Below, one piece after another: positions 1 through 64,000 of a DNA stretch of 64,000 bases. Numbering within the stretch: position 1 is the first letter of the stretch; each line of letters starts with the position of its first letter. The DNA comes from a bacterium (GTDB taxonomy: Bacteria > Myxococcota_A > Bradymonadia > REDH01). Below the pieces are notes generated by a model, which saw only the letters and a program-made list of their open reading frames with translations, did not search any database and was not told the origin of the DNA. A program made the translations under genes and the position numbers. Location of the stretch: the NCBI GenBank assembly GCA_030427825.1, contig JAUICO010000006.1, positions 16-64,015 on the forward strand, written 5' to 3'.

Positions 1-1089
1 GCGCAGCGTGCGGCGTAGACGAGTTCCAGAAGGCCCCTCGATGGCGTCACGGACTCGGTGCAGCATGTCAAAGTAGTCAATCTGCCCCTCACGCTGTTGC
101 ACCGTTTCAAGTTGTGCGACCGTAATTGGCAACAGGACCTCAAGCAGCATCCCGATCAGCTGCGGGAGAGCGCTGACCAGATGTTGCCCATGCCGAAACC
201 ACTCAACGTGCCACTCACTCTTGTTGAACGGGCTGCGCAGCTTTCCGGCGTTGGTCAGCGCTGTACCGAAGAGACAATCCCCTGCGTCAGCCAGCACCGC
301 GTCGATCGCGTCGTCGCGAGTTGCGAAGGCCCCCTCGCGCCACGGGGTTGTGCTCTCGAAGTGTGGGAGCGCCGCTTTGGCGACAGAACCGTCCTTGTTG
401 CGGGCGGCGTCGTAGAAGCGCTCCCAGTCGGTGTTGTCGAGGAGCGTGCCGATGGCCTCGCGGACCTCTGACGTTACCCGCCACCCGTAGCGAAGATACT
501 CGTGTGCGCGACCGGCCTGCAGCAGCTCCGTAAAATCGGTCAGCCGCATCACGCTCAAGAGTTCGGCAACGGACTCCCGCACTTCAGGGTCTGTGGCCAG
601 CGCGGTGCGCAGCACCTCACGGAAGGCCTGCTGCACCGCGACGCTTTCATCGACCAGCTCGATGTCGAAGGGCATGCCCGTGTCGATCGCAAGCTCGCTG
701 AGGACGCGGTTGCAGAAGCCGTGGATAGTGCGGATAGACGCGCTGTCGAAGTCGTGGAGCGCGCGCCGAACCCGCCGGCGCGCGAGCGCGTCCAACGCGA
801 TGTGTGCTTCCGTGGGGTCGGCGTCACTCTCGGTCGCGTCACTGAGTCGGCGCAGAAAGCCACGAATTCTCTCTCGCAGCTCCCTGGTTGCCGCCTCAGT
901 GTATGTAACGATCAGAAGCTGGTCGATTGTAGTGTTTGTTTCGACCAGTATGCGCGCAACCAGGCGCTCGATCGTGTAGGTCTTACCGGTGCCGGCGGCC
1001 GCCTCGATCACCGCATGCGCCGCTTCGCCCTGTACTACCGGGATCTCGGCGACAGACTGTGGGATTGCGACTCGTACCAGTGCACTCAT
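1..1089 (-). CDS. recB: RecB-like UvrD-family helicase/nuclease, N-terminal part. The gene runs off the window edge.
   Basis: I translated the minus frame myself (it is not in the ORF table because there is no in-window stop). It gives MSALVRVAIPQSVAEIPVVQGEAAHAVIEAAAGTGKTYTIERLVARIL..., a UvrD-type Walker A (AGTGKT) followed by helicase motif-rich sequence. The ATG at 1089 overlaps the recC stop as ATGA, which is the usual recC-recB order. Confidence 0.6.
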   Translation of the reverse strand, partial: MSALVRVAIPQSVAEIPVVQGEAAHAVIEAAAGTGKTYTIERLVARILVETNTTIDQLLIVTYTEAATRELRERIRGFLRRLSDATESDADPTEAHIALDALARRRVRRALHDFDSASIRTIHGFCNRVLSELAIDTGMPFDIELVDESVAVQQAFREVLRTALATDPEVRESVAELLSVMRLTDFTELLQAGRAHEYLRYGWRVTSEVREAIGTLLDNTDWERFYDAARNKDGSVAKAALPHFESTTPWREGAFATRDDAIDAVLADAGDCLFGTALTNAGKLRSPFNKSEWHVEWFRHGQHLVSALPQLIGMLLEVLLPITVAQLETVQQREGQIDYFDMLHRVRDAIEGPSGTRLRRTLR

Positions 1090-4000
1090 CGGTACGCTCC
1101 CACGAGAATCGCTTCGTACCTTCGAGCGAGCAGCGCTTCAAACTCAGCAGCGTCGGGCACAGGGTACGCCGCGGCGTCGTGCAGGACCCCCCGTGCCTCG
1201 GCGAGCCGGTTGTCACTCTCGAGGACCGTCGTCACGCAGGTCGCAATACTCTCCAGCCGACGCCCACGTGCATATTCGAAGACTGCTTCGATCGGCAGAA
1301 AGCGCTCGTCCCCGCCCTCTCGCGTCAAATCCAGAGCAAGGTTCGCCAACCACACAGCAGCGGACCCGCAGCGTGCGAACTCCGGGCGACTCTCTCGGCA
1401 GAAGGTCAGCTGCTCCCTGCCGGGGCGTCGCCGCTGGGAGCCATCATAGAGAAGGTCGCAGGTGGCTCTCGTGATCACGCCGGCGGCTTCGAGAGCGGCA
1501 GAATCCACCCAGGCACGCGCGAGCTCGGGCTCGTGGTACGAGCGTGTGCCCGAGGTGCGCATCGCATCAAATACCACACATCGCTGCTGGCGCCTCATCC
1601 ACGGCAGGGTGACGCCGGTGATCGAAATCTCGACATCCGGTGCATCCGGAGAGCGCACCTGCAGCGTATCCAGGTGTTCGTCGACGTGTTGGTACCGGTA
1701 GCTGCGTCCAAAACGGAAGACGACCGGTACCTCGCCGAGGTCGATGTTGTCTTCGGCAGCAAGCTGTCGCGCGAGCTCGAAGTAGTCACGCGCCTGGTCC
1801 ACGTCATGATCGAAGAACACCTGGGCCGGCGCCGCACCCCGCTGTTCCAGCGCTCGGAGCTCTCGCTTGTACACGATGGAAGCTCGTTCCGGGTTGCCGC
1901 CGCCTTCGGAGATGGCGGCGCGGACCAGCGCGTTGCGCACGCTCCATCGAAGTGAGGTCGGCTCCCATGGCTCAGGCTCTCGTGTCACACGCCTGAGGCC
2001 GCGCATGCGCTGCGCCGCCCGCGCTTGAATGGGAGCGCAGAGAAAGTCGGCAAGAGAGCGCAGGTCGACCGAAATGCGACGGATGTCCCGACGCTTCCCG
2101 GGGCCCTCCGAGTCCTCAGTTGTCGACGCTGCGGCGTCGCCGGCAGCGACGATGGGCTCTTCGCGTCGCCAAACAGCGTCGAGGGCATCCCGCGCCGCCG
2201 GACCCGCGCTCTCGCGCAGCTCCTGCCAGGTCTCCGGGCGAAATCCGGCACCGAGGGAGCGTCGCAGAGACGCTGCAAGCCGAGCCGCCTGCTGTGTGCG
2301 TGCGAGGTGCGGGCGCCAGGTGGTCTCCGACTCGTCCCGAATCGATGAGGTGGCCTCCACGTGGATGGCCTGCAGGCCGCGGGGGCTGAGGTGTCTGCTC
2401 AGTGTGTGCGTGAATTCCTCAACTACCGACGACTCAGACGAAGCCTCGCCGCTGATGGGGTCTCTGCCCACATAGCTCACCGTCAGCCGCTGCCGCGCGG
2501 ACAGGAGCGCGATCAGGAAGTGATAGCGATCCCGTTCCTGTACGGTGGTTTCTCCAGCTCGACGCCGGTTCGAGCGCACGTCCATCTGGTTGCGCTCGTC
2601 GGCAGAAGGGAACTCCGACTCTCCCAGGCCGGGAACAAACACATAGCGTGCTGGAATCATGTGGGTCGAAGAAAGCGGACCTACGAGGACTCCGGTGTCC
2701 AGCTCGGGAGAGCGCTGGCCGGGGATGCCGCGAAGCGCCCTGGCAAAGAGCTCTCCGGCGGCAACAAAGGGCACGCGACTGTGGTCATGAATGTCGTTGC
2801 CGCATCGGTCGATGGCCTCGAGGGCCCGTCGAAGCGCTGCCCGCTCCCGGTCGCTGTCCGGCCGCAGCTGTTCGCGGCAGAAAGAGACGACTACTGAGCT
2901 CCACTCGGCGGCGCTCATCCGTTTGGTCTCGAGTATCGCCAGCAGTCGCAGAATCCCCCGAACCGCCTGTACGAAGCGGGCGAGAGTGCCTCGTTGCTCG
3001 GGGTGCACCTCCAGGGGCAGCATGCGCGTATCGCTGCCGTCGAACCAACGCTCCTCACCGCTCTCGATCGGGCGCATCGCCGAGCCGAGTATCAGCCGGT
3101 TGAGCGCCTGCTCCCAATGAAAGTTGCCGCGGTGCAGGTAGGTGTCCGCTACCGAGTTCGCGTCTCGCCCGAATAGCGTGTTTGTTTCATCGACCCATCG
3201 CCGCCACACCGCAGCTTCATCGTCGTATCCGTTGCTGTGCGCGAGGGGGATCAGCACGCCGAGCATCTGGCGCCGTGTCAGCTCTGTGTGTGGAAGCGCA
3301 AGCAGTGCCTCGATTGCCTGCACCGCACGGCTGCTGCGATGTAGAGGAGAGTCAACAATGGTGTGGCGTATCCGCGGTTGGCTGCGGAATGCGGACTCCA
3401 GCTGCGCGACATACTCTTCGAGCGAGCCATCGGGAATCATCACACAGAAGTCGCTGAATCGCGCCCCGTCGTCTGCGTGCACAAGGGTCCAGATGTTGTC
3501 CGCGATCAGCTCGCATTCCGCGCGTACAGATGCGCAGGCGATCACGCGAACTGAAGGGTCGCCGGCGCCGACATTGTCGTCGCCGGACGCCGGCGGGGCG
3601 ATGGCTTCGCGGCGCGGCTCCCGAAGAAGAATGTCACGTTGGACCGCGTTCAGCACGGTTTCCGTGCCGGGGACCTCAAAATGTTGCTCAAAGGTGCAGT
3701 CCGTCAGCGTGTTGACGAGGCGTACAAACTCGCGTCCCGGGCGGCCCCAGAGGCGCAGGGGCGGTGTGTCGTCGTCCTCACGTATCGAGAAGGGGTCTTC
3801 GGATTCGGTCCAGCGCGCACCGATCGCGCGGTCGTTGGCGCGCTCATCAAAGCGGGAACGAAGGGACGCGAGCTCGCCCCCGCCAAAGAGCCTGGCGGAT
3901 TCGACGTCCTCCCAATATTCCATGCACGGATTCAACGCATACAGAAAGACATCGCAGCGGTCGCCGAGCTCGTAGACAAACTGCGCCAGTGAGGCGGATA

Positions 4001-4634
4001 CGTTTTCGACGCCGAATACGAAGACCTGCGGCGGCACCGACGCGCCTGCCGCGAGCGCCTGCCGCGCACCCTGTGGCAACGAGACACTCCGCCGATCGCC
4101 CGAGGTGATCGCGGCGCGCCACAAGGTCTTCTGCCACGCCTGCGCGGGATGCTCGACGTCGCTGTCCTCGCCCCGCGCCCACCTCTGCAACATGTCGTCA
4201 CGGCTGAATGAGTACTCTTCAAACAGCGTCGCCAGTCGTCGAGCGAGCTCGGCGCGATGACGCGCGTGTGTGGTTTGTTCCGATCCTCTCGCCAACCAAC
4301 GTGTGATCGGCGCCATCTCCGGACGCTCCATCAGGTGCGGCGATTCCAGAAGAACGAAGAAGCGCAAGAATAGATTGTCGGCGCTGAGTACGGTGACTTC
4401 TTCGTCAACGGACGCGCTCAAGCCCGCGGCGAACTTCACGAGCTGAACGAATCGAAGCCCGGCGGCGATTCCGAGCTTTTCGGCCAGGCGAACCCGCAGC
4501 CAGGACTGTACGATTCGGTTTGGTGTGATGATGGTGATCGGCGCCAGGGGCGCCTGTCGCTGCGCTGTATCTACCCGCGTCGCCAGTGGCTCGACGAGGG
4601 CTTCAAGTCGGTTGGACCATGCCAGCTCAATCAC
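1086..4634 (-). CDS. recC: Exodeoxyribonuclease V gamma subunit (RecC)-like. The listed ORF extends to 4991, but the probable true start is the GTG near 4634.
   Basis: The segment WSNRLEALVEPLATRVD...PITIITPNRIVQSWLRVRLAEKLGIAAGLRFVQL matches the RecC N-terminal signature (HSNRLDVLEAL...ILVQS.GM.QWL...GIAANI.F). There is no Walker A, it is ~1180 aa, and it sits immediately upstream of recB. The first ~119 aa of the listed ORF are S/P/R low-complexity and overlap the divergent gene. Confidence 0.6.
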   Translation of the reverse strand: MIELAWSNRLEALVEPLATRVDTAQRQAPLAPITIITPNRIVQSWLRVRLAEKLGIAAGLRFVQLVKFAAGLSASVDEEVTVLSADNLFLRFFVLLESPHLMERPEMAPITRWLARGSEQTTHARHRAELARRLATLFEEYSFSRDDMLQRWARGEDSDVEHPAQAWQKTLWRAAITSGDRRSVSLPQGARQALAAGASVPPQVFVFGVENVSASLAQFVYELGDRCDVFLYALNPCMEYWEDVESARLFGGGELASLRSRFDERANDRAIGARWTESEDPFSIREDDDTPPLRLWGRPGREFVRLVNTLTDCTFEQHFEVPGTETVLNAVQRDILLREPRREAIAPPASGDDNVGAGDPSVRVIACASVRAECELIADNIWTLVHADDGARFSDFCVMIPDGSLEEYVAQLESAFRSQPRIRHTIVDSPLHRSSRAVQAIEALLALPHTELTRRQMLGVLIPLAHSNGYDDEAAVWRRWVDETNTLFGRDANSVADTYLHRGNFHWEQALNRLILGSAMRPIESGEERWFDGSDTRMLPLEVHPEQRGTLARFVQAVRGILRLLAILETKRMSAAEWSSVVVSFCREQLRPDSDRERAALRRALEAIDRCGNDIHDHSRVPFVAAGELFARALRGIPGQRSPELDTGVLVGPLSSTHMIPARYVFVPGLGESEFPSADERNQMDVRSNRRRAGETTVQERDRYHFLIALLSARQRLTVSYVGRDPISGEASSESSVVEEFTHTLSRHLSPRGLQAIHVEATSSIRDESETTWRPHLARTQQAARLAASLRRSLGAGFRPETWQELRESAGPAARDALDAVWRREEPIVAAGDAAASTTEDSEGPGKRRDIRRISVDLRSLADFLCAPIQARAAQRMRGLRRVTREPEPWEPTSLRWSVRNALVRAAISEGGGNPERASIVYKRELRALEQRGAAPAQVFFDHDVDQARDYFELARQLAAEDNIDLGEVPVVFRFGRSYRYQHVDEHLDTLQVRSPDAPDVEISITGVTLPWMRRQQRCVVFDAMRTSGTRSYHEPELARAWVDSAALEAAGVITRATCDLLYDGSQRRRPGREQLTFCRESRPEFARCGSAAVWLANLALDLTREGGDERFLPIEAVFEYARGRRLESIATCVTTVLESDNRLAEARGVLHDAAAYPVPDAAEFEALLARRYEAILVGAYR

Positions 4635-4812
4635 AAAACGGCGGGGTTGAAGGTGAGCCGAGAGGGTATTGCCGGCGGGCACAGCACGCAAGCAGACGGT
4701 GGATGCCGAAGACGGGGACGTGGCGATGCCTGATGGCTGGGGATGTTGACAGCGGCACCCGGCAGCCACGATTGAGCACAGGCGATTCGAAGTACCCGCA
4801 CAGTCGAAGGTC

Positions 4813-6936
4813 TTGATTACATCACGCACACCGACCCTTGCATACGCACTGAAGGACGCCCTCGGCGAGGGCGCGCTGGACCTGCTCCTTGCCGATGCGA
4901 CGCTCGTCGAGGTGTCGTCCGGCGATGAGATTGTGCGCGAAGGCGAGCACGGCGACGCCCTGTATGTCGTGCTTGAAGGGGACGCGATCATCCACCGACA
5001 CAGCGGGGACGGCCGGGATACCGTTGTAGCGAACTGTGGTCCGGGCGAGCACTTCGGAGAAGCCGCGCTCCTGCCCGGACGCAGCCCTCTTCGCAGCGCC
5101 GGCGTGCGGGCGCGAACCCGGATGCGTCTGCTGAGAATCGAACGCGAGCACTTTCAGCGGGCCCTCGCCGCGGACCGTGCGTTCAAGCGACGCCTTGAGG
5201 AGCGAGCGGATTCACACCGGGCCGCTGCAGTTGTACGCAGCTCGGCGCTGCTGGATGCTCTTGGACTCAGCGACAACGAACGCGCCGCATCGATCGCTTT
5301 CGAGCGAGGCACTTCCCTCTTCGGTGCCGGGGAACCCGCGCGTGCGCTGTATTTCGTCATAAGTGGTGCCGTTGAAGTGTACGTCTCTACGGGCGATGGC
5401 GATCATGTGATCAGTACCCTGGGTGGCGGACATTGCTTCGGTGAAGTCGGGCTTCTCGAGGACGCGCCTCGGACCGCCTCGGCGCGCGTCATCGAGGATG
5501 CCCGGCTGCTGGTGATCTCGGCCGAGCACGTGCGCGCCACAATGTCAGAGTCGCCACGTCTCGCGGGCATTTTTCGCGAACTCAAGCGAAGCTACAAGTT
5601 GCCGCGAAGAGGCACGGTGACTCAGTACGTGAATCGCGTTGATGGCCAGGACGCGATTACGACGGTGTATGAGCTTGAGGGCCATAGGAGCGTTGTCGCG
5701 GTCAGATCGATGCGGGGTGAGTCATTCACCGCGCGCGTTGTCGGCGAGACCGCAACGAATAGGCTTCGGTACGCCGATAGGGAACACGGTGTGGAGCGCA
5801 GCCTGGGGTTGAGTGCATCTGGAGCACTCGTCGAACTCGTTGTGCACGGGCCGTGGATCCAACTCAGCGAAGTGTTTCGGTTGCTGCTTGACGGGGTGGA
5901 GAATGACGCCGGACTCACGGCACGGTTCGAAGAAGCAGGCTCGATCGCTTTGGCCGATGTTAACGAGAGCCCGGGCGTACGCTGTGTGTGTGTAGGGGCC
6001 GGCACGTCGGCAGTGATCGAAGCACTGCGGGTCGGCGATGGGAGCTTTTCAGAGCTTCAAGCCGAGACTGGCTGCGGTACCGTTTGCGGGTCCTGCGTGC
6101 CGGCGATTCGTCACTTCGTTGACAACGGCGTGTGGCGGCCGGCGGTGATCAGCGAAGACCGTTTTCTCGCTGAGGGCACGCGCGAGTTTGCAATCAAACC
6201 ACTTGATGGCCCAGCCGAGCGATTCGTCCCGGGACAACACATCGTGCTGTCCGGACTCGTTGACGGTATGTGGGTTCAACGCGCCTACACACTGACAACG
6301 GCGGGCGATCCGGCACCGGAGTATCGGATTGCGGTCAAGCGTGAACCATCGGGCGTGTTCTCGAACTGGCTTTTCTCTGAGGGTGGTCGCGACGCGATTC
6401 TGCAGGTGAGCTCGCCGCGAGGCAGCTTGTGCTGGAGCGCGGACGACCGCCCGACGGTGTGTTTGGTCGCTGGGATTGGCTGCACACCGGCGCTGGCAAT
6501 CGTTGCGGCTCACACGCAGCGCGAGTCGTCGAGTCCGCTGCACGTCGATTACTCGGCAGGCAATCGTGATTCAGCGGCGGCGCTCGACGCGCTCTCGGCG
6601 GCGGCAGAAGCATGCGGGTGCCTCACGCTGCGTACCCGGTTTACGTCGGATGAGGGGCGGATTGATGAGGCCGCAGTGGCTGCCCTGGCTTCGCAGCACC
6701 CGGCGGCGCAATACGTTATCTGCGGGCCGGAATCGTACGCAGGAGTCGTAATGCGCGGCCTCCGACTTGCGGGGGTTTCGGACGCTGCGATCCACACCGA
6801 GTCTTTCGTGCTGCAAAGTGAATCGCGGGCGACGAAGAACGATGGCGGGGGCGCGGACGTCAGGGGTGGCGGCGCGCGTCGTGCCTCACCCGGTGTCCTC
6901 AAGAGTCTGTTGCGAAGCGTGTTCGGCCGCGGCTGA
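4813..6936 (+). CDS. Fusion protein: two tandem cyclic-nucleotide-binding domains, a BFD-like [2Fe-2S]-binding motif, and a ferredoxin-NADP reductase-like FAD/NAD(P)-binding oxidoreductase domain.
   Basis: Two cNMP-binding-like segments (LVEVSSGDEIVREGEHGDALYVVLEGDAII...FGEAALL and SLFGAGEPARALYFVISGAVEVYV...CFGEVGLL). A C-x-C...C-x-x-C cluster (CVCVGAGT...ETGCGTVCGSCVP). An FNR-like RAYTLTT (RxY[ST]) FAD motif and a VCLVAGIGCTPALAIV NAD-binding motif. TTG start. Confidence 0.7.
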   Translation: MITSRTPTLAYALKDALGEGALDLLLADATLVEVSSGDEIVREGEHGDALYVVLEGDAIIHRHSGDGRDTVVANCGPGEHFGEAALLPGRSPLRSAGVRARTRMRLLRIEREHFQRALAADRAFKRRLEERADSHRAAAVVRSSALLDALGLSDNERAASIAFERGTSLFGAGEPARALYFVISGAVEVYVSTGDGDHVISTLGGGHCFGEVGLLEDAPRTASARVIEDARLLVISAEHVRATMSESPRLAGIFRELKRSYKLPRRGTVTQYVNRVDGQDAITTVYELEGHRSVVAVRSMRGESFTARVVGETATNRLRYADREHGVERSLGLSASGALVELVVHGPWIQLSEVFRLLLDGVENDAGLTARFEEAGSIALADVNESPGVRCVCVGAGTSAVIEALRVGDGSFSELQAETGCGTVCGSCVPAIRHFVDNGVWRPAVISEDRFLAEGTREFAIKPLDGPAERFVPGQHIVLSGLVDGMWVQRAYTLTTAGDPAPEYRIAVKREPSGVFSNWLFSEGGRDAILQVSSPRGSLCWSADDRPTVCLVAGIGCTPALAIVAAHTQRESSSPLHVDYSAGNRDSAAALDALSAAAEACGCLTLRTRFTSDEGRIDEAAVAALASQHPAAQYVICGPESYAGVVMRGLRLAGVSDAAIHTESFVLQSESRATKNDGGGADVRGGGARRASPGVLKSLLRSVFGRG

Positions 6937-6945
6937 GAGCCGTTC

Positions 6946-7704
6946 TCAGCCCGCGGCTTCAAGGGGCGCTATTGACACCTCTGTCGTGGGTGCCGGGGTC
7001 TGTTTCATGCGAAAATGCAGGAGGTAGAGGTAGACCAGATCCAACACGAGGATAGTGACACACAGGAAGGTGAGAAAGGCCCAATGCTCAATGTGTGGAT
7101 TCATCAGCGGCAGAAACACGTGGGCACCGATGGCCGTCCCGAGGGTTCCAAGCATCTTGAGCCATGCGCCGGCGACGCTGAGGCCGCGACCATCTTCGCG
7201 TTGAAAGAACGCCCAGATGAAGAGGACGCTCATCACAAGGTTGATGAAGAAGGCGTCGATGAGCGCGAGGCGGTCCTGAAAGGTGATCACGAAGGTCAGC
7301 TGCCCGGCGATGCCGATAACAATCGCCGCCGGCACCCACACACGGAACCACTTTCGCAACCAGTAGTTCTTCTGCATGGCGGCTCCATAGGTCCAAAGCT
7401 GCCAGACCAGCAGGCAGTCGAGCAAGAGCCAGCCCATGTTCAGGGCCGGCCACAGCGTGTTGAAGTTCGGCAGGATCAGATACATCGACTCCCAGCCGAA
7501 GTTCAGGCACATCGCGATCGCCGGCACCGCCGGAGCCTTGTCACGGAATCCTTTCCTGAGAAAGCAGATGTAGGCGAGGATCCATAGCACGCAGCCGAAA
7601 GAGCAGACGAGGTGGTACCAGGCCCAAAGGTCCAGGGCCTCGGGCGGGGCATTCTCAAAGTTTGGAAGATACGCGTTCAACATCGTCTCTGGCTCGCGGC
7701 GCAA
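6946..7704 (-). CDS. Multi-pass integral membrane protein of unknown function.
   Basis: 252-aa ORF with 6-7 hydrophobic helices and many W/F/L residues. No recognisable catalytic motif. Confidence 0.5.
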   Translation of the reverse strand: MRREPETMLNAYLPNFENAPPEALDLWAWYHLVCSFGCVLWILAYICFLRKGFRDKAPAVPAIAMCLNFGWESMYLILPNFNTLWPALNMGWLLLDCLLVWQLWTYGAAMQKNYWLRKWFRVWVPAAIVIGIAGQLTFVITFQDRLALIDAFFINLVMSVLFIWAFFQREDGRGLSVAGAWLKMLGTLGTAIGAHVFLPLMNPHIEHWAFLTFLCVTILVLDLVYLYLLHFRMKQTPAPTTEVSIAPLEAAG

Positions 7705-7840
7705 TCGTGGAGAGGTTTACTATCGTGCGTTATCTCGCGGCGGATGCACCGCGCCGCACAATGATGTCACTTGACCGAAGGGATGAGCATGTACCTGCTC
7801 GCCTCACGCGCGTCACACGATTTGTAGTATTACCCTCTCC

Positions 7841-7920
7841 AGGGAAGCACAGCTTTCCGCCGGGGTTCGAGGGGGTGAAAACCCGCTCGCAGAGCGCGAG
7901 ACAGCGTCTCGCACCCCGCC
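7841..7920 (+). repeat. Copy A (short form, ~80 nt) of a structured three-hairpin intergenic element.
   Basis: gGGAAGCacaGCTTTCC / gggggtGAAAaccc / GCGAGACagcGTCTCGCacc. It shares its order, palindromes and end motifs with the copies at 10215, 13113 (minus) and 13764. Confidence 0.8.
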
Positions 7921-8013
7921 CATGCGACGACACGGGCGCGCACCTCATCAGACACTGGTCGGGGTGGTGCCCCGCTGCTATGTCGACTGCCGATTCGTTG
8001 CTAAGGAGCACGC

Positions 8014-9234
8014 TTGTTACCTGCCAATGCACCGGTCCCGGACCGCTTCAGTCGCCGGGATGAAGCAGCGCGCATGTTCGGCGAGGACGCGCGCCGCTTC
8101 GCACAGTACATGATGCAGGGCGACCCCCTGGCTGATGCGCTCGCGTTGCGGCTGTCGAAGGGGCGAATCGGAGCGTCGCAGGCATTGGTGGACCGCGCGT
8201 TGCGCGAAGGCGTCGACCGACTGGGCGTGATTCCGGGCGAGCTTCGCGCCCTGCTGGATGAAGTTGAGCAGGTTCCGGACTGGGTAGACTTTGACAGAAT
8301 CCACCACGGTGCAGTGGCGGTTCAACGCCTGGGGCCGGCTGCCATGCTGATTCTCTCGGCGTGGTCGCTGATGAACAGCTATCACAGCGGACCGGCAGTC
8401 AAGGCACTGATGTTCACCGGAGAGTTAACGACTCGCGCGCCGCGTCGCCTGGCTGAGACGGGACGATTCGTCACGGAAGTGACGCAGGTGGATGGTCTCA
8501 GACGCTTTGGAAGAGGCCTTGAGATTACGGTGAAGGTACGCATCATGCATGCGCAGGTTCGCCGGATGATTCACGCAGATGCCTCTGTTTGGAATGCCTC
8601 TGCATGGGGCGCGCCGATCAATCAGGCGGACATGCTGGGGACGATTGTCGAGCTGTCTTTCCTGGTGATCGAAGGGGCCCGAAAGCTGGGTTTTCGGTTC
8701 ACAAGGAAGGAGCGCGAGGACATTGTTCACTTGTGGCGCTACGTCGGCCATCTTTCCGGGGTTTCACCCTGGCTGTTGGAGCATCTGGATTCCTACGAGC
8801 GTGGGTGGGAGTTCTCGCAGATGATCCGTATGGTGCAGGCGGGCTCCGACGACGACTCAGTCGCACTCGCGGCTGCGTTGAGAGACGCGAGCTACCAATC
8901 CGTATCAAGCAGGTTTGAGCGGATGATGTTGCCGGTTGTGACTCGACTGCATAACGGCCTAGTCTGGTCATTCAACGGGGATGAGATTGCGCGCGACTTG
9001 AAGACTCCGAACCGAGCGTGGCGGCATGCACGCCTGCCGATACGAGCCGTGATCAGCGTGCTCGAGCTGGTGCGAATATGTGTGCCGGGGATGTCTGCGG
9101 CACTGTCCAGGCGACGAAACGCCGCCGGCCTGGCGCGGATCTCATCGATGCTTGAGAATCGAGAGCCTGCGTTCACCGTGGGTTCGTCGACAGAGCGCCT
9201 TCTCTCGACCACGCCGCACCGGGCGATTGAGTAG
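8014..9234 (+). CDS. DUF2236 / MpaB-like oxygenase-family domain protein (tentative).
   Basis: 406 aa, TTG start 15 nt after AAGGAG. The RIMHAQVRRMIH segment and overall alpha-helical composition recall the DUF2236 family. No other motif identified. Confidence 0.4.
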   Translation: MLPANAPVPDRFSRRDEAARMFGEDARRFAQYMMQGDPLADALALRLSKGRIGASQALVDRALREGVDRLGVIPGELRALLDEVEQVPDWVDFDRIHHGAVAVQRLGPAAMLILSAWSLMNSYHSGPAVKALMFTGELTTRAPRRLAETGRFVTEVTQVDGLRRFGRGLEITVKVRIMHAQVRRMIHADASVWNASAWGAPINQADMLGTIVELSFLVIEGARKLGFRFTRKEREDIVHLWRYVGHLSGVSPWLLEHLDSYERGWEFSQMIRMVQAGSDDDSVALAAALRDASYQSVSSRFERMMLPVVTRLHNGLVWSFNGDEIARDLKTPNRAWRHARLPIRAVISVLELVRICVPGMSAALSRRRNAAGLARISSMLENREPAFTVGSSTERLLSTTPHRAIE

Positions 9235-9325
9235 AACAGCGGCTCCGGGAGTGCCGCTCCGGTATGGCCTGAGCGTCGAGTTGCCCCCGCTTGAGCACTT
9301 GAGCCGAGGCGACTAACGTGGCTGC

Positions 9326-10171
9326 ATGCTCACTCTCGCTCAGCGAATCCAAACACCGCCGCTGAAGTGCCAGGGCATAAAGACGAAGCTCCTGCCTTTC
9401 ATCGCTGCATCGATTGACTGGGATTACGCCGGGACGTGGATTGAACCCTTCGGGGGCTCTGGAGTGGTGGCGCTGAACATCGCGCCGCCGCGGGTTCGCT
9501 ACTCGGACGCGAATCCACATATTGTGAACTTGTATGCCGGGATTCGCGACGGGCGGGTGACGCCGGAGTCGGTACGTGTACACCTTGAACGCGAAGGCGC
9601 ACAGCTTCTCGAAATCGGCGAAAGTCACTACTACGCGATTCGATCGCGATTCAATGCGTCGCATGATGCACACGACTTTATCTTCCTAAATAGGAGCTGT
9701 TTCAACGGCCTGATGCGCTTTAACCGTAGCGGCGGTTTCAACGTTCCTTTCTGCCGCAAGCCGGAGCGATTCCGACCTGCGTACGTCACGCGCATCGTGA
9801 ACCAGGTCGCGGCTATGGCGATGGCGATGCAGCGATCAAGTTGGGAGATCCTTTGTCTGGATTGGAGGGAATGCGTCGCGACCGCCGTCGCCGGCGATCT
9901 TGTGTACATGGATCCGCCGTATATCGGCCGTCACGCTGACTACTACACACAATGGGATGAGAGCGAAGCCCAGGCGCTTGCGGCGTGGGCGCGCAGTGCG
10001 CCCTGCGGATTCGCCTGTTCGATGTGGGCAAAGACGCAATATCGCACCAACACACACCTCGAAGAGGACTGGTCCTGGGCACGCACCGTGACCACGGAGC
10101 ACTTCTTTCATCTGGGCAGCTACGAGAAGCTGCGCGGCGGAGTCACCGAGGCCCTGCTGCTGCCCGCATAG
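9326..10171 (+). CDS. Dam-like (D12 class) N6-adenine DNA methyltransferase, an orphan with no restriction-enzyme partner.
   Basis: EPFGGSG (motif I; E. coli Dam has EPFVGAGSV). FLNRSCFNGLMRFNRSGGFNVPF matches Dam LYLNRYGYNGLCRYNLRGEFNVPF. DPPY catalytic motif (VYMDPPYI). ATG start. GC content slightly below the flanks. Confidence 0.85.
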   Translation: MLTLAQRIQTPPLKCQGIKTKLLPFIAASIDWDYAGTWIEPFGGSGVVALNIAPPRVRYSDANPHIVNLYAGIRDGRVTPESVRVHLEREGAQLLEIGESHYYAIRSRFNASHDAHDFIFLNRSCFNGLMRFNRSGGFNVPFCRKPERFRPAYVTRIVNQVAAMAMAMQRSSWEILCLDWRECVATAVAGDLVYMDPPYIGRHADYYTQWDESEAQALAAWARSAPCGFACSMWAKTQYRTNTHLEEDWSWARTVTTEHFFHLGSYEKLRGGVTEALLLPA

Positions 10172-10214
10172 AACGGCGCACTCAACCCCGACTGCTGCTA
10201 CCAACCCCCCATCA

Positions 10215-10349
10215 GGAAAGCGCAGCTTTCCGCAGGGATTCCAAAGGGTGAAAACCCTTTGGCAGAGCGCGAGAAGCAATCGAGTCCGGTTGCCGGTGGC
10301 AACCGAGCGAGAGCGCTAGTGCTGATCGCGTAGCGAGCAGTCTCGCACC
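10215..10349 (+). repeat. Copy B (long form, ~135 nt) of the structured element.
   Basis: GGAAAGCgcaGCTTTCC / ccaaagggtGAAAaccctttgg / GCGAGA + ~70-nt insert (ccggttgccGGTGgcaaccg and cgcta...tagcg hairpins) + cagTCTCGCacc. ~85% identical to the reverse complement of 13113-13247. Confidence 0.8.
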
Positions 10350-10354
10350 ACGCA

Positions 10355-12037
10355 CTACTCGTCGCTGATCGTCAGCTCGGCGCCCATCAGCACCGGCTTC
10401 ATCACCTTGCCTGAGGCATTGCGCGGAAGTGGTTCTCGTCGAATCTCCCAGTGTGCCGGAATCTTGAAATACGCGAGCTTTGATTCCAGCGCCTGTTTGA
10501 TCTCATCGATATCCGGTGTGGCGCCGGGTAGGGGAACCAGGATGGCCTTGCACTCCTGCCCCAGCTCCTCGTGCGGGACGCCTACGACGGCCACCTCGTC
10601 GATTCCCGGCAGCAGCGCGAGCTGCGCCTCGATCTCTGCAGGGTAGATGTTCTCGCCTCCCCGAATGATCAGATCAGTGCGCCGGGACGCGATGTGCAGT
10701 CGCCCGTCGCGCAGGAAGCCGATGTCGCCGGTGCGCAACCACCGGTCACCGGTGATTCGCTCCGCGGTCGCCTCCGGATTGCGCCAGTAGCCCTGCATGA
10801 CAAGAGGAGAGCGAATCCAGATTTCGCCGATCTCACCGTCTGGCAGGCCGACCCCGTGGTCGTCGCGTATGCTCACCTCCACTGTCGGTAGCGGGCGCCC
10901 CACAGACGTGGGAAACTGTGCGAGCTCGTCGCCGAAAGTGATGGTTGCCAGCGCGCAGGCTTCCGTCAGCCCGTATCCCACGGCAGCGGTGGTTCTCACG
11001 CTCGGCATGCGCGTTTTGAGTTCCGTCATCAGCGCCTCAGAGACCGGTGAGCCGCCGAGCCCGACAAAGCGCATGCTGCTGAGGTCGTATTGGTCGAAGT
11101 CCGGATGAGCGAGGACGCGATGCACCATCGTGGCGGTCGGCCCCCAGCCCGAGACCCGCTCGCGCTGAATGATCTCGAGGATTTCGCCGGCATCGAAGCG
11201 TCCGACGGTCCACACCGTTTTGGCGCCTACGACCATGCGGGTGATAATTCCGGCGTAGAGCCCGGACACATGAAAGAGCGGCGTACTCACCAGGGCGCAG
11301 TTTTCTTCTGTCTGAACCACATCAACACCGCGCAGCTGGTCGAGCATGCTCGCACGTGCGCCGTGAAATATCTGAATCCCGGTCAGAGCAATGATGTTGC
11401 GGTGTGTGGCTACAATGCCCTTCGGTCGCCCGGTCGTGCCGCTGCTGTAGAGAATCGCCGCCGGGTCGTCTTCGTCGATGTGTGTTTGGCAGAGCGCCGC
11501 GTCCATGTGTGGACGGGTCAGGGCGTCAAAGCCCTCTTCAATCACGACCGTCGGACACATCTCTCTCGCTTCGGGAGCCCGCGCCAGTCGCTTGCGATCT
11601 ACGAAGAGGACCTTTGGTACACAGTCTTTCAGAGCAAACAGGATCTCGTCACGCACCCACCAGCCGTTCAGCCCGACAGGGAGAGCGCCGAGGCTGATAG
11701 CGGCCCAGAAAGCGATGACCCACTCCGGCTTGTTTGAGGCCAGAATCGCAACTCGGTCACCCTTTTGAACGCCAAAGCGCTCACGCAATGCGGCCGCGGT
11801 GGCGCACACCAACCGATAATGTTCTGCGTAGGTGATTCTGCGATCGCCGAAGATGACGTATTCGCGTTCACCGAAGCCTGCGCTTGCGGCGAGTACGTCT
11901 CGCAGCGAGCGGTGGCGGCTTCGAAACACAGACATCGGGACACCGGCGACATCTTCGATGTGTGTTTCGAAGTGGCTTCCGGGTGCCAGCAACGCGGCCT
12001 CAATCCCGGCAAGGTCCGCCGCAACGTCAGGTGACAT
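10355..12037 (-). CDS. AMP-dependent synthetase/ligase (acyl-CoA synthetase family).
   Basis: YSSGTTGRPKG AMP-binding signature. ~560-aa two-domain adenylate-forming enzyme layout. Its start overlaps the upstream AKR stop by 11 nt. Confidence 0.85.
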   Translation of the reverse strand: MSPDVAADLAGIEAALLAPGSHFETHIEDVAGVPMSVFRSRHRSLRDVLAASAGFGEREYVIFGDRRITYAEHYRLVCATAAALRERFGVQKGDRVAILASNKPEWVIAFWAAISLGALPVGLNGWWVRDEILFALKDCVPKVLFVDRKRLARAPEAREMCPTVVIEEGFDALTRPHMDAALCQTHIDEDDPAAILYSSGTTGRPKGIVATHRNIIALTGIQIFHGARASMLDQLRGVDVVQTEENCALVSTPLFHVSGLYAGIITRMVVGAKTVWTVGRFDAGEILEIIQRERVSGWGPTATMVHRVLAHPDFDQYDLSSMRFVGLGGSPVSEALMTELKTRMPSVRTTAAVGYGLTEACALATITFGDELAQFPTSVGRPLPTVEVSIRDDHGVGLPDGEIGEIWIRSPLVMQGYWRNPEATAERITGDRWLRTGDIGFLRDGRLHIASRRTDLIIRGGENIYPAEIEAQLALLPGIDEVAVVGVPHEELGQECKAILVPLPGATPDIDEIKQALESKLAYFKIPAHWEIRREPLPRNASGKVMKPVLMGAELTISDE

Positions 12038-13019
12038 CGTTGCCGATCAGCATCACCTCTTCGGTGCGGTCCGTGGCAGGTGGCGGTGTCGGCCACATGT
12101 CTGAGATCTCCTGATACAGGTCGTCGCTGATTCGATAGTCCGCGCCGTCGAGAAGCGGGCGCATCTGCTCAACGGTGCGGGCACCGATGATGGGGGCTGT
12201 CACCGCCGGGTGGGTGCGCGCCCACGCCACGGCCAATGTCGCGGGGTGCACGCCGGCCTTGTTTGCGATCCCGACAAACTGTTCAGCGGCGGCGTAATAG
12301 TGCGGGTCCGAATACCGCGCCCTGTACATTTTGTTTGACACCAGGCGCCCCGAAGGCGGTCGCAGGTCTTTGCCGTACTTGCCGGTAAGCAATCCACCGG
12401 CGAGGGGGCCGTAGGCAAGTACGCCGAGTCCCTCGGACTGCGCCATCGGCAGAATCTCTACTTCGGCCTGGCGCTTCACCGCGCTGTACATAGGCTGAGT
12501 GCAAACCGGCCGGGCCCAGCCGTACTTCTCACACATGTCGACGGCCTTCTGCGTCTGCCAGGCCGAAAAGTTGCTGACCGCCGGGTAGAGGATCTTTCCC
12601 TGCCGAACGAGGTCGTCCACCGCCCGCATCGTCTCGTCGAGAGCGGTCATGCTGTCGTAGCGGTGCAGGAAGAAGACATCGATGTAGTCGGTCCCAAGAC
12701 GCCTGAGGCTGGCTTCAACAGCCCGCACCAGATGGTAGCGCGACAGCCCCCAGTCATTCGGTCCCTTTCCGGTGGGAAAGTACGCCTTGGTGGTCAGCAC
12801 GATGTCATCCCGCGACCGCCCGATCAGCTTGCCAAGCAGCAGTTCACTGCGCCCCTTCCCGTAGATATCGGCGCAGTCGAAGGTGTTGATCCCGGCGTCC
12901 ATCGCCGCCCGAAACAGAGCGGCCGAAGCCTGGTCGTCTGCGTCGCCGCCGAAGGCCATCGTACCGAATACCAGCGCCGATACTTTGACGCCCGTGCGCC
13001 CCAGCAGCTTGTACTGCAT
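12027..13019 (-). CDS. Aldo/keto reductase. The true start is the ATG at 13019; the listed ORF has a 186-aa spurious extension.
   Basis: MQYKLLGRTGVKVSALVFGTMAFGG...DTFDCADIYG...LHRYD is the AKR signature. First gene of an operon with the acyl-CoA synthetase. Confidence 0.85.
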   Translation of the reverse strand: MQYKLLGRTGVKVSALVFGTMAFGGDADDQASAALFRAAMDAGINTFDCADIYGKGRSELLLGKLIGRSRDDIVLTTKAYFPTGKGPNDWGLSRYHLVRAVEASLRRLGTDYIDVFFLHRYDSMTALDETMRAVDDLVRQGKILYPAVSNFSAWQTQKAVDMCEKYGWARPVCTQPMYSAVKRQAEVEILPMAQSEGLGVLAYGPLAGGLLTGKYGKDLRPPSGRLVSNKMYRARYSDPHYYAAAEQFVGIANKAGVHPATLAVAWARTHPAVTAPIIGARTVEQMRPLLDGADYRISDDLYQEISDMWPTPPPATDRTEEVMLIGNDVT

Positions 13020-13112
13020 CGTCAGTTCCCCAGGTTCGAAATTGGTGTGCGCAACAGCTACACGATCCGAAGTCGCCGGGGAATGCCGCCGCGCGATCGG
13101 GTGCTTACGCGA

Positions 13113-13247
13113 AGTTGCGAGACTGCTCGCTGCGCGATCAGGACTACCGCTTTCGCGCGGTTGCCACCGGCAACCGGGCTCAATTGCTTCTCGCGCTCTG
13201 CAAAGGGGCTTTCGCCCCTTTGAACCCCGGCGGAAAGCTTCGCTTTC
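13113..13247 (-). repeat. Copy C (long form, minus orientation) of the structured element.
   Basis: The reverse complement reads GGAAAGCgaaGCTTTCC / caaaggggcGAAAgcccctttg / GCGAGAagcaattgagcccggttgccggtggcaaccg...cagTCTCGCaa. It is in the sense orientation for the AKR operon and ends ~96 nt before the AKR ATG. Confidence 0.8.
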
Positions 13248-13374
13248 CTGAAGAGCGTCTTGAGCTGCGGACACTCCTGAGAATAGCAGTGGCCGAGCTT
13301 CGAGAATGTGACGTCGAGCACTATAGCGGCAATCATCTTGCGCGAGTGCGAATCGAACTACTGAGGAGACCCTG

Positions 13375-13722
13375 ATGGCGTGGCAGATTGTTCGAGTGGT
13401 CGTGAGTGTGGCGGTGATCATTGCGGTGAGCGAGGTGGCTTCCCGCAGCTCGACCCTGGGTGCGGTGCTGGCGTCGATCCCCCTGGTCAGCGTCCTGGGC
13501 ATGATGTGGCTGTACCTGGACACCGGCGAGACGGAAACGGTGGCGGCTCTGAGCCGTGACATCGTCTGGCTGGTCATCCCCTCACTTGTCCTCTTTGTTC
13601 TGCTGCCGATCCTGCTTGAGCGCGATTGGGGCTTCTGGACCGCTCTGGCGACGTCGATCGCGGCAACGGTGGGATGCTACCTGCTCACCATCGCCGCGAT
13701 GAGCCGACTTCGAGGTGGGTGA
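13375..13722 (+). CDS. Small hydrophobic membrane protein (3-4 TM helices) of unknown function.
   Basis: 115 aa, essentially all hydrophobic helices. No motif. Confidence 0.45.
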   Translation: MAWQIVRVVVSVAVIIAVSEVASRSSTLGAVLASIPLVSVLGMMWLYLDTGETETVAALSRDIVWLVIPSLVLFVLLPILLERDWGFWTALATSIAATVGCYLLTIAAMSRLRGG

Positions 13723-13763
13723 TTCCAGGCGCCCACAATCATCCGACCCGAAAAACCACCAAC

Positions 13764-13838
13764 GGAAAGCGTAGCTTTCCGTGGGGTGCAGGGGCATGCG
13801 CCCCTGCCGGGAGCGCGAGGGCAGCGCCCTCGCACCCC
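13764..13838 (+). repeat. Copy D (short form) of the structured element.
   Basis: GGAAAGCgtaGCTTTCC / gcaggggcatgcgcccctgc / GCGAGGGCagcGCCCTCGCacc. The stems of hairpins 2 and 3 differ from copy A but remain self-complementary. Confidence 0.75.
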
Positions 13839-13971
13839 CACGCCGCTACTCAGAGCGCCACTCAGATTTGACCCGGTGGGCGTGTCGATCTAGCTGCCAT
13901 GTACACTCGCACGATCGGGACCGGCGCTGCCAGGCGCGGGGGACACGTGTGGCCAGACCCCGGGTTTTGGA

Positions 13972-16527
13972 ATGACAGTCGCCAGACTACTGCTCGCTAC
14001 GTCAGCGGCAATGCTCTTCGCATTGATGGGAGCTGCGCATGCGGCGTGCCCGGATCAGAACCTCGGTTCTCAGCTGGGAACGGTGGCGACGGGTTCTACA
14101 TGTGATGCGTTGAATGACGACGCCGGCAGCTGCGGGACGGTGAATGGGACGGATGAAGATGTCGCATTCGTTTGGACGGCGCCCGAGGCCGGCACCTACA
14201 CTTTTGCGACCCTCGGCTCGAGCTACGACACGGTAATCTACGTGCGCGACGGCGAGTGTGGCAGCACGGAGCTGGCCTGCGACGACGACACGGCGGACGG
14301 GACCCTGTCGCTCATCAGCGATCTGCCACTCGCGGCGGGTCAGACCGTCACGATTCATCTGGACGGCTACAGCGGGTGCGGAAACTACTCACTGACGATT
14401 GAGAATACGACGACGCCACCCTGCGCCGATGAGAACATCGGCTCGGCTCTTGGCGCGGTCTCCTCCGGGACCACCTGTGGGCTGGGAGACGTCATTGAGG
14501 GAAGCTGTGACAGCGGAAGCGGTGGCGAGGAGCGGATCATCGCGTGGACCGCGCCGCAGTCCGGCGACTACACTTTCAGCCTCGCCGGCTCCTCGTACGA
14601 TACGATTCTGTCGCTTCGCAACGGCGCATGTGACGGCGTGGAGCTCGGTTGCGATGATGACGGCATCGACATCGGTGGTGCATCGCGGCTCAGCGATGTG
14701 GCTCTGAGCGCGGGCCAGGAGATCTTCATCGTTGTCGATGGGTACACCGGCTGTGGCAGTTACTCGCTGAACATCTCCGGGAACTTCCCGGCCCCGTGTC
14801 CGGGCACCGACCTTGGCAGCGCGGTGGGCAACGGAGTGGCGGGCGGCACTACCGGCGGGACCTCGGGCATGACCTCGGGCTCCTTTGGAGACTGTTCCGG
14901 ATCGACCGGACCGGAGGCATCCTATCTTTGGACTGCACCGGCTACAGGCACCTACAGCTTCAGCACAGACAACGGCTCGACCAACTTCGATACAGTGCTC
15001 TATCTTCGCGCGGTCGGATGTTCGGGCGCGGTAATCGCGTGCAGCGACGATGAAGACCCGGGCGGCTTCTTTGGCGGCGGTAACTCGCGGTCGTCGATCT
15101 CGGGAATCAATCTCAGCGGCGGACAGCAGGTGGTGATTGTCGTCGACGGATACGACAGCACTGAGAGCGGTTCATTCGCCCTCGACATTGGCGGCGGCTG
15201 GTGCGGCGACGGCACCATTCAGGCAGGGGAAGAGTGCGACGGCGCCGGTACCGTGAACATCTCCGGTCAGTCCGACTGCGCGACGCTGGTGCCGGGTTCA
15301 TCAGGTGTTGTTGTTTGCGGCGAGACCGGAATCAGCGGTTGCCGGAGAGACACCAGCGGGTGCTCGGTGACCTGCACACCGAGCACAGAAGTGTGCGACG
15401 GGCTGGACAACGACTGCAATGACACCGTCGATGATGGCGGCTCGGCGTTGTGCAGCGACCCGCCAAACGCAAGCGGTGTGTGCAACGGATCTGCCGGCTG
15501 TGGGCTGATCTGCAACTCGGGCTTCTTTGACGGCAACGGCGACGTATCCGACGGATGCGAGAGTTCGTCGTGCCAACCGACGAACGGCGGCGTCGAAGTG
15601 TGTGATGGTTTGGACAATGATTGTGATGGTACCAATGACAATGGGGGCAACGCGCTGTGTGTAGACCCGGCAAACGCGACCGCAGTGTGCAACGGAGCAG
15701 CTGGGTGTGCGTTGGTTTGTGACAATGGGTTTGTCGACGCGAACGCTGATGCATCGGACGGCTGCGAAGTCGCGGTGCTCACGGACAGTGACGGGGATCA
15801 GGTACCCGATGCAAGTGACAACTGCCCCTTTACTGCGAACGTCGACCAAACGGACACAGATGGGGACGGCGTCGGTGACGCCTGTGACACCGTGGGCCCG
15901 GTAGACAGCGACGGTGACGGCATCAGCGACGAGAACGACAACTGCCCGCTGAACAGCAACCCGGGTCAGGAAGACAGCGACGGCGACGGCGCCGGCGACA
16001 TCTGCGACACGGGGGACCCGCCGGACGGCGACGGCGACGGCATCGCTGACGCAAACGACAACTGCCCCCTCGTCGCGAACGCGGATCAGGCAGACGACGA
16101 CAACGATGGCGTCGGAAATGTATGCGACACGACGGGCCCTGCGGCGGACACGGACGGCGACGGCGTCGTCGATTCCGAGGACAACTGCGTTGCTGCTTTT
16201 AATCCCGGGCAGGAAGACAGCGACTTCGATGGTATTGGCGATGTCTGCGATACAGGCACCCCCGGGGGCGATGCGGACGGCGACGGCGTGCCCGACGCTA
16301 CCGACAATTGTGTTCAGGTTCCCAATACCAGACAGACAGACACGGATCGCGACGGTATCGGCGACGCCTGTGACACGAACAACAACGCAGGTGGTGGCGG
16401 ATCGCGGCCGTCGGGAACGCGGGTGCGCGGCGGCTCCCTGTTTGGTTGTGCGTCATCGCAGGCGCCGGCCTCGGGCGTCGCGCTCCTGCTGATCGGTCTG
16501 CTCTGTGTGGTCAGACGTTTGAGGTGA
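13972..16527 (+). CDS. Large secreted multi-repeat protein with a MYXO-CTERM-like sorting tail.
   Basis: Signal peptide (MTVARLLLATSAAMLFALMGAAHA). Four ~125-aa N-terminal repeats (CPDQNLGS...GSSYDT...CDDD...GYSGCGNYSL). CGDG...EECD and CDGLDNDC(N/D)D cysteine repeats (Myxococcus-type / MopE-like). About ten thrombospondin-type-3-like Ca-binding repeats (DSDGDGI(A/S)DENDNCP). C-terminal GCASSQAPASGVALLLIGLLCVVRRLR. Confidence 0.75.
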   Translation: MTVARLLLATSAAMLFALMGAAHAACPDQNLGSQLGTVATGSTCDALNDDAGSCGTVNGTDEDVAFVWTAPEAGTYTFATLGSSYDTVIYVRDGECGSTELACDDDTADGTLSLISDLPLAAGQTVTIHLDGYSGCGNYSLTIENTTTPPCADENIGSALGAVSSGTTCGLGDVIEGSCDSGSGGEERIIAWTAPQSGDYTFSLAGSSYDTILSLRNGACDGVELGCDDDGIDIGGASRLSDVALSAGQEIFIVVDGYTGCGSYSLNISGNFPAPCPGTDLGSAVGNGVAGGTTGGTSGMTSGSFGDCSGSTGPEASYLWTAPATGTYSFSTDNGSTNFDTVLYLRAVGCSGAVIACSDDEDPGGFFGGGNSRSSISGINLSGGQQVVIVVDGYDSTESGSFALDIGGGWCGDGTIQAGEECDGAGTVNISGQSDCATLVPGSSGVVVCGETGISGCRRDTSGCSVTCTPSTEVCDGLDNDCNDTVDDGGSALCSDPPNASGVCNGSAGCGLICNSGFFDGNGDVSDGCESSSCQPTNGGVEVCDGLDNDCDGTNDNGGNALCVDPANATAVCNGAAGCALVCDNGFVDANADASDGCEVAVLTDSDGDQVPDASDNCPFTANVDQTDTDGDGVGDACDTVGPVDSDGDGISDENDNCPLNSNPGQEDSDGDGAGDICDTGDPPDGDGDGIADANDNCPLVANADQADDDNDGVGNVCDTTGPAADTDGDGVVDSEDNCVAAFNPGQEDSDFDGIGDVCDTGTPGGDADGDGVPDATDNCVQVPNTRQTDTDRDGIGDACDTNNNAGGGGSRPSGTRVRGGSLFGCASSQAPASGVALLLIGLLCVVRRLR

Positions 16528-17902
16528 GCGCCGCCGCTTTTGAGACGCCGACTCTGTAGTGCCAACGCCCGCCGAGGTAGCGCACGATGCACCCGGCGGC
16601 GATGCATGCGATGTGTGCAGTCAGCGCGTACCATGCACCCCTGGCGCCGAGTCCCTGCTTGATTCCGAGGAACCAGGCCAGGGGGACAAGAACTAGCCAG
16701 GCAGAGATGACCGTCAGCCACATTGTGAAGCGCGTATCGCCGGTGCCGTTGAGGGCTCCGGTTGTGATCATGGCGACCGCGTCGAGGACCTGGAAAAAGG
16801 CGGCGATATAAAGCAGCTGCGAACCGATGCGCAGCACGTCCGCGTCGTTGCGAAAGATCATGATCAGCGCCTCTGGAAACGCAAAGAAGATGAGCGCAAG
16901 AAAGCCCATGATACCGACGCCCAACGTCAATGCGGATCGGTAGGAGCGGTGCACCAGATCCAGTCTGCCCGCACCGGCGTAGCGTCCGGTGAGGACACCC
17001 GCAGCGTCGCCGAGCCCATGTCCGGGCAGGAAGCTCACGCTGATGATCTTGATGGCGATCGTGTTGGCTGCGAGCTCGGCGTCGCCGAGCCGTGCCATCA
17101 GGACGACGATCAGCGACCAGGCGGCGATCTCCAGGGTCCACTGCACGCCCATCGGAAGGCCGATGTGCAGCAGCGCACGCGCCTCGCTGACGCGGATCGA
17201 GATTGCACGACCGTGATCGCGAACAAAGAGCGTCAGGACGGTCGCCGCGCCGACCACTGTTGCGATCACAGTCGCGATGGCCGCTCCCTGGTGTGCGAGC
17301 TCAGGAAAGGGTCCGATGCCGAAGATGAGCAACACGTCGAGGCCGATGTTGATGCCGTTGACCAGCAGGGTGATCCACATCGCGGTACGTGTGTCGCCGG
17401 TGCCCTTGTAGAAGTTGATGCCCGCGAGCATTGCGTACCAGAAGAGGGCGCCGGCCACGCGTATGTCAAAGTACTCACGCGCGATCGACTGCACGTTGTC
17501 ACTGCCGCCGACGGTCACGAAGAGCCGGGGTGAAATCAAACAGAATAGGGTCACACCGAGGCCACCCGCGATCGCGATCGCGAACGAGGTCCAGCCAATC
17601 TCGCGAATCTCGTGCTCGCGCTGTGCGCCGATTCGTTGCGATGTCAGGATTTTGGTCGACATCAACAGGCCCATGAAGAAGGCGTTGATGACCATGGTGA
17701 AGCTTGTAGCGAGGCCCACAGCCCCCACGTGGGCTTTCCCCAGCTTTGCGACGAGCAGGGTGTCCGCGACTCCCATCACGGTGAACGAGAGCATGGACAC
17801 GATGATCGGGCCGGCGAGTACGGCGACTTCACGAACGCTGCCGGCCTCGTATCGGCTGTCAACGGCGGGATTGGTCGAGTTGTTTGGATGTGCAGCGGAC
17901 AT
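16511..17902 (-). CDS. MATE-family multidrug/Na+ efflux transporter. Start reset to the ATG at 17902.
   Basis: 12-TM layout with two halves. NorM-like N-terminus (SVREVAVLAGPIIVSMLSFTVMGVADTLLVAKLG). Confidence 0.8.
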   Translation of the reverse strand: MSAAHPNNSTNPAVDSRYEAGSVREVAVLAGPIIVSMLSFTVMGVADTLLVAKLGKAHVGAVGLATSFTMVINAFFMGLLMSTKILTSQRIGAQREHEIREIGWTSFAIAIAGGLGVTLFCLISPRLFVTVGGSDNVQSIAREYFDIRVAGALFWYAMLAGINFYKGTGDTRTAMWITLLVNGINIGLDVLLIFGIGPFPELAHQGAAIATVIATVVGAATVLTLFVRDHGRAISIRVSEARALLHIGLPMGVQWTLEIAAWSLIVVLMARLGDAELAANTIAIKIISVSFLPGHGLGDAAGVLTGRYAGAGRLDLVHRSYRSALTLGVGIMGFLALIFFAFPEALIMIFRNDADVLRIGSQLLYIAAFFQVLDAVAMITTGALNGTGDTRFTMWLTVISAWLVLVPLAWFLGIKQGLGARGAWYALTAHIACIAAGCIVRYLGGRWHYRVGVSKAAALTSNV

Positions 17903-18210
17903 TTCGAAACTCAGGCTCAGACAGAGTCGGCTTTGGGCCGGTAGCGTTGCCGTGGTTTGAATGGCGCAAGCTGAAACCACGGCCCGGGGTGGGCGGCGGC
18001 ATCAACAAACAATCAGGTGTTAGAAAGCCGCACAGAGAAGACGCGAGTCCGGTCGTCGATGGGCATCGGCGCCGTGTTCGCTTCGACCGCCCTCGTGAGG
18101 GCAGGCCGACTGATGAGTACGGGATTCTTCATAACGAGGGTGACTCTGAACCCGCGCGCAGATGGGGTCAAGCAAAATGTCTGCGCGTGTCAGGTCTGGT
18201 TCACTGGGGA

Positions 18211-19059
18211 ATGGGGGTATATAGGGGCGCGTTGAAAGGCATATCGCGCATTCGAGGGCACGCGCAGTTGAGGGATTCGAAGGACAGAGAGCGGAGGAAA
18301 TCGGCGGCTCTGGTGCTTGGTATCAGCGGCATCGCCGCCGGCGCCTGCATCGGTCCCACGGTGTCGCCGGACAATCTGGTTCAGCCGCGTCGCCGCCAGG
18401 TTGTGGTTTCCCGCACAGCGGTTGATCCCTTCCTGCTCGAGTCGGTGGGGTTTTCAGCTCCGGACCGCGTGAGGCTGCGTTTTTCGGCGCCGCTGTTACC
18501 GGCGATCGTGCCGGATCCCTCGCAGTTTCGCCTGAGTTTCGCGTGGGCAGACGGCGATCCCGGCAATCCGGAGACCTACGCGACCTACTACGCCGAGATC
18601 CCCTATGAAGAGCTGGGGTGGATCGCGGATCGTGTCGAGCCTGACCAGACCTATGAGGTTCCGGTAGGGGTGCCTGATGTCGTGGGTGTGCGGATCCCTG
18701 AGGGGCGTTCCGACGAGATGGAGCTGCAGCTGTCGCGACCGGTGTATGCAGACTTCTTTGACGCCTATTGCCGCGACCCCGAGGTCGGGAGCTGTGCCGA
18801 GACCGGGATTGGCGGGCAGTGTGGTGCCGGCGTTTACCTTCACTACGATCTGCAGTTCGCGACGCCGGTTGCGTCAGCAGAGGGTCAGGTGCTCGCACCC
18901 ATCGGTGCTGCCTGGGTAGTCGCGCGGCCCTGGGAGAGCACCAGCGCCGGCAACTTCGTGGCCTACACCGAAGACGATATTCAGATAGCCCGGGTCCCCG
19001 GGTACTTTCCCCTGCGCCCGGGCCCGGTCCCTCTGCGCTGTGATAGCGGAGACGAATGA
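18211..19059 (+). CDS. Putative lipoprotein of unknown function. Start uncertain; an upstream TTG is possible.
   Basis: Lipobox-like LGISGIAAGAC after a basic n-region. The part of ORF 17884.. upstream of 18211 is antisense to the MATE gene. Its stop overlaps the next gene as ATGA. Confidence 0.4.
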   Translation: MGVYRGALKGISRIRGHAQLRDSKDRERRKSAALVLGISGIAAGACIGPTVSPDNLVQPRRRQVVVSRTAVDPFLLESVGFSAPDRVRLRFSAPLLPAIVPDPSQFRLSFAWADGDPGNPETYATYYAEIPYEELGWIADRVEPDQTYEVPVGVPDVVGVRIPEGRSDEMELQLSRPVYADFFDAYCRDPEVGSCAETGIGGQCGAGVYLHYDLQFATPVASAEGQVLAPIGAAWVVARPWESTSAGNFVAYTEDDIQIARVPGYFPLRPGPVPLRCDSGDE

Positions 19060-19640
19060 GAGCGACCTGGGAAAACGACGCGAACTGGTTCATCGGCCTG
19101 CCGGTGTCGCCGGCAGGCTGGTGGAGCGAGTTGGACGAGCTGCCCAAAGGCAGCCGTGCCTTCACGGGTAGCGACCTGCACATGACGGTGGCCTTTCTTG
19201 GCCGCTGCGGCAGAGAGGCCGCGCTGGCGGCGTGGGAGGCTGCGAAGGTCGCGGTTGCGGACCCGATCACGATCTCGCCGGGGCCTGTCCGACCCTACGG
19301 TAAGGTGAAACGACCTTCAGCATACGCGGTAGAGCCGCAGGCCGGGCGCGAAGCGGTGAGTGACTTCATCGCGCGCTATCGTGACATTATACTCAGCGCC
19401 GCGAACGCTCCACAGGACCCACGAGCGCCGCGTCCGCATTTTACCGTAGCGCGCCCGCGCAGGGACGCGCATTGGCGTGATCGCGAGGCGTTGGCCGCGT
19501 GGGCTCGCGGGCAGAAGCTGCCGGCGGTGTCGATCCCTATCGAGCGCATCGCTCTGTACACCTGGTCTCGAGCGCGGGGTGAGCGCCTGTTTGAGATCGT
19601 GGAGTCGCGACCGATCAACGCAGGCCCGGGTAGCGAGTGA
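19056..19640 (+). CDS. 2H phosphoesterase superfamily protein (LigT-like 2'-5' RNA ligase / cyclic phosphodiesterase).
   Basis: Two H-x-T-x motifs, HMTVAF and HFTVAR, ~90 aa apart, which is the 2H fold hallmark. 194 aa. Confidence 0.7.
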   Translation: MRATWENDANWFIGLPVSPAGWWSELDELPKGSRAFTGSDLHMTVAFLGRCGREAALAAWEAAKVAVADPITISPGPVRPYGKVKRPSAYAVEPQAGREAVSDFIARYRDIILSAANAPQDPRAPRPHFTVARPRRDAHWRDREALAAWARGQKLPAVSIPIERIALYTWSRARGERLFEIVESRPINAGPGSE

Positions 19641-20854
19641 CCGTTCGGCTGCGGCTCTCTCGCGCCGCAGAGCGCCGTGTTCGCTCAGGCCATTGCTGGG
19701 TGTTCGAGAGTGACATCGCCAACGTCCGCGATGACGGCTCTGCGGTCGCGGTTGCCTATGACGCGAAGAACCGTCTGTTGGCGATAGGCCTCTACGACCG
19801 AGGCTCGAGGCTGCGCTTTCGCGTTCTCTCGCGCGAGCCGTGTACGGTTGATGGCGCCGAGCTGCGCGGGCGCGTGTCGGGGGCAGCGGCGAAGCGCGAA
19901 GAGTGGTTCGATGCGGGGACCACCGGGTTTCGGGTCGTAAACGGCGCAGGCGACCGCCTCCCCGGCGTCGTCATTGACCGATACGGCGAAACGGCTGTTC
20001 TCAAGCTGTACAGCGGGGCGTGGAAGCCGTGGCTGCAGGATCTTGTTGATGGCTGCGCTCAGATGGCGGGCGTAGAACGGGTCGTCCTGCGCCTGTCTCG
20101 GGCGTTGGCCGCGACGGGCGAGATCGAGCTGGTTTCCGGAGGGGTCGTTTCAGGAACGGTGCTTCCGGCTCATTCGAGCTTTCATGAGAACGGTGTTTGC
20201 TTTGAGGTGGACCCGCTGCGGGGGCAGAAGACAGGATTCTTTCTCGACCAGCGAGAGAATCGTGCCCGCATTGAGTCCCTGGTCAGAGAGAGCGGCGCGC
20301 GGTCGGTCCTGAATGTGTTTTCGTACACGGGCGGGTTTTCGTTGTTTGCGGCTCGTGGCGGCGCTTCGCGTGTGGTGAGTGTGGACGCCAGTCGGCCCGC
20401 GATCGATGCGCTGCAGCGCAATATCCACCTAAACATGGGGCCGGGAAATGACGCTTCGATGATCGCCGAATGTGAATTCGAAAACGTATGCTCGGACGCC
20501 TTCGTCGCCATGCGGAGCATGCGTGAATCGGGCCGTGTTTTCGATGTTGTGATCGTGGACCCGCCCTCGATGGCTTCGCGGGCAGACCAGCGCGACCAGG
20601 CCCTGCGCGCGTACGGACGTCTGGCGACCCTCGCGGCCCGACTGGTTGCTCCTGAAGGCACGCTCGTGCTGGCGTCGTGCACGGCGCGGGTGCGGGCAGA
20701 GGATTTTGAGACCGTGTGTGTCCGGGGCGCCGAGCGGGCGGATCGCCGACTTGTCGTTACGGCGAGGTACGGTCATGCGGTAGACCACCCGACGGCTTTC
20801 GATGACGCGCAGTACTTGAAGTGTTTGTTCGCTTCGACCGCGACCTTCAGTTGA
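19637..20854 (+). CDS. rlmI: RlmI/RlmK-like SAM-dependent rRNA methyltransferase with an N-terminal PUA-like domain.
   Basis: GHCWVFESDI (cf. RlmI GHPWVY), QKTGFFLDQRENR (cf. QKTGYFLDQR), VDPPSMA (DPPxF-type motif IV), ~400 aa. The GTG start overlaps the upstream stop as GTGA. Confidence 0.75.
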   Translation: MTVRLRLSRAAERRVRSGHCWVFESDIANVRDDGSAVAVAYDAKNRLLAIGLYDRGSRLRFRVLSREPCTVDGAELRGRVSGAAAKREEWFDAGTTGFRVVNGAGDRLPGVVIDRYGETAVLKLYSGAWKPWLQDLVDGCAQMAGVERVVLRLSRALAATGEIELVSGGVVSGTVLPAHSSFHENGVCFEVDPLRGQKTGFFLDQRENRARIESLVRESGARSVLNVFSYTGGFSLFAARGGASRVVSVDASRPAIDALQRNIHLNMGPGNDASMIAECEFENVCSDAFVAMRSMRESGRVFDVVIVDPPSMASRADQRDQALRAYGRLATLAARLVAPEGTLVLASCTARVRAEDFETVCVRGAERADRRLVVTARYGHAVDHPTAFDDAQYLKCLFASTATFS

Positions 20855-20866
20855 GAGAGACTCGGT

Positions 20867-21634
20867 TTAGCGCAGCAGAGCGACGACGCAGGTCACGATC
20901 GCCATCACGAGGGCGATGCGTCGGATTGTGTCCTGACTGCCTTCGAGAGAGAGCCGTACGCCGAGTTGTGACCCGGCCACAGCGCCGATCGCGAGTACGA
21001 ATCCCGGGATCCAGTCGACCAGCCCCTGTGACGCAAAGACGGCGAGTGCTACGATATTCAGTGCAAACACGACCGCAGACTTGAGTGCGTTTGCGACGCC
21101 GAGGCTGTGGTTGAGCGTGCCGGCGACCACCGCGAGCAGCACCAGCCCAACACCCGCCTGGATGAAGCCGCCGTAGAAGCCCGCAAAGAGCAGTCCCACG
21201 ACGGCGACAGGCCGCGACTTCAGGTCATGCGCCGCGCTGTCTGCGTCAGCCTCTGTCGGCGACCTGCGCCGTAGCAGCAGGAAGAGGGCCACGGTGATCA
21301 TCGTTCCGATCAGAATGGGCTCAAAGATGGCGTTCGGAAGCACGGCCGCGAGTTGGCTGCCCGCAAACGAGCCCAGCACGATCAGGGGCGCGAGGATGAG
21401 CGCTGTCCGACGGTCCAGGGCTCCGCGCCTCTCGAACGCCGCGGTCGCCGCACCGGACTGCAGCAACACCCCAACACGGTTCGTCGCATTCGCTACATTC
21501 GCAGGAAGCCCCACCAGCATCAGCGCCGGTACCGTCAGCATCGATCCGCCGCCGGCCACGGTATTGATGAATCCCGCCACTACGCCGACGAGGGCGAGGA
21601 TGACATAGGCAATGGTGGGGTCGAGTTGGGACAT
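20867..21634 (-). CDS. TauE/SafE (TSUP, DUF81) family anion exporter. Start reset to the ATG at 21634.
   Basis: MSQLDPTIAYVILALVGVVAGFINTVAGGGS is a typical TSUP N-terminus. 8-TM, 255 aa. The listed 591-aa ORF is a read-through antisense to rsgA. Confidence 0.8.
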   Translation of the reverse strand: MSQLDPTIAYVILALVGVVAGFINTVAGGGSMLTVPALMLVGLPANVANATNRVGVLLQSGAATAAFERRGALDRRTALILAPLIVLGSFAGSQLAAVLPNAIFEPILIGTMITVALFLLLRRRSPTEADADSAAHDLKSRPVAVVGLLFAGFYGGFIQAGVGLVLLAVVAGTLNHSLGVANALKSAVVFALNIVALAVFASQGLVDWIPGFVLAIGAVAGSQLGVRLSLEGSQDTIRRIALVMAIVTCVVALLR

Positions 21635-21673
21635 CGGCTCAGACGGCGTGCGGAGACCGAAGCCGTTACGCGA

Positions 21674-22924
21674 ATGCGCTGCGATGTGCCATTGGCAGGG
21701 AGCGAGACGGCGCGGTTGTGCGCTTTGCGTAGCGCGCCTATCGCAGTCTCGATGGATGCGCGTGAGAGGCAGAGATTGCAGGGGCTCTTTGATGGGCTCG
21801 ACGAGGGGACGCAGCGTTCGTTGTTGAAACGGGCGTCGCGGCGCCGGCGCTCCATGGAGCGGGAGGCAGCGCGGGCGCAGCGTGAGAAGAGCTCGATCGC
21901 TGCGCATTCGGCGAAGCGCAGGCGGGTTCGGAAGGTGCAGGTACCGGAGCAGCGCGAGGTCGCGCTCCTGTTGATGGTCGAGGATGGTCTTGCCGGCGGT
22001 GAGAAGCAGCGTGCTGATGGCGATGTCGGGGTGGTCACTGCGGTGTATTCGGGGTGCTGCGATGTTCGCACGGACGATGGGGTGCGCCTTGCATGGCTGA
22101 CGTCGGACGTAGCGCGGCAGCAGAAGACGCTCCTTGCGGTGGGCGACCGCGTGGTGGTCGAGGACGCCGACGACGAGCGGCATATCGTTCGAGAGGTGCT
22201 TCCGCGTCGCACTCGGCTGTCGCGTCCGGACCCGCATCATGAAGCGATGGAGCGTGTGATCGCGGCGAACATTGATGTCGTAGTGCTCGTCGTGAGCGTT
22301 CAGGATCCGCCCCTTCGGCCCCGCCTGATCGACCGCTGCATTCTGGCGATAGAGCGGGGCGGAGCGCGGCCGCTGGTTTGCGTCAACAAGATGGATCTGC
22401 CGGAGGATCGCGAGGCTGCGCTTGCGCCCCTTGCTGCCTACGCCGACGCTGAGGTCTCTATCGTGCCCGTGTCGGCGGCGACGGACGAGGGGCTGGAGGC
22501 ATTGCGGGCAGCGATACGGGGCAAGCTGTGTGTCTTTGTCGGACACAGCGGTGTCGGAAAGTCCTCGTTGCTGAACGCGTTGATCGGAGAAGACTTCGCC
22601 ATCACCGGAGCTGTGCGTGAAGGCGACGGCCGGGGCCGACATACGACGACGACTTCAGCCATGGTGGAGCTGCCGGGCGGCACCTCGGTCATCGATACGC
22701 CGGGGGTTCGAGCCTTTGGTCTCTGGGACCTGCGCGCCGAAGATCTGGGCTGGTACTTCCCGGAGTTCGACGAGTGGGCGCCTGCGTGTCGCTTTCATAA
22801 CTGCAGCCACACGCACGAACCCGACTGCGCGGTGCGTGCCGCGACCGAGTCGGGAAGTGTCTCGAAGTACCGGCACGCAACGTACCTGCGGCTGCTCGAA
22901 GAACTCTCGGGCGAAGCCGGGTAG
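21674..22924 (+). CDS. rsgA: Ribosome small-subunit-dependent GTPase A (RsgA/YjeQ) with a basic N-terminal extension. The start is either 21674 or 21752.
   Basis: OB-fold region, circularly permuted GTPase motifs (VNKMDL = NKxD, GHSGVGKSSL = G1, DTPG = G3) and a C-terminal zinc-finger (C..H.C.H...C). The portion of the listed ORF before ~21650 is antisense to TSUP. Confidence 0.8.
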   Translation: MRCDVPLAGSETARLCALRSAPIAVSMDARERQRLQGLFDGLDEGTQRSLLKRASRRRRSMEREAARAQREKSSIAAHSAKRRRVRKVQVPEQREVALLLMVEDGLAGGEKQRADGDVGVVTAVYSGCCDVRTDDGVRLAWLTSDVARQQKTLLAVGDRVVVEDADDERHIVREVLPRRTRLSRPDPHHEAMERVIAANIDVVVLVVSVQDPPLRPRLIDRCILAIERGGARPLVCVNKMDLPEDREAALAPLAAYADAEVSIVPVSAATDEGLEALRAAIRGKLCVFVGHSGVGKSSLLNALIGEDFAITGAVREGDGRGRHTTTTSAMVELPGGTSVIDTPGVRAFGLWDLRAEDLGWYFPEFDEWAPACRFHNCSHTHEPDCAVRAATESGSVSKYRHATYLRLLEELSGEAG

Positions 22925-22931
22925 GGCGTCT

Positions 22932-23273
22932 CTATGCGGCGTCGTCCAGCTTCTCTTCGATCTTCTCTTCGATGTCATCAACGACCTCGCCGGCTTTTTC
23001 AGCGAGGGCCTCAAGCTCTCCACTGAAGCGGTTCGTGATCTTGATCGTGGCGTCGGTAACGGCGCCGACACCTGACTTGATCACCTGCGCGAGGGAGTCG
23101 GCGACGTTCTGCTCTTTGAGGACGGCCTTGTCGACGAGCTCCTGCGCCTCAGCTCCGGGGGTGAACCCGGTGCCGGCATCACGGACCCCGCGAACGACCG
23201 AGGTGTGGACGGCAAAGACGGCGTCAACGACGTCATTGATCGAGGCTTCAATCTTTCGGATGAGGGCTTCCAT
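22932..23273 (-). CDS. Small alpha-helical protein of unknown function.
   Basis: 113 aa, ATG start, acidic C-terminus (DDIEEKIEEKLDDAA), no signal peptide. Possibly phasin-like, but the evidence is insufficient. Confidence 0.35.
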   Translation of the reverse strand: MEALIRKIEASINDVVDAVFAVHTSVVRGVRDAGTGFTPGAEAQELVDKAVLKEQNVADSLAQVIKSGVGAVTDATIKITNRFSGELEALAEKAGEVVDDIEEKIEEKLDDAA

Positions 23274-23339
23274 GTCGGCTCCGTGGCGTGGCGCGGCGGC
23301 GGAATCGCCGTCGTCGATGGGGCGAATGTATTACGAAAC

Positions 23340-23400
23340 GTGGGCGTGTCAACACTTTGTCACACGTTTTGTGTTACATGGAGATCTTTGCGGTACCCAA
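23340..23400. promoter_or_regulatory. Candidate operator in the divergent intergenic region.
   Basis: AAACGTG-N21-CACGTTT inverted repeat enclosing TGTCAaca...TGTCAcac direct repeats ~10 bp apart. Locally AT-richer. Confidence 0.25.
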
Positions 23401-23463
23401 AGAGGCCGACGGCAGGTCGGGGGCGATTTACCAGCGAGCCCAATTCTGCCATGGGAGGCCCCG

Positions 23464-23853
23464 ATGGATGGGAGCAACGCACATAGGAATGCACCGGCCC
23501 GCGTGGGTCTCCGGGTCGTTGCCCTGTGCGCCCGAGCCCTGATGGTGCTGACGCTCCTCATTGGCAGCACCTACGGATGTCTCAGCAGCGGCCCCGATGA
23601 AGGCGGGATCGGCACGCATGTGGGCAACCCGAATGACGGCGACGCAACGGATACCTCCGTGGGATTTGATGTGAGCGAAGATTCCTCGCAGGCGGACGTC
23701 GTTTCGGACACGGATGTCACCCACGACGTTGCGGACGCGGACAATGACGTCGATGCGGACGATGACGGCGATGGCGGCTCGGGTGATGGCGATAGCGGCG
23801 ACACCGAGGACGGCTCGGATGCCATCGACACGGACGTTGAACAGGGCGAGTAA
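23464..23853 (+). CDS. Small, highly acidic (Asp-rich) putative lipoprotein.
   Basis: MDGSNAHRNAPARVGLRVVALCARALMVLTLLIGSTYGC (signal peptide + lipobox) followed by a D/G/S-rich tail. The upstream part of ORF 22972.. is antisense to the previous gene. Confidence 0.4.
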   Translation: MDGSNAHRNAPARVGLRVVALCARALMVLTLLIGSTYGCLSSGPDEGGIGTHVGNPNDGDATDTSVGFDVSEDSSQADVVSDTDVTHDVADADNDVDADDDGDGGSGDGDSGDTEDGSDAIDTDVEQGE

Positions 23854-23906
23854 ACGGGGACCGCGCCGCGCAGGCGCACTAACGGTGAACAGGGAGAGAT
23901 CGATAG

Positions 23907-26900
23907 ATGCTCATTCTTCGAGGCGCGCCGGCGCTGTCTGACTTTCGACGTGGACGCCTGCTCGGCGAGCTGAAATCGGTAACCTCGATCGACGATGTCT
24001 ATGCTGAGTATGTCCACCTGGTGGAATTCTCGGCGCCGTTCTCGGTGCGCGAACGCGAAGTTCTGGCCCGTCTGCTGCAGTACGGCCCTCGCGCGCACGC
24101 CGAGGAGGCGAACGGTCAGCTGGTTGCGGTCTTTCCCCGGGAAGGCACGATATCGCCCTGGTCATCGAAGGCGACCGAGATTGCGCACAACTGCGGGCTG
24201 TCCAAAGTCGAGCGCATCGAACGCGGGGTCGTTTGGGACCTGCGCAGCACCGCAGGCCTCAGCACTGAGCAGCTGCGTGCCTGCGCCGCGCTGCTACACG
24301 ACCGCATGACCGAGACGGTTGTGTTTGATTTGGAAGATAGCAAGGCGCTGATGAACTCCGAGGCGGCGCGTCCGCTCCGACATGTAGATGTTTTGGCCGG
24401 CGGCGCTGATGAGCTCCGCCGCGCGAACGCTGAGTTTGGCCTCGCGCTGGCAGACGATGAGATTGACTATCTTGTCGCGTCGTTCACGCAGCTGAAGAGA
24501 AACCCGACGGACGTCGAGTTGATGATGTTTGCTCAGGTGAACTCCGAGCACTGTCGCCACAAGATCTTCAATGCCTCGTGGACCATCGACGGCGAGGACC
24601 TCGACGACTCCCTGTTTGGGATGATCCGAAAGAGTCACGCGGCGTCACCGGAGCACACACTGTCAGCGTACTCTGACAATGCTGCCGTCATTGAAGGCAG
24701 CCGCGCCGGTCGCTTCTTCCCGGACGCCGAGGGCCGCTACGGATATCACGACGAGGACATTCACATCGTCATGAAGGTCGAAACACACAATCACCCGACA
24801 GGCATCGCGCCCTGGCCGGGCGCAGCGACGGGTTCCGGCGGCGAGATTCGAGACGAAGGAGCAACCGGTCGCGGCGCCAAACCGAAGATGGGGCTGTGCG
24901 GCTTCTCGGTCTCGAACCTGCGCATCCCCGGCTACGAACGAAGTTGGGAGTCGGTGCTCTGCAAGCCGGGGCGCATCGCGTCATCGCTTGAGATCATGAC
25001 CGAAGGCCCGATCGGAGCCGCAGCGTTCAACAACGAGTTCGGCCGGCCGAATACCTGCGGCTACTTTCGCACCTTTGAGCTTGACGTGGATGGCCCGAAC
25101 GGCCGCGAGACCCGCGGCTATCACAAGCCGATCATGGTGGCCGGTGGCGTGGGCAACATACGACCGGACCACGTTCTGAAGAACGAGATACCCGAGGGCG
25201 CGAGCCTGGTGGTGCTCGGCGGACCCGCAATGCTGATCGGCCTCGGTGGTGGTTCGGCCTCTTCGATGAGTACCGGTGAGAGCACCGAAGACCTCGACTT
25301 CGCCTCTGTGCAGAGGGCGAACCCGGAAGTTGAGCGACGCTGCCAGGAAGTCATCGATCGCTGCTGGGCGCTGGGCGCCGACAACCCGATCGCGTCCATC
25401 CACGATGTCGGCGCCGGCGGACTGAGCAACGCGCTGCCCGAGTTGATCCACGACAGCGACCGCGGCGGCAGGATCTCGCTGCGGGAGATTCCCAGCGCTG
25501 AGACGGGTCTTTCGCCGATGGAGATCTGGTGCAACGAAGCGCAGGAACGCTACGTACTCGCGATCCCTGCTGAGCGCGTCGATGTGTTTGTCGCGATCGC
25601 CGAGCGCGAGCGTGCTCCCTTCGCAATCGTGGGGACCGCCGATGCGAGCGATCGCCTCGAGGTTGCAGACACCCTGCTTGGTGAGCCCGCAGTGGACCTG
25701 CCGATGAGTGTGCTCTTTGGCCGCGCGCCACGCATGCACCGGGAAGCCACACACGCCGAGTGTGTTTCGCCTCGCCTTGACGTCGCGGCTGAGACATCGT
25801 CGTTACGTGACTCCCTGTTTGATGTGTTGCGACACCCCTCGGTCGCCGACAAGACTTTCCTGGTAACCATCGGTGACCGCAGCGTTACGGGCATGATCGC
25901 GCGGGATCAGATGGTTGGTCCCTGGCAGGTTCCGGTGGCAGATGTCGCGGTGTCGACGGCGTCGTTTGACACCTATGCCGGCGAAGCGATGGCGATCGGC
26001 GAGCGCAGTCCGGCGTCACTCGTTGACGCGGCGGCGGCCGGGCGCATGGCTGTGACCGAAGCGATAACGAACATCGCCGCTGCACCCATTGTCGACCTTG
26101 GACGAATTCGTCTGAGCGCGAACTGGATGGCGCCTGCCGGCCACGCCGGAAATGACGCCGACATGTTTGATACGGCGCGCGCGATCGCTACCGAATTCTG
26201 CCCCGCGCTGGGTATATCGATCCCCGTCGGTAAGGACTCGATGTCGATGCGGACGGTTTGGACCGATGACGGCGAGGAGCGTCGGGTTACCGCTCCGTTG
26301 AGTCTGGTGATCACAGCGGTGGGACCGGTGAGCGACGCACGCGCGACGCTTACACCTCAACTGCGCCCCGACGAGGGCACCGTGCTGGTTCTGCTCGACA
26401 TTGAGCGGGCGCCCGGCCGACTCGGCGCCTCTATCCTTGCCCAGACGCAGAGCACGCTGGGTGGAGCCGTGCCCGATGTGCGCGATCCGCAGCGGCTCCG
26501 TACCTTCTTTGAGCTCGTGCAACGCGCGATTCGCGATGAACTGTTGCTCGCGTATCACGACGTGTCCGACGGCGGCGTTGCTGCGGCGCTGTGTGAGATG
26601 GCTTTCGCGGGTCGATGCGGGTTGAGCGCAGACCTCAGCGCCATCGACACCGACGCGGCTGCGGCGTTCTTCGCTGAAGAGGCAGGCGCTGTGGTACAGG
26701 TGCGACGTGACGACCTCGTGAAGCTTCGCTCCTTCGCGACGTTGTATGGCTTCGAGGGACGGCTTCTCGAAATCGGTGCGCCGACACAGGGCGGGGACAT
26801 CGAGTTGACCCACGGATCTGTGCGCCTGAGGGAGTCTCGGATCGCCCTGCATCGCGCCTGGTCAGAGACGACCTGGCAGATGCAACGCCGGCGCGATAAC

Positions 26901-27800
26901 TCGGCGTGTGCCGACGAAGAGTACTCCCGCATTCTCGACGCTGAAGACCCCGGCTTGAGCGTGCAGCTGACCTACGATCCGGCAGCGGCGCCCTTTGCGG
27001 CGACGCCCGGTGTGCAGGTCGTGTCCAGGCCGGCGGTAGCCATCCTGCGTGAGCAGGGCGTGAACGGGCAGATCGAGATGGCCGCCGCCTTCGATCGCGC
27101 CGGATTCGACGCGGTCGACGTCCACATGAGCGACGTCATTGCCGGCCGCCACAGTCTCGACGAGTTTCGCGGTCTGGTAGCCTGCGGAGGCTTCTCGTAC
27201 GGCGATGTGCTCGGCGCAGGCGAAGGGTGGGCGAAGTCCATCCTCTTCAACGCGCGGGCGCGGATGGAGTTCAGCGCCTGGTTTGCCCGCCCGGACACCT
27301 TCTCACTGGGAGTGTGTAACGGCTGCCAGATGCTGGCCACGCTCGCAGAGATGATTCCGGGTGCAGAGACCTGGCCGCGCTTCGTTCGCAATCGCTCGGA
27401 GCAGTTTGAAGCTCGATTTTCGATGGTCGAAGTTCGGGACAGCCCGTCGATCTTCCTCGCAGGCATGGCCGGCTCTCGAATGCCGATCGCCATTGCACAC
27501 GGAGAGGGCAGGGCGGAATTCGCGGACGACGCTGCGGCACGGGCCTTTGTTGACGGCGGCCTGAACGCGCTGGGTTTTGTCGACAACCGCGGTGCGGTCG
27601 CACGGGAGTACCCGAGCAACCCCAACGGATCGCCTTATGGCCTGACCGGCGTGACGACGACGGACGGTCGAGTCACCATCATGATGCCTCATCCGGAGCG
27701 GGTGTTTCGCAGCGTGCAGATGTCCTGGCATCCTGACGGAGCCGGCGAGGACAGTCCGTGGATGCGCATCTTTGGGAACGCCAGAGCCTGGGTTGGCTGA
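23907..27800 (+). CDS. purL: Phosphoribosylformylglycinamidine synthase, single-chain large form.
   Basis: 1297 aa. N-terminal PurS-like domain, FGAM synthetase core and a C-terminal glutamine amidotransferase domain (GVCNGCQ catalytic Cys). Confidence 0.95.
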
Positions 27801-27880
27801 GCGCCCGGGGCTGCAGGTAGGATCGGAGCCCCGACTCGCAGGGTTTTCGCGAATCGGCGAAAGCGCGTAGATTCGGTTGG

Positions 27881-29746
27881 ATGAGAGGAACTCAGCACCT
27901 GGTTTCAGCCCTCGTGGTGGCGTTGTGCTGCATGCACGGTGCCGCCGACGCGGGACCTCGCGCAGAAGCCGAGGCTGTGTATCGCTCTCTCGCGCCCACG
28001 GCAGACGCGGCTGCGAGTGAAATCGAGCGTGCGATCGTGGCGTGGTACGCGGGTGAGCGCCTGCGACCTGTGTTCACTGACGGCGTCGGCCTGACACCTC
28101 TGGGGGAGCGCGCGGCGAGGCTGATCGAAGGTGCGCACCGTGACGGGGTGGACCTGCAGGGTGTCGACCGTCGCCTGCGTGACGGGATCGAAGCGCTACG
28201 GCATCCGCCGGAGTTTCAGTGGCCGAGCTTCGTTCTTGCGGACGACCGTCACCTCACAGAGCTGGTTTCAGGCGCCCTGGCGCCGCCCCTGGGTGGAGCG
28301 GTACGACTCGCGCAACTGGTACGGCGCCTGGGCCCGAGCCGCATACGAGAGGAGACGGCGAACGCTGCGCGGGAGCAACTGGCGCAGCGTTTTCGCCTCG
28401 CGGCAGAGACGGAGTATGCGCTGGCCCATGTGGTGATGTACCAGGCTGAGCTGCGTGTTCTCGGGGAGGACAGCGTTCCGCTCGAGGTCATGGCCGCTGA
28501 TCGTGAGGCTGAGCGCTTCAACCGTCGGCAGCGCCGAAGAATCCGCCGCGGTCAGGTCGAGCCGGCCGCGGTGGACCACGTGCTGAGCTGGCGTCGGGAG
28601 ACGCTGGCGTCGCTGATGCCTCGGCTCGCCGCCCCGGCGTCCGCCGATGCGGTCATGCGCGATATCGAGCCGCGGTCGCCCCACTACGAGCCACTGATCG
28701 ACGTGCTCGCGCGTTACGAAGCGATCGTTGAGAGTGGCGGCTGGTGGACTCTCGCAGGCGACGAGGAGCTGCGGCTGGGCGACGAAGGCGGGCTCGTGCT
28801 CGCGCTGCGAAACCGACTTGCGGCCGAGGGATACGTCTCAGAAGCCGAGGACGAAGATGTCTTCGATACCGGTCTGAGAGATACGCTACAGCGATGGCAG
28901 GTCGACCGGCAGCTGATCCCAACCGGCACGGTCGACGAATACACCCGCGCCGCTCTCGACGTATCGGCGCCGGAGAGGCTGGCGCAGGTGATGATCGCCA
29001 TGCGGCGGCTGCGCCACAGCCCGGTACCCGCCACCGGCGACTACATTCGGGTGAACATCCCGCAGTTCGTCGGCGAGTACCGCGCCGACGGTGAGCTGCT
29101 GCACGAGTGGCGAAGCGTAGTCGGCAAGGTGCGCGGAAACGGCTCGAACTTCACGCCGGAGCTGCGCACACAAATCGGGGTCCTGGAGTTCAATCCATAC
29201 TGGTATCCGCCGAATCGTCTGGGTGGTTTGCGCGATGATGGGCAGCGGCGTGTGGTGGGCCCCGGGCCGTGGAATCCTATGGGGCAGGTGAAGTTTGTGC
29301 TTCCCAATACAAGCGCGATCTACCTTCACGATACCAACGACCCGGAGTGGTTTCGTGAGACCTGGCGCGCGGAATCACACGGATGTGTGCGTGTCGACAA
29401 CGCGTTGGACCTCGCGGCCGTAATCGTGTCGAGGGACCGGGGCTGGGAGATGGAACGCGCGGAAGCCTGGATCGAAGAAGTCATCGACGACGGCGCGACA
29501 GTGCGCTGGGAACCCGAGGGAGTCATCCCGGTCTTCTTCGAGTACATTACGGTTTGGGTGGACGGCGACCGGGTACGCTTCGGTACCGACCTCTATCGCT
29601 GGGACACAGACGAGTCCGAAGCGATCCTGCGTGAGCTGGACCATACCGGGCGCGCGACCATCACCGAGTCACGGTACACGCGCGCGGCACGTCTTCGTAC
29701 GCTGAGCCGCCGCCGCCACGATGTCGAGTTCGGCGGCTACGACTGA
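27881..29746 (+). CDS. YcbB/LdtD-like L,D-transpeptidase.
   Basis: Signal peptide. C-terminal YkuD domain with IYLHDTNDPEWF...SHGCVRV (catalytic His/Cys). Large N-terminal scaffold as in E. coli YcbB. Confidence 0.75.
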   Translation: MRGTQHLVSALVVALCCMHGAADAGPRAEAEAVYRSLAPTADAAASEIERAIVAWYAGERLRPVFTDGVGLTPLGERAARLIEGAHRDGVDLQGVDRRLRDGIEALRHPPEFQWPSFVLADDRHLTELVSGALAPPLGGAVRLAQLVRRLGPSRIREETANAAREQLAQRFRLAAETEYALAHVVMYQAELRVLGEDSVPLEVMAADREAERFNRRQRRRIRRGQVEPAAVDHVLSWRRETLASLMPRLAAPASADAVMRDIEPRSPHYEPLIDVLARYEAIVESGGWWTLAGDEELRLGDEGGLVLALRNRLAAEGYVSEAEDEDVFDTGLRDTLQRWQVDRQLIPTGTVDEYTRAALDVSAPERLAQVMIAMRRLRHSPVPATGDYIRVNIPQFVGEYRADGELLHEWRSVVGKVRGNGSNFTPELRTQIGVLEFNPYWYPPNRLGGLRDDGQRRVVGPGPWNPMGQVKFVLPNTSAIYLHDTNDPEWFRETWRAESHGCVRVDNALDLAAVIVSRDRGWEMERAEAWIEEVIDDGATVRWEPEGVIPVFFEYITVWVDGDRVRFGTDLYRWDTDESEAILRELDHTGRATITESRYTRAARLRTLSRRRHDVEFGGYD

Positions 29747-29755
29747 CCCGCAATC

Positions 29756-32149
29756 TCAGTTTGCCGGGTAGACGATGGCTTCAGAGACCTTGGCGATGCG
29801 GTCGATCACCAGGTTCTGGTAGGTCAGCTCATCGTCACCGGTGGTCGACACCCGGCCGGTCATGTGTTGCGCCCACTGCGTGCGAATGTGCTGTGTGAGC
29901 TCGCCCACCGTGATCGTTCCATCGGTGGGAAACACATCTGCGTCGCCGGCGAGGCCGGTGCGGATAAAGTGTGACAGGTAGCCGCCGGCTTCGAAGTTCT
30001 CTGCGACGAGTGAGATGACGTCTTCTTCAGAGGAGAAAATGCCGACGCGGTTTGGCTCGGTGACGAGGTCGCGGGCGAAGCCGCCGGAGAAGCACGCGTC
30101 CATCGCGATGATCTCCAGACGTGCATCGACAGGTTCCAACCACAGCGCCAGCTCGTCGTCATTGATGTGCCCGTCGCGAACATACATGGACTCGTCGCGT
30201 CCATCGGGTTCGCCTTCGTCTCCGGTGTCGCGCTGACCACCGTGCCCTGAGTAGAAGAAGAGGAAGGTGTCGTCGGGACCCACCTGCGCGGCGACGTCCG
30301 CGATTGCGCTCTGCAGGGCGTCACGGGTAACCTCGGCGTCGGTCAGCACCACACTCTCCGGTGCAAGAATGCCGGTCTCGGCCAACGAGCCGTGCAGCTT
30401 GGTCGCGTCGTCTGCGCAGTACGCCAGTGAGCTCTGGTCGACGTACTCGGTGATGCCGGCGATGACCGCGTAGATCTGCCCGCCGGGTCGTCCGTTCGTG
30501 ATGGAGGTCGCGAGAGCGCCCGTTGCCGGCACGCCGTCACTGATCGAGATTCGGTAGCTGCCGGTCTGCCCGGCACCGTACGAGGTGACAAAAACCTTCA
30601 TCAGTGTTCCGTCCGCTGCGACGCCGATCCGCGAGTTGTAGTTGCCCGGCTCCGCGTCGTCGTTTGCATCCGAGTAGCCGATGTCGGATTCGACAAGGAC
30701 GTAGGTATCGAAGTCGTCGGACTCCAGGTCGATCGTCAGCGCGGTGCCTGCGGGAGCCTGCACGGTGTACACATCGTAAAACTCACCGCTGGTGAAGGAC
30801 GGCTCGCTGCCGTCGAGAGTACCCGCGATCACATCGCCCACACGCAGGTCTGCGCCGGTTTCCGCAGGTACGCCGGTGGGCTCCTCTGTCAGCGCCGTGA
30901 TCAACCCGCCGCGTTGCAGGCTGAGGTTGAACGCTCCCGCCTCTTCGATCTCGTAGCTTGAGGCGATGATGTTCCATGCGCCCGATGTCGGGAGCACGTA
31001 GTCGATGCGGCTGTTGAAGTTGTCGACAGCCACGTCATCGTTCTCGGTGCCGCGGCCGTCGGGGCCCTGCAGAAAGAGGTAGGTGTCGAAGTCTGCTGAC
31101 GACAGATCGATGACCACGCGTTCGCCGGCGTGACCGGTAAAGGTGAAGCTCTCGACGCTCTGGCCTGTGGCACGTGTGGCGTCGCCGCCGTCGAGTTCAC
31201 CGGTCAGCGATTCGCCGTATGCGATCGCCGTAGCGCCGGAGGTCGCCGTCGGCTCTGCCTGCAGCGCGACGTCTTCCCGGTAGGCGCTGAGAGCGTAGGT
31301 ACCGCCGGTGGTTGAATCGTAGGGCCTGACAGTCAGGTAATAGGTGCCCGACTCCGGCGCGACAAAGCTCGCCCGGCTGTTTGTGCCCTGTCCGGGCGCG
31401 TCGTCGTTCGCGGTTGCAAAGCCGCCCGGTCCGTCGATCTCGACCACCGTGTCGAAGGCGTCCGAGCTCGCGACGACGACCACGCTCTGCCCGCCATCCA
31501 GTGCGACGGCCCAGCGGTCCATGGCGCCGCCGGAGATGTGGGTTGCATCCCCCTCATCGAGGCTGCCGGCCACGTCGGCGCCCAGCTCGAGAGCCATGGC
31601 GGGTGTGGGCGCCGGCAGTGCCATTTCGGCCGACGACAGAACGTAGCTTCCGGTCTCTCCGGGTGCGTAGCTGGTGACTTCGACGATATAGGCAGCGGTT
31701 TGCGGCAGTCGCACCCGTAGCCGTGCGTTGACGTTGTCGTGGCCACGGTCGTCGTTGAATTCCATGTAGCCGCCGGGTCCGCGTATCACGAGCCAGGTGT
31801 CGAACTCGTCCGAGTCGGCATCGAGAATCAGAACCTGGCCTGCGCGTCCGACGAAAGAGTAGCGATCCATGTACTCGCCGGTGTCGTAGGTCGGGTCGCC
31901 GTCTGCGAGGCTGCCCGCTACGCGCTCCGCGTCGGAGCCGCCGATGGCCAGCGGGATCGCTGAGGTACGGAGTTCCTCGATGAGGGGATCGGTGACCTCG
32001 GGAACCAACTCGGCGACCTCGACGACTGACTGTATGCCGTCGTCAACAGCTGCGCCCGGCGTCTCCGTGGCCTGGTTGCCGCCACAGGCGGCGATAGCGA
32101 GCGCGCCGCTGAGGGCGATGGCGCCCCGGATGATGCGATGGGTCGTCAT
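29756..32149 (-). CDS. Lipoprotein with 4-5 pre-peptidase C-terminal (PPC)-like repeats and a C-terminal peptidase C14 (orthocaspase) domain. Start reset to the ATG at 32149.
   Basis: MTTHRIIRGAIALSGALAIAACGG (lipobox), preceded by a GGAG RBS. Repeats of ~95 aa (LDxGD.T...G...D.Y.......V.I.L.S.DFDT.L.....G............N.R......GTY...V.SY....G.Y.LS). C-terminal FFYSGHG and IIAMDACFSGG form a caspase-type His/Cys dyad. Confidence 0.7.
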   Translation of the reverse strand: MTTHRIIRGAIALSGALAIAACGGNQATETPGAAVDDGIQSVVEVAELVPEVTDPLIEELRTSAIPLAIGGSDAERVAGSLADGDPTYDTGEYMDRYSFVGRAGQVLILDADSDEFDTWLVIRGPGGYMEFNDDRGHDNVNARLRVRLPQTAAYIVEVTSYAPGETGSYVLSSAEMALPAPTPAMALELGADVAGSLDEGDATHISGGAMDRWAVALDGGQSVVVVASSDAFDTVVEIDGPGGFATANDDAPGQGTNSRASFVAPESGTYYLTVRPYDSTTGGTYALSAYREDVALQAEPTATSGATAIAYGESLTGELDGGDATRATGQSVESFTFTGHAGERVVIDLSSADFDTYLFLQGPDGRGTENDDVAVDNFNSRIDYVLPTSGAWNIIASSYEIEEAGAFNLSLQRGGLITALTEEPTGVPAETGADLRVGDVIAGTLDGSEPSFTSGEFYDVYTVQAPAGTALTIDLESDDFDTYVLVESDIGYSDANDDAEPGNYNSRIGVAADGTLMKVFVTSYGAGQTGSYRISISDGVPATGALATSITNGRPGGQIYAVIAGITEYVDQSSLAYCADDATKLHGSLAETGILAPESVVLTDAEVTRDALQSAIADVAAQVGPDDTFLFFYSGHGGQRDTGDEGEPDGRDESMYVRDGHINDDELALWLEPVDARLEIIAMDACFSGGFARDLVTEPNRVGIFSSEEDVISLVAENFEAGGYLSHFIRTGLAGDADVFPTDGTITVGELTQHIRTQWAQHMTGRVSTTGDDELTYQNLVIDRIAKVSEAIVYPAN

Positions 32150-32284
32150 TTGTGTCTCCTGGGATGTAGCGACTGCACATCGAATCGATGCGTAGTCAGC
32201 GACGGGTGTACTGCGATCGCCGGAGCCGCGACTCCGTTGATGTCTTCTACTGACGCGCGAAACTGCAGAGCATTCTGCACGGAC

Positions 32285-32315
32285 GCTTTGGGGAAGCAAG
32301 AAGGCAGCTTCCCTG
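32285..32315 (-). terminator. Possible hairpin terminator after the cox-III/IV pair.
   Basis: GGGAAGC-9 nt-GCTTCCC perfect 7-bp stem, ~70 nt downstream of the subunit-IV stop. There is no U-tract, so it is weak. Confidence 0.25.
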
Positions 32316-32383
32316 GAGCCCGGCGGCGCCCGGCCCTGCAGCGGATCGTCTCGCGTTGCGCAGACTCCGGCGCGTGCCTGCCC

Positions 32384-32650
32384 TCAGGAGATCAGCGCCG
32401 CAATCAACGCGACGCCGAGGGCAACGAAGGTCGCACAATGCAGAGCGAGAGCCACGCGAGATGCCCGGAGGAGACCCATGAAGACGGCGCCGACGAGCAG
32501 GCACTTCGCGATGGCCATCGAGAGAATCGGGAGCGCGCCGGATGCCTCCGCAGCGACGCGCTGATCGACGAAATACATCGAGAAGGTCAGCGCCACGAGG
32601 ACGATCCACGTCACATCCACAAGGCGCGCATTGGCTCGTGCCGCGTTCAT
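32384..32650 (-). CDS. Small two-helix membrane protein, prokaryotic cytochrome-oxidase subunit IV-like.
   Basis: 88 aa, two TM helices. The ATG overlaps the subunit III stop as ATGA, which is the same arrangement as caa3-type coxIII-coxIV. Confidence 0.5.
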   Translation of the reverse strand: MNAARANARLVDVTWIVLVALTFSMYFVDQRVAAEASGALPILSMAIAKCLLVGAVFMGLLRASRVALALHCATFVALGVALIAALIS

Positions 32651-33252
32651 TGCGCCCCGACGAGATAGAGGAGGGGAAAGAGTAATATCCAGATCAGGTC
32701 GACGAGATGCCAGTACGTTGCGGTCGCTTCGACGGCGCCGGCATTCTCGGCGTAGGCATCCAATCGGCGCACCTTCCATGCCATCATGGCGGCAAACACG
32801 ATGCCGAAGAGCACGTGCATCAGGTGCATCAGGGTCAGGAAGATGTAGTAGAACCAGTAGTTGTTGGTCGACATCGTGATGCCGCCTTCCAGGGTGTGGC
32901 CATACTCCGCAAACTTGATGACGGTGAACACAACGCCCGACAGCGCGGTACCGACAAGCCATGCAGCTGCCGGCCGGCGCTCTTCGATCGCCAGCGCAGC
33001 GCGCGCCACCATCCAGCTGCCGGTCAGAAGCACTGCCGTATTGATGGTTCCGGACAGCACAGGGAGCGTCGCCTGTGAATCTCTATAGATGTCGGGGTCC
33101 GCAGAGTATCCTGCGGCATATGCGACGAAAAACATGGCGAATGTGAGCAGCTCGGCGACAACAACAATCCAAATGACTGTGCCGCCGGGGAGCGCATCCC
33201 ACCAGTGCGCGTTTTTCTGGTTTTCGTTTCTATTCTCGATAGTTGCGGACAT
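32647..33252 (-). CDS. Haem-copper oxidase subunit III family protein (Cox3/NorE-like).
   Basis: YWHLVDLIWILLFPLLY matches the YWHFVD(V/I)VWLFLY subunit III signature. 5 TM helices, 201 aa. Confidence 0.75.
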   Translation of the reverse strand: MSATIENRNENQKNAHWWDALPGGTVIWIVVVAELLTFAMFFVAYAAGYSADPDIYRDSQATLPVLSGTINTAVLLTGSWMVARAALAIEERRPAAAWLVGTALSGVVFTVIKFAEYGHTLEGGITMSTNNYWFYYIFLTLMHLMHVLFGIVFAAMMAWKVRRLDAYAENAGAVEATATYWHLVDLIWILLFPLLYLVGAQ

Positions 33253-33382
33253 TCAGTCTGCTGTGTGCGCTGGTGTTGGTTGCGACGTTCGAAGCGAATT
33301 TCGATCTGCACGTCGTCCAACGTTCCACACAGCCAAACAAATGACGAGGGCCATTGCAAGTATGCGCGGCCGCGATTTCCGC

Positions 33383-35896
33383 CTACTTGATGATCAAGTT
33401 CAGAATACGCCCGGGGACGTAGATCTCCTTCACCAGGTTGCCCGCTTCAAGCAGGGGCTTCACGCGGGGCAGCTCTCGGGCAGCTGCCATAGCTTCGTCC
33501 TTGTCGGCGCCGGCAGAGATCTCGATGGTGCCTCTGGTTTTGCCCATGACCTGTACCGCGATCGTAATCGTGTCGGCAACCAGCAGGGCCTCGTCGACTG
33601 CGGGCCACTCCTCGTATGCGAGCGTGTCTGTGTGCCCAAGTCGAGACCACACTTCTTCGGCGAGGTGCGGCGCAAAGGGAGCCAACAGCAGGGTGAAGCG
33701 CTCAGCGATGGCGTGTGGAATCCGCTTCCACTTGTAAAGCGCGTTGAGCGCTTCGATCAATGCCGCGATCGCCGTGTTGAAGCGCATCTCTTCGATGTCG
33801 TCGGCCACTTTCTGTGTGGCAGCGTGCAGAAGACGCTCCTCGTCTTTTGTCGCTTCTACGTTCTGCACTTTGTCTGAGAGCCCGTCCTCTGAAGCAAACA
33901 GGCGCCACACACGAGACAGGAACCGGTACATGCCGCGGACACCGTCGGTCTGCCACGGTTTGGTTGCGTCCAGGGGTCCCATGTACATTTCGTAGAGACG
34001 CAGGGAGTCGGCGCCGTACTCGTTGATCACGTCGTCCGGGTTGGCGACGTTGAGTTTGGACTTGGACATCTTCTCGACCTGAGAGATCAGCTTTGTGTCC
34101 GTCCCTTTCAGGTAGAAGTCGCCGTCGCGCTCCTCGGTATCGTCTACGTGGTAATACTTCCCGGCTTCGTCCTGGTACGAGAAGGCGAGGATCATCCCCT
34201 GATTGAAGAGCTTCTGGAAGGGCTCTTTGGTGGACACAAAACCGGCGTCGTAGAGCACCTTGTGCCAGAACCGGGCATACAGGAGGTGCAGCACCGCGTG
34301 TTCCGCGCCGCCTACGTACAGGTCGACGGGCATCCAGTGCTTTTCCTTCTCAGGATCCACGAACGCCTTGTCGTTGTGTGGATCGATGTAGCGCAGGTAG
34401 TACCAACACGACCCGGCCCACTGGGGCATCGTATTTGTCTCGCGCATCACCGGCTTTCCACTCACCGGGTCCACGGTCTGCACCCAACCTTCGGCGCGGG
34501 CGAGGGGCGGCTCGCCGTCGTCTGTCGGCCGATATTCTTCGAGGTGCGGCAGGGTCACCGGAAGATCGGTCTCGGGGACCGTCGTTACCGTGCCGTCCGC
34601 ATGATGCATGACCGGGAAGGGCTCGCCCCAGTAGCGCTGGCGGCTGAAGAGCCAGTCACGCAGGCGGTAGTTGACCTGCGCCTCGCCGAGCCCCTTCTCA
34701 ACGAGCCACTCGGTGATGCGAGCGCTCGCCGCCGGCACATCCAGGCCGTCGAGGATTCCGGAGTTGACCATGACGCCGTCGCCGCTCCAGGCCTCCTTCT
34801 CGATGTCGCCACCCGAGACCACCTCGATGATCGGGATGTCGTACTTCTTTGCAAACTCCCAGTCGCGGGGGTCATGGGCGGGAACCGCCATGATCGCGCC
34901 CGTGCCATAGGTGATGAGCACATAGTCGCTGATCCAGATCGGGACCGGCTCACCATTGACCGGATTCGTCGCGTAGGCGCCGGTGAAGACACCGGTCTTG
35001 TCCTTGGCCAGGTCCGTGCGTTCAAGATCTGACTTGCGTTCCGCGAGCTCGATGTACGCGTCTACGGCCTCGCGTTGCTCCGGCGTGGTCAGCGTCTTCA
35101 CCAGATCATGCTCCGGTGCGAGCACCATGTAGGTACAGCCGAACAGGGTGTCCGGTCGCGTCGTGTAGACCCGCAGCGTCTCATCGCCGGGCAGGGCGAA
35201 GTCGACCTCGGCGCCTTCGGAGCGCCCGATCCAGTAGCGCTGCATCTCCTTGATCGACTCGGGCCAGTCGAGGTCATCGAGGTCGTCGATCAGGCGTTGT
35301 GCATATTGCGGAATGCGGAGCAGCCACTGGCGCAGGTTCCGTCGAATCACCGGATCGCCGGTCTCGACATACCGACCGTCCTGCACTTCTTCGTTGGCGA
35401 GGACGGTTCCCTGGGCCGGGCACCAGTTGACCGGCACTTCGGCTTGATAGGCCAGGCCGCGCTCATGCAGCTGTAGGAAGATCCACTGGGTCCACCGGTA
35501 GTAGGACTCATCGGTGGTGTTGATCTCGCGATCCCAGTCGTAGCTGAAGCCGAGTCGTTTGATCTGCGCCCGGAAGTTGTCGACGAACTGTTTGGTCAGC
35601 GTCGCCGGATGTTCGCCCAGACGCATGGCGGCACGCTCGGCGGGGAGTCCGAAGGCATCCCACCCCATCGGGTGCAGTACGTTGAGCCCTTTCATCCGCT
35701 TGTAGCGCGCGAGGATATCGGTGGCGGTGTAGCCTTCCGGATGACCGACGTGCAGCCCGCTCCCCGACGGGTAGGGAAACATGTCGAGGATGTAGTATTT
35801 CTCCCGCTCCGGGTCGTCTTCGGTGCGGAAGGTGCGATTGCGGTCCCAGAAGTCCTGCCATTTCGGCTCAATCACTTCAGGCTTGTAGTCGGACAT
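33383..35896 (-). CDS. leuS: Leucine--tRNA ligase.
   Basis: 837 aa. [12 protein letters not shown] (HIGH) and KMSKS motifs. Editing and anticodon-binding domains colinear with bacterial LeuS. Confidence 0.95.
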
Positions 35897-36016
35897 CGTG
35901 TTTCTCTCCGCGCGTGGCCGTCGCTCCTGCCGAGCCGGCTCAGGTCGGTCGCCGCGCTAGCACAATGCAGGGCGCGGGCGTAAGCCCTGCGATTTCGCGA
36001 CATTGGTGCTAATGGC

Positions 36017-36763
36017 GTGCGCGTGGATGTGAACGAAAGAGTCGAAGCCGCCTGGCCCGTTGTCGCCGGGGCCGCCGGCGTGCTGATGGTGGTGCAGGTA
36101 GTGGTCGAGGCCATCGCCGACCTGAGCATCGGCGCATCGATGTGGCCGTTGCTGCTGTGCATCTCGGCCGCGATTGCACTGGTCGTCGGCATGTGGCGCC
36201 GCCAGAGTCACCTGCTCTTCGTGCTCGCGCCGAGCCTGTGCGTGCTGAGCCTCGCAGTTCTGTCGGACGATGGTAAGCAGCACATCTGGCAGCCGGGGCG
36301 CTGGATTCTCTTCTCTGTGACCGTGCTGGTCTTCGTTGCCGCAGCAGGCGTCTGGTGGTCGCACCTGGTTGAGGCCGACTCCGAAGCGGAAGTCAGGCCC
36401 GAGCGAAAGAAGGCGGCGGATCAGGCGGCGCGGGGCTTTTTGGAGTGGCGGGCAGGCGCGGCGTTGCTGCTGCTCGCGATTCCTGTCACTGATGCGGCTC
36501 TGTTCGCGCCCGTGGGCACCTCCTCAGAGATCGCGCTCCCGGCCCGAGCGCTGGTCACGCTGATCATGGCGTTCGTGTGGCTGACCGTCCTGTACTCCTT
36601 CTTCATTACGCCCATGCTCAATCTGGACGCCGAGGTAAGGACCCTTCGAATGAACCTGAGGGCGCAACGCAGGCCGGCTACCATACGCCGCCTGCGCATG
36701 GAGCTTGCGGCGATGGCTGTGATTGGTGTTGTGTGCGCCATCGTTCTTGCCGTTGTGGGATGA
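36017..36763 (+). CDS. Integral membrane protein of unknown function, first gene of the ECF sigma operon.
   Basis: 248 aa, ~6 TM helices. Its stop overlaps the next start as ATGATG. Confidence 0.45.
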   Translation: MRVDVNERVEAAWPVVAGAAGVLMVVQVVVEAIADLSIGASMWPLLLCISAAIALVVGMWRRQSHLLFVLAPSLCVLSLAVLSDDGKQHIWQPGRWILFSVTVLVFVAAAGVWWSHLVEADSEAEVRPERKKAADQAARGFLEWRAGAALLLLAIPVTDAALFAPVGTSSEIALPARALVTLIMAFVWLTVLYSFFITPMLNLDAEVRTLRMNLRAQRRPATIRRLRMELAAMAVIGVVCAIVLAVVG

Positions 36764-36975
36764 TGCCGCCACGTCTGCTGCAAATTGCGTCTCTATCGCT
36801 GATCGTCGTCGCTGTCGCGATGCTGGTCGCGACCGCCCGCATGTTGCTGAGCGGGAGCATCGTAGCCGGCGTTGTGACAGGCACGATGGCCCTCGCAACC
36901 CTGAAAGGCTCTACGGACTTCGCGCGTCTGGCCGTGTTCACCGCGACCGAAGACGATCGGGCGAACCGTGGGTGA
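36760..36975 (+). CDS. Small (71 aa) two-helix membrane protein.
   Basis: MMPPRLLQIASLSLIVVAVAMLVATARMLLSGSIVAGVVTGTMALATL. Translationally coupled on both sides. Confidence 0.35.
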   Translation: MMPPRLLQIASLSLIVVAVAMLVATARMLLSGSIVAGVVTGTMALATLKGSTDFARLAVFTATEDDRANRG

Positions 36976-37516
36976 GGCGCCCTCTGACGAGGACCTGGTC
37001 AGGGCATGGATTGGCGGCGATGAGGCCGCGTTTCGCGCACTCTATGAACGATACGCCCCGCAGCTGACACGAATCATGCGCCGCACCGTGTCCCGCGAGC
37101 AGGACATCCAGGACATCGTGCAGCAAACCTTCCTGAACGTGCACCGAGCCCGAAAGGACTTCGACTTGAAGCGCCGTTTCCGCCCCTGGATCATGACCAT
37201 CGCGCTGAACGTAAAGCGCGAGCACTTTCGGCGGAAGCAGCGCAGACCCGAGCACGAGATGCCGGAGTATGATCTTCCGGATCAGGGTGATGGCGACACA
37301 GCACACTCGCGTCTCGAAAGAATGGCTGAGGCCGAAGCGGTACGCGCGGCCCTCGCGACTCTCTCTGAAGGACAGCGGACCGTGATCGAGCTGCACTGGT
37401 TCGGCGAGAACTCCTTTGCTGAGGTCGCAGAGATCGTGGGCGCGAACGTGAGCGCGGTGAAGGTGCGCGCGCACAGAGGCTACAAGCAGCTCAGGATGCT
37501 GTTGGTGAAACAGTAG
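36968..37516 (+). CDS. ECF-type RNA polymerase sigma factor (sigma-70 family, group 4).
   Basis: Sigma-2 region (DIVQQTFLNVHRARKDF) and sigma-4 HTH region (FAEVAEIVGANVSAVKVRAHRGYKQLR). 182 aa, GTG start. Confidence 0.85.
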   Translation: MGEAPSDEDLVRAWIGGDEAAFRALYERYAPQLTRIMRRTVSREQDIQDIVQQTFLNVHRARKDFDLKRRFRPWIMTIALNVKREHFRRKQRRPEHEMPEYDLPDQGDGDTAHSRLERMAEAEAVRAALATLSEGQRTVIELHWFGENSFAEVAEIVGANVSAVKVRAHRGYKQLRMLLVKQ

Positions 37517-37651
37517 GGGGATCGTGACGCGACGACGCGCGCAAAACGTAGCTGAATTGACGACCCCATCGCGGGCGAACTTAGGTGTGACCGTGTGGTC
37601 ACGGGTGGCATACTGCCGGACGCACCCTCGTCGGGGCTCAGGACCGATTGA

Positions 37652-38392
37652 TTGATGAATGAAGACTTCGACATAGACCGCGAGCTGCAGGAGCTTGTCA
37701 GCGGATCCCCGGAGATCGGCGGAGACCTCGGTCTCAAGTGCGCCGATATCGATGCCGGCTTCGCCCGGCTGCAACTCGAGGTGGCCGGGGACCCGAAACT
37801 GCGCTCGCTTTCGACGACGACGCGAATCGCGATCATCGGCGGAACCGCCGTGGCTTCGCTGCTCTTCGCCGCGGCGGCCATGGGTCGCCTTGACCTCGGC
37901 GATCTGCTGACCAGCGCCGACATCCTCTTCACCCTCAGCCTGGTGGCCGCCGGGCTCGTGGCGCTACTGCTCTCGGTGCGCCCTATGCATCGACCGCCCC
38001 TCGATCCCCGGGTGATGCTCGGCGTTGCCGGTCTGCTGGCAGTTGGCGTGCCCCTGTTTCACGCGCTCGTCCCACACACTACCGGCAGCCACGTCTCGAT
38101 GGGCGGCGCGTCACACGCCTTCGGTTGCCTGGCCAGAGGGTTCGCCGTGGCGCTGCCGACGCTGATTGTCGCCCGCGTGCTCGACCGGGGAGGGCACGGG
38201 GGAACAAGCTCTGCCGGCTTCGCCGCCATCGCCGCCGGCGCGACCGGACTCGCCGCGTTGGATCTTTCGTGCTCGCTGGTGTCCGTAGAACACATCGTGT
38301 TGGGCCACGCACCGTTGATCGTCGCGTTGCTGCTGGCGTACCTCGGCCTGTCGCGGCTTGGCCGGCCGCTATCTGCGAGACGTGCCACATAG
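37652..38392 (+). CDS. Putative membrane anti-sigma factor (DUF1109/NrsF-like).
   Basis: It is immediately downstream of the ECF sigma. Short cytoplasmic N-terminus followed by ~6 TM helices. The assignment is by position. Confidence 0.45.
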   Translation: MMNEDFDIDRELQELVSGSPEIGGDLGLKCADIDAGFARLQLEVAGDPKLRSLSTTTRIAIIGGTAVASLLFAAAAMGRLDLGDLLTSADILFTLSLVAAGLVALLLSVRPMHRPPLDPRVMLGVAGLLAVGVPLFHALVPHTTGSHVSMGGASHAFGCLARGFAVALPTLIVARVLDRGGHGGTSSAGFAAIAAGATGLAALDLSCSLVSVEHIVLGHAPLIVALLLAYLGLSRLGRPLSARRAT

Positions 38393-38474
38393 AGAGCACC
38401 TGCCCGTCCCGTGAGCGACTGCGTGGGCACCGGTGCGCGCATCGGGCCACAGCTGACGACGTCCGCGACTGAGC

Positions 38475-40217
38475 TCAGTTGCCATGGCCCGGTCCGACGA
38501 TTCTTGAGCGCCACTCGTGGTACACGAATCGCGGCGAGTGCTCGTCGTTGTGGCAGGTCGTGCAGACCGCGGGCGGTGTGTCTCGCGCGACTCCGTGCTC
38601 CGAATCGGTCCATTCGGCGGGTGACGCCGCGTGCAGGGATCCGGGGCCGTGGCAGGACTCACACTGGACATTCTCCAGGCCGTCGGTGTGTCCGAGTGTC
38701 GAGCCCCCGGGCTGCCGCCAGCCGGTGACGTGGCAACCGACGCAGCTACGATCGTACTCCTTGTCGCGATCGACAAGCGTCTGGATCGCATGGCTGTGGT
38801 TGGTGGTCTGCCAGAAGGCGTAGGCGTCGCCGTGGCATCCGCGACAGGTTTCAGCCCCGACGTAGCTCGCCGCGCCCTCCGCGGCGGGCTGCGGAGGTGG
38901 AGCGTTCGCCAGGTTGATCTCGGCGAGCCCCCGGTTCCAGGTCTCTCGGCGGAAGCGAATCTCGTCGTCCTCTGGGAGTCCGGGTTCGATAGGGATGGGC
39001 TCGTACAGGAAGCGCGGGCCGCCGGCGTCGAAGGCCGGCGCGCTGCCTGCCATCGCGTCGAGACTTGTGGCGAATCCGGAGCGCCGCTCAACGAGGGCGC
39101 CGAGGATCGGTGGCGGTGCCGCCGGATCCGGACTTGCGGCTTCGATCTGCGCGATCTGCGCGTCCAGCTCGGCGATCACCTCGCTGAGACGCGCCCGCTC
39201 CGCATCGCTCCCGCTGACGGCATTCCTCCAGCTCGTGGTCGCTGTGGCGCCGTGGGTGGGGCGATGCAGCTTCAGGCGCCCGACGTAGCGGCCCTGGTCG
39301 TGGGCTTCGAGCGTCCACGCACCGCCGATCTGTTCCAGCTCGTCCGTCTGGCGCGGATCGACGCCGATCACGATGAAGTCGATACCGGCGGCGCCTCGCA
39401 GCTGGGCTCTGGCGCCGTCAATGTCTCCGGCGAAGAGAAGGACAACGGTCTCGGCGCCGCCCTGACGTGCGGCTTCCGCTGCTGCCGTGGCCGCGTCCGC
39501 TGCTGCCGTGGTCGTCACCCCGTCCATGCGAAAGAGTGCCGGATCAACAGCGCCCACGATCCCGATCGTCTCGCTGCTGCCGTCGCCCGACTCCACGACC
39601 ACCTGTATCTGCGCTTCGGGTTGGGCGCCATCGTCAAAGCCCAGGTTGGCCGCGAGGATGTGTATCCCCGTGCCGGCGAACTGTTCGCGGTAAAAGTCGG
39701 CCCCCAGGGCGAGGTCGTTGGGTCCGGGCACCGTGGCGACGACGTTCATGCGCCGCAGGGCATCGACGATGAGAGGGGCCTTACTGCGCTCCTGCGGAAT
39801 GTCCGCCGGATCGAGGTCCGGCCAGGCGAAAAGGGTGTTGCCCGCGTCGACCACCACGCTCCCACCGGCAGTCGCCGCTGCACTGCGTGTAAAGCCCACA
39901 ACGCGTTCGATACCGCCCAGAAGCAGGTCTTCGGTACAGCCGCAGGGCTCTGTGTAGCCCTTGAGACCGGCAATGATCAGCACGGAAGGGGCGTCCGGAC
40001 GAGGATCCGCAACTTCGACGCTCCCCGCCGCCGGCCCCGCCGGCCGGGTCTGAGCCGCACGGTCCGACGCGACGTGTCCGGCCGCGTCTACGCCCGAAGC
40101 ACCGTTACCGCGTTTGCACCCCGTCGCGCCACCGAGGGTCACAACAAGCACAAATGCAGTGAGAGTCCAGCTCACCGAACTCCGATATACCTCGGCGAGA
40201 CGGGAATTTGGGCCCAA
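38475..40217 (-). CDS. Multihaem c-type cytochrome lipoprotein with four CxxCH motifs and a large N-terminal domain. Start probably the TTG near 40217.
   Basis: C-terminal CRGCH, CVGCH, CESCH and CTTCH motifs. Signal peptide + lipobox (LVVTLGGATGC) after a GGGGGGG Shine-Dalgarno. The region upstream of 40217 is a hairpin element, not coding. Confidence 0.65.
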   Translation of the reverse strand: MGPNSRLAEVYRSSVSWTLTAFVLVVTLGGATGCKRGNGASGVDAAGHVASDRAAQTRPAGPAAGSVEVADPRPDAPSVLIIAGLKGYTEPCGCTEDLLLGGIERVVGFTRSAAATAGGSVVVDAGNTLFAWPDLDPADIPQERSKAPLIVDALRRMNVVATVPGPNDLALGADFYREQFAGTGIHILAANLGFDDGAQPEAQIQVVVESGDGSSETIGIVGAVDPALFRMDGVTTTAAADAATAAAEAARQGGAETVVLLFAGDIDGARAQLRGAAGIDFIVIGVDPRQTDELEQIGGAWTLEAHDQGRYVGRLKLHRPTHGATATTSWRNAVSGSDAERARLSEVIAELDAQIAQIEAASPDPAAPPPILGALVERRSGFATSLDAMAGSAPAFDAGGPRFLYEPIPIEPGLPEDDEIRFRRETWNRGLAEINLANAPPPQPAAEGAASYVGAETCRGCHGDAYAFWQTTNHSHAIQTLVDRDKEYDRSCVGCHVTGWRQPGGSTLGHTDGLENVQCESCHGPGSLHAASPAEWTDSEHGVARDTPPAVCTTCHNDEHSPRFVYHEWRSRIVGPGHGN

Positions 40218-40292
40218 ACTCGACCCCCCCAAAGGGTCAAGGGAACTTCGTTCCCTTGCGGGGGTGCAGGGGGCAGAGCCCCCGCCCACGCC
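40218..40292. repeat. GC-rich double-hairpin element in the 5' region of the cytochrome gene.
   Basis: CAAGGGAAC-ttcg-GTTCCCTTG (9-bp stem) followed by GGGGGcagagCCCCC. Possibly a distant relative of the 7.8-13.9 kb element family (shared ccaaagggt and gcagagc strings). Confidence 0.4.
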
Positions 40293-40315
40293 TGCGCCAT
40301 CACGGAGGTCTACAT

Positions 40316-41035
40316 TCACGCAACGGCGCGTCGCAGCAGGGTGTCGATGTATTTGTCGATCCATGCCTGTGCGACTCCGGCCTTTGGATACAGGGCTTCG
40401 AGTGCTCGGAACGCTCGGTGGTGCACTCGATGTTCCCCGTTACGCCGAGCTTCGGATTCCGTCAGTGGTGGCGCGACCCAGTGGCAGATCTCGTGGTACA
40501 TGACGTACTCGACCACGAAGGGCGGGATGGTGGCATCATCGAGCACCGGGTGCAGGCGGATCTCGCCCGTTGTGTTTCGCAGGGAGCCCAGTCGCAGGGA
40601 GCCGCCTTTCCGGATGGCCTTGCGGCCCCAGGTGACCTTGAGGCCGCGACCTCGATCAGGTTGTGGGAGGTGCGTCAGTGCGCTCTGGTAGACGGCTTCA
40701 AGATCAATGTGGCGCGGCTCGTGCGAGGACTTCGTCGCCGCCGCGTCGTAGATTCCGAGGGGGCCGATGCGCTGGGACGCACGGTCGAGAAGCTCTCGAA
40801 TACGGGTTCGCATGAAGCCGCCGCCTGAGAGAGCGCGGGTGAAAAGCGCGGTGAATTCTGGGTCGTCGACGATGGTCCAGTGTACGCGGGCTGTGTACAC
40901 CCGGTCGTCGGGCCGCGAGAGCGTGACTGACGGGATGCGGTTTGCGGTGACGACAAGGCGGCTCAGCGACCGCGCCGTGGCGGGCAGACCGGCGTCTGCA
41001 CGTCGGAGCAATCGGGTAGCCCGTGTGCGCATGAC
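40316..41035 (-). CDS. DUF45 / YgjP-like (M48-type HExxH) metal-dependent hydrolase. Start uncertain; the listed ORF overlaps valS by 200 nt.
   Basis: WGRKAIRKGGSLRLGSLRNTTGEIRLHPVL...VVEYVMYHEICH matches the YgjP/DUF45 core (WGSC...I.LN..L...P...I.YV..HEL.H). Confidence 0.55.
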   Translation of the reverse strand, partial: VMRTRATRLLRRADAGLPATARSLSRLVVTANRIPSVTLSRPDDRVYTARVHWTIVDDPEFTALFTRALSGGGFMRTRIRELLDRASQRIGPLGIYDAAATKSSHEPRHIDLEAVYQSALTHLPQPDRGRGLKVTWGRKAIRKGGSLRLGSLRNTTGEIRLHPVLDDATIPPFVVEYVMYHEICHWVAPPLTESEARRNGEHRVHHRAFRALEALYPKAGVAQAWIDKYIDTLLRRAVA

Positions 41036-41171
41036 GTCGGGCGAGGGCGCGCCCTCGGGCCAGGCGTTCTCGCGGTAAATCCGCACGCGCCTGTCGACGG
41101 GTGCGGTGTACAGCGGAAGACTCAGCTGCACCGGCGAGAGCTGCGGGTCGAATTCGATCACGCTGCCAATG

Positions 41172-43928
41172 TTATACCGATTCGAGGCGACGCAAGCCGG
41201 CATCCAGCGCTGCGCGGGCTTCCTGAGCCTCTGCGAGCTTCGCGCGGTCTTTCGCGATGACCGCGGCAGGAGCGTTGTCGACAAAGCGGGGATTGCCGAG
41301 CTTCTTCTCGAAGAAGGCAATATCCGTGTCGACTTTCGCGATGGCCTTCGTGATGCGTTCGCGTTCGGCATCGACGTCGATGAGTCCTTTCAGCGGCACG
41401 ATGATCTCGGTACCGGATTCCACAGCGGTGGCTGCTGCTGACGGGCGCTCAATATCGGAGGAATGGACGCTGATCTTATCAACGCGCGCCAGCTTTCGGA
41501 CGTAGCCGGCGGCGGCGCCCAGGGATGCCTGAAAGGAGGGGTCGTCGTTGATCAACATGACCTCGGGCAGCGCCTTACCCATCGACAGGTTGGATTCGCC
41601 GCGGATGCGTCGGACGCCGGTGACAATCGAGGTCACGGCCTGCACTGCGCGAGCGTCGTCTTCAAAGACGGGGATGTCTTCTGCGCGGGGCCACGCTGCG
41701 GTCGCGAGGAATTCGGAGTCACGGTTGTGCACGGGTACGGCGGCCCAGATCTCTTCGGTCACGAAGGGGATGAAGGGGTGCAGCAGGCGCAGAATGATGT
41801 CGAGTGTGTGCGCGAGCACTGTGCGGGTTGTGTTGAGGTCGCCCGGGTAGTCGTCGTCGCTGGCGTACATGACGGGCTTGGTCAGCTCGAGATACCAGTC
41901 ACAGAACTCGTGCCAGACGAAGTTGTACAGCGCCTGCGCGGCTTCCGAGAATCGGAAGTCCTGTAGCGCGGACTCCACAGTGGCCGTCGTGTGATGCAGG
42001 CGCGTGAGCAGCCAGCGATCGGCCGGCGAGAGCTGCGCTGCGCTCGGGTCGAGGGGCTGCGGCTCGTAGCCTTCGAGGTTCATCAGGGTGAAGCGTGCCG
42101 CGTTCCACAGCTTGTTCACGAAGGCTTTGTAGCCTTCGACCCGCTTCACATCGAGTTTGATGTCTCGGCCGGCGGCGGCGTACATCGCGAGGGTCAGCCG
42201 CAGGGCGTCCGCACCCTGAGGCGCGATGCCCTCGGGGAAGTCGCGGAGCAGCATCTGATAGGTCTCGCGCTCCTGCTCATCGAGGTCTTCGGCTTTCACG
42301 CCGTCGATGAGATGCAGCGGGTCGATGACGTTGCCCTTGGTCTTGGACATCTTGTGGCCGTCTTTGTCCCGCACCATCGCGTGCAGAAAGACGGTCTTGA
42401 AGGGCACTTCGTCCATGAAGTGCAGCCCGAAGAAGATCATGCGGGCGACCCAGAAGAAGATGATGTCGAAGCCGGTCTCCATGACCGTCGTCGGGTAGAA
42501 CTTCTTCAGATCGTCCGTATTTTCGGGCCAGCCGAGGGTGGTGAAGGGCCAGAGCCCGGAGCTGAACCAGGTGTCGAGGACGTCTTCATCGCGCTGGAGC
42601 GACGAGGACCTGCAGTGCGCGCAGCACTCCGGCGCCGTGGTCGCCACGGTCGGCTCGCCGCAGTCGTCGCAGTGCCATGCAGGCACCCGATGCCCCCACC
42701 AGAGTTGCCTGGAGATGCACCAGTCGCGGATGTTCTCCATCCAGTGAAAGTAGGTCTTCTCCCAGCTCTCGGGCACGAACTGGATGCGGTTGTCGCGCAC
42801 GGCGGCGATCGCCGGCTCGGCCAGGGGCTGCATGCGTACGAACCACTGGCGGCCCACGGAGAGCGGCTCCACGATGGCACCGCTGCGTTGCGAGCGGCCG
42901 GGCATGAAGCGATACGGCTCTTCCTTTACAAGGAGGCCGAGCCCTTCGAGATCGGCGAGAACCTTCCTGCGGGCTTCGCTGCGATCCAGCCCGGCGTAGT
43001 CGGCAGGGCAGGTGTCCAGCATGCAGGCGTCGAGTCCGATAACCTGAATGCGCTCCAGATTGTTTCGGCGTCCGGTCTCGAAGTCATTGAAGTCGTGGGC
43101 CGGTGTGATCTTCACAGCGCCGGAGCCGAACTCCATGTCTGCGGCTTCGGCGTCGCAGATGATGGGGATCAGGCGGTTTGAGATCGGCACGACGGCGTTC
43201 TTCCCGTGCAGGTGGGAGTAGCGCGGGTCGTCCGGGTGAATCGCCACGGCGGTGTCGCCGAGCAGGGTTTCGGGCCGTGTTGTGGCCACGGTGAGGGTCT
43301 CGTCGGAGCCCTCGATGGGGTAGGCGATGTGCCAGAGAAAGCCGTCTTCTTCCTCCTGCTCGACTTCGAGGTCGGAGAGCACGGTCTTTGCGACCGGATC
43401 CCAGTTCACCAGTCTCTCTTCGCGATAGATGAGGCCTTCTTCGTAGAGGCGCACGAACACTTCGTTTACGGCGCGGCTCAGGCCCTCGTCCATGGTGAAT
43501 CGTTCGCGGGACCAGTCGACGCTGGCGCCCATGCGGCGGATCTGGAAGGTGATTCGATCACCATACCTGTCCTTCCACTCCCAGACCTTCTCCAGGAAGC
43601 GCTCGCGGCCCAGCTCCTGGCGGGTGATCCCCTGGCGTGCGAGGTCCCGTTCGACGACTGTCTGCGTGGCGATTCCGGCGTGATCGGTGCCGGGCAGCCA
43701 GAGGGCTTCGTAGCCGGACATCCGCTTCCACCGAATCAGGACGTCCTGAATCGTGTCTGTGAGGGCATGGCCCATGTGCAGCGAGCCGGTGACGTTCGGC
43801 GGCGGGATGACGATGGTATAGGGTTCGCGCTCACTCTTCGGGTCCGCGATGAAGCAGCCGGAGCTTTCCCAGCGCTCGTACCAGCGGGATTCGATATCGG
43901 CGGGTTTGTAATCTTTGGGCAGGTTCAT
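41172..43928 (-). CDS. valS: Valine--tRNA ligase. Start reset to the ATG at 43928.
   Basis: [17 protein letters not shown]...[14 protein letters not shown] (HIGH), KMSKTKGN (KMSKS), C-terminal coiled coil. 918 aa. Confidence 0.95.
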
Positions 43929-44217
43929 GGCGTGCCGCGGTGGTGTCTGAGTAGGTGGTGTTCGATCAGCGGGCTGAAGTCGGTCGCACGCATTGGGCCA
44001 ACCGGCTGCGTGTGGCAATAGCGAAGCGTGGGAGGTCGTGGCACCGTCACACCATCTGCGGGTCGAATCGGTGGGCAGACGGGCCGTCTCGATCGCCGGG
44101 CACGTACCGCGGCGCTGCCAGGTCACCCGGCCGACAAAGCCGTTGCTGCCTGCAATGCCTCGTCGGTTGGGCGTCGACTTGCGGTGCCCGGGCGCGATGA
44201 CGCCCCCAGCAGAGGGG

Positions 44218-45327
44218 TCAGCTGTTGCGGTTCATCCGGCCTTCCGCGATGCGCGGCAGGTCGTTTGCGACGAAGGCATCCACCTTGCGGACCGCGTACT
44301 CGACGACTTTTTCGCGAAGCTGTTCGCGGAGCACGTCAGAGATGGCTTCTTTGACGAGGCCGGGCACGACTTCGCGCACGATGGCTCGGAGTTCTTCGCG
44401 AGACACAACGATCTGGTCGGCGGGTACGGCGGGTGCTGCCGGGGCCGGGGCAACGGGTGCGGCGGGTGCGGCGGGCACCTGCGCGACCGGGACCTGCGCG
44501 ACGGGAGCCGCGGCGACGGGAGCCGCGGCGATGGGCGTCGGGGGCCTGGGCGGTACCTGAGCCGGGGGCCGCGGGGGAGCCGCGGGGGTTGCGGGAACGG
44601 TCGGGGTCGGGGGGAGGCCCGGAGCGGCCGATACAGCCGGCGCCTCGCTCGCTGCGGCCGCGGAATCGTCGCTGCTTTCGCCGTCGCTGCGGCCTTCGTC
44701 GTCTACGGCAGGCGCCTGGCCTGTGGCGATGTCGTCCGTGCCTGCTGCGGCCGCGGAATCGTCGCTGCTCGTTTCATCGGCGGACGCTGCTGCAGGCGCA
44801 TCGGTTTCTGCGGGAGCAGCGGGTGTTACGGAGGGCACCTGGACCGTGCCGACCTGATCGGTCACGACGGTCGCCGCAGCTTCCGCAGCTTCCGGAGCTT
44901 CCGGAGCTTCCGGAGCTTCTGCGGCTTCTTCCGGTGCGGCTGCGCTTTCTGCCTGCGGAGATGTGCTCTGCAGGGCGGCGACCGCATCCAGCAGATCCTC
45001 CGTGCGGAACGGCTTTTTCAGCTTTGCCGATGCGCCGCAGTCGTTGAACGCGCTCTCATCGAGGCCGTGGTGGTCTCCGTAGAGCAGCAGCACGGCGGTG
45101 CTGCCGAGCTCGGACGTGGAACGAATCGCGCGCGCGAGGTCGTATCCGCTGCGGCCGGGGAGGTTGTAGTCGACGATGGCGACGGCGGGGCTGTGGTCGA
45201 GGGCGGCTCGAAGGCCTGCCTCCGCGGTATCCGCGGTGACGACCTCTTTGCCAGAGCCGTGAAAGGCCCACTCAACAACCGTGCAAACGGTTCGGCTGTC
45301 GTCGACGATCAGGATCGTATCGGTCAT
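44218..45327 (-). CDS. Response regulator with an N-terminal receiver domain, a ~200-aa Pro/Ala/Glu-rich disordered linker and a short conserved C-terminal helical domain (RomR-like architecture).
   Basis: [22 protein letters not shown]...[21 protein letters not shown] is a CheY-like receiver. The linker has [27 protein letters not shown] and similar motifs. C-terminal [39 protein letters not shown]. Confidence 0.7.
44440..44960. repeat. Coding tandem and dispersed short DNA repeats inside the response-regulator linker.
   Basis: ggagcttcc x4 (44885-44920). gcgacgggagccgcg x2. A ~25-nt repeat ctgcggccgcggaatcgtcgctgct at ~44651 and ~44741. gcggcgggtgcggcgggc. Confidence 0.7.
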
Positions 45328-45457
45328 CGGCAGGTTTCCGACGGGAGGTTGGAACGCAGCTCAGCGCCCCCTTTTGCGGGCCGCCACTGCATTTTCGACG
45401 CTACCATCGAGCAGCGAAGGTGGTCAACAAAGCCCGGCTTTGCGCAACAATCTCGGC

Positions 45458-46006
45458 TCAGGTGGGGGGCGGCAGGGGGCGTAGCGGTCGCCGCTGACCG
45501 AAGATCTCGACAGTGTACCCTGCCCCGTCGTGGTCCAGGTTCGCGGTCACCGTTCGGTACGCGGCGTCGATGAGACGGGCCTGTCCGCGCGCGAACTCTG
45601 CCGTGATCACCTCGTCGCCATCCGTGGCCAGCGTTGCCGTGTCCAGCGGCTCTTTGCTGCCGTCGGCGAACGTGGCGGTGAGATCTTTCCGGCCGTCACC
45701 CGGGGCGGAGCTCGTGATGGCCTGCACGAAGTGGCCCCAGCGCTCGACGCTGACGGGGTAGGTGTAGGGCGGAATCGTCAGGATCCAGGTGCCGGCAGCG
45801 GTCTGGGAGAGGGAGCGGTGAAAGAGTTTTGCGAGTCTGCTGTGGGAGAAGGGCACGCCTTCATGGCGCCAACGGCCGTCCGCGCCGAGGGTGATATCGT
45901 CGAGAGCGGCACCGCCGGAGAGGAAGCCGCGCACCCGCTCGGGCACGTCGGGGTCGTCGACCACAGCCGAGCGAAGATCTTCGAGTTTGGCGTCGCGCGA
46001 GTTCAT
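45458..46006 (-). CDS. DUF1285-like protein. Start reset to the ATG at 46006.
   Basis: DGRWRHEGVPFSHSRLAKLFHRSL...WILTIPPYTYPVSVERWGHFV resembles the DUF1285 consensus (dG.W.y.G.pI.r..l.kLF..vL). 182 aa. Confidence 0.45.
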   Translation of the reverse strand: MNSRDAKLEDLRSAVVDDPDVPERVRGFLSGGAALDDITLGADGRWRHEGVPFSHSRLAKLFHRSLSQTAAGTWILTIPPYTYPVSVERWGHFVQAITSSAPGDGRKDLTATFADGSKEPLDTATLATDGDEVITAEFARGQARLIDAAYRTVTANLDHDGAGYTVEIFGQRRPLRPLPPPT

Positions 46007-46206
46007 GGCATACCTGCGAAAGTAAGGGGGGCATCGACGTGGCCTGCGCGCATGTTTTGCGAAGGGCCCGCGCCGGGTGTATTGCACGATGTGAGCGTAT
46101 ATCCCGCACCGCATTCGGCGTGACAACCCGGACAGTCTCCTGTAAGGGTTGCGGCCGTTGTGCGTCCATAGCGGGTTGAAAGACACTGCACGCAGAGAGT
46201 GAGATT

Positions 46207-47019
46207 ATGACGATGTTCCGAGCCACAATCATTGCCGTGGTGTGCCTGTTTTTCGCAGCGCCCGTGTTGGCGCAGAGCGAAGCTGAAGAGGCGGGAAACC
46301 GCGCGATTGACGCTGTGACCGGCGGTTCCGACGACGGGGGAGACTCCGCGGAAGGCGCTGCCGATGTCGAAGCCGCGGGGGCGGACGGCGAAGAAGCTGA
46401 CGACGCTGACGACACGGTGACCGGCGACGGCGTGAACCCGAACGACACGGGTAGCGGCGTGGCAGGCGCGTTGGACGACGGCAGCTACGGTCTTCGAATC
46501 GAAGAGCTTGAGGATCAGGTCAACGAGCTGAAGGAGGACGTGTTCCGCTCGAAGTCGCGCCTGTTCCTGCTTCGTGAGCAGATCCTACAGGACAACATCG
46601 GTGGAGCCCGCGCCATCATTGAGCACAAGAGTGAGTTCGGGAACCGACTCCTGATCACGCAGGTGCTCTACAGTCTCGACGGCGACCTGGTGTTCAGCAC
46701 GACCGCCGAAGAGGCGGAGGTCGACTCTCTCGACGACATCCTGATCATGAACGACGCCATTCTACCCGGCCCGCACAACATCTCAGTGCAGATGAGCATA
46801 GAGGGTAACAGCAGTTTCTTTTCGTACCTCAACGGATACCACTTCACGATCACCTCGTCTGAGGCCTTCTCGGTAGAGCAGGGGCAGACGGCTGAGGTTG
46901 ATGTCGTGGCATTTGAGCGTGGCGACTCGAACGAGCCCTTCGAGGAGCGACCTACGGTCCGCTTCGAAGTGGATCTCTACGCCACGACTGAAGTTGAAGG
47001 CACCGACGGAGGATCATGA
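46207..47019 (+). CDS. Secreted protein with an acidic N-terminal region. First gene of the envelope-machine cluster.
   Basis: Signal peptide (MTMFRATIIAVVCLFFAAPVLAQS), D/G/E-rich segment, then a ~150-aa domain. Its stop overlaps the next start as ATGA. Confidence 0.5.
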   Translation: MTMFRATIIAVVCLFFAAPVLAQSEAEEAGNRAIDAVTGGSDDGGDSAEGAADVEAAGADGEEADDADDTVTGDGVNPNDTGSGVAGALDDGSYGLRIEELEDQVNELKEDVFRSKSRLFLLREQILQDNIGGARAIIEHKSEFGNRLLITQVLYSLDGDLVFSTTAEEAEVDSLDDILIMNDAILPGPHNISVQMSIEGNSSFFSYLNGYHFTITSSEAFSVEQGQTAEVDVVAFERGDSNEPFEERPTVRFEVDLYATTEVEGTDGGS

Positions 47020-49319
47020 TGTCAATTGGTGGGCTGTATCGCGGCCCGCGAACGCAGGCCGCGCTGCTCGGCGCGATCGTGTTGTTCGCGCCATCGGTGC
47101 TTTTTGCGCAGAGCGTGACGGCGCTCTCATCCCAGGCGGACGAGCTCAGTGTCTCCGTCGATGAGTTGAATCGCGGACTTGTGCGCCCTGAGTTGGAGCG
47201 ACATGAGGTCGATCCCGGCCGCCGCGCTGCGGAAGGCGAAGTGCTCTTCCTGGTCGGTGACTACGAAGGCGCCGCCACCTCGCTGGCGGAGCTGGTAGAG
47301 AGCCGGGAACACGCGGCGCATCCGGCGATGCCGCGGGCGCGCTACATTCTGGCAGAGAGTCTGTACCAGGTCGGCGCCTATAGTATCGCTGCGGATTACT
47401 TTGAGACAGTGCTTGCGGGCCCCGAGGTCGACTATCAGCGCGACGCTGCGGTCCGTCTGCTCGAGATCGCGTTGAAGCTTCGTCGCTATGAAGAAGTGGA
47501 CCAGCGATATGGTCAGATGCTGGCTCGCTTCGGCGATGATCTGGGTGACCGCCTCGCCTATCTTCAGGGTCGGGCGCGGCACCTGAGCGGCGACTACAAT
47601 GCTGCAGTGACCGCGTTCCGTACTGTTCCTGCGAATTCGGACCTGTACGTGCAGAGCAGGTACCTCGCAGGAATCGCGCTGGTACAGCTCGATGATCTTG
47701 AGAACGCGATGGCGGAATTCGCTGCGGCCTCCGAGCTGAGCGCTGAAGCGATGCCGGGCACTCCTGAGCACGACGTTCATCAGCTGGCCCAGCTCGCGAT
47801 TGGCCGTCTGAACTACGAGTCATCGGCGTTCACCCCCGCGGTACTGGCGTACGCGCAGGTCGACTCGCAGAGCGATCACTTCTTCGATGCGATCTACGAG
47901 ATGTCCTGGACGCTGATCCGTGAGGAGCGTTTTACTGACGCCATCTACAACCTTGAGCTGCTGTACCTGCTCAGCGAAGGCGCACACTCGCGATATCGCG
48001 CTGAGGCGGGTCTCGTGGTGGGCGACCTTTACCGACGCAATGAGCGCTTCGACGACGCAGTGCGTTCCTTTGGTGATGTGGTCGAAGAGTTCGAGCCGAC
48101 AAGGGCCCGCATCGATGACCTCCTCCGCGGGGGGCACTCGGTGCTGGAGATCTACAACGCACTGGTCGGACACGACGACACGTTGCGGACGGGGCTTCGA
48201 GTCAGCGACTGGGTCGAAGAGACTCCGGAGATGACCCGCGCCATGGGCGTAATCCGCGACGCTGCCCGCCTGGAAGGGTGGGTCGAGAGTGCACGTGACA
48301 CGGTCAATGCACTCGACGCGGCCCTGAATTCGCGCAGCCGAGTGGATATCTTCCCTGAGCTGCGCAACGCGTGGGCACACCTGGTGGGTGCGCAGGGCAC
48401 GAGCCTGCAGATCCGTTCTGACCTTCTCGAGGTCGAGCGCGAGCGCTCCTACGCGACGCTTCCGCCGGCGGAGCAGACACGTCTGGGCGAGCTGCGCGCA
48501 TTGAGCACGGCGGCGTGGACGGAGTTCGGAAACACCCCCAACAGCTTCGATGAGCTGCTGGAAGTGGAGACGCAGCGTGGAGATGAGATCCAGGCGATGA
48601 TTCTTGATGTGTATCGCACGGAGCTGCAGCTGGAAGGCGAGCTCCGCGAAGTGCAGTCCATGCGGGATATGCTTCGCGAGCGAGTTCGTCGCGGCGAGAC
48701 GAGTCGCGACGTGGCCCTCCAGGCCGAGGCCGAGCTTATTGCTGAAGAAGAGCGCATCCACTCGGCGATGCGTGAACGGCGCGAGCTGCGCGAGCGGCTT
48801 GAAGTTCGCGCGGCTACGACCGGTGTAGGCGGAATCTCCGCCGACTCGGAACGTGCGGCGCAGGAAGTACTGTTCGCCTTCGCTCAGGAACATGACCTGA
48901 TCGCCGGCGCCGGCGCCACCTACGACGATCTCAATGACGTCTACGCGAAGCTGGACGACATCGACCGACGAATCGGAATCTCCTTTTCAGCGATCGATTC
49001 ACTGGTTCAGGACGTGTTGCTGGGATTCCACCAGGTCCTTGCGGATGAGAGTCGACGACTTGAGGCATACGAGGCGGTGCTTCGCCGGTACGAGCGCTCC
49101 GGCGCGACCGTCGCCGGCAGCATCGCCATGGACAGCTTCAGGCAGGTCCGCGATCGTGTCGCCGAGATTACGCTGCGAGCGAATCTGGGGATGATCGATA
49201 TCAAGTGGTGGGAGAAGGAAAGCGTGACCCGGCGGATTTCGGACCTGTTCGAGGAGAAGGACCGCCAGTTGCGGATTCTCGACGCCGACTTCGCAGAGAT
49301 TCGTCTCTCGGACGATTGA
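47016..49319 (+). CDS. Secreted TPR-repeat protein (767 aa).
   Basis: Signal peptide. Multiple TPR-like helical hairpins (AADYFETVLAGPEVDYQRDAAVRLLEIALK...). Coiled-coil C-terminus. Translationally coupled on both sides. Confidence 0.65.
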   Translation: MMSIGGLYRGPRTQAALLGAIVLFAPSVLFAQSVTALSSQADELSVSVDELNRGLVRPELERHEVDPGRRAAEGEVLFLVGDYEGAATSLAELVESREHAAHPAMPRARYILAESLYQVGAYSIAADYFETVLAGPEVDYQRDAAVRLLEIALKLRRYEEVDQRYGQMLARFGDDLGDRLAYLQGRARHLSGDYNAAVTAFRTVPANSDLYVQSRYLAGIALVQLDDLENAMAEFAAASELSAEAMPGTPEHDVHQLAQLAIGRLNYESSAFTPAVLAYAQVDSQSDHFFDAIYEMSWTLIREERFTDAIYNLELLYLLSEGAHSRYRAEAGLVVGDLYRRNERFDDAVRSFGDVVEEFEPTRARIDDLLRGGHSVLEIYNALVGHDDTLRTGLRVSDWVEETPEMTRAMGVIRDAARLEGWVESARDTVNALDAALNSRSRVDIFPELRNAWAHLVGAQGTSLQIRSDLLEVERERSYATLPPAEQTRLGELRALSTAAWTEFGNTPNSFDELLEVETQRGDEIQAMILDVYRTELQLEGELREVQSMRDMLRERVRRGETSRDVALQAEAELIAEEERIHSAMRERRELRERLEVRAATTGVGGISADSERAAQEVLFAFAQEHDLIAGAGATYDDLNDVYAKLDDIDRRIGISFSAIDSLVQDVLLGFHQVLADESRRLEAYEAVLRRYERSGATVAGSIAMDSFRQVRDRVAEITLRANLGMIDIKWWEKESVTRRISDLFEEKDRQLRILDADFAEIRLSDD

Positions 49320-49363
49320 TGCGGACACTTTGGAACATAGCACCGACACCTTCGAGGAAAGGG

Positions 49364-52300
49364 ATGCGATCAATTTTTCATAACCGCGCAATGGTCTGCG
49401 TTTATGTCGCGGCGGCGTTGACTGCCGGCGCGGCAGTCGCCGTGGACAGTCGTGCCCATGCGGACTCCGGGGCTCCGGCTGACTTCGCAGTGGGGGGCTC
49501 GCCAGAGGCTCTGACTCCGTTTGAGCATCCCGAGAGCGAGCTGCTCGCTCAAGCGGCGGAAGGCGAAGAGGCTGAAGGCAGTGAGCGCACGCTCCTGTCG
49601 CGCCCGATGCCTGGAACCGATGAAGTCGAGGCGAGCGCCATTACGGACTTCGAGCGCGCTCTGCGTGACTACGAAGAAGAGATGCTCGACTACCGACGAA
49701 GCATCGAGCAGGTTGTTGAGGTCGAATACCTGAGTCGTCGCGGCCAGATTCGAGACTTCTTCCAGGACGAAATCGACGCGCTTCGTATCGAAGAGCGTGC
49801 GCGGCGTGCCGAGGCAATCGCAGACTTCGAGGGCTTCCTTGAGCGCTTTCCGAATCACCCGGACTACGCGCCGGACGTCATCTTTCGCCTCGCCGAGCTG
49901 AACTACGAAAAGGCAGAGGATGACTACCTTCTTGCCGACATCGAGTACGCCGAGTTGGAGCAGCGCTACGACCTTGGTCTGATCGCAGAGCTGCCAGACC
50001 CGCCGGAGAAGAACTTCAACCCCAGCATCCGGCTCTTTGAGCGCCTGCTGAATCAATTTCCCGACTACCGTCAGGCGGACGGCGCGTACTATCTGTTGGC
50101 GATGTGCCAGCTGCAGATGGACGAGTACGATCCATCGCTGGCGAACTTCACAACCCTCGTGTCCGCGTACCCCAACTCCGACTTTGCTCAGGAAGGCTGG
50201 CTGCGTATCGGCGAGTTCCACTTTATGGAGTTGGACTTTCAGCTCGCCCGTGCCGCGTACGAGCGTGCGATCGAGTACGGTGACTCTATCTGGTACGACA
50301 AGACCCTCTTCAAGCTGGGCTGGTCGAACTACCTGTTGAACGACTACGACACCGCGATCAACAACTTCCAGACTCTGTTGCGCTACTACGGCGAAGATGA
50401 CGATGGGGCGACGGAGAAGGCTGTGCGTGAAGAAGCGCTGCAGTACTTCGCGATCGCGGTGTCCGAAGAGGACTGGGACTTCGACGGTGAGGTGGATGAA
50501 GGATTCGTCCTCGGTCGGGTGGAACAGTACCTGAGCGAAGATGAGCCGTTTACGGTTGAAGTGCTCGACCGGATCGCGACGATGTTGATGGACAATCAGC
50601 GTCATCAGCACGCCATCGACGTGCATCGCTACATTCTTGAGCGGTACCCGTTGGATCCGGAGAACCCGAAGCGTCACGAGCAGATCATTATCGCATTCTC
50701 GCGAATGAATGAGATTCCGCAGGCTCTCGCTGAAGGTCGGCGTCTGGGCGAGCTCTATGGCCCGGACTCCGAGTGGTGGCGAGCCCAGGAGATGGAAGGA
50801 AACCTGGAGCAGATGGCCTACGCCGAGCAGCTTGCACGTGACATGCTCTTTCAGACGGCGAACACGCTCTATGTTGAGGGCGACGACCTCGCTGCGCGCG
50901 CCATCATTGAGGGCGATGACACGCTCCTCGCGCAGTCGGTGCAGCGCTACCAGGCCGCTGCGCAGATCTATGAGGAGTTCCTGAGCCTCTACCCGAACGA
51001 TCCCGAAGCCTACACCGTGCAGATGTATCTCGGTCAGGCCCGCTTTAACTCGGATGAGTTCGCGGAGGCGGCCACCGCTTTCGCCGCAGTTCGCGACTCA
51101 CAGATCAGCAATCAGTTCCGCGTCGCAGCTGCGGGTCTCACGATCTCTGCCTATGAAAAGGCTCTAGAGAAGGCCATCGACGCGGGCGAGCTCGACGGAA
51201 TCGCGTGGCCGGCGCATCGGGACAATGTCCTCGCGGACCTTCTGCCCGATATCGGCATCGAGGCCGAAGACGATGAGGATGACGAAGACGAGGCGGGTAG
51301 CGGCCCGCGCGACGCGTCGCAGATTCCGGTTCCCGAGCTGTCGGGGTTGTGGGCGGCGTCGATCGACCGCTACGTCGAGATGGACCTGAACGCAGAGGAT
51401 GATCCCACTCAGCAGGGTCGCTACGGCTACAACGCCGCGATCATGTACTACCTGCATGGCCATTACAACGAGGCGAAGGAACGATTCGCGTACATCGTTG
51501 AGAACTACTGCGGTCAGGATGAGGTCGGATTCTCGGCCGGCTTCCTGATGAACTCCGCTCGTCTCTCGGGCGCCTTCTCGGAAGCCGATGCAGTCAAGCA
51601 GTTGATCGAGCGACGAGTCGCCGCCAATTGTGTGGACCCGGAGATTCTGGCCGCGCTTGAGCGCGACATGGATCTCATGATCATCGGAATCGCGTTCGAA
51701 GCGGCCGAGGCCTACTACCGCGAAGGAGACTACCTCGCGGCGGCGCAGGAATATGTGCGCGTGGTCAATCAGTACCCGGAGAACGAAGACGCTGCGAAGG
51801 CGCTGTTTAATGCGGGTCTGATCTACGAGCAGGACCTGCGGATGAACGAGCTGGCGATGCGCCAGTTCGACCGCGTCATCGCGGAGTACCCGCAGAGCGA
51901 GTTCATCAACGACACGCTGGTGCGTATCGCGATCAACTCGAAGCGCTTCTTCGATTTCGATCGCGCCATCTCGACCTTCCAGCTTCTCTACGACCGCGGC
52001 TACAACAGCGACCTGGTGGAGCATCCGCTCCTCGATGCGGCACAGCTGCGCGACTATTCACAGCAGCACCGCGAAGCGATACGATCGTACGAAGAGTGGT
52101 TGGGTGACAATGCGAATGACCCGCGCGCTCCGGCGGTTCTGTACCAGACGGCGGTGATCTACCGACGTCTCGGCGACGAGCGTGCCGCGATTCGTGCTCT
52201 TGAGCGGTTCCGCCAGCAATACGGCCGACGTCAGAGCGACATCATCGATGTGGACGCCGCGGTCATCGACTCGCTGCACGCTGAGATGGAGTACTACGAA

Positions 52301-52987
52301 GCGAACAACAACACGCGCTCGTACAACCGCGCCCTGGACCAGCTGCTGGACGAATTCTCCGCTCGGAACCCGGACAACCCGGAGTCGACATACGTTGTGG
52401 CGGAACTCGCCTACAACAACGTTGTTGAAGAGTACGAAGAGTGGGACTCCGCCGATCTGGGCGAGACTCTCAGTACGCAGCGAACACGCCTGACGGAGCG
52501 TCGAGAGGGAATGCAGGATCTGTTGGACCGCTTTGACGCGGTGTCAGGCTTCAACTCTGCGGATTGGACCGTGTGTGCCTGGTACATGAGAGGACGAGTC
52601 TACCAGCGCATGGCGGACCTGCTCTACAGCCTGCCGACACCGGATTTCCGTGGCGACTACGACGCAGAGGATGAGTACGTCCTGCAGATTGAAGGCTTCG
52701 CATCGCAGTACGAGGATGCGGCTGTCCTGGAATGGCAGGCGACCTATCCGCTCATGCAGCAGCTGGGCGTTGTTAACGAATGTACCTACAATATGACCCG
52801 TGAGCTGAACCGATACCGCGGTGGCGAGTTTCCGATCTTCCGAGAGGCGGAGACCCACATGGAGAGCGTGCTCTTTGCGCCGCAGGTCTTTGCGGTTCCA
52901 CGCCTTGAGGTTGAGGACGAGCAACGTGAATCGATCCGTCTCCATGACGAAGACGAAGCCGGCGATGCCGATGAAGGACAGGAGTAA
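49364..52987 (+). CDS. Large secreted TPR-repeat protein (~1210-1260 aa), GltD/AgmU-sized. Start either 49319 or 49364; 49364 has a GGAAAGGG RBS.
   Basis: Signal peptide (MVCVYVAAALTAGAAVAVDSRAHA). >10 TPR-like repeats throughout and an acidic C-terminus. Confidence 0.65.
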   Translation: MRSIFHNRAMVCVYVAAALTAGAAVAVDSRAHADSGAPADFAVGGSPEALTPFEHPESELLAQAAEGEEAEGSERTLLSRPMPGTDEVEASAITDFERALRDYEEEMLDYRRSIEQVVEVEYLSRRGQIRDFFQDEIDALRIEERARRAEAIADFEGFLERFPNHPDYAPDVIFRLAELNYEKAEDDYLLADIEYAELEQRYDLGLIAELPDPPEKNFNPSIRLFERLLNQFPDYRQADGAYYLLAMCQLQMDEYDPSLANFTTLVSAYPNSDFAQEGWLRIGEFHFMELDFQLARAAYERAIEYGDSIWYDKTLFKLGWSNYLLNDYDTAINNFQTLLRYYGEDDDGATEKAVREEALQYFAIAVSEEDWDFDGEVDEGFVLGRVEQYLSEDEPFTVEVLDRIATMLMDNQRHQHAIDVHRYILERYPLDPENPKRHEQIIIAFSRMNEIPQALAEGRRLGELYGPDSEWWRAQEMEGNLEQMAYAEQLARDMLFQTANTLYVEGDDLAARAIIEGDDTLLAQSVQRYQAAAQIYEEFLSLYPNDPEAYTVQMYLGQARFNSDEFAEAATAFAAVRDSQISNQFRVAAAGLTISAYEKALEKAIDAGELDGIAWPAHRDNVLADLLPDIGIEAEDDEDDEDEAGSGPRDASQIPVPELSGLWAASIDRYVEMDLNAEDDPTQQGRYGYNAAIMYYLHGHYNEAKERFAYIVENYCGQDEVGFSAGFLMNSARLSGAFSEADAVKQLIERRVAANCVDPEILAALERDMDLMIIGIAFEAAEAYYREGDYLAAAQEYVRVVNQYPENEDAAKALFNAGLIYEQDLRMNELAMRQFDRVIAEYPQSEFINDTLVRIAINSKRFFDFDRAISTFQLLYDRGYNSDLVEHPLLDAAQLRDYSQQHREAIRSYEEWLGDNANDPRAPAVLYQTAVIYRRLGDERAAIRALERFRQQYGRRQSDIIDVDAAVIDSLHAEMEYYEANNNTRSYNRALDQLLDEFSARNPDNPESTYVVAELAYNNVVEEYEEWDSADLGETLSTQRTRLTERREGMQDLLDRFDAVSGFNSADWTVCAWYMRGRVYQRMADLLYSLPTPDFRGDYDAEDEYVLQIEGFASQYEDAAVLEWQATYPLMQQLGVVNECTYNMTRELNRYRGGEFPIFREAETHMESVLFAPQVFAVPRLEVEDEQRESIRLHDEDEAGDADEGQE

Positions 52988-54664
52988 ATGTTGATGAAGA
53001 CTCGCATTCATCAGGTTGCGGTACTTGTCCTCGCCGGGCTGCTTGCTGCCTGCGGTAGCAAGCAGAGCGCTACTGAGGGCAGCACAGGCACCACCCGTCC
53101 GGACGCCCGACCGACTGCACAGGCAGCAGCGCCCAACGCCTCCCCTGCGCAAGCGCCTGCCCCGGCCGCTGCGCCGACAGAAACGATTGCGGAAGCAGAG
53201 CCCGCTCCGGAGGATGCGGCGCCCATCGTGGCGCCTGAAGACGGTACCATTGAAGAGCGTCTGATGTACCGGATGGAGGAGGCCGTTGATCGCGCCCGCC
53301 GCGGTAATTTCGAGATCGCGAAGGTGGAGTTGCTTCAGCTGCTGCGCGAAGACCAGGTGGCTGCATACGCGGCTTACAACCTTGGTGTCATCGCGTACTA
53401 TGAGGGTCAGACCGGTCAGGCGCTGGAATATTACGAAGTCGCGCTCGAGCAGGACCCGACCTTCGCCCCACCGTTGCTCGCGACGGTGCGTCATCACATG
53501 GCGGGTGGCGATACATCGGTGGCTCGCGACCTGGTCCGACGACAACTGCAGAACTCGGAAAACGCGCCGACCGTTCAGGGCGTCGAGTTGTACCTGACGC
53601 TGGCCGACGGTCGCTACGAACAGGTTATCCAGGACGGTCGCCAGGTATTGATCGCTGACGCCGGCAATATGGATGCGCATTTCACGATGGCGATGGCGCA
53701 CTACAACCTGGGCCGGCTTGAGCTCGCTCGCTATATTCTCGAAGAGGGAATCTCGCGCGACGAAGGCCGTCCCGATTTCTACTTTGCTCTTGCTCGCATC
53801 TACCTTGACCGCGACGAGAAGATCCGCGCGCGAACCTACCTCGAGCGGGCGCTTGAAATTGACTCGAGTCACCCGGAAGCGAGCAACAACCTCGGCGTGC
53901 TGAATCTCGAGTCACGAAACTTTGAAGCGGCAGAACAACTGTTTCGCGGTGCCATCGAGCGTGCTCCGAACTACGAAGAAGCGTGGGTGAACCTGGGGAA
54001 CGCGTTGAAAGGTCAGCAGCGATACAATGAGGCCCGTGATGCATACAACCGGGCCATGCAGATGAGCCCGACCTATCCGGCGCCGTACTACAACCTGGGA
54101 ATTCTCTTTCTGGATACCGAGATGGACGGACTGGGTGAGGCGGACCGAATTCAGCGCGCGCTGGAGTACTTCAGCGACTTCCGAACCCGCTACGGTGCGG
54201 GTCTTCCCGCAGAGCATCCGGTCAACACCTACCAGAGTGAAGCGGTTGCACGCCTCGAAGTCATTCGCGAGCTGGAGCAGAGTGCGCAGCTGGAGCAGGA
54301 GCAGGACACACGGCAACCGGAGCAGTCCAATCAGGAAGGCGGGTACGCCGATCAGGCTTGCTTCGACGACTTCTGTGTTGACGATGCCGATCCGGACCAG
54401 TGCTACCAGGATTTCTGCGGAGGCTCCGGCAGTGACGGCGGCGATAGCGGGACGCCGGCGAGCTATCCGGACCAGGGATGCTTTGAAGAGTTTTGTGAAG
54501 GGGAGATGGACGAAGCCCAGTGCTATGAGGACTTCTGTGGCGGCTCCGACGACGAAGACACTGAGAGCTCGGATGGCGGCGGCTATGAAGACCAGCAGTG
54601 TTTCGACGACTTCTGCGCGGGCGATGCCGACCCCGACCAGTGCTACCGCGACTTCTGCGAGTAG
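52988..54664 (+). CDS. TPR-repeat lipoprotein with a C-terminal 4x Cys-rich acidic repeat.
   Basis: MLMKTRIHQVAVLVLAGLLAACGSK (lipobox). TPR repeats (YNLGVIAYYEGQTGQALEYYEVALEQDP...). The C-terminus carries four copies of Q.CF(D/E)(D/E)FC....D..QCY.DFCGG. Confidence 0.7.
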   Translation: MLMKTRIHQVAVLVLAGLLAACGSKQSATEGSTGTTRPDARPTAQAAAPNASPAQAPAPAAAPTETIAEAEPAPEDAAPIVAPEDGTIEERLMYRMEEAVDRARRGNFEIAKVELLQLLREDQVAAYAAYNLGVIAYYEGQTGQALEYYEVALEQDPTFAPPLLATVRHHMAGGDTSVARDLVRRQLQNSENAPTVQGVELYLTLADGRYEQVIQDGRQVLIADAGNMDAHFTMAMAHYNLGRLELARYILEEGISRDEGRPDFYFALARIYLDRDEKIRARTYLERALEIDSSHPEASNNLGVLNLESRNFEAAEQLFRGAIERAPNYEEAWVNLGNALKGQQRYNEARDAYNRAMQMSPTYPAPYYNLGILFLDTEMDGLGEADRIQRALEYFSDFRTRYGAGLPAEHPVNTYQSEAVARLEVIRELEQSAQLEQEQDTRQPEQSNQEGGYADQACFDDFCVDDADPDQCYQDFCGGSGSDGGDSGTPASYPDQGCFEEFCEGEMDEAQCYEDFCGGSDDEDTESSDGGGYEDQQCFDDFCAGDADPDQCYRDFCE

Positions 54665-54675
54665 GCGGAACAACG

Positions 54676-54936
54676 ATGGAGACGACAATGACATCACGAT
54701 CGTTCGCATTGATTGCAGGTCTGTTCTTCACGATCGCGGTTCTCATGATCGCTTCGATGGCGGCGGCCGAAAACGAGAACATCTTCATTTTTGAAGAAGA
54801 CATCATCACGGGCGAGATCGAGAAGCCGGAGGCGTTCTATGTGCTCCGTGCATCGAGCCTCGACTACGAGTTTGACGACCGTGCGGAGAGCTTCCTTGAG
54901 GAGCTCCGACGAACCGTGGACCACGAAGCGTTTTGA
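54676..54936 (+). CDS. Small secreted protein (87 aa) of unknown function.
   Basis: METTMTSRSFALIAGLFFTIAVLMIASMAAAE is a signal peptide. Acidic mature part. Lower GC than the neighbours. ATG start. Confidence 0.35.
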   Translation: METTMTSRSFALIAGLFFTIAVLMIASMAAAENENIFIFEEDIITGEIEKPEAFYVLRASSLDYEFDDRAESFLEELRRTVDHEAF

Positions 54937-55495
54937 GTCGGACAGCGCCGAACTGAGTACGACTCAGGGGCCTTGGGCGGCGGCCTTGATGTGGCCTGCT
55001 CGGCACGCGAGACCCATTTGGGGTACGCGAACTACGTGCCACGACTGATCTACGTGAACGGGCGACGTCCCTGACCTGTTGGCGAGCGCCATCCGCCGCC
55101 GGCCGGACCGGTTCAAGGGAGTCGCCAAAGCCGCGCGTGAGCGCGATGCAGAGGCCCCGGTGACTCGGGTCTTCGGAGGCACACCTGTTGCCTCCTGCGC
55201 ATGCGCGCGGCCAAAACCGATGGCCCGAAGTACCTGTCAGTTGTGGGCCGCTCACGGCTTCCGCCGACACAGATCGTAGACCGATACCGAGATTCTGGCG
55301 TCGCCATTTTCGCTGTGTTAGTTCAGCACTCGACGTGGGGACGCAGATGAAAGCCAAATGGCTTGTGGACCGAGAATCCGCATAGTAAAGGGCTTCTCCA
55401 CGACGAATTTCGTCAATCACGGGTGGTAACATTTGAGCGGCGGTTCGCTCAATTTGTGTTGGACCTCAGTTAACTAAGACAGGAGCTAGTGAACT

Positions 55496-56137
55496 ATGGG
55501 AGCGATCGCGGATGCATTTCGTGACGGAGGAATCTGGATGTACCTGATCCTTGCGGTATCTATTATCGCGCTTGGGATCATCATCGAACGATTCATCTTC
55601 CTGTTCTTCAAATACAACATCAACGCGAATGCGTTCATGGCGCAGATTCAGAAGCTTGTGATGGCCGGTAATATCGACCGCGCAATCAAGCTCTGTAACG
55701 CCGCCCCGAGCGCAGCGCTGCCGAAGGTTGTGAAGGCTGGTCTCACCCGCGCGAACAAGGGCGAAGTCGCCATTCAGAACGCGATTGAGGAAGCGAGTCT
55801 GGAAGTGATTCCAGTCGTTACTCAGCGTACGCCGGCGCTTCTTGCGCTCGCGAACATCGCGACTCTGCTTGGTCTTCTGGGAACGATTATCGGTCTGATC
55901 GAGGCTTTCAAAGCGCTCGAGGAAGCACCGCCTGAGGAGAAGCAGGAATGGCTGGCACGCGGTATCGCGCTCGCGATGAATACGACGGCCTTCGGCCTTA
56001 TCGTTGCCATCCCGGTACTACTGTTCCACCTCTTCCTGTCAGGAATCACCAAGAAGATCGTCGGTGAGATTGACCAGTACTCGGTCAAGCTGGAGAACCT
56101 TCTGGTGGCTCACTCGAAAGGTCAGACAGTAGACTGA
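55496..56137 (+). CDS. MotA/TolQ/ExbB-family proton channel subunit (AglR/TolQ-like).
   Basis: 3-TM topology, conserved C-terminal TM pair (GIALAMNTTAFGLIVAIPVLLFHLFL). AGGAG RBS. 213 aa. Confidence 0.85.
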   Translation: MGAIADAFRDGGIWMYLILAVSIIALGIIIERFIFLFFKYNINANAFMAQIQKLVMAGNIDRAIKLCNAAPSAALPKVVKAGLTRANKGEVAIQNAIEEASLEVIPVVTQRTPALLALANIATLLGLLGTIIGLIEAFKALEEAPPEEKQEWLARGIALAMNTTAFGLIVAIPVLLFHLFLSGITKKIVGEIDQYSVKLENLLVAHSKGQTVD

Positions 56138-56280
56138 TTCGGTCACGGTCTGGGCTGTATTGCTGGGTGCGACCGTGGCGAAACCTCGCTTCCGGTCGCA
56201 TTTCACATTCAAGGCACTGGTAGACCAACGGGCTGACCTCGATCCGATGCGGTGAGGCGGCGCAACAGGGGCTTACAATC

Positions 56281-57066
56281 ATGGCAAGAAAACGACGAGT
56301 GGAAGTAGACGACGGACAGGGTGACCTGAACCTCGCTCCCATCATGAACATGGTGATGATTCTGATTCCGCTGCTTCTCCTGATGGTGAAGTTTACCGAA
56401 ATCAGCATCATCAACGTCAACGCGCCTGCCCGCGGTCAGTCTGCGCGCCAGGCGGATGACGAGCCGGATGAGGAAGAAGTGCAGGTCCCGCGGGTCGTTG
56501 TCTCAATCTCGAGCGACGGGTTCCGCCTCCTGGACATGCAGCAGCTGCCGGCCTTCGAAGAGTTTGTCCGTCCTGTCACGGGTTGTCCGGGTGCAGGGTC
56601 GACCGGTGGCACTGCGGTTGTTAACCCTCATACAGCTACGGCAACGATCCCTCCGACCATCTGTCTCCGACAGGGTACGGAAGGCATGCCTCTTTCAGAG
56701 CGGCTCGACTACGCCGGCTTGTATAATCATCTGGTCCGCATACGCATGAAGCCGGAATGGTTTGATGCCTTTGGTGAGGAGAACAACTCCATCATCAGCA
56801 TCCTCCCTGATTTCGAGATTCCCTTCGCGACTATCGTGGAGACGATGGATGCGTCGCGCTTCTTTCTCAAGCCGGCGAACTCCGACCTTCCGCCGCCGAC
56901 TGCGGCGTCGGCTCCCGAATCGTACATGCTTGCCGGTGGCAATGGCGCTACGGTCGAAGACCTGAAGAACGCGCACTACGTGGTCACCGAGGGAGACACA
57001 CCTACGCAGGTCGATCTCTTTCCGGATCCGGTGCTGCTCCTGCCGAACGCAGGATCGGGTGGCTGA
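56281..57066 (+). CDS. ExbD/TolR-family protein with a ~120-aa C-terminal extension (AglQ/S- or ExbD-like).
   Basis: DLNLAPIMNMVMILIPLLLLMVKF matches the ExbD/TolR N-terminal TM signature. 261 aa, compared with ~140 aa for typical members. Confidence 0.8.
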   Translation: MARKRRVEVDDGQGDLNLAPIMNMVMILIPLLLLMVKFTEISIINVNAPARGQSARQADDEPDEEEVQVPRVVVSISSDGFRLLDMQQLPAFEEFVRPVTGCPGAGSTGGTAVVNPHTATATIPPTICLRQGTEGMPLSERLDYAGLYNHLVRIRMKPEWFDAFGEENNSIISILPDFEIPFATIVETMDASRFFLKPANSDLPPPTAASAPESYMLAGGNGATVEDLKNAHYVVTEGDTPTQVDLFPDPVLLLPNAGSGG

Positions 57067-57127
57067 GCGCCGCTCGCCGAGTATTCCTCCCAGTTCCACT
57101 TTTCCGAGCTACTCCTGACGGAGCATT

Positions 57128-57724
57128 ATGGCAGACCAGCAAACACAACTTGAAGAGGTAGAAGCGCTTCTTGCTCGCCGGAAGCGGGCCGCGCGAAAAG
57201 CGCGTGTCGCAGCCAGTCGGGTGGAGAAGGAAGAAGGCCTCAACATCAACTCGATGATGGACATGATGGTCATCATCCTGTGCTTCCTACTCAAAAGTAT
57301 CGGGTCGGACCCGGTGACCATCACTCAGAGCGCTGACCTGCGTCTGCCGTATTCCACGGCGGAGCTGGCGCCGGAAGACATGATTACGATCACGGTCACC
57401 AAGCGCAGCGTGATGGTGGACGATCACGAGATCGTGCCTCTCACGGATGGCTCTGTTGACGTCGGTCTCCTGCAGAGCGCCGAGTCGCTGATCATTCCTG
57501 AGCTTCAGGCTTCCGTTGAAGAGCTGTTGCAGGAGCGTGAGCAGCTCTCCGCCCAGTTGGGCCGGGAGTTTGAGAAGATTGCGACACTCATCTGCGACAG
57601 CGAGACCCAGTATCGACTGCTTGCGCAGGTCATGGCGACCGCGAATGCAGGCGGTATTCAGAACTTTAAGTTCGCAGTAATCAAGCGTGGCCAGGGCGCC
57701 GGCCTGGTTTCTGCGTCAGATTGA
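57128..57724 (+). CDS. Second ExbD/TolR-family protein.
   Basis: LNINSMMDMMVIILCFLLKS TM signature and a periplasmic ExbD-like domain. 198 aa. Confidence 0.8.
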   Translation: MADQQTQLEEVEALLARRKRAARKARVAASRVEKEEGLNINSMMDMMVIILCFLLKSIGSDPVTITQSADLRLPYSTAELAPEDMITITVTKRSVMVDDHEIVPLTDGSVDVGLLQSAESLIIPELQASVEELLQEREQLSAQLGREFEKIATLICDSETQYRLLAQVMATANAGGIQNFKFAVIKRGQGAGLVSASD

Positions 57725-57855
57725 CGAGCGGGTGTCGTCTTACTGGTGAGCGCAGAGCGACAGTTGTATGATGCGACTGCGTCCGATCACGTCGCGCGTA
57801 ACTAATCGCACGACGCACACCACCGAATTCGCCTGAAGGCAGACAAGGACACTCG

Positions 57856-59235
57856 ATGGCAACTCAAAAGCGCGAGAGAATTCTTCGACTCGGTATCATT
57901 CAGAATGGCCGAATCATTGAAGAGCGCCTGGTACGGGAACGCAAGCCGGTAAAGGTCGGCCAGACCCTGAAGAACGACTTTGTCATTGCTTCCGGTGAGT
58001 TCCCGCAGTCGCACATACTTTTCGGCGTGAAAGGGGGAAGATACGTTCTCAATTTCACCGAGAAGATGGCGGGGCGCCTTGCGCTCGGCGACGCGGTACA
58101 TGATCTGAACAGCCTCAAGCAGACCGGCAAGGCTCGACGATCGGGCGGAAGCTGGGAGCTCGACCTTTCGGATCGCTCGCGAGGCAAAGTGTCGCTTGGC
58201 GACGTCACGATTCTGTTTCAGTTCGTGAACCCGCCGCCCCTTCGAGTGCTGCCGCAGCTGCCTGCAAATATGCGAGGCGGGATCCTCCTGTTCATGGCTT
58301 CGGTTATGGGCCTGAGCGGAGTACTGCTGGCCACGCTCACCTTCTCGGCAATTCTCCAGATCGGGTTCGTAACGTACGTACGGTATTTTGTGCCGCCGCC
58401 TCCACGTCCGACGCTCGCAGACATCTCTGCTCGCATCATTCGGCCGCCGGCTCCGATTGAGGAGGAGCCCGACGTTGAGGATGTTGATTTGACAGAAGAT
58501 GGCGACATCGTCGTCGACAATGCAGAGACCGACGAAGGCGCAGAGGACGATTCCGGTGCCGTCGAACAGGATAGCGGCGGTGGTGCTTCTGACGGAGAGA
58601 TCCGGGAAGTCAGTGAGCGGGTTGTTCAGGAATCGGCGCTGTCTTCACTTCTTGGAGCTGACGGTGGCATCGATCTCGGGATCACGACGACGGACCAGAT
58701 GGCCGCAAACCGCGCTGAGGAGGCGCTGGCGAATCAGCAGGCTCGTGGTGCAGTCGGAGACGGCATTGTGTCGAGTGCAGGCCTCGGAACCAGTCAGGGC
58801 GCGGAAGGCCGACAGGGACGCCACGGAGTAGGCACTGGTGGTTCAACGGTGGCTGCGACGGCGGAGGTCGCGCAAGCCGCAGAGAGTGAGCAGGTTCGCG
58901 TAACTGCAAACGTGCGTGGAAGCAGCGCCCGTACAGCCGGTTCGGGCAGCCTCGATAACAGCGCCGTGAATCGTGTACTCCGGCGCCGTAGCCGAGATGT
59001 TGAGCGGTGTTATGAGCGTGGTTTGAACTCAAACCCCGGTCTTGGCGGTCGTGTCGTTGTCCAGTTCACCATTGGTACGGACGGTCGGGTCTCGAACGCG
59101 CGACTGCCTACGAATGAAGTCGGCAGCTCGGTTGGAAACTGTATTCTGGGCCGTGTCCGTCGGTGGCGATTCCCGGAACCCGACGGCGGTACCGTCACGG
59201 TCCGTAAGGCGTACGTGCTCAGCCCCGGCAGTTGA
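57856..59235 (+). CDS. Bitopic protein with an N-terminal FHA-like cytoplasmic domain, one TM helix, a Pro/Gly-rich periplasmic linker and a C-terminal TonB-C-like domain (GltG/GltJ- or TonB-like).
   Basis: N-terminus GQTLKNDFVIASGEFPQSHILFGVKGGRYVL is FHA-like. TM helix GILLFMASVMGLSGVLLATLTF. C-terminus CYERGL...GGRVVVQFTIGTDGRVSNARL...VRRWRFPEPDGGTVTV fits TonB_C. Confidence 0.55.
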   Translation: MATQKRERILRLGIIQNGRIIEERLVRERKPVKVGQTLKNDFVIASGEFPQSHILFGVKGGRYVLNFTEKMAGRLALGDAVHDLNSLKQTGKARRSGGSWELDLSDRSRGKVSLGDVTILFQFVNPPPLRVLPQLPANMRGGILLFMASVMGLSGVLLATLTFSAILQIGFVTYVRYFVPPPPRPTLADISARIIRPPAPIEEEPDVEDVDLTEDGDIVVDNAETDEGAEDDSGAVEQDSGGGASDGEIREVSERVVQESALSSLLGADGGIDLGITTTDQMAANRAEEALANQQARGAVGDGIVSSAGLGTSQGAEGRQGRHGVGTGGSTVAATAEVAQAAESEQVRVTANVRGSSARTAGSGSLDNSAVNRVLRRRSRDVERCYERGLNSNPGLGGRVVVQFTIGTDGRVSNARLPTNEVGSSVGNCILGRVRRWRFPEPDGGTVTVRKAYVLSPGS

Positions 59236-59409
59236 TGGGACAGAAGCGCTGTGTCCGGGCCCATCTTCACGGTGTGCATAGAGCGACCAGATCTTCTCCG
59301 AGCCTGCCTTAGATTGACAGCCTTCGTCGGCTGGATTACGTATCCAAGCTGAGAAATCTGACCCCGAATCTCCGTTGTAGTGTCGCTAGATGCGGCCCTT
59401 GGAGGAACA

Positions 59410-59970
59410 ATGCACCGAATCTTGAAGTGCACAGTGGTAGCACTGTGCTTTGCTCTACTGCCGATTGCCATCGTGAACTCGCAGTCTACCGCGTCTGAAA
59501 CAGACGATGTGGCGCGAATGAGCGATGAGGAGAAGATCTCCGCTGCTCGGCAGAATCGAACCGAAATGGCCAACGCTCGGGACAGAGTGGCCGAGCTCGG
59601 TGCAGAGGTCACTGAGGCGGAAGGCGATGGAAGTCGAGGTCGCTGCATCGAGCAGAATCTCGCATCGATCGACGGCTTCATTCGAGTTGGCGCCCGTGCT
59701 TTCGACCACATGGTCGAAGCTCTCGGTATCGGCGACGACCAGCATGCGGTACACCAGTTCCTGATCATCAGGACGGTGAAGCAGAGCACGCTCGGTCGTG
59801 AAGCTGATGCTCGCCAATGCGCCGGATTCGCGCTGACGTACACCGGCGACACGCAGCGTCGCGTTGAGATTGATGAGATGCCCACGGATGTACTGAATAT
59901 TTTGAACAACTGGGGCGGCGCGGTGATCATCCGAGAGGATATTCGGCCCAACGGAACAGCCACCTTCTGA
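59410..59970 (+). CDS. Secreted protein of unknown function (186 aa).
   Basis: MHRILKCTVVALCFALLPIAIVNS is a signal peptide. GGAGG RBS. No motif. Confidence 0.4.
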   Translation: MHRILKCTVVALCFALLPIAIVNSQSTASETDDVARMSDEEKISAARQNRTEMANARDRVAELGAEVTEAEGDGSRGRCIEQNLASIDGFIRVGARAFDHMVEALGIGDDQHAVHQFLIIRTVKQSTLGREADARQCAGFALTYTGDTQRRVEIDEMPTDVLNILNNWGGAVIIREDIRPNGTATF

Positions 59971-60091
59971 TTCATTGGTTCTGCAAATCTGCCTTTTCAA
60001 ATTCTATAGCTATCGACCGGCATGCTCTTCTGTTAGGAGCGCCGTCCCATCGCGCAGGACCCGAGTCGGGTTGTGCAACGAGAGTGTCTAA

Positions 60092-61510
60092 ATGATTTCA
60101 ATGAAGACGATACGCGCCATCATGGTGTGCAGCGCCATCGCGCTTGCCGGTATGGGGAGCGCCCCAGACGGGCACGCGGCAGAGTCAACAGGGATCGACG
60201 TCGGAAACCTCGTGATTCGGCCGTCGCTCCGTTTGTCAGTAGGTTACAATACCAACGTCTTTCTCCAGTCCAAGCGTGAGCTCGACGGTGAGATGGCATC
60301 GCCGGTACTGGCCATTTCACCGCGCCTCGCGTGGGCAGTGAACAACCCCCGCAGCATCGATTTCAATGGCGATTTCGGGGTCTCATGGACGCAGCCTTTT
60401 GCCGGTGATCCGGGTGTCAACGAAGACTTTCGCGATCAGCACCTGACCGCCAGTGGCTCTGCTGGACTCGTGTTCAATCCGCGGGGCGCAGTGAGCTTTT
60501 CGCTTGAGGATCGCATGCGTCTCGCCGACACGGACGCGTCCGTCGATATTCAGGAAGACGAGTTTGGTGTGGTGTTTTCCGAGCGCGGCAATGACATCGG
60601 CGCCGCCAAGATTTTCGCGAACTCACTTTCTGCCAGCATCGGCTTTCATCCTCACGGGATGTACCGGGAGAGCCGCATGGGTTTCAGCGGCACCCTGTCG
60701 GCGCATTGGCGTCGGTTCCGCTACCTTGAGCGTCACAGTTCGGACCACAGCGCGATGGGTGGACGGCTTCAGTTGAACTGGAACTTCCTTCCGCGCTCGA
60801 TGGTCTATCTGGTCCTCGGTGTGGACCGAACCGTTTATGACGAAGATGCGTCGCTTGCACTCACGCGAATCGAAGTTCTTCCTTCACCTGACGTCGTGAA
60901 CAATCCACTGAGGAACGTGGCTTCCACAGCGGTGCGCGTAAGCATCGGCTATGCTGGCCTTATCGCTCGTCGCCTTTCCGCAACCGCACAGATCGGGTTT
61001 GGTGTGGGCCTCTACGAAGAGGGTGCATCACCCTCGAGGATCGGTGCGCTTCTTCAGCTTCGTTACCAGATCAATTCGTCGAACAGCCTCCAAGTTGGCT
61101 ACTCCACCGACTTCGCAGATGCGACGTTTGCCAACTACATCGATTTCCATCGCCTGTGGGCGGGTTGGAGCGCCGAGGGTGAGAAGTTGAGCGGTGAAAT
61201 CGCAGCGTTCTGGCAGATCAATTCCTATTCAGAGTTCCAGTCCACCGTGCCTGACGACGAAGGCGGCGTGGTCGAGGTGTACAACGCCAGCGAACGCTCC
61301 GATTACATTCTCGGCGCCAAGGCATCGATCGCGCTGCACATCACCTCCAATGTGCATGTTGGACTGCGTTACCAGATCAACGGAACGTGGACGGACTTCG
61401 AAGCGACGCGGACCGGCGGCTCGATTGATGACCAGATCAACACGCCTCTTTCCGGCGATCCGGAGTTCCTGAGGCACCAGATCATGCTCTATCTTCAGCT
61501 GCAGATGTAG
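60092..61510 (+). CDS. Putative outer-membrane beta-barrel protein.
   Basis: Signal peptide. Alternating hydrophobic beta-strand pattern throughout, with a C-terminal aromatic-rich strand (HQIMLYLQLQM). 472 aa. Confidence 0.45.
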   Translation: MISMKTIRAIMVCSAIALAGMGSAPDGHAAESTGIDVGNLVIRPSLRLSVGYNTNVFLQSKRELDGEMASPVLAISPRLAWAVNNPRSIDFNGDFGVSWTQPFAGDPGVNEDFRDQHLTASGSAGLVFNPRGAVSFSLEDRMRLADTDASVDIQEDEFGVVFSERGNDIGAAKIFANSLSASIGFHPHGMYRESRMGFSGTLSAHWRRFRYLERHSSDHSAMGGRLQLNWNFLPRSMVYLVLGVDRTVYDEDASLALTRIEVLPSPDVVNNPLRNVASTAVRVSIGYAGLIARRLSATAQIGFGVGLYEEGASPSRIGALLQLRYQINSSNSLQVGYSTDFADATFANYIDFHRLWAGWSAEGEKLSGEIAAFWQINSYSEFQSTVPDDEGGVVEVYNASERSDYILGAKASIALHITSNVHVGLRYQINGTWTDFEATRTGGSIDDQINTPLSGDPEFLRHQIMLYLQLQM

Positions 61511-61637
61511 CGGTCCAGTCGTGAACGTGGGGAAGTCAGCGGTGTGATCTTCGTGTCTCATCTTGCTCCCTGTGCCGGCCATTTGCTTCCACCCGACGCA
61601 TGTGGTGGAGGCAGCCCAGACCGGATGGATGTGCAAA

Positions 61638-62309
61638 ATGACGACCGACTTCAGAGAGCAACCGCGAAGGCGACAACCGGGCTCCCACTTCATCGGGTCG
61701 TGTCTTTCGCTACTTCTGACTCTTGCTGCGACGTCGCTGCTTGTCAGCGCGTGCAGGACCCAGGTCAGCGACGACTATTTGGAGTGGGCGCGAAGGTCGT
61801 ACGCTGAAGTGCCCGAAGTGCGTCTGGGAGCCGGCGACGAGCTGGAGCTCCGAATCTATCCGGATCGTACACTATCCGGTGAGTACGTTGTCCCACCGGG
61901 CGGCGCGATCAATCACCCGCTCATCGGTCTACTCCAGGTCGCGAACCGGACCTGTTTCGAGATTGAGCAGGATGTAACGACCCGGCTCGCAGACGGGCTG
62001 TACCGGTCCCCTGCGGTAACCTGCCAGATCACGAAGCTGCAATCGGCGGCTGTGACCATGATTGGCAGCTTCAGTACGACCGGCGCCTTCGCGTATCGCG
62101 AAGGCCTGACTGCCATTGACGCGCTCGCGGCTGCAGGTGGGTTCACAGCGGGTGCCGGTCGGGACCGGGTACAACTCACTCGAGTTATTGATGGCGTTCA
62201 GTACGAGATCGTGATTCCGCTACAGTCGGTCTTGAAGGGAAGAGCGCCGAATTTTCTACTCTGGCCTGATGACCTGCTATATGCACCCGGGCAGGGAGCG
62301 TTCGACTGA
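61638..62309 (+). CDS. Polysaccharide export outer-membrane lipoprotein, short Wza/GumB type.
   Basis: Lipobox LLVSAC. Poly_export-like motif (GDELELRIYPD...YVVPPGGAINHPLIGLLQVANRT..EIEQDV). SLBB-like GLTAIDALAAAGGF. Confidence 0.7.
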   Translation: MTTDFREQPRRRQPGSHFIGSCLSLLLTLAATSLLVSACRTQVSDDYLEWARRSYAEVPEVRLGAGDELELRIYPDRTLSGEYVVPPGGAINHPLIGLLQVANRTCFEIEQDVTTRLADGLYRSPAVTCQITKLQSAAVTMIGSFSTTGAFAYREGLTAIDALAAAGGFTAGAGRDRVQLTRVIDGVQYEIVIPLQSVLKGRAPNFLLWPDDLLYAPGQGAFD

Positions 62310-62314
62310 GGTAG

Positions 62315-64000
62315 ATGGCGACTGTACCGCAAAATTCAGAGAGCAACGGGCAGACAGGACCTGGAATCCAGGAACTTGTGCGTTCGATGCTCCGCCATTT
62401 TTGGACGATGTTGGCGGTGTTCACGATCGTTTGCGCCGCCGGTGTGTTCTACACGATGCGGCAGCCGGAGATGTACCGTGCAAAGGCATTGATACAGATC
62501 CAGACCGCGACACCCCCGGTCATGGGTCGGGATATCGACGCCACCCTTCTGATGCTTGGCTCGTATCATGACGCAAGCAAGTACCGGGCGACTCAGAATC
62601 GGATACTCAAATCGAGCACGATTGCCGAGGAGGTGGCGCGTAGGCTCGACCTCTATAACGACCTTGAGTTTCTGGGCCTTACCGGCGTCCAGGATCCGGA
62701 GGAGTTGGCGCAGAGGTTGAGCGCGGCGGATCCTGTGCCGCGAATCACGCGAATGCTCACAGTGATACCGGATCAGACGACGATGCTGATTGCGTTGGAG
62801 GCTGTCGGCACGAACCCGAAGACCTGTGCCGATATCGTCAACACCACGGCGGAAGTCTACCGTGACCACACCTACGGTGAACGCATCGCGTCTGTCTCGA
62901 GCGCAATCGATTGGCTGCAGGAACAATACCAGCAGCTACGTTCAGAGTTGGAGAGTTCAGAAGCGTCGCTCTACAACTTTCGTAGGGAACGGAACCTGCT
63001 CGGCGTATCGATGGGCGATCAGCACAACCTCACCGCTCGGGCAGTCAGTACCCTCTTCCTGCAGCTATCAGAGGCGCGACTGTCCGCAACGCAGTTGCAG
63101 ACGACAGTCGATCAGTTGCAGGGCGCCGATGATGTGGATGAGCTTCTGGAGTTGGGCATTGAGGAAGTCGTTAACAACGACCTGATTCAAGAGCTGAAGG
63201 GGCAGCTGACGCTGATAGAAGCGGAGCGAATTCGCAGCGGGGTCGACCTCCTCGGTGAGCACCCACAGATGGTTGCGCTCGATCAGCAGGAGGCACTGAT
63301 TGAAGCCTCCCTGAACCGAGAGATTACGAACGCGATCTCGGCGCTCCGAGTGAACTATGATTCGGCGCGCGCATTGGAGTCGATGCTCCAGTCACGCCTG
63401 GACTCGGTATACTCCGAAGCGCTGGTTCTGGGTGAAACGGAGCTTGAGTATGAACAGCTTGAGCGCGAGGTCATCGCGAACCGTGCCATCTTCGATTCGA
63501 TCGAACAGCGCCTGAAGGAGGTCGAGCTCGCCGAGCAGATGGAGCAGAACAACGTCGAGATCATTGAACGAGCAAGAGTGCCGGGCGCCCCGTTTAAGCC
63601 GAACAAGCTGATGAACGTTGCCGGAGCGGCAATCGTCGGGCTCTTTCTCGCCATCGGCGTCGCCGTATTGCTCGAGATGCTCGATAACACCGTCAAGACG
63701 CAGCAGCAGATCGAGTCGAAATTCGGAGTGCCTTTTCTCGGGGTCATTCCAACGATTCGTGCGACCAATCAGACTCGTCAGAGCACGCGTGGGCCGATGC
63801 GGGGCGAGGAATACAATCCGGACACCTTTGTCGATGATTACCCTAAATCTACCGTTGCGGAGTCCTGCAGGTCGATCCGAACCAATCTGATGTTCATGTC
63901 GACGGACAAGCCGTTGGAGCGGATTCTGGTGACCTCAGCGGGTCCACTCGACGGGAAAACCACCACAGCGGTCAGCATCGCTACGGTGCTGGCGCATAGT
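62315..64000 (+). CDS. Polysaccharide co-polymerase / tyrosine autokinase (Wzc/GumC-like), truncated at the window end.
   Basis: N-terminal TM helix, long periplasmic coiled-coil, second TM helix (AIVGLFLAIGVAVLL), then a Walker A motif (SAGPLDGKTT) at the edge. Reading frame reconstructed by hand from 62315. Confidence 0.7.
   Translation, partial: MATVPQNSESNGQTGPGIQELVRSMLRHFWTMLAVFTIVCAAGVFYTMRQPEMYRAKALIQIQTATPPVMGRDIDATLLMLGSYHDASKYRATQNRILKSSTIAEEVARRLDLYNDLEFLGLTGVQDPEELAQRLSAADPVPRITRMLTVIPDQTTMLIALEAVGTNPKTCADIVNTTAEVYRDHTYGERIASVSSAIDWLQEQYQQLRSELESSEASLYNFRRERNLLGVSMGDQHNLTARAVSTLFLQLSEARLSATQLQTTVDQLQGADDVDELLELGIEEVVNNDLIQELKGQLTLIEAERIRSGVDLLGEHPQMVALDQQEALIEASLNREITNAISALRVNYDSARALESMLQSRLDSVYSEALVLGETELEYEQLEREVIANRAIFDSIEQRLKEVELAEQMEQNNVEIIERARVPGAPFKPNKLMNVAGAAIVGLFLAIGVAVLLEMLDNTVKTQQQIESKFGVPFLGVIPTIRATNQTRQSTRGPMRGEEYNPDTFVDDYPKSTVAESCRSIRTNLMFMSTDKPLERILVTSAGPLDGKTTTAVSIATVLAHS

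Follow-up and report, generated by a model that had tools for sequence, protein, structure and literature searches.

The question raised by this locus is whether two copies of a short repeat, A and B, mark the borders of a mobile cassette. The stretch of DNA that was analysed (the window) is 64,000 nucleotides long, and an earlier note on it had proposed that A and B bound a cassette gained or excised by recombination between the repeats. The layout behind this proposal is confirmed. A and B are in direct orientation about 2.3 kb apart (2373 nt start-to-start) with 81% identity over a 69-nt module, and matches to PF09995 and PF02086 show that they enclose exactly two genes, one for a DUF2236 protein and one for a D12 methyltransferase.

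Genes between and around the repeats

The first of the enclosed genes (8014..9234, + strand) encodes a putative oxygenase of 406 aa from the MpaB/Lcp family, also known as DUF2236 (PF09995 MPAB_Lcp_cat, E = 2.4e-18). It has a TTG start with an AAGGAG ribosome-binding site ahead of it. The second gene lies 91 nt away on the same strand (9326..10171) and encodes an intact, solitary D12 (alpha-class) N6-adenine DNA methyltransferase of the M.EcoRV family, 281 aa in length (PF02086, E = 1e-33). The left flank is a Pyr4-like transmembrane terpene-cyclase family protein of 252 aa (6946..7704, - strand; PF25129, E = 3.3e-22) and the right flank is an AMP-binding acyl-CoA synthetase of 560 aa (10355..12037, - strand; PF00501 and PF13193). 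The synthetase gene overlaps by 11 nt the upstream gene for an aldo-keto reductase (12027..13019, - strand; PF00248), which is the first of a reductase-synthetase pair. The true start of the reductase would be the ATG at 13019, since the PF00248 match covers the long open reading frame only from residue 202 on, and NCBIfam models align from residue 1 once translation is taken from 13019. The DUF2236 oxygenase may work with the adjacent synthetase and reductase. A conserved DUF2236 neighbourhood containing the Pyr4-like, synthetase and reductase genes was not seen in four homologue contexts. The wider setting of the methyltransferase consists of core chromosome genes, namely those of RecC, PurL, LeuRS and ValRS.

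The nearest homologues of the DUF2236 protein are 48–54% identical, and all of those that are named belong to the Myxococcota (Sandaracinaceae, Polyangiales, Myxococcota). Named relatives of the methyltransferase come from Planctomycetota, Chloroflexota, Armatimonadota and Cyanobacteria, with others located on plasmids of Geobacillus, Acinetobacter, lactic acid bacteria and E. coli. Judged in the case of DUF2236 from the names of distant matches, the two genes differ in ancestry. The best protein identities are 59% for the methyltransferase, 54% for DUF2236 and 59% for the acyl-CoA synthetase; no exact protein records were found for the methyltransferase or the Pyr4-like protein of the window. 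Neither gene of the enclosed pair was accompanied by the other in the four methyltransferase contexts or the four DUF2236 contexts. A scan of genome contigs with the acyl-CoA synthetase gave a best match of 52% identity, and no gene of the methyltransferase, DUF2236 or Pyr4-like kind lay within 10 kb of any of 80 loci.

The earlier note had also described the methyltransferase gene as lower in GC than its surroundings. The value is literally lower (59.3% against 62.7% for the window), but the gene is no outlier among 38 genes (GC z = -0.98, GC3 z = -0.77, codon-usage z = 0.01). With respect to tetranucleotide use, 74% of equal-sized windows deviate more than the A–B interval. The compositional deviation anticipated for a cassette is not seen, and a foreign interval was rejected as GC, GC3, codon likelihood and tetranucleotide distance all fall within the normal spread of the window. 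This native composition is also compatible with an old joint acquisition of both genes.

A three-hairpin repeat in four neighbouring spacers

A degenerate pattern of the repeat core has six matches in the window, compared to 0.02 expected, and a covariance model run over the 64 kb identified four copies at 79–96 bits (E = 1e-16 to 1e-20) with no fifth score above noise. Copies C and D were absent from the earlier account. Copy A (7833..7917, core 7833–7901, + strand; 96.4 bits, E = 3.9e-20) is a short form that occupies the divergent spacer between the Pyr4-like and DUF2236 genes, its end lying 97 nt 5' of the DUF2236 start. It folds into three hairpins with no insert in the third (-42.5 kcal/mol, z = -2.7). 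Copy B (10206..10349, core 10206–10274, + strand; 83.1 bits; -67.5 kcal/mol, z = -4.6) is a long form with an insert of about 59 nt in the loop of hairpin 3, and it fills the convergent spacer between the stops of the methyltransferase and acyl-CoA synthetase genes. Copy C (13114..13257, - strand; 82.8 bits; -68.7 kcal/mol) is also long, is inverted relative to A and B, and occupies the divergent spacer that separates the reductase gene from that of a small membrane protein, where its end is 95 nt 5' of the reductase start. Copy D (13756..13836, + strand; 79.5 bits; -59.7 kcal/mol, z = -6.0) is a divergent short form located between the genes of the small membrane protein and a TSP3-repeat protein. 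The short form is about 83 nt in length (85 nt for A) and the long form about 144 nt; no open reading frame is present in A (85 nt) or B (144 nt). Thus, all four copies are intergenic and occupy, in both orientations, four neighbouring spacers of the divergent, convergent and tandem kinds between 7.8 and 13.8 kb.

The architecture of the element is three consecutive hairpins in a fixed order. Over the 69-nt module, C is 83% identical to both A and B. The latter two copies, B and C, are 87% identical over 142 nt and form an inverted match of 136 nt that is 88% complementary, whereas the longest exact run shared by A and B is 13 nt. Hairpin 1 is conserved in sequence, whereas compensatory changes preserve the structure of hairpin 2 but not its sequence. 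The element contains an invariant palindrome (GGAAAGC-N3-GCTTTCC). In the three-hairpin model, calculated from four sequences, 97.4% of the cells are paired and six pairs are changed on both sides, a result matched by at most 2 of 500 shuffles; the compensatory pairs are mostly supplied by copy D. Fold z-scores across the copies range from -2.7 to -7.5, and both strands fold equally well.

The best explanation of the element is a REP-like intergenic repeat. REP/BIME families of enterobacteria and pseudomonads are dispersed through the genome in many copies, share a conserved GTAG-type head and are accompanied by a RAYT (Y1 transposase). Like them, the element is strictly intergenic, is present in both orientations, forms stable hairpins with compensatory changes in the stems, is modular, existing in a short and a long form, and is clustered. 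It differs in having no positionally conserved GTAG head and in its three different hairpins, the order of which is fixed, where a REP family repeats a single palindrome. Its copies are known from one 6-kb stretch of the 64 kb, and no RAYT was matched among the scanned proteins of the window, though one may be encoded elsewhere in the genome. A literature search for REP elements in myxobacteria returned nothing relevant.

Three other classes of repeat were considered. A MITE was rejected as the termini match at 2–5 of 20 positions, leaving no terminal inverted repeats, and their flanks have no more than 4 nt in common, with no target-site duplication. The same flanks, together with the 81% identity of copies that hold no open reading frame and the absence of a transposase in the scanned genes, argue against a composite transposon or IS-bounded module, which was likewise rejected. 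Integron attC sites carry R'' (RYYYAAC) and R' (GTTRRRY) cores in one orientation with IntI nearby, which is optional in integrase-less clusters. The element resembles attC sites, including those of integrase-less clusters, in being a structured repeat of variable length between genes whose structure is better kept than its sequence. It differs in that it is composed of three independent hairpins as opposed to one long imperfect hairpin, that copy C is inverted, that the genes lie on both strands and that no integrase was found. Both cores are absent from both strands of every copy, and a cassette array or attC cluster was rejected. More generally, Pfam scans of 37 of the called genes and the other scans of the window identified no transposase, integrase, recombinase or tRNA gene.

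The clustering of the element needs comment. Four copies fall in about 6 kb, and a rough estimate places this at 16 of 3876 placements among the 19 spacers of at least 100 nt. Such a cluster is atypical for a dispersed REP family and could point to a role specific to the locus. The element may then be a cis-regulatory module, with an operator at the palindrome, a structured 5'-UTR RNA, or both, whose targets would be the DUF2236 gene, the reductase-synthetase pair and the TSP3 protein gene; the methyltransferase would be an unrelated insertion between the DUF2236 gene and a terminator-like copy B. Consistent with this, all four copies are grouped around a single gene neighbourhood and some 15 other spacers have none, and copies A, C and D precede start codons by 97, 95 and 136 nt, each in the sense orientation. 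The contrast between a hairpin kept in sequence and one kept only in structure also fits, as does the restriction of the element to this locus in the searches made. In the loci of 18 relatives, the covariance model found only a chance match within a coding region. Viral contigs gave zero matches in one scan and four chance 19-mers in another, and a pattern scan of metagenomes gave at least 120 seed matches, none of which, among the matches listed, extends past the 23-nt seed. Other observations argue against regulation. Copy B has no downstream gene to regulate, and promoter-like sites are absent in and near the copies; matches from a promoter and terminator scan were no more numerous than in shuffled sequence. 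No Rfam family matched the window at the gathering threshold, with nothing relevant around the copies at E ≤ 1. The equal folding of the two strands gives no RNA polarity, the structure draws on four sequences only, and no conserved gene cluster surrounds the DUF2236 homologues. A regulatory module of this kind is unlikely.

A broader proposal, for which the probability is quite low, is that the element is no generic REP but a module for regulation or recombination, not described before, that is specific to this locus in an unsampled Myxococcota-like lineage. If true, it might act as a shared operator or 5'-UTR RNA that coordinates a putative isoprenoid-cleavage set made up of the Pyr4-like cyclase, the MpaB-like oxygenase, the acyl-CoA synthetase and the aldo-keto reductase. 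Alternatively, the locus might be a hotspot at which accessory genes such as the methyltransferase swap in and out.

Family and origin of the methyltransferase

The methyltransferase scores 117.6 bits against PF02086 (cut-off 22) and 160.9 bits against TIGR00571 (cut-off 114.85), and its motifs are arranged in the alpha order with EPFGGSG at residues 40–46 followed by DPPY at 196–199. All 75 invariant columns of a 10-sequence alignment are retained, including EPFxGxG and DPPY. Its identity to M.EcoRV is 42.5% across 275 aa (E = 2e-83), and to M.Gst, the methyltransferase of an R-C-M unit on a Geobacillus plasmid, 51%. PADLOC matched it at full length to the type II model MTase_II PDLC03264 (E = 3.7e-104), compared to E = 8.8e-32 for the best orphan model. 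The similarity to EcoRV-like type II systems, such as those of pEC159 from E. coli (NC_019982), a Geobacillus plasmid (CP128456) and pRMAR01 from Rhodothermus, thus covers the same D12 alpha-class fold, a full-length alignment, 42.5–51% identity and every invariant motif. In contrast to those systems, the gene is found in the core chromosome rather than on a plasmid, and the place upstream of it is taken by the gene of an unrelated oxygenase.

The earlier note was correct that the methyltransferase has no restriction endonuclease partner. A tblastn search of the whole 64-kb window with five restriction enzymes for an EcoRV-family nuclease (PF09233) produced only noise (E ≥ 0.56), as did one with two C-proteins for a controller, so that no remnant of a nuclease or C gene was detected; Pfam scans of 37 of the called genes in the window also revealed no nuclease partner. 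Among the five closest chromosomal homologues, P0012 and P0021 are located directly 3' of a PF09233 EcoRV-family nuclease. Two further homologues, P0002 and P0005, share one conserved solitary context in another lineage, and orphan members of the M.EcoRV family can therefore persist. Solitary methyltransferases homologous to restriction-modification (RM) components are common in chromosomes, with thousands surveyed, and often arrive alone rather than through decay in place (Oliveira et al. 2014, PMC4176335). The present enzyme resembles the orphans of that survey as a lone type II-like chromosomal methyltransferase with no mobile-element genes nearby. The earlier note had offered a remnant of an RM or phage system as a possible origin, and an RM remnant or derivative fits the M.EcoRV family membership and the type II PADLOC assignment. 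A phage origin was rejected: the best phage match reaches 45% identity on a contig that lacks annotation, and all others stay below 34%.

The reading that fits the methyltransferase best is a solitary enzyme of RM descent that has long been resident. Its codons are typical of the host, and it would therefore have been resident for a long time. An ancient horizontal transfer most likely brought it in, whether by itself or as part of an R-M pair whose R was subsequently lost. At present it may be a neutral or protective leftover, or it may have been domesticated as an epigenetic mark. As a member of its family, the enzyme probably targets a GATATC-like site. Neither GATATC nor GATC is depleted in the window, giving no sign of restriction-site avoidance.

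If the enzyme were a domesticated epigenetic regulator that is kept for gene control, as are Dam and CcrM, and not a passive RM leftover, then an intact gene, the retention of every residue invariant in the family and host-typical codons would all be in keeping, as would the solitary context shared by P0002 and P0005. On the other hand, it falls outside the known regulator families and is not among the characterised orphan regulators. The earlier note had set a grouping with core CcrM/Dam-like regulators against its own proposal, and such a grouping was not observed: the NCBIfam Dam equivalog NF008152 scored 75.9 bits against a cut-off of 441, PF01555 was absent and PF02086 was the sole Pfam match. 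The frequency of GATATC in the window is also unremarkable, at 15 sites compared to 13 expected. Domestication for gene control is considered improbable, and the reading of a long-resident RM-derived enzyme is preferred.

A repeat-bounded cassette or ordinary chromosome

The proposal that the DUF2236 and methyltransferase genes form a unit inserted or excisable by recombination between A and B has some points in its favor. The direct repeats enclose exactly two genes on one strand with 91 nt between them, the methyltransferase family is horizontally mobile, and one Logan contig from this organism breaks off within B, as contigs do at repeats. Yet C and D place the element in every large spacer here, and the bracketing is expected by position alone; because these copies exist, the bracketing is not unique to the DUF2236-methyltransferase pair. 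The better-matched pair of copies is B and C, which are inverted and lie around the synthetase and reductase, genes that are not cassette-like. A is a short form and B a long form, and the two are 81% identical with a longest exact run of 13 nt, well below the need of RecA-type recombination. Target duplications, terminal repeats and attC cores are all absent, no recombinase gene was found among the called genes, the composition is native, and the two genes differ in ancestry and were never together in the contexts examined. The cassette was not supported, though it is not strictly refuted. It is regarded as very unlikely. The lesson for method is that a gene pair enclosed by direct repeats should not be taken for a cassette where that repeat also occupies the spacers nearby.

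The A–B interval is probably ordinary chromosome in which repeats and unrelated genes are juxtaposed, and not a repeat-bounded mobile cassette. In a poorly sampled genome that is probably Myxococcota-like, a lineage-specific REP-like element would occupy four adjacent spacers, and A and B would happen to flank two unrelated genes: an oxygenase with relatives in what appears to be the host's own phylum and a methyltransferase whose composition would by now be fully host-like. The repeats themselves probably act like REP elements, as structural modules or modules for RNA stability or termination that have spread locally, and not as an agent that imports genes.

The significance of the juxtaposition is small. 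Solitary RM-derived methyltransferases and REP-like repeats are both common, and their proximity here appears incidental. The element is of interest as a clean repeat family, conserved in structure and existing in a short and a long form, which has no Rfam counterpart and was not found beyond this genome in the collections searched. The methyltransferase, for its part, leads to the prediction that m6A would be present at a GATATC-like site in a lineage without sequenced close relatives.

Four copies of a hairpin element

The earlier note described two direct copies of an intergenic element that enclose exactly two genes. A 69-nt core (7833–7901) is repeated in direct orientation at 10206–10274, with a start-to-start distance of 2373 nt and 81% identity, and the two genes enclosed share one strand: a DUF2236 gene (8014–9234; Pfam PF09995 MPAB_Lcp_cat/DUF2236, E = 2.4e-18) and a D12 N6-adenine methyltransferase (methylase) gene (9326–10171; PF02086, E = 1e-33). 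While this arrangement holds, the element has four copies, of which C and D had been omitted. Copies A (7833–7917) and D (13756–13836, divergent) are short forms on the forward strand; B (10206–10349, forward strand) and C (13114–13257, reverse strand) are long forms. A degenerate core pattern gave six matches against 0.02 expected, placing the repeat far above chance. Run over the 64 kb, a covariance model derived from these copies scored them at 79–96 bits and the remaining sequence at 22 bits or less. The host spacers are four neighbouring intergenic regions (two divergent, one convergent and one tandem), and the window's other spacers of 100 nt or more, about 15 in number, contain no copy. 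By a rough estimate, random placement would put all four copies, which lie within 6 kb, in adjacent spacers in about 16 of 3876 cases; their clustering could reflect local spread or a locus-specific role.

Copies A and B are not a special pair. Identity over the shared 69-nt module is 81% for A and B, and 83% for both A and C and B and C; over 142 nt, B and C are 87% identical. The longest exact run is 13 nt between A and B versus 20 nt between B and C, and 13 nt of identity is well below what efficient homologous recombination needs. Since nearly every large spacer in this patch has a copy, bracketing applies to any of its genes or pairs of genes. By the same logic, the acyl-CoA synthetase and aldo-keto reductase genes, enclosed by the inverted copies B and C, would make a better bracketed module.

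The two genes between copies A and B

The earlier note had also suggested that the methylase gene was slightly lower in GC than its surroundings. Its composition is native: GC is 59.3% (z = −0.98), with z-scores of −0.77 for GC3 and 0.01 for codon usage. The corresponding values for the DUF2236 gene are −0.31 for GC and −1.9 for codon usage, and the tetranucleotide profile of the A–B interval is nearer the window average than that of 74% of equal-sized windows. Every named relative of the DUF2236 protein is from Myxococcota, as are several relatives of the flanking acyl-CoA synthetase. Named relatives of the methylase are found in Planctomycetota, Chloroflexota, Armatimonadota and Cyanobacteria, as well as on Firmicutes and Proteobacteria plasmids. 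The two genes were adjacent in none of the eight homologue contexts examined. Composition, ancestry and co-occurrence all speak against one acquired unit, and the proposal that the repeats mobilised a cassette is not supported. Most likely, the methylase gene simply neighbours a host-lineage oxygenase gene.

Full-length and of the alpha class of D12 enzymes, the methylase carries the motifs EPFGGSG and DPPY and retains all columns invariant across ten family members. With 76 bits on the Dam equivalog model against a cut-off of 441, it is not a Dam or CcrM orthologue; sequence comparison instead places it in the M.EcoRV family. It shares 42.5% identity with M.EcoRV of plasmid pEC159, 51% with a Geobacillus plasmid enzyme and 44.6% with an enzyme of Rhodothermus pRMAR01, each encoded in a unit that includes an EcoRV-type nuclease and, in two cases, a controller protein. 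PADLOC agrees, with E = 3.7e-104 for a type II methylase model versus 8.8e-32 for the best orphan model.

The five nearest chromosomal homologues align at 56–58% identity. Two lie directly downstream of a PF09233 EcoRV-family nuclease and three are solitary. Two of the solitary genes, from another lineage, share a conserved context (contigs L001, 6700–8861, and L223, 2688–4882) with a 4-nt overlap between a PQQ_2-like gene and the methylase start, and a radical-SAM gene on the downstream side. The arrangement suggests an orphan of an M.EcoRV-type restriction-modification (RM) family stably retained in that lineage. A further solitary homologue (48% identity) was observed on Allochromatium plasmid pAt1 (contig L214, 5280–6629), with a gene for an IscB RNA-guided endonuclease approximately 360 nt downstream of it.

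No remnant of a nuclease or controller protein was found in the window, consistent with the earlier observation that the methylase lacks an endonuclease partner; together with family membership, this makes it a solitary member of an RM family. GATATC is not depleted in the window (15 observed, 13 expected). The reading of the methylase as an RM-derived orphan is supported, and it is most likely an old, fully ameliorated, solitary M.EcoRV-type enzyme. Chromosomes very commonly carry solitary methylases of RM families, and it has been argued that these more often arrive alone than result from decay in place (PMC4176335).

Gene neighbourhood

The window is core chromosome, encoding RecC, PurL, LeuRS, ValRS and cytochrome oxidase. 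It contains no tRNA gene, and neither an integrase nor a transposase turned up among its scanned genes. The best homologues of the methylase, DUF2236 protein and acyl-CoA synthetase reached at most 59% identity in the collections searched.

Between 6946 and 13019, a Pyr4-like transmembrane terpene cyclase gene is divergent from the MpaB/Lcp-like oxygenase (DUF2236) gene, beyond which come the acyl-CoA synthetase and aldo-keto reductase genes, with an 11-nt overlap between them. These four may be a gene set for isoprenoid oxidative cleavage and activation that has the methylase in its middle; the neighbourhood was not conserved around four DUF2236 homologues. A Logan contig from the same organism (L090, run SRR24442553) matches 10320–12912 in reverse with an identical acyl-CoA synthetase. 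One end reaches 29 nt into the 3' end of copy B, which hints, weakly at best, at assembly breakage caused by the repeat; the other falls within the reductase gene, where there is no repeat.

Several further genes of the window were also noted. A 707-aa fusion (4813–6936) combines two cyclic-nucleotide-binding domains, a BFD-like [2Fe-2S] domain and an FAD-binding oxidoreductase domain; PADLOC matches to Pycsar/TIR effectors fall at residues 22–138, presumably the cNMP-binding region. An 851-aa secreted protein (13972–16527) has many thrombospondin type 3 repeats, with tandem DNA repeats at 15.8–16.4 kb, a Cys-containing, hydrophobic, Arg-rich, MYXO-CTERM-like C-terminal tail, and a sub-threshold match to the cell-cohesion protein MtsC. 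This protein supports a Myxococcota-like host. The 3' portion of a TPR-protein gene (52988–54664) contains three 120-nt tandem repeats (54338–54659).

Class and possible role of the element

Every copy has three consecutive hairpins. In hairpin 1 (GGAAAGC-N3-GCTTTCC) the sequence itself is conserved; in hairpin 2 an 8–9 bp stem is maintained by two-sided changes at five positions; a single compensatory pair is seen in hairpin 3 (GCGAGA...TCTCGC). The long form is the short form plus approximately 59 nt in the loop of hairpin 3 (10275–10335 and 13128–13188). This insert carries its own perfect hairpin, CGGTTGCC-GGT-GGCAACCG, which occurs in the window only in B and C, and the two forms give the element a modular architecture, like a variable stem. 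In the four-sequence alignment 97.4% of cells are paired and six pairs are changed on both sides, values reached in at most 2 of 500 shuffles; sliding the pairing partners lowers pairing to 38–55%. Single-sequence folds range from −42 to −69 kcal/mol (z-scores −2.7 to −7.5), with the two strands about equal.

The copies contain no terminal inverted repeats, target-site duplications or attC core motifs, and no GTAG at a conserved position. No Rfam family matched the element, and it was not found in the nearest relatives' loci searched, among the 120 metagenome seed matches listed or in the viral contigs searched. Its profile is that of a lineage-specific REP/BIME-like repeat, known here from four copies in 64 kb. 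Most likely, this REP-like element has spread into adjacent spacers of one chromosome patch.

In the sense orientation, copy A ends 97 nt before the DUF2236 start (7917–8014) and copy C 95 nt before that of the aldo-keto reductase (13019–13114); 136 nt separate the end of D from the TSP3-repeat gene downstream (13836–13972). These positions could point to a role within the 5' UTR or close to the promoter, but no gene lies downstream of B. In an improbable, minority reading, the clustered element would be a module specific to this locus, for regulation or recombination; that reading would be the sole route to an interesting locus.

Follow-up and report, generated by a model that had tools for sequence, protein, structure and literature searches.

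A predicted lipoprotein with four PPC repeats and a C-terminal C14 domain, a new member of a widespread, uncharacterised bacterial family

Bacterial caspase homologues are usually discussed in the context of programmed cell death or anti-phage defence. The gene described here lies in a 64,000-nucleotide stretch of contig JAUICO010000006.1 (assembly GCA_030427825.1; hereafter, the window). It belongs to a sizeable, conserved subfamily that carries export signals, and it raises the question of what kind of enzyme such a protein is and where it might act. A sequence-only reading had described a lipid-anchored protein in which four or five PPC (pre-peptidase C-terminal) repeats stand, in reversed order, ahead of an orthocaspase domain, and had linked this layout to cell death and development in Myxococcota. 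That reading is partly supported: its anatomical side is right, and the significance attached to the layout is not supported. We think it likely that the gene product is a cysteine endopeptidase of family C14 (clan CD) that is exported and tethered to the membrane, from a subfamily composed of a signal peptide, three to six PPC repeats and a C-terminal caspase-like domain.

Gene, export signal and PPC repeats

The encoded protein has 797 amino acids and consists, by translation and Pfam, of a lipoprotein signal, a tether, four PPC repeats and a C14 domain (table 1). A longer open reading frame, reaching 32299 with a TTG start, was rejected because it has no Shine-Dalgarno support comparable to that of the ATG. 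NCBI contains an identical protein (P0001), and the look-up returned no annotated name for it. The gene is not a chance reading frame, since 29 full-length homologues (31-45% identity) align with its product from end to end. The full-length AlphaFold model contains four beta-sandwiches and one alpha/beta domain (mean pLDDT 80.5), with a pTM of 0.45 that makes its domain-to-domain geometry unreliable. A scan around the gene found no promoter or terminator, no Rfam family matched anywhere in the window, and the window holds no second copy of the gene.

Table 1. Features of the gene and its product, with positions in the window.
Feature	Residues	Positions	Strand	Basis
Whole gene	797 codons + stop	29756..32149	(-)	ORF, translation, Pfam
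Shine-Dalgarno AGGAG		32156..32160	(-)	direct sequence reading; 6 nt spacer to ATG at 32149
Signal peptide with lipobox, MTTHRIIRGAIALSGALAIAAC (predicted)	1-22	32084..32149	(-)	sequence pattern; model helix 6-20
Acidic tether	23-63	31961..32083	(-)	mostly disordered; short helix 55-63
PPC repeat 1	64-180	31610..31960	(-)	PF04151, repeat HMM, model beta-sandwich strands 75-176
PPC repeat 2	181-303	31241..31609	(-)	best Pfam PPC stretch (211-275), repeat HMM, model
PPC repeat 3	304-425	30875..31240	(-)	Pfam, repeat HMM, model
PPC repeat 4	426-540	30530..30874	(-)	Pfam, repeat HMM, model
Disordered linker between PPC repeat 4 and catalytic domain, PATGALATSITNGRP	541-555	30485..30529	(-)	pLDDT <50
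C14 caspase-like (orthocaspase/metacaspase-like) domain	556-797	29759..30484	(-)	Pfam, sequence matches, fold
Catalytic His codon (FFYSGHG)	636	30242..30244	(-)	aligns with catalytic His of metacaspases
Catalytic Cys codon (MDACFSGG)	686	30092..30094	(-)	aligns with metacaspase Cys

The N-terminus reads as a lipoprotein signal. It has a positive n-region, a hydrophobic h-region and a lipobox (AIAAC, with I-A-A-C at residues 19-22) that agrees with the bacterial lipoprotein pattern [LVI][ASTVI][GAS]C, and Cys22 is the predicted lipidation site. By this pattern the protein would be exported by Sec, cleaved by signal peptidase II and lipidated at Cys22. In bacterial lipoproteins the residue at position +2 governs retention in the inner membrane, and the glycine found here is not a classical retention residue; an outer-membrane anchor is therefore the likely outcome. 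Beyond the cysteine, residues 22-53 have a pLDDT below 50 in the full-length model, and residues 23-60 contain nine Asp and Glu and no Lys or Arg. This acidic, disordered tether of about 40 residues, together with four rigid PPC modules, would keep the catalytic domain off the membrane.

A signal peptide starts every complete family member, but the lipid anchor proposed earlier holds only as a prediction for this protein and some of its relatives. A lipobox occurs at the equivalent place in 14 homologues from Polyangiales/Sandaracinaceae (Myxococcota). On the other hand, the alphaproteobacterial members and the three Myxococcota members closest to the query have no lipobox ahead of repeat 1, and their N-termini resemble ordinary (type I) signal peptides. 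Going by these patterns, the predicted lipid anchor is a lineage-specific feature (of Polyangiales/Sandaracinaceae members) and not a family trait.

Pfam PPC (PF04151) scores well above its gathering threshold in four stretches (E 3.7e-20; 73 bits, cutoff 25.9). A BLASTP self-comparison gave the identity match only, with no repeats; they were counted with a MAFFT alignment and an HMM built from the protein's own repeats. This HMM finds exactly four units (residues 64-185, 181-303, 304-427 and 426-550), which are 30-36% identical pairwise. Of the 'four or five' repeats suggested previously, four thus stand and the fifth was rejected, because residues 23-60 are predicted to be disordered; they also match no repeat model. 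In fold, the repeats are beta-sandwiches like the collagen-binding domain of collagenases: the array matches the tandem collagen-binding domains of ColG (5iku) with a Foldseek E of 6e-11 and a profile E of 0.005. The PPC modules, as homologues of these clostridial domains, would probably bind a polymeric or insoluble ligand. PPC domains classically lie C-terminal to the peptidase and are taken off on maturation, to which they owe their name, whereas here, and in 75/75 relatives, they are N-terminal to it.

The caspase-like domain

The C-terminal domain is a C14 domain, as had been proposed. Peptidase_C14 (PF00656) matches residues 560-694 (E 2.9e-11, 43.9 bits against a gathering cutoff of 21.4), although the match spans only positions 3-139 of the 233 in the profile. 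Among known proteins, the sequence of the domain matches GSU0716, Yca1, TbMCA2 and AtMC4, and the family profile matches GSU0716 (5.8e-25), AtMC4 (3.8e-23) and Yca1 (4e-22). An AlphaFold model of the catalytic domain (pLDDT 88.3, pTM 0.88) has the predicted caspase/hemoglobinase alpha/beta fold. The 50 PDB entries that match it best in fold all belong to clan CD, including Candida glabrata and yeast metacaspases, MALT1, GSU0716, AtMC4/9 and legumain; each has a probability of 1.00, and TM values normalised to query length are 0.54-0.70, mostly 0.6-0.7, in alignments of about 240-380 columns. Evidence for the p10-equivalent half is structural, as fold alignments of about 260 columns run through it contiguously, whereas no p10 region is detectable by Pfam or in profile alignments to solved metacaspases, which stop just past the Cys.

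The two motifs quoted in the sequence-only reading, FFYSGHG with His636 and IIAMDACFSGG with Cys686, are present and align with clan CD catalytic residues. His636 falls in the column of the YSGHG His of Yca1, TbMCA2 (His158), AtMC4 and GSU0716. Cys686 aligns with Yca1 Cys276 and AtMC4 Cys139, and the C-to-A mutant chains 4f6p and 6w8r carry Ala in this column. The clan CD pattern 'H-G ... A-C' is also recognisable, as FLFFYSG-H636-G and LEIIAMD-A-C686 each follow a hydrophobic strand; in the full-length model each residue lies two positions beyond its strand (628-634 and 678-684). Both are invariant in 29/29, 43/43 and 76/76 sequences, the last set coming from 75 other genomes. Motif and alignment thus point to His636 and Cys686 as a genuine dyad, its geometry being predicted from fold superposition scores, and the encoded protease is probably active.

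Two further features suggest how such a protease might behave. Together with the dyad, D581, S634 and D684 are invariant in the 29 full-length homologues; by alignment they are the equivalents of TbMCA2 Asp95, Ser156 and Asp211. In metacaspases and orthocaspases the S1 pocket is defined by residues corresponding to TbMCA2 Asp95 and Asp211 plus a Ser (PMC6426788), and the acidic pocket is recognisable here at the level of residues, which predicts that the enzyme cuts behind Arg/Lys. Four conserved acidic residues (D649, E653, D659 and D664) cluster at the site of the metacaspase acidic loop, which suggests a possible dependence on Ca2+. We infer both properties, Arg/Lys specificity and Ca2+ dependence, from homology.

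As for the name, orthocaspases are defined by a p20 domain with an HC dyad and no p10 by HMM (PMC6426788). The domain has this composition, its sequence showing no recognisable p10 region, and may fairly be called an orthocaspase. The protein does not qualify as a type I metacaspase, as its N-terminus is a signal peptide followed by PPC repeats and p10 is missing at the sequence level.

Family, genomic context and competing explanations

Relatives are encoded in at least 519 species genomes (Brevundimonas, Caulobacterales, Sphingomonadaceae, Myxococcota and Gemmatimonadota) and form 232 clusters at 50% identity. The query is at most 42% identical to any species-representative genome in the collection. 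In all 75 members extracted, 3-6 PPC repeats lie towards the N-terminus and the caspase domain lies at the very end of the chain. The 'reversed' order is therefore real in that PPC repeats precede C14, but it is not unusual: it is fixed in the family, and the supplement of a 2012 study (PMC3501461) records a PPC-then-caspase architecture for Brevundimonas subvibrioides YP_003818492.1. Beyond that supplementary table, searches of the accessible literature found no main-text description of PPC with a caspase or orthocaspase, and no experimental characterisation of any subfamily member. With a widespread family and a layout already catalogued in 2012, the protein is ordinary, a new member of an uncharacterised bacterial family.

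The gene stands alone, with no neighbour conserved across phyla. Its own neighbours are purL, an L,D-transpeptidase gene, COX3-like genes and leuS. The window's LeuRS has its best named matches in MAGs of Myxococcales and Bradymonadia (71-72%), which gives moderate support to a Myxococcota origin. The window's neighbouring ORFs do not recur beside the gene in 86 related loci; the sole shared match is a 182-aa ORF about 5 kb away, found in 4 of the 86. All-against-all clustering of neighbours gave no partner common across phyla, and its largest cluster covers 18 loci, nearly all alphaproteobacterial.

Under our preferred reading of an exported, membrane-tethered peptidase, the C-terminal domain would be an active protease working through His636 and Cys686, with the acidic S1 pocket directing it to Arg/Lys. 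Because it is exported, the protease must act on extracytoplasmic substrates, and its role would be to cleave proteins in the periplasm or on the cell surface. It may, for example, serve the turnover of envelope or extracellular proteins, or nutrition or predation in the source Myxococcota lineage; it would not be a cytoplasmic executioner of cell death.

The alternative that survives best, though we hold it to be unlikely, takes the PPC array as a removable pro-region or secretion aid, the part that PPC domains play in many secreted proteases. On this view (auto)cleavage in the linker would free a soluble 27-kDa caspase-like protease from its lipid anchor, with the tethered protein as its zymogen. 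The two readings overlap and are not mutually exclusive. The linker, predicted to be disordered, includes Arg553, among the protein's few basic residues. Lys and Arg make up 4.8% of the protein against 8-12% of neighbouring gene products, a poverty expected of an enzyme with a preference for basic cleavage sites. The orthocaspase MaOC1 undergoes autoprocessing, and other peptidases are known to lose their PPC domains as they mature, one example being vEP-45 (PMC11379387). However, family alignments do not support Arg553 as a conserved autoprocessing site: the position varies, the consensus Arg stands three residues further on, at a Gln of the query, and a basic residue ahead of strand 1 is common across C14. 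Moreover, the repeats show strong conservation of both sequence and number from phylum to phylum, which speaks for their having a function once the protein is mature.

The role implied by the sequence-only reading, that of a caspase-like protein which carries out or regulates programmed cell death or development in Myxococcota, is very improbable. C14 homology speaks for it, and the abundance of bacterial metacaspases tracks morphological complexity, with Deltaproteobacteria being rich in them (PMC3501461). The same study also speculates on a part in fratricide for extracellular metacaspases. The predicted export signal and lipobox, however, place the catalytic domain outside the cytoplasm, and the family is most abundant in Brevundimonas, Caulobacterales and Sphingomonadaceae, which are non-developmental, and also occurs in Gemmatimonadota. 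For these two reasons the role is unsupported. Genomic context adds nothing in its favour either, as the neighbours are housekeeping genes (purL, L,D-transpeptidase, leuS), and there are no NTPase, death-like or effector genes among them.

More improbable still is a catalytically dead pseudo-orthocaspase with a binding or scaffold role only. Pseudo-variants account for 8.6% of bacterial orthocaspases, but they typically carry Tyr/Ser in place of His/Cys (PMC6426788), whereas here His, Cys and the pocket Asp/Ser are invariant in all family members examined. Least probable of all is that the protein belongs to an intracellular conflict or anti-phage system. NCBIfam NF047832 ('caspase, EACC1-associated type') does match almost from end to end (residues 560-758), and the PADLOC 'caspase' model matches residues 558-704. 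The former, however, scores 49.2 bits where its curated cutoff is 140, and the latter is matched only at positions 2-141 of 453. The protein also carries an export signal, and its surroundings hold no effector or NTPase partner. Both labels were rejected, and the idea is effectively refuted by sub-threshold scores and missing partner genes.

A bolder version of the preferred reading combines all its parts, and as a whole we consider it doubtful. The protein would then be the first clear extracytoplasmic bacterial C14 peptidase, Ca2+-dependent and Arg/Lys-specific, carried on a polymer-binding PPC stalk and serving, in its lipid-anchored form, as a predator's weapon or a nutrient enzyme. If so, the PPC array would bind a specific polymer of the envelope or the extracellular space, whether the producer's own or its prey's, and position or gate the protease, and the lipid-anchored form in predatory Myxococcota, such as the Bradymonadia-like source of the window, would be a contact-dependent surface weapon or a nutrient-harvesting enzyme. 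The subfamily is a tractable target, as cultured Brevundimonas strains carry members; its study could establish what a bacterial caspase-like protease does other than in cell death, and what this PPC subtype binds. As far as the window is concerned, the gene can be annotated in a routine way as an exported C14 peptidase with PPC repeats and a predicted lipid anchor.

Comparison with known systems

The nearest relatives in layout are those of Brevundimonas, which keep the His/Cys motifs intact and are 35-40% identical to the query where they align with it (residues ~66-784). The B. subvibrioides protein is of nearly the same size (793 aa) and has four PPC repeats at 53-514, with a bacterial C14 domain behind them at 535-778. 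The alphaproteobacterial relatives differ from the query in having no lipobox ahead of repeat 1. Among characterised PPC proteins, the query array superposes on the tandem collagen-binding domains of ColG (s3a-s3b, PDB 5IKU), and both consist of tandem beta-sandwich modules on a secreted peptidase. In collagenases and most PPC peptidases, however, the modules come after the catalytic domain, and the query's PPC subtype has conserved FDT...NDD motifs of its own.

Cyanobacterial orthocaspases (e.g. MaOC1 of Microcystis aeruginosa) share with the query a C14 p20-type domain with a His-Cys dyad, the acidic-pocket Asp residues and no p10 detectable by sequence. Described orthocaspases usually have the catalytic domain at the N-terminus and accessory domains at the C-terminus (PMC6426788), whereas that of the query lies at the extreme C-terminus, behind the export signal and PPC array. 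Unlike the predicted query, the cyanobacterial orthocaspases of the cited papers are not exported lipoproteins. The best sequence and fold matches, GSU0716 (Geobacter sulfurreducens, PDB 3BIJ), Yca1 (4F6O), C. glabrata MCA1 (7QP0/7QP1) and TbMCA2 (4AFP), have in common with the query YSGHG, D-x-C-x-S-G, the S1 Asp/Ser and an acidic EPDGxDE-type loop. Identity to GSU0716 and type I metacaspases in structural alignments is 17-22%. These four proteins are cytoplasmic and carry no PPC domains, in contrast to the query, which also differs from type I metacaspases in having no Pro-rich/zinc-finger prodomain and a p10 unrecognisable by sequence.

In function, the gingipains of Porphyromonas gingivalis may be an analogue; none is among the best 50 PDB fold matches. 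These clan CD proteases of family C25 are exported and surface-associated, cleave with Arg/Lys at P1 and carry beta-sandwich adhesion modules. They differ from the query in belonging to C25 and not C14, in their opposite domain order, and in using type IX secretion with a C-terminal sorting domain.

Signal peptide and repeat array

ORF calling and translation gave the PPC-caspase gene (minus strand, 32149 to 29756) a 797-aa product. The mechanical ORF reaches back to a TTG at 32299. Translation probably starts at the ATG at 32149, since an AGGAG with a 6-nt spacer precedes it and a signal peptide directly follows. The N-terminus, MTTHRIIRGAIALSGALAIAAC, combines basic residues with a hydrophobic core and a lipobox (I-A-A-C, with Cys22), in line with the lipid-anchored protein of the sequence-only reading, lipidation itself and sorting being predicted. 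With a pI of about 4, the mature protein is highly acidic. Its Lys/Arg content is 4.8% overall, with only 3 lysines, compared to 8-12% in neighbouring gene products and a family median of 7.5%. This would fit a protease cutting after basic residues, a weak signal because the whole genome is acidic.

Pfam recognizes PPC (PF04151) in four stretches (73 bits, cutoff 25.9), and a repeat HMM finds exactly four units (residues 64-185, 181-303, 304-427 and 426-550). These are mutually 30-36% identical and share the pattern G-x-L-x-x-G-D ... D-x-Y-x-F ... S-x-x-F-D-T ... N-D-D ... T-S-Y ... G-x-Y-x-L. A fifth repeat is absent: the sequence-only reading, which stands in its observation and structural interpretation, had allowed four or five, and the number is four. 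The full-length AlphaFold2 model (29 homologues as input; mean pLDDT 80.5) comprises a signal helix, a disordered segment (22-53), four beta-sandwiches, a disordered linker (541-555; 15 residues) and a C-terminal alpha/beta domain.

The same PPC subtype also occurs in arrays of 4-8 repeats with no recognizable catalytic domain (homologous proteins P0045 and P0047, and about 70 Brevundimonas proteins of 604 aa) and C-terminal to a DUF4344 putative metallopeptidase (P0069). Brevundimonas genomes hold both a PPC-only and a PPC-caspase protein. Polyangiales/Sandaracinaceae members carry a stretch of ~110 aa between repeats 1 and 2 (about residues 150-265; loci L059, L063, L064, L067, L069, L070, L072, L076, L077, L081 and L082) that escaped the repeat HMM; visual inspection suggests a degenerate PPC-like beta-sandwich without the NDD motif.

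The caspase-like domain

Peptidase_C14 (PF00656) covers residues 560-694 well above the Pfam cutoff (43.9 versus 21.4 bits), and the motifs FFYSGHG (His636) and IIAMDACFSGG (Cys686) were both confirmed in the translation. The C-terminal part of the full-length model matches metacaspases, GSU0716 and MALT1 in the PDB. Modelled alone (residues 541-797, 43-sequence alignment), the domain reaches a pLDDT of 88.3 and a pTM of 0.88. All 50 of its top PDB hits are peptidases of clan CD, among them the metacaspases of C. glabrata and yeast, MALT1, GSU0716, Arabidopsis metacaspases 4 and 9, TbMCA2 and legumain (probability 1.00 throughout; TM on query length 0.54-0.70, mostly 0.6-0.7). The alignments run to about 240-380 columns and therefore cover essentially the whole domain.

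Against solved structures, the family profile matches GSU0716 (3BIJ) at 5.8e-25, AtMC4 at 3.8e-23 and Yca1 at 4e-22. In the alignments, His636 falls on the YSGHG catalytic His (His158 in TbMCA2), and Cys686 on Yca1 Cys276 and AtMC4 Cys139, a column in which deposited Cys-to-Ala mutants have Ala. In the model, strands 628-634 and 678-684 each end two residues before the respective catalytic residue, and both catalytic residues fall within the 'H-G ... A-C' setting that characterizes clan CD. Given the clan CD matches and these alignments, neither the fold nor the dyad proposed in the sequence-only reading appears to be absent. A pseudo-enzyme would be unlikely, because the dyad is invariant.

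The part of McLuskey et al. relayed in PMC6426788 identifies residues shaping the basic-P1 pocket of TbMCA2. Cys92, Asp95, the Ser of YSGHG and Asp211 map to C578, D581, S634 and D684, the last three invariant in the family; because of this correspondence, cleavage after Arg/Lys would be expected. Also invariant is a cluster of acidic residues (D649, E653, D659, D664) that lines up with the acidic stretch EDGMDD...DDE of Yca1, and Ca2+ dependence seems plausible. Sequence likeness to solved metacaspases stops just past the catalytic Cys, so that, judged by sequence, the domain is an orthocaspase under the operational definition of PMC6426788; the p10-equivalent half is present in the model, joined by a very short loop.

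Family distribution and gene neighbourhood

A first homology search returned about 44 clusters with PPC and C14 (31-45% identity over full length) from Gemmatimonadota, 'Deltaproteobacteria' and Gammaproteobacteria MAGs, some named 'caspase family protein'. When one genome per species was scanned, at least 519 encoded a relative, the closest only 42% identical. The 80 best come from Brevundimonas (including cultured B. poindexterae, B. halotolerans, B. bacteroides DSM 4726 and B. staleyi), other Caulobacterales, Sphingomonadaceae, Myxococcota (Sandaracinaceae, Polyangiales, Bradymonadia), Gemmatimonadota and one Sumerlaeia MAG. With only the catalytic domain as query, exhaustive HMMER searching yielded 232 clusters at the 50% identity level (E <= 1e-30). 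In nearly all of the 150 best, this domain forms the C-terminal part of a protein of 400-1300 aa. Shorter forms, with one PPC repeat and the caspase domain (about 400 aa), also occur.

We extracted 75 complete or near-complete genes. In all 75 the PPC repeats are N-terminal and the protein closes with the caspase domain at its extreme C-terminus; most complete genes end 109-125 residues past the Cys. Repeat number is four in 48, five in 23, six in 4 and three in 1, and the motifs FF[YF]SGHG and D[SA]C[FY][SA]G are intact in every gene. The order described at first as reversed and unusual is thus correct as an order and common as an architecture. Some Myxococcota genomes have two paralogous copies (loci L070 and L080 in OZ245758.1; L063 and L073 in MAG HCUG1432-5).

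The predicted lipid anchor is what is specific to this copy. The three nearest Myxococcota or Bradymonadia members lack a lipobox, as do alphaproteobacterial members before repeat 1, which appear to carry ordinary signal peptides. A lipobox is found in 14 of 19 extracted Myxococcota-labelled members (about 17 with a usable N-terminus), all 14 in Polyangiales and Sandaracinaceae. The LeuRS of the window shares 71-72% identity with MAG proteins from Myxococcales and Bradymonadia, and the source is an uncultured Myxococcota lineage.

Features of the window around the PPC-caspase gene
Feature	Coordinates	Strand	Details
Protein with thrombospondin type-3 (Ca2+-binding) repeats	13972-16527	+	851 aa; pI 4.05
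YcbB-like L,D-transpeptidase	27881-29746	+	YkuD, PG_binding_1 and Scaffold domains
PPC-caspase gene	29756-32149	-	797 aa
COX3-like, then small COX4_pro-like membrane ORF	32384-33252	-	COX3-like: PF00510, 200 aa; COX4_pro-like: 22 bits, weak match
Three consecutive large TPR-repeat proteins	47016-54664	+	767, 1260 and 558 aa

The gene converges on the L,D-transpeptidase gene (9 nt between stop codons), a pairing seen in none of 86 related loci. It lies 235 nt downstream of the COX3-like/COX4-like pair, which sits between leuS and the caspase gene with no adjoining COX1 or COX2 gene; the small ORF probably starts at an internal Met near the COX3 stop codon. The genes next to it do not turn up again beside relatives, and there is no partner kept across phyla. 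In the locus of one homologue (L001/L002), a Peptidase_C11 gene (clostripain family, also clan CD; 10657-12108) lies directly downstream on the opposite strand; it was not seen in the other loci. Elsewhere in the window, the thrombospondin type-3 repeat protein is extremely acidic, with 2% Lys+Arg and no lysine, and the middle TPR-repeat protein has a YfiO/BamD-like segment.

Proposed function and relation to known proteins

The protein is best read as an exported cysteine endopeptidase, membrane-tethered and Arg/Lys-specific, that would act at the cell surface or in the periplasm, its PPC array serving as a spacer and/or as a module for a presumed polymer ligand. Compatible with this, the array could be a pro-region, with a cut in the disordered linker releasing the protease, although Arg553 in that linker is not conserved. 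The role in Myxococcota programmed cell death or development raised at first is unsupported, given the export of the protein and the abundance of its family in bacteria that do not undergo development. A place among EACC1-type or PADLOC-type intracellular conflict systems fails on both score and gene context.

Literature searches returned no experimental study of the PPC-caspase subfamily; the one real opening lies in the role of this exported caspase-like family, which no one seems to have tested. The protein adds a member, predicted to be lipid-anchored, to an exported C14 subfamily that is widespread and already catalogued but biochemically unstudied. A PDB search with the model links its PPC array to the tandem collagen-binding domains of collagenase ColG (5iku; E 6e-11). 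Asplund-Samuelsson et al. 2012 (PMC3501461) report many bacterial metacaspase homologues with N-terminal signal-like helices or extracellular domains. Their supplementary table lists YP_003818492.1 of Brevundimonas subvibrioides ATCC 15264 (793 aa; PPC at 53-119, 180-248, 313-381 and 448-514, then bacterial C14 at 535-778), which, like the protein described here, carries four PPC repeats ahead of its C14 domain.

Follow-up and report, generated by a model that had tools for sequence, protein, structure and literature searches.

Which envelope machine is encoded by the gene cluster that begins at position 46207 of this stretch of bacterial DNA (64,000 nucleotides, hereafter the window), and on what does it act? 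The sequence-only reading had proposed an Agl-Glt type of gliding motor ending at 61510. The overall best explanation, to which we assign a probability of roughly 0.6, is a G4-type Glt-like transducer that carries its own motor and probably acts on exported polysaccharide, a function hinted at by the position of the cluster beside a polysaccharide export pore. That the cluster is a G4-type Glt-like core complex is very likely; identifying the neighbouring polysaccharide exporter as its cargo or partner is more tentative, and the overall figure lies between the two.

Ten open reading frames (p1-p10) were confirmed at the coordinates given below, all on the + strand, as are the additional genes described here. 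Close junctions had been proposed for the genes starting at 46207, 47016, 49364 and 52988. This is accurate for p1 and p2, which overlap at ATGA, and for p3 and p4, which abut at TAAATG; p2 and p3 are separated by a 44-nt gap that becomes a 1-nt overlap only if the ATG at 49319 is the start. Gaps of 121-174 nt separate p8, p9 and p10. Because of these gaps, and of variable insertions between the same genes in Myxococcaceae, separate transcription is possible. About 70 loci of other genomes show this gene order too, so the arrangement did not arise by chance.

The conserved first gene of G4-type clusters, p1 (46207-47019), encodes a secreted 270-aa protein with a signal peptide, an acidic low-complexity stretch, a coiled coil and a beta-rich C-terminal part. 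It matches no Pfam or NCBIfam family and is 39% identical to a protein of the Archangium G4 locus; in most related loci a homologue immediately precedes the gene for the GltC-like protein. The next gene, p2 (47016-49319), encodes a GltC-like periplasmic TPR protein of 767 aa with a signal peptide. GltC is its best NCBIfam family (E 5e-20, 72 bits against a cut-off of 450), and BLASTP aligns it over its full length to the Archangium G4 GltC-like protein at E 1e-43, with NfsC at E 3e-8.

The largest of the TPR proteins, p3 (49364-52987), is a GltD/AgmU-like periplasmic scaffold with a signal peptide. Its GltD/AgmU-like size had been noted from the sequence; the length is 1207 aa, and the 1260 aa given earlier is obtained only by counting from an upstream GTG. 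Matches to TPR_6, YfiO and YbgF-like models (Pfam/NCBIfam) reveal several YbgF/CpoB- and BamD-like TPR units. In BLASTP it aligns over 1102 aa both with the Archangium orthologue of MXAN_1922, its best match in Myxococcaceae (29% identity, 431 bits, E 3e-135), and with Corallococcus NfsD (20% identity, 143 bits, E 1e-37, full-length). Full-length relatives are present in all 80 loci kept from 510 confirmed matches. The fourth gene, p4 (52988-54664), encodes a GltE-like TPR lipoprotein of 558 aa with an LAAC lipobox, in agreement with the earlier call of one lipid-anchored TPR protein. GltE is its best NCBIfam family (E 1e-27, 97 bits against a cut-off of 225), and in BLASTP it scores 109 bits with the G4 GltE-like protein and 87 bits with NfsE. 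The expected similarity of the TPR proteins to GltD- and GltE-type proteins is seen in the full-length match of p3 to NfsD and in the best family of p4.

A small gene, pF (54688-54936), was missing from the first inventory. It encodes a GltF/NfsF-like secreted protein of 82 aa, is called as a gene in the identical public contig and has a signal peptide visible in its translation. Matches at its position were found by tblastn (E <= 0.01) in 70 of the 80 related loci. By BLASTP, pF matches the small protein of the Archangium G4 locus at E 3.5e-10 and NfsF at E 1.4e-4; a 91-aa protein, MXAN_1920, is listed as the GltF homologue in M. xanthus (PMC3169522).

The motor genes follow. The predicted proton-channel subunit, p5 (55496-56137), is an AglR-like member of the TolQ/ExbB/MotA family with 213 aa and three TM helices (Pfam MotA_ExbB, E 9e-24). 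Residues T130, T164 and P173 align with the TolQ channel residues T145, T178 and P187 and are conserved. Identity is 66-81% across 24 of 25 related loci carrying p5; identity to TolQ from a Bdellovibrio-type Glt cluster is 40%, and E. coli TolQ is matched at E 6e-6 only. The product of the next gene, p6 (56281-57066; 261 aa), is a divergent ExbD/TolR-like subunit with a weak ExbD match, 24.2 bits, just below the Pfam GA of 25.4. Profile comparison by hhalign nevertheless finds the p6 family homologous to the p7 family (92% probability, E 5.8e-7). The TM motif of p6, LNLAPIMN, places Asn23 at the usual channel-Asp site, which is occupied in 23 orthologues by N (19), A (1), G (2) or S (1) and by D in none. 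The second ExbD/TolR-like subunit, p7 (57128-57724; 198 aa; Pfam ExbD, E 6e-11), has the channel Asp, D45, and this residue is kept in 24 of 24 orthologues. The domain calls of three TPR, one TolQ and two TolR proteins thus hold in Pfam and NCBIfam, for p6 by way of hhalign. One TolQ/ExbB/MotA gene followed by two different ExbD/TolR genes makes p5-p7, as judged by sequence, the putative equivalents of aglR, Q and S.

The gene for the predicted GltG-like transducer, p8 (57856-59235), encodes 459 aa with one TM helix. From the N terminus it consists of a cytoplasmic degenerate FHA-fold domain, the TM helix, a short Pro-rich and then acidic disordered linker, and a periplasmic TonB-C-like AgmX/PglI domain. 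NCBIfam GltG matches at E 2e-33 (116 bits against a cut-off of 650), and the AgmX/PglI C-terminal model (myxo_SS_tail) scores 90 bits against a cut-off of 40. Both folds that had been proposed for this protein are found in its AlphaFold (AF2) model: residues 9-124 have pLDDT > 95 and match FHA domains in Foldseek, the cytoplasmic FHA-fold domain as a whole spanning 125 residues, and the C terminus matches TonB C-terminal domains. The FHA assignment does not extend to Pfam, whose FHA model matches none of 51 p8 homologues, and the signature Arg and Ser/His positions of FHA domains are not conserved. Two cysteines of the C-terminal domain, C385 and C429, are invariant. The Archangium G4 GltG-like protein aligns with p8 over its full length (165 bits), NfsG in the C-terminal domain only (91 bits).

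These proteins belong to the same motor superfamily as TonB-ExbB-ExbD and Tol-Pal, with the channel Thr/Thr/Pro in p5, the Asp in p7 and a bitopic partner whose periplasmic domain is TonB-C-like. A TonB-ExbB-ExbD1-ExbD2 system that imports across the outer membrane with the help of accessory TPR proteins, which the sequence-only reading had offered as its alternative, would account for the MotA_ExbB and ExbD matches and for the short Pro-rich stretch after the TM helix of p8, and public annotations indeed name homologues "TonB family protein" or "ExbB". We nevertheless consider it extremely improbable. The ExbB models give p5 28-42 bits against equivalog cut-offs of 135-206, and TolQ, its best-scoring named model, 52 against 221. 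Neither p6 nor p7 matched the solved ExbD, TolR or MotB chains in phmmer. The two ExbD paralogues are distinct and one is without the Asp; the FHA-fold cytoplasmic domain of p8 is foreign to TonB, its linker is mostly acidic and disordered, and TonB_C scores 20 bits, below the GA of 24.6, whereas the AgmX/PglI tail is above its cut-off. No TonB-dependent receptor (Plug, TonB_dep_Rec) occurs among the window ORFs scanned, including all of at least 590 aa, the adjacent barrel being a BBP2_2/Wzp porin. Finally, in related loci the cluster is invariably accompanied by GltC/D/E/F-like genes. By its sequences, then, the cluster is homologous to Agl-Glt and is not a canonical TonB-ExbBD or Tol-Pal system.

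The M. xanthus Agl-Glt machine comprises M1 (aglRQS), G1 (gltD-J) and G2 (gltK, B, A, C); a second motor locus, M2, is MXAN_3003-3005. The present cluster shares with it a TolQ and two ExbD paralogues, homologues of GltC, D, E, F and G, and a bitopic FHA-fold/TonB-C-like protein as the presumed motor-to-transducer link. It differs in that the FHA domain of p8 is degenerate and the protein about 190 aa shorter than GltG, and in that the GltC, GltE and GltG equivalog scores (72/450, 97/225 and 116/650 bits) all fall far under their cut-offs. No homologue of GltA, B, H, I, J or, judged indirectly, K was found in the cluster or in the large window ORFs scanned. The GltA/B/H/K platform has no NCBIfam match, and the sole barrel in the cluster is of the Wzp type; likewise, neither a giant cytoplasmic TPR protein like GltI nor a GltJ is encoded in the cluster or in the scanned large window ORFs.

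These absences make a gliding role unlikely. A functional Agl-Glt motor, condensed relative to that of M. xanthus and used by the organism for gliding, would be in keeping with AglR/Q/S and GltC/D/E/F/G homologues in one cluster, and Bdellovibrio, which glides, has contiguous expanded clusters (PMC3169522). On the other hand, a potential glider has been proposed to need GltA, B and F in addition to the core (PMC3169522), p1 and p9 are unrelated to NfsA/B/H, p8 is without the canonical FHA signature, and mglA and mglB have no match anywhere in the window. Moreover, the closest Myxococcaceae counterpart is G4, in which the mutant of the gltD homologue, MXAN_1922, glides normally, the sole phenotype published for that cluster. 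The homology to Agl-Glt that was first noticed is thus upheld, GltC, GltE and GltG being the best families of p2, p4 and p8, while we regard a gliding machine as very unlikely.

Nor is the contiguous arrangement a new compact variant, as first supposed. Contiguous core complexes were already described in 2011, and the cluster is of a widely conserved kind. Luciano et al. (PMC3169522) reported a contiguous gltC-D-E-aglR-Q-S-gltG "core complex" (Group B genes), found in Geobacter, Gammaproteobacteria and Fibrobacter. The order C-D-E-(small gene)-R-Q-S-G seen here is identical to that of Geobacter GM21_0438-0445 in their Table S3. Their core complexes have no known function and occur in bacteria not known as gliders, and the same applies here. 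What differs is the setting: a Myxococcota (Bradymonadales-like) genome, two further conserved genes (p1 and p9), and Wzp/Wza/Wzc neighbours.

Among Myxococcaceae loci the closest relative is G4 of M. xanthus (MXAN_1919-1923), a paralogue of the Glt and Nfs systems without known function (PMC3169522). It is flanked by MXAN_1924 and MXAN_1918-1915 and lies between mglBA and wzpB/wzaB. The order of p1-like, GltC-, D-, E-, F- and G-like, p9-like, Wzp and Wza genes is the same in both, and protein sizes agree with Table S3 (PMC3169522). In BLASTP, G4 outscores Nfs for every shared protein (p2, 159 against 47 bits; p3, 431/143; p4, 109/87; pF, 43/28.5; p8, 165/91), closeness being judged here by pairwise comparison with Nfs and with the NCBIfam Glt models, a set without GltD (G1) and MXAN_1327 (G5). 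There are differences as well. A TolQ/ExbD/ExbD motor lies between the F-like and G-like genes here and is missing from the Myxococcaceae locus, whereas mglBA lies directly upstream in the Myxococcaceae locus and not here, where a ValRS and a response regulator gene precede the cluster. The homology of the parts to Glt, Nfs and G4, the core-complex order and the linkage to a Wzp and a short Wza-like OPX protein are established, as are the closest similarity to, and shared neighbourhood with, the mglBA-adjacent G4 locus of Myxococcaceae.

Downstream of p8 the cluster leads into an export module. The conserved G4-locus accessory gene p9 (59410-59970) encodes a secreted protein of 186 aa, or of 196 aa if translation starts at the GTG further upstream, at 59380. 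It matches no Pfam or NCBIfam family; its homologues are weak yet position-conserved, in most loci lying after the GltG-like gene and before the Wzp-like one. The outer-membrane barrel noticed earlier, p10 (60092-61510), is indeed a barrel, of the BBP2_2 family in Pfam, but it is a Wzp-type porin, the partner of a class-3 OPX protein, and not a Glt component. In G4 loci of Myxococcaceae, a profile of p10 orthologues finds the barrel whose gene immediately precedes the Wza-like one (E 1e-43 to 1e-56), a position held in M. xanthus by MXAN_1916 (WzpB), with MXAN_1915 being WzaB. Since the barrel gene belongs with the Wza-like and Wzc-like genes, the gene unit runs beyond 61510, which had been taken as its boundary. 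The Wza-like gene (61638-62309) encodes a short, class-3-type OPX lipoprotein of 223 aa with a VSAC lipobox; its only domains are Poly_export and SLBB, and it is 34% identical to the Archangium protein at the WzaB position. The gene for a Wzc-like polysaccharide co-polymerase with a fused tyrosine kinase (62387-64000) is cut by the window end. In the full contig it encodes 718 aa, with Wzz and GNVR in the part within the window and the kinase domains (ParA/AAA_31) seen in the identical public contig.

By domain make-up, the region from 60092 to the window end is a predicted class-3 OPX/Wzp/PCP export module; no wzx, wzy or glycosyltransferase genes lie nearby. The three proteins share their domain make-up with WzaB-WzpB-WzcB of the M. 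xanthus BPS pathway, and p10 and the Wza-like gene stand where WzpB and WzaB do with respect to G4. Here all three export genes are contiguous with the Glt-like genes and the Wzc-like gene follows Wza, whereas M. xanthus WzcB lies about 1 Mb away. A published analysis treats class-3 OPX secretion as the work of WzcB, WzaB and WzpB, and a term search of that paper finds no mention of Glt, TPR or TolQ proteins.

The linkage between Glt-like and export genes was followed across 80 loci, of which 51, with at least 9.5 kb 3' of the GltD-like gene, were used for downstream counts. Both a Wzp porin and a Wza-like gene lie downstream in 46 of the 51. The motor is kept in 20, and Wzp-like and Wza-like genes are downstream in all 20; these loci come from MAGs labelled Bradymonadales, Nannocystaceae, Anaeromyxobacter and Myxococcota. 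Among the 31 loci lacking the motor, a Wzp-like gene is present in 27 and a Wza-like gene in 26. Where enough upstream DNA was available in motor-less loci, mglA was found upstream in 22 of 26, an arrangement also seen in M. xanthus (MXAN_1925/1926). A Bdellovibrio-type Glt cluster examined for comparison has no OPX neighbour.

By analogy, Agl-Nfs (nfsA-H with aglRQS) is the best functional precedent. A single Glt-like cluster that moves an OPX-exported polysaccharide by means of a proton-driven TolQRR-type motor is a feature of Nfs, which transports Exo polysaccharide. The nfs genes are not beside their own exporter and borrow AglRQS, whereas the present cluster has its own motor. An actual Nfs-like spore-coat assembly machine would fit the presence of NfsC/D/E/F/G homologues and this handling of OPX-exported polysaccharide with a TolQRR-type motor. 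We consider it very improbable: every shared protein is clearly less similar to Nfs than to G4, counterparts of NfsA, B and H are missing, and Myxococcaceae have both a G4 cluster and a separate Nfs cluster. Indeed, hhalign found no homology of p1 to NfsA/B/H, nor was p9 homologous to NfsH, similarity of p1 to NfsA/B and of p9 to NfsH being limited to the signal peptide. Also weighing against this reading, sporulation has to our knowledge not been reported for Bradymonadales.

We propose that the cluster encodes an envelope-spanning force transducer carrying its own proton-driven motor. By analogy with ExbB5-ExbD2, TolQ5-TolR2 and the predicted AglR5-AglQ/S, p5 would form a pentameric channel around a p6/p7 heterodimer, in which p7 alone would supply the protonatable Asp; an AglQ/AglS heterodimer has likewise been predicted. 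Proton flow would be converted into conformational work on the single TM helix of p8, in keeping with the published binding of AglR to GltG and NfsG in M. xanthus. The TonB-C-like periplasmic domain of p8 and the GltC/D/E/F-like TPR scaffold may then pass force to the outer membrane. Judging from synteny and the Nfs precedent, the machine most likely acts on the polysaccharide that leaves the cell through the neighbouring Wzp/Wza/Wzc module, possibly by gating or extruding it or by deploying it on the surface; we consider gliding and TonB-type import less likely. The tie to the exporter is drawn from gene neighbourhood, and adjacency could be inherited without function; Nfs in M. xanthus acts after secretion and is encoded away from the exporter.

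Such an inherited adjacency is the premise of a further explanation, a Tol-Pal-like general envelope system for tethering, constriction or integrity, with an OPX neighbourhood that is historical and functionally meaningless. TolQ is the top named model for p5, p3 contains YbgF/CpoB- and BamD-like units, the ancestral core complex, of no known function, is also found in bacteria that do not glide (PMC3169522), and 5 of the 51 loci lack a Wza-like gene within 10 kb. Against this, TolA, TolB and Pal are missing from the cluster (Pfam/NCBIfam), and a bona fide Tol-Pal system exists separately in M. xanthus. Moreover, p3 identity across the compared lineages is only 28-30%, and that 46 of the 51 loci should keep the Wzp and Wza-like genes at such divergence is hard to explain without selection. 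We therefore view this explanation as unlikely and favour a transducer acting on exported polysaccharide. The acidic C-terminal tail of p4 carries six C[FY]x(1,2)[FY]C motifs, and this Cys-rich tail is unique to it among 80 orthologues.

Thirteen closely spaced genes on the forward strand span the window from 46207 to its end. The first, p1 (46207-47019), encodes a secreted protein without a family match and is followed by the TPR proteins p2 (47016-49319), p3 (49364-52987; 1207 aa) and p4 (52988-54664), the last a lipoprotein with the lipobox LAAC. An 82-aa secreted protein with a signal peptide, pF (54688-54936), is encoded between the GltE-like p4 and the TolQ-like p5 (55496-56137; MotA/TolQ/ExbB family), the latter forming the motor set with p6 (56281-57066; marginal ExbD match) and p7 (57128-57724; ExbD). 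Downstream lie p8 (57856-59235; weak TonB_C match), the secreted protein p9 (59410-59970; no family match), the BBP2_2 barrel p10 (60092-61510), a short Wza-like lipoprotein with a lipobox and Poly_export/SLBB only (61638-62309) and a Wzc-like Wzz/GNVR protein (62387 onward), which in an identical public contig has 718 aa and a ParA-type kinase domain. p1 and p2 overlap (ATGA) and p3 and p4 abut (TAAATG); p2 and p3 are spaced by 44 nt with a good Shine-Dalgarno sequence, an alternative ATG giving a 1-nt overlap. The contiguous cluster that the sequence-only reading placed at 46207-61510 is therefore real, except that pF was overlooked and that an end at 61510 cuts the unit short.

The 559-nt non-coding gap before p5 (54937-55495), where relatives have ~200-400 nt separating the small gene from the TolQ-like gene, gave no match to Rfam and held promoter and terminator counts at or below chance. 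One terminator-like hairpin lies at 55433-55452. Within this gap the public contig has a called minus-strand ORF of 208 aa, which overlaps pF and is probably spurious. The C-terminal ~125 residues of p4 (54280-54664) form an acidic tail with six C[FY]x(1,2)[FY]C motifs, which are grouped into three longer repeats such as CFDDFCVDDADPDQCYQDFC; the tails of 79 p4 orthologues are acidic or Lys/Ala-rich and of low complexity, without the Cys motifs. The tail is possibly a disulfide- or metal-binding module. A single-sequence AlphaFold model of p1 was unusable (pLDDT 41).

The best NCBIfam families for p2, p4 and p8 are GltC (E 5e-20), GltE (E 1e-27) and GltG (E 2e-33), with scores all far under the equivalog cut-offs; p8 also passes the model of the AgmX/PglI C-terminal domain (90 bits, cut-off 40). 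We compared the cluster with nfsA-H of Corallococcus, which encode the spore-coat paralogue Nfs, and with the Archangium locus of G4, the Glt paralogue cluster MXAN_1919-1923 of M. xanthus. Each of the shared proteins is a homologue of the corresponding Nfs protein but lies nearer to its Archangium G4 counterpart. p3 scores 431 bits against G4 and 143 bits against NfsD, each over ~1100 residues, the corresponding values being 159 and 47 bits for p2, 109 and 87 bits for p4, and E 3.5e-10 and E 1.4e-4 for pF, whereas p8 scores 165 bits over its full length against G4 and 91 bits over the C-terminal domain only against Nfs. Homologues of pF are NfsF and the small G4-locus protein at the MXAN_1920 position. 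p1 and p9 match Archangium-type proteins only, and profile comparison found no relation to NfsA/B/H. Assignment of p1 as GltA/B and of p9 as GltH was rejected, hhalign having matched the signal peptide only. The family assignments and the Nfs and G4 matches of p2, p3, p4, pF and p8 bear out the homology to Agl-Glt proposed earlier, and the similarity of the TPR proteins to GltD/E is seen in the match of p3 to NfsD and in the best family of p4.

Luciano et al. 2011 (PMC3169522) split the gliding genes into two groups. 'Group B' (gltC, D, E, G with aglR, Q, S) is widely distributed; in Geobacter, Gammaproteobacteria and Fibrobacter its genes and one extra gene lie together as a contiguous 'core complex', whose function was given as unknown. 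The second group, a later addition, occurs in Myxococcales and Bdellovibrionales only. The gene order of the Geobacter core complex GM21_0438-0445, given as C, D, E, (gap), R, Q, S, G (Table S3, PMC3169522), is exactly that of the window cluster. The same table lists MXAN_1919 (447 aa), 1920 (91), 1921 (490), 1922 (1111) and 1923 (809) as G4, and a separate M. xanthus motor, M2, as MXAN_3003-3005. Its homologue column is printed reversed for the G4 rows; from protein sizes and annotations, we read MXAN_1919, 1920, 1921, 1922 and 1923 as GltG-, GltF-, GltE-, GltD- and GltC-like, respectively. mglA and mglB are MXAN_1925 and MXAN_1926, and WzpB and WzaB are MXAN_1916 and MXAN_1915. The Myxococcaceae loci that we recovered are therefore G4 loci. 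They are the closest counterpart of the window cluster, which, given the shared neighbourhood, is likely an orthologue of G4 with its motor still in place. Best supported is the reading of the cluster, which comes from an uncultured Bradymonadales-like bacterium, as an Agl/Glt-like core complex of the G4 type that has its own motor; we put the probability of this at about 85%.

A role in gliding itself is unlikely: no GltA/B/H/I/J/K was found in the cluster or among the large window ORFs scanned, the scores of the Glt-like proteins stay under equivalog level, and a polar mutation in MXAN_1922 leaves motility of M. xanthus unaffected, the function of G4 and M2 being stated as unknown. Nor is there support for a new compact variant, as had been suggested from the contiguity of the cluster, since contiguous core complexes were already described in 2011.

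We determined synteny by tblastn of the window proteins against 80 retrieved loci. MAGs labelled Bradymonadales, Nannocystaceae, Anaeromyxobacter and Myxococcota share the order p1-p2-p3-p4-pF-p5-p6-p7-p8-p9-p10-Wza. The cluster also occurs in relatives of the cultured Bradymonadales Persicimonas and Lujinxingia. Myxococcaceae (Archangium, Pyxidicoccus, Myxococcus, Corallococcus, Hyalangium, Citreicoccus) have this order too, but without p5-p7 and with mglB-mglA directly before the p1-like gene of their G4 loci. pF has matches (E <= 0.01) at the same position in 70 of the 80 loci. For 51 loci, the available DNA extends 9.5 kb or more past the p3 homologue on its downstream side. In these the motor is present in 20, every one of which has the barrel and the Wza-like gene (20/20), and absent in 31, where the barrel is found in 27 and the Wza-like gene in 26. 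Upstream mglB-mglA is present in 22 of the 26 motor-less loci whose upstream DNA suffices, and in none of the motor-containing loci; it was also sought upstream of the window cluster and is absent there. The locus and its ~70 relatives show that the G4 type originally had its own motor, that it includes two further conserved genes, p1 and p9, and that a Wzp porin and a short Wza-like protein of the OPX type (Wza-type outer-membrane exporter) almost always adjoin it.

The master motility switch and the Glt paralogue G4 are neighbours in Myxococcaceae (mglB-mglA adjacency is listed for L028, L030, L033-L043, L045, L048-L050, L052, L055-L058, L060, L062, L066, L067, L069, L071, L073-L075 and L080). 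One Myxococcaceae MAG (L025, 10001-22000) has a ~3.4-kb insertion between the GltD-like and GltE-like genes, and no Wza-like match downstream of the barrel within the DNA covered. The cluster proteins of the window are also present in an NCBI assembly and in the Logan assembly of run ERR3428547. Their nearest GTDB species representatives are uncultured Bradymonadales (p3 identity 38-40%), followed by other Myxococcota.

p5 keeps the channel residues aligned with T145, T178 and P187 of E. coli TolQ. Beyond these residues its similarity to solved TolQ (E 6e-6) and ExbB (E 5e-4) is remote, and its scores lie far under the TolQ and ExbB equivalog cut-offs. An exhaustive p5 search returned 183 representative clusters at E <= 1e-30, of which two were inspected. 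L083 (4880-7019) is a detached TolQ(261)-ExbD(211)-ExbD(210) set whose TolQ is 49% identical to p5; it stands alone among housekeeping genes on a 67% G+C contig. L084 (2369-12738) is a Bdellovibrio-type Glt cluster of 34% G+C whose TolQ is 40% identical to p5 and in which TolQ-ExbD-ExbD precede a 955-aa protein, a TPR protein of 270 aa and an FHA protein. hhalign relates the p6 and p7 families to each other (probability 92%, E 6e-7), and neither protein matched solved ExbD, TolR or MotB chains by phmmer. The transmembrane Asp of p7 is present in 24/24 orthologues. Residue 23 of p6, in contrast, is Asn where ExbD, TolR and MotB carry the proton-binding Asp, and across 23 orthologues the position is Asn in 19, Gly in 2, Ala in 1, Ser in 1 and Asp in none, unlike the L083 and L084 motors, which keep the Asp in both ExbD paralogues. 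p6 of the window is 26-70 aa longer than its orthologues.

By analogy with the solved 5:2 complexes and with the predicted complex of an AglR pentamer and an AglQ/AglS heterodimer, p5 would form a pentamer that encloses a p6/p7 heterodimer carrying only one protonatable Asp, a natural 5:2 stator variant with that residue lost from one of its two plug subunits. For the cluster as a whole, a Tol-Pal-like general envelope role is a possible, if less likely, alternative. As far as we could find, three features of the G4-type core complex are apparently undescribed: the widespread occurrence of the in-cluster motor, the near-invariant linkage to Wzp and Wza, and the Asp-less member among the two ExbD paralogues.

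The likely partner of the motor is p8, by analogy with M. xanthus, where AglR binds GltG and NfsG; p8 would thus link motor and periplasm. An AlphaFold model from a 51-sequence alignment is confident for residues 9-124 (pLDDT >95) and for a domain at residues 350-457 with two invariant Cys, the intervening region comprising a single transmembrane helix, a short Pro-rich stretch and a disordered acidic linker. Foldseek relates the N-terminal domain to FHA domains (EmbR, Rv1747, MDC1, YscD; probability 1.0) and the C-terminal domain to those of TonB. The description of p8 as FHA-like with a TonB-C domain is therefore right at the level of the fold, despite the lack of a Pfam FHA match in any of the p8 homologues and of a conserved phosphothreonine-binding signature among them. 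The alternative offered from the sequence, a TonB-ExbB-ExbD uptake system, is rejected: p8 has this FHA-fold domain as well as its TonB-like one, the motor is non-canonical, and no TonB-dependent receptor is found among the window ORFs scanned, which include every one of at least 590 aa. The scan of the remaining 46 kb, mostly housekeeping, also gave no other glt genes and no polysaccharide synthesis genes.

A profile of p10 orthologues matches the barrels at the WzpB position of Myxococcaceae with E 1e-43 to 1e-56. WzpB is a predicted 18-stranded porin, the partner of the short class-3 OPX protein WzaB, and the two export the biosurfactant polysaccharide (BPS) of M. xanthus. WzcB is a PCP with a fused kinase, as is the product of the window gene after the Wza-like gene. 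Islam et al. 2020 described mxan_1915 as 'orphan-like', 1.016 Mbp from the BPS synthesis cluster. The papers searched leave the neighbouring Glt-like genes unmentioned, and none of them links G4 to WzaB, WzpB or BPS.

It is possible, if short of probable, that the machine acts on the polymer that the neighbouring module exports, or on that module, a link that we infer from synteny. This is suggested by the retention of the barrel and Wza-like genes beside the cluster across lineages whose p3 proteins share only 28-30% identity, and by Nfs, a Glt paralogue that moves an OPX-exported polysaccharide with a TolQRR-type motor. Against the link, the intergenic gaps allow separate transcription, the nfs genes are not beside their exporter, the Bdellovibrio-type cluster L084 has no OPX neighbour, and a term search of a 2026 paper on class-3 OPX secretion by WzcB-WzaB-WzpB gave no mention of Glt, TPR or TolQ. 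If the linkage is only historical, the locus is one more example of a known cluster type. We consider it rather doubtful that the G4-type machine, and perhaps the ancestral core complex generally, is a proton-driven partner of class-3 OPX/Wzp polysaccharide export. On that reading the motor, with one Asp-bearing and one Asp-less ExbD, would act via the TonB-C-like domain of p8 and the TPR scaffold to open the outer-membrane conduit of Wzp and Wza, to draw polymer through this conduit or to spread polymer from there. Myxobacteria would then have one Glt paralogue per secreted polysaccharide (Nfs for the spore-coat polymer, G4 for BPS and Glt for slime), and the 'orphan-like' position of wzaB/wzpB in M. 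xanthus would reflect that these genes belong to G4. In M. xanthus, G4 would act on BPS or on its exporter.

Just upstream of the cluster and divergent from it are genes for a 369-aa response-regulator protein (44218-45327, minus strand) and a 242-aa ORF without a family match (45458-46186, minus strand), both possible regulators of the cluster. Elsewhere the window, with a G+C content of ~0.58-0.69, encodes an 851-aa protein with thrombospondin type-3 repeats (13972-16527, plus strand), an 847-aa protein with PPC and caspase (C14) domains (29756-32299, minus strand), a multihaem cytochrome (c554/c7-like; 38475-40364, minus strand) and a Pyr4-like membrane terpene cyclase (6946-7704, minus strand) beside an MpaB/Lcp-like oxygenase.
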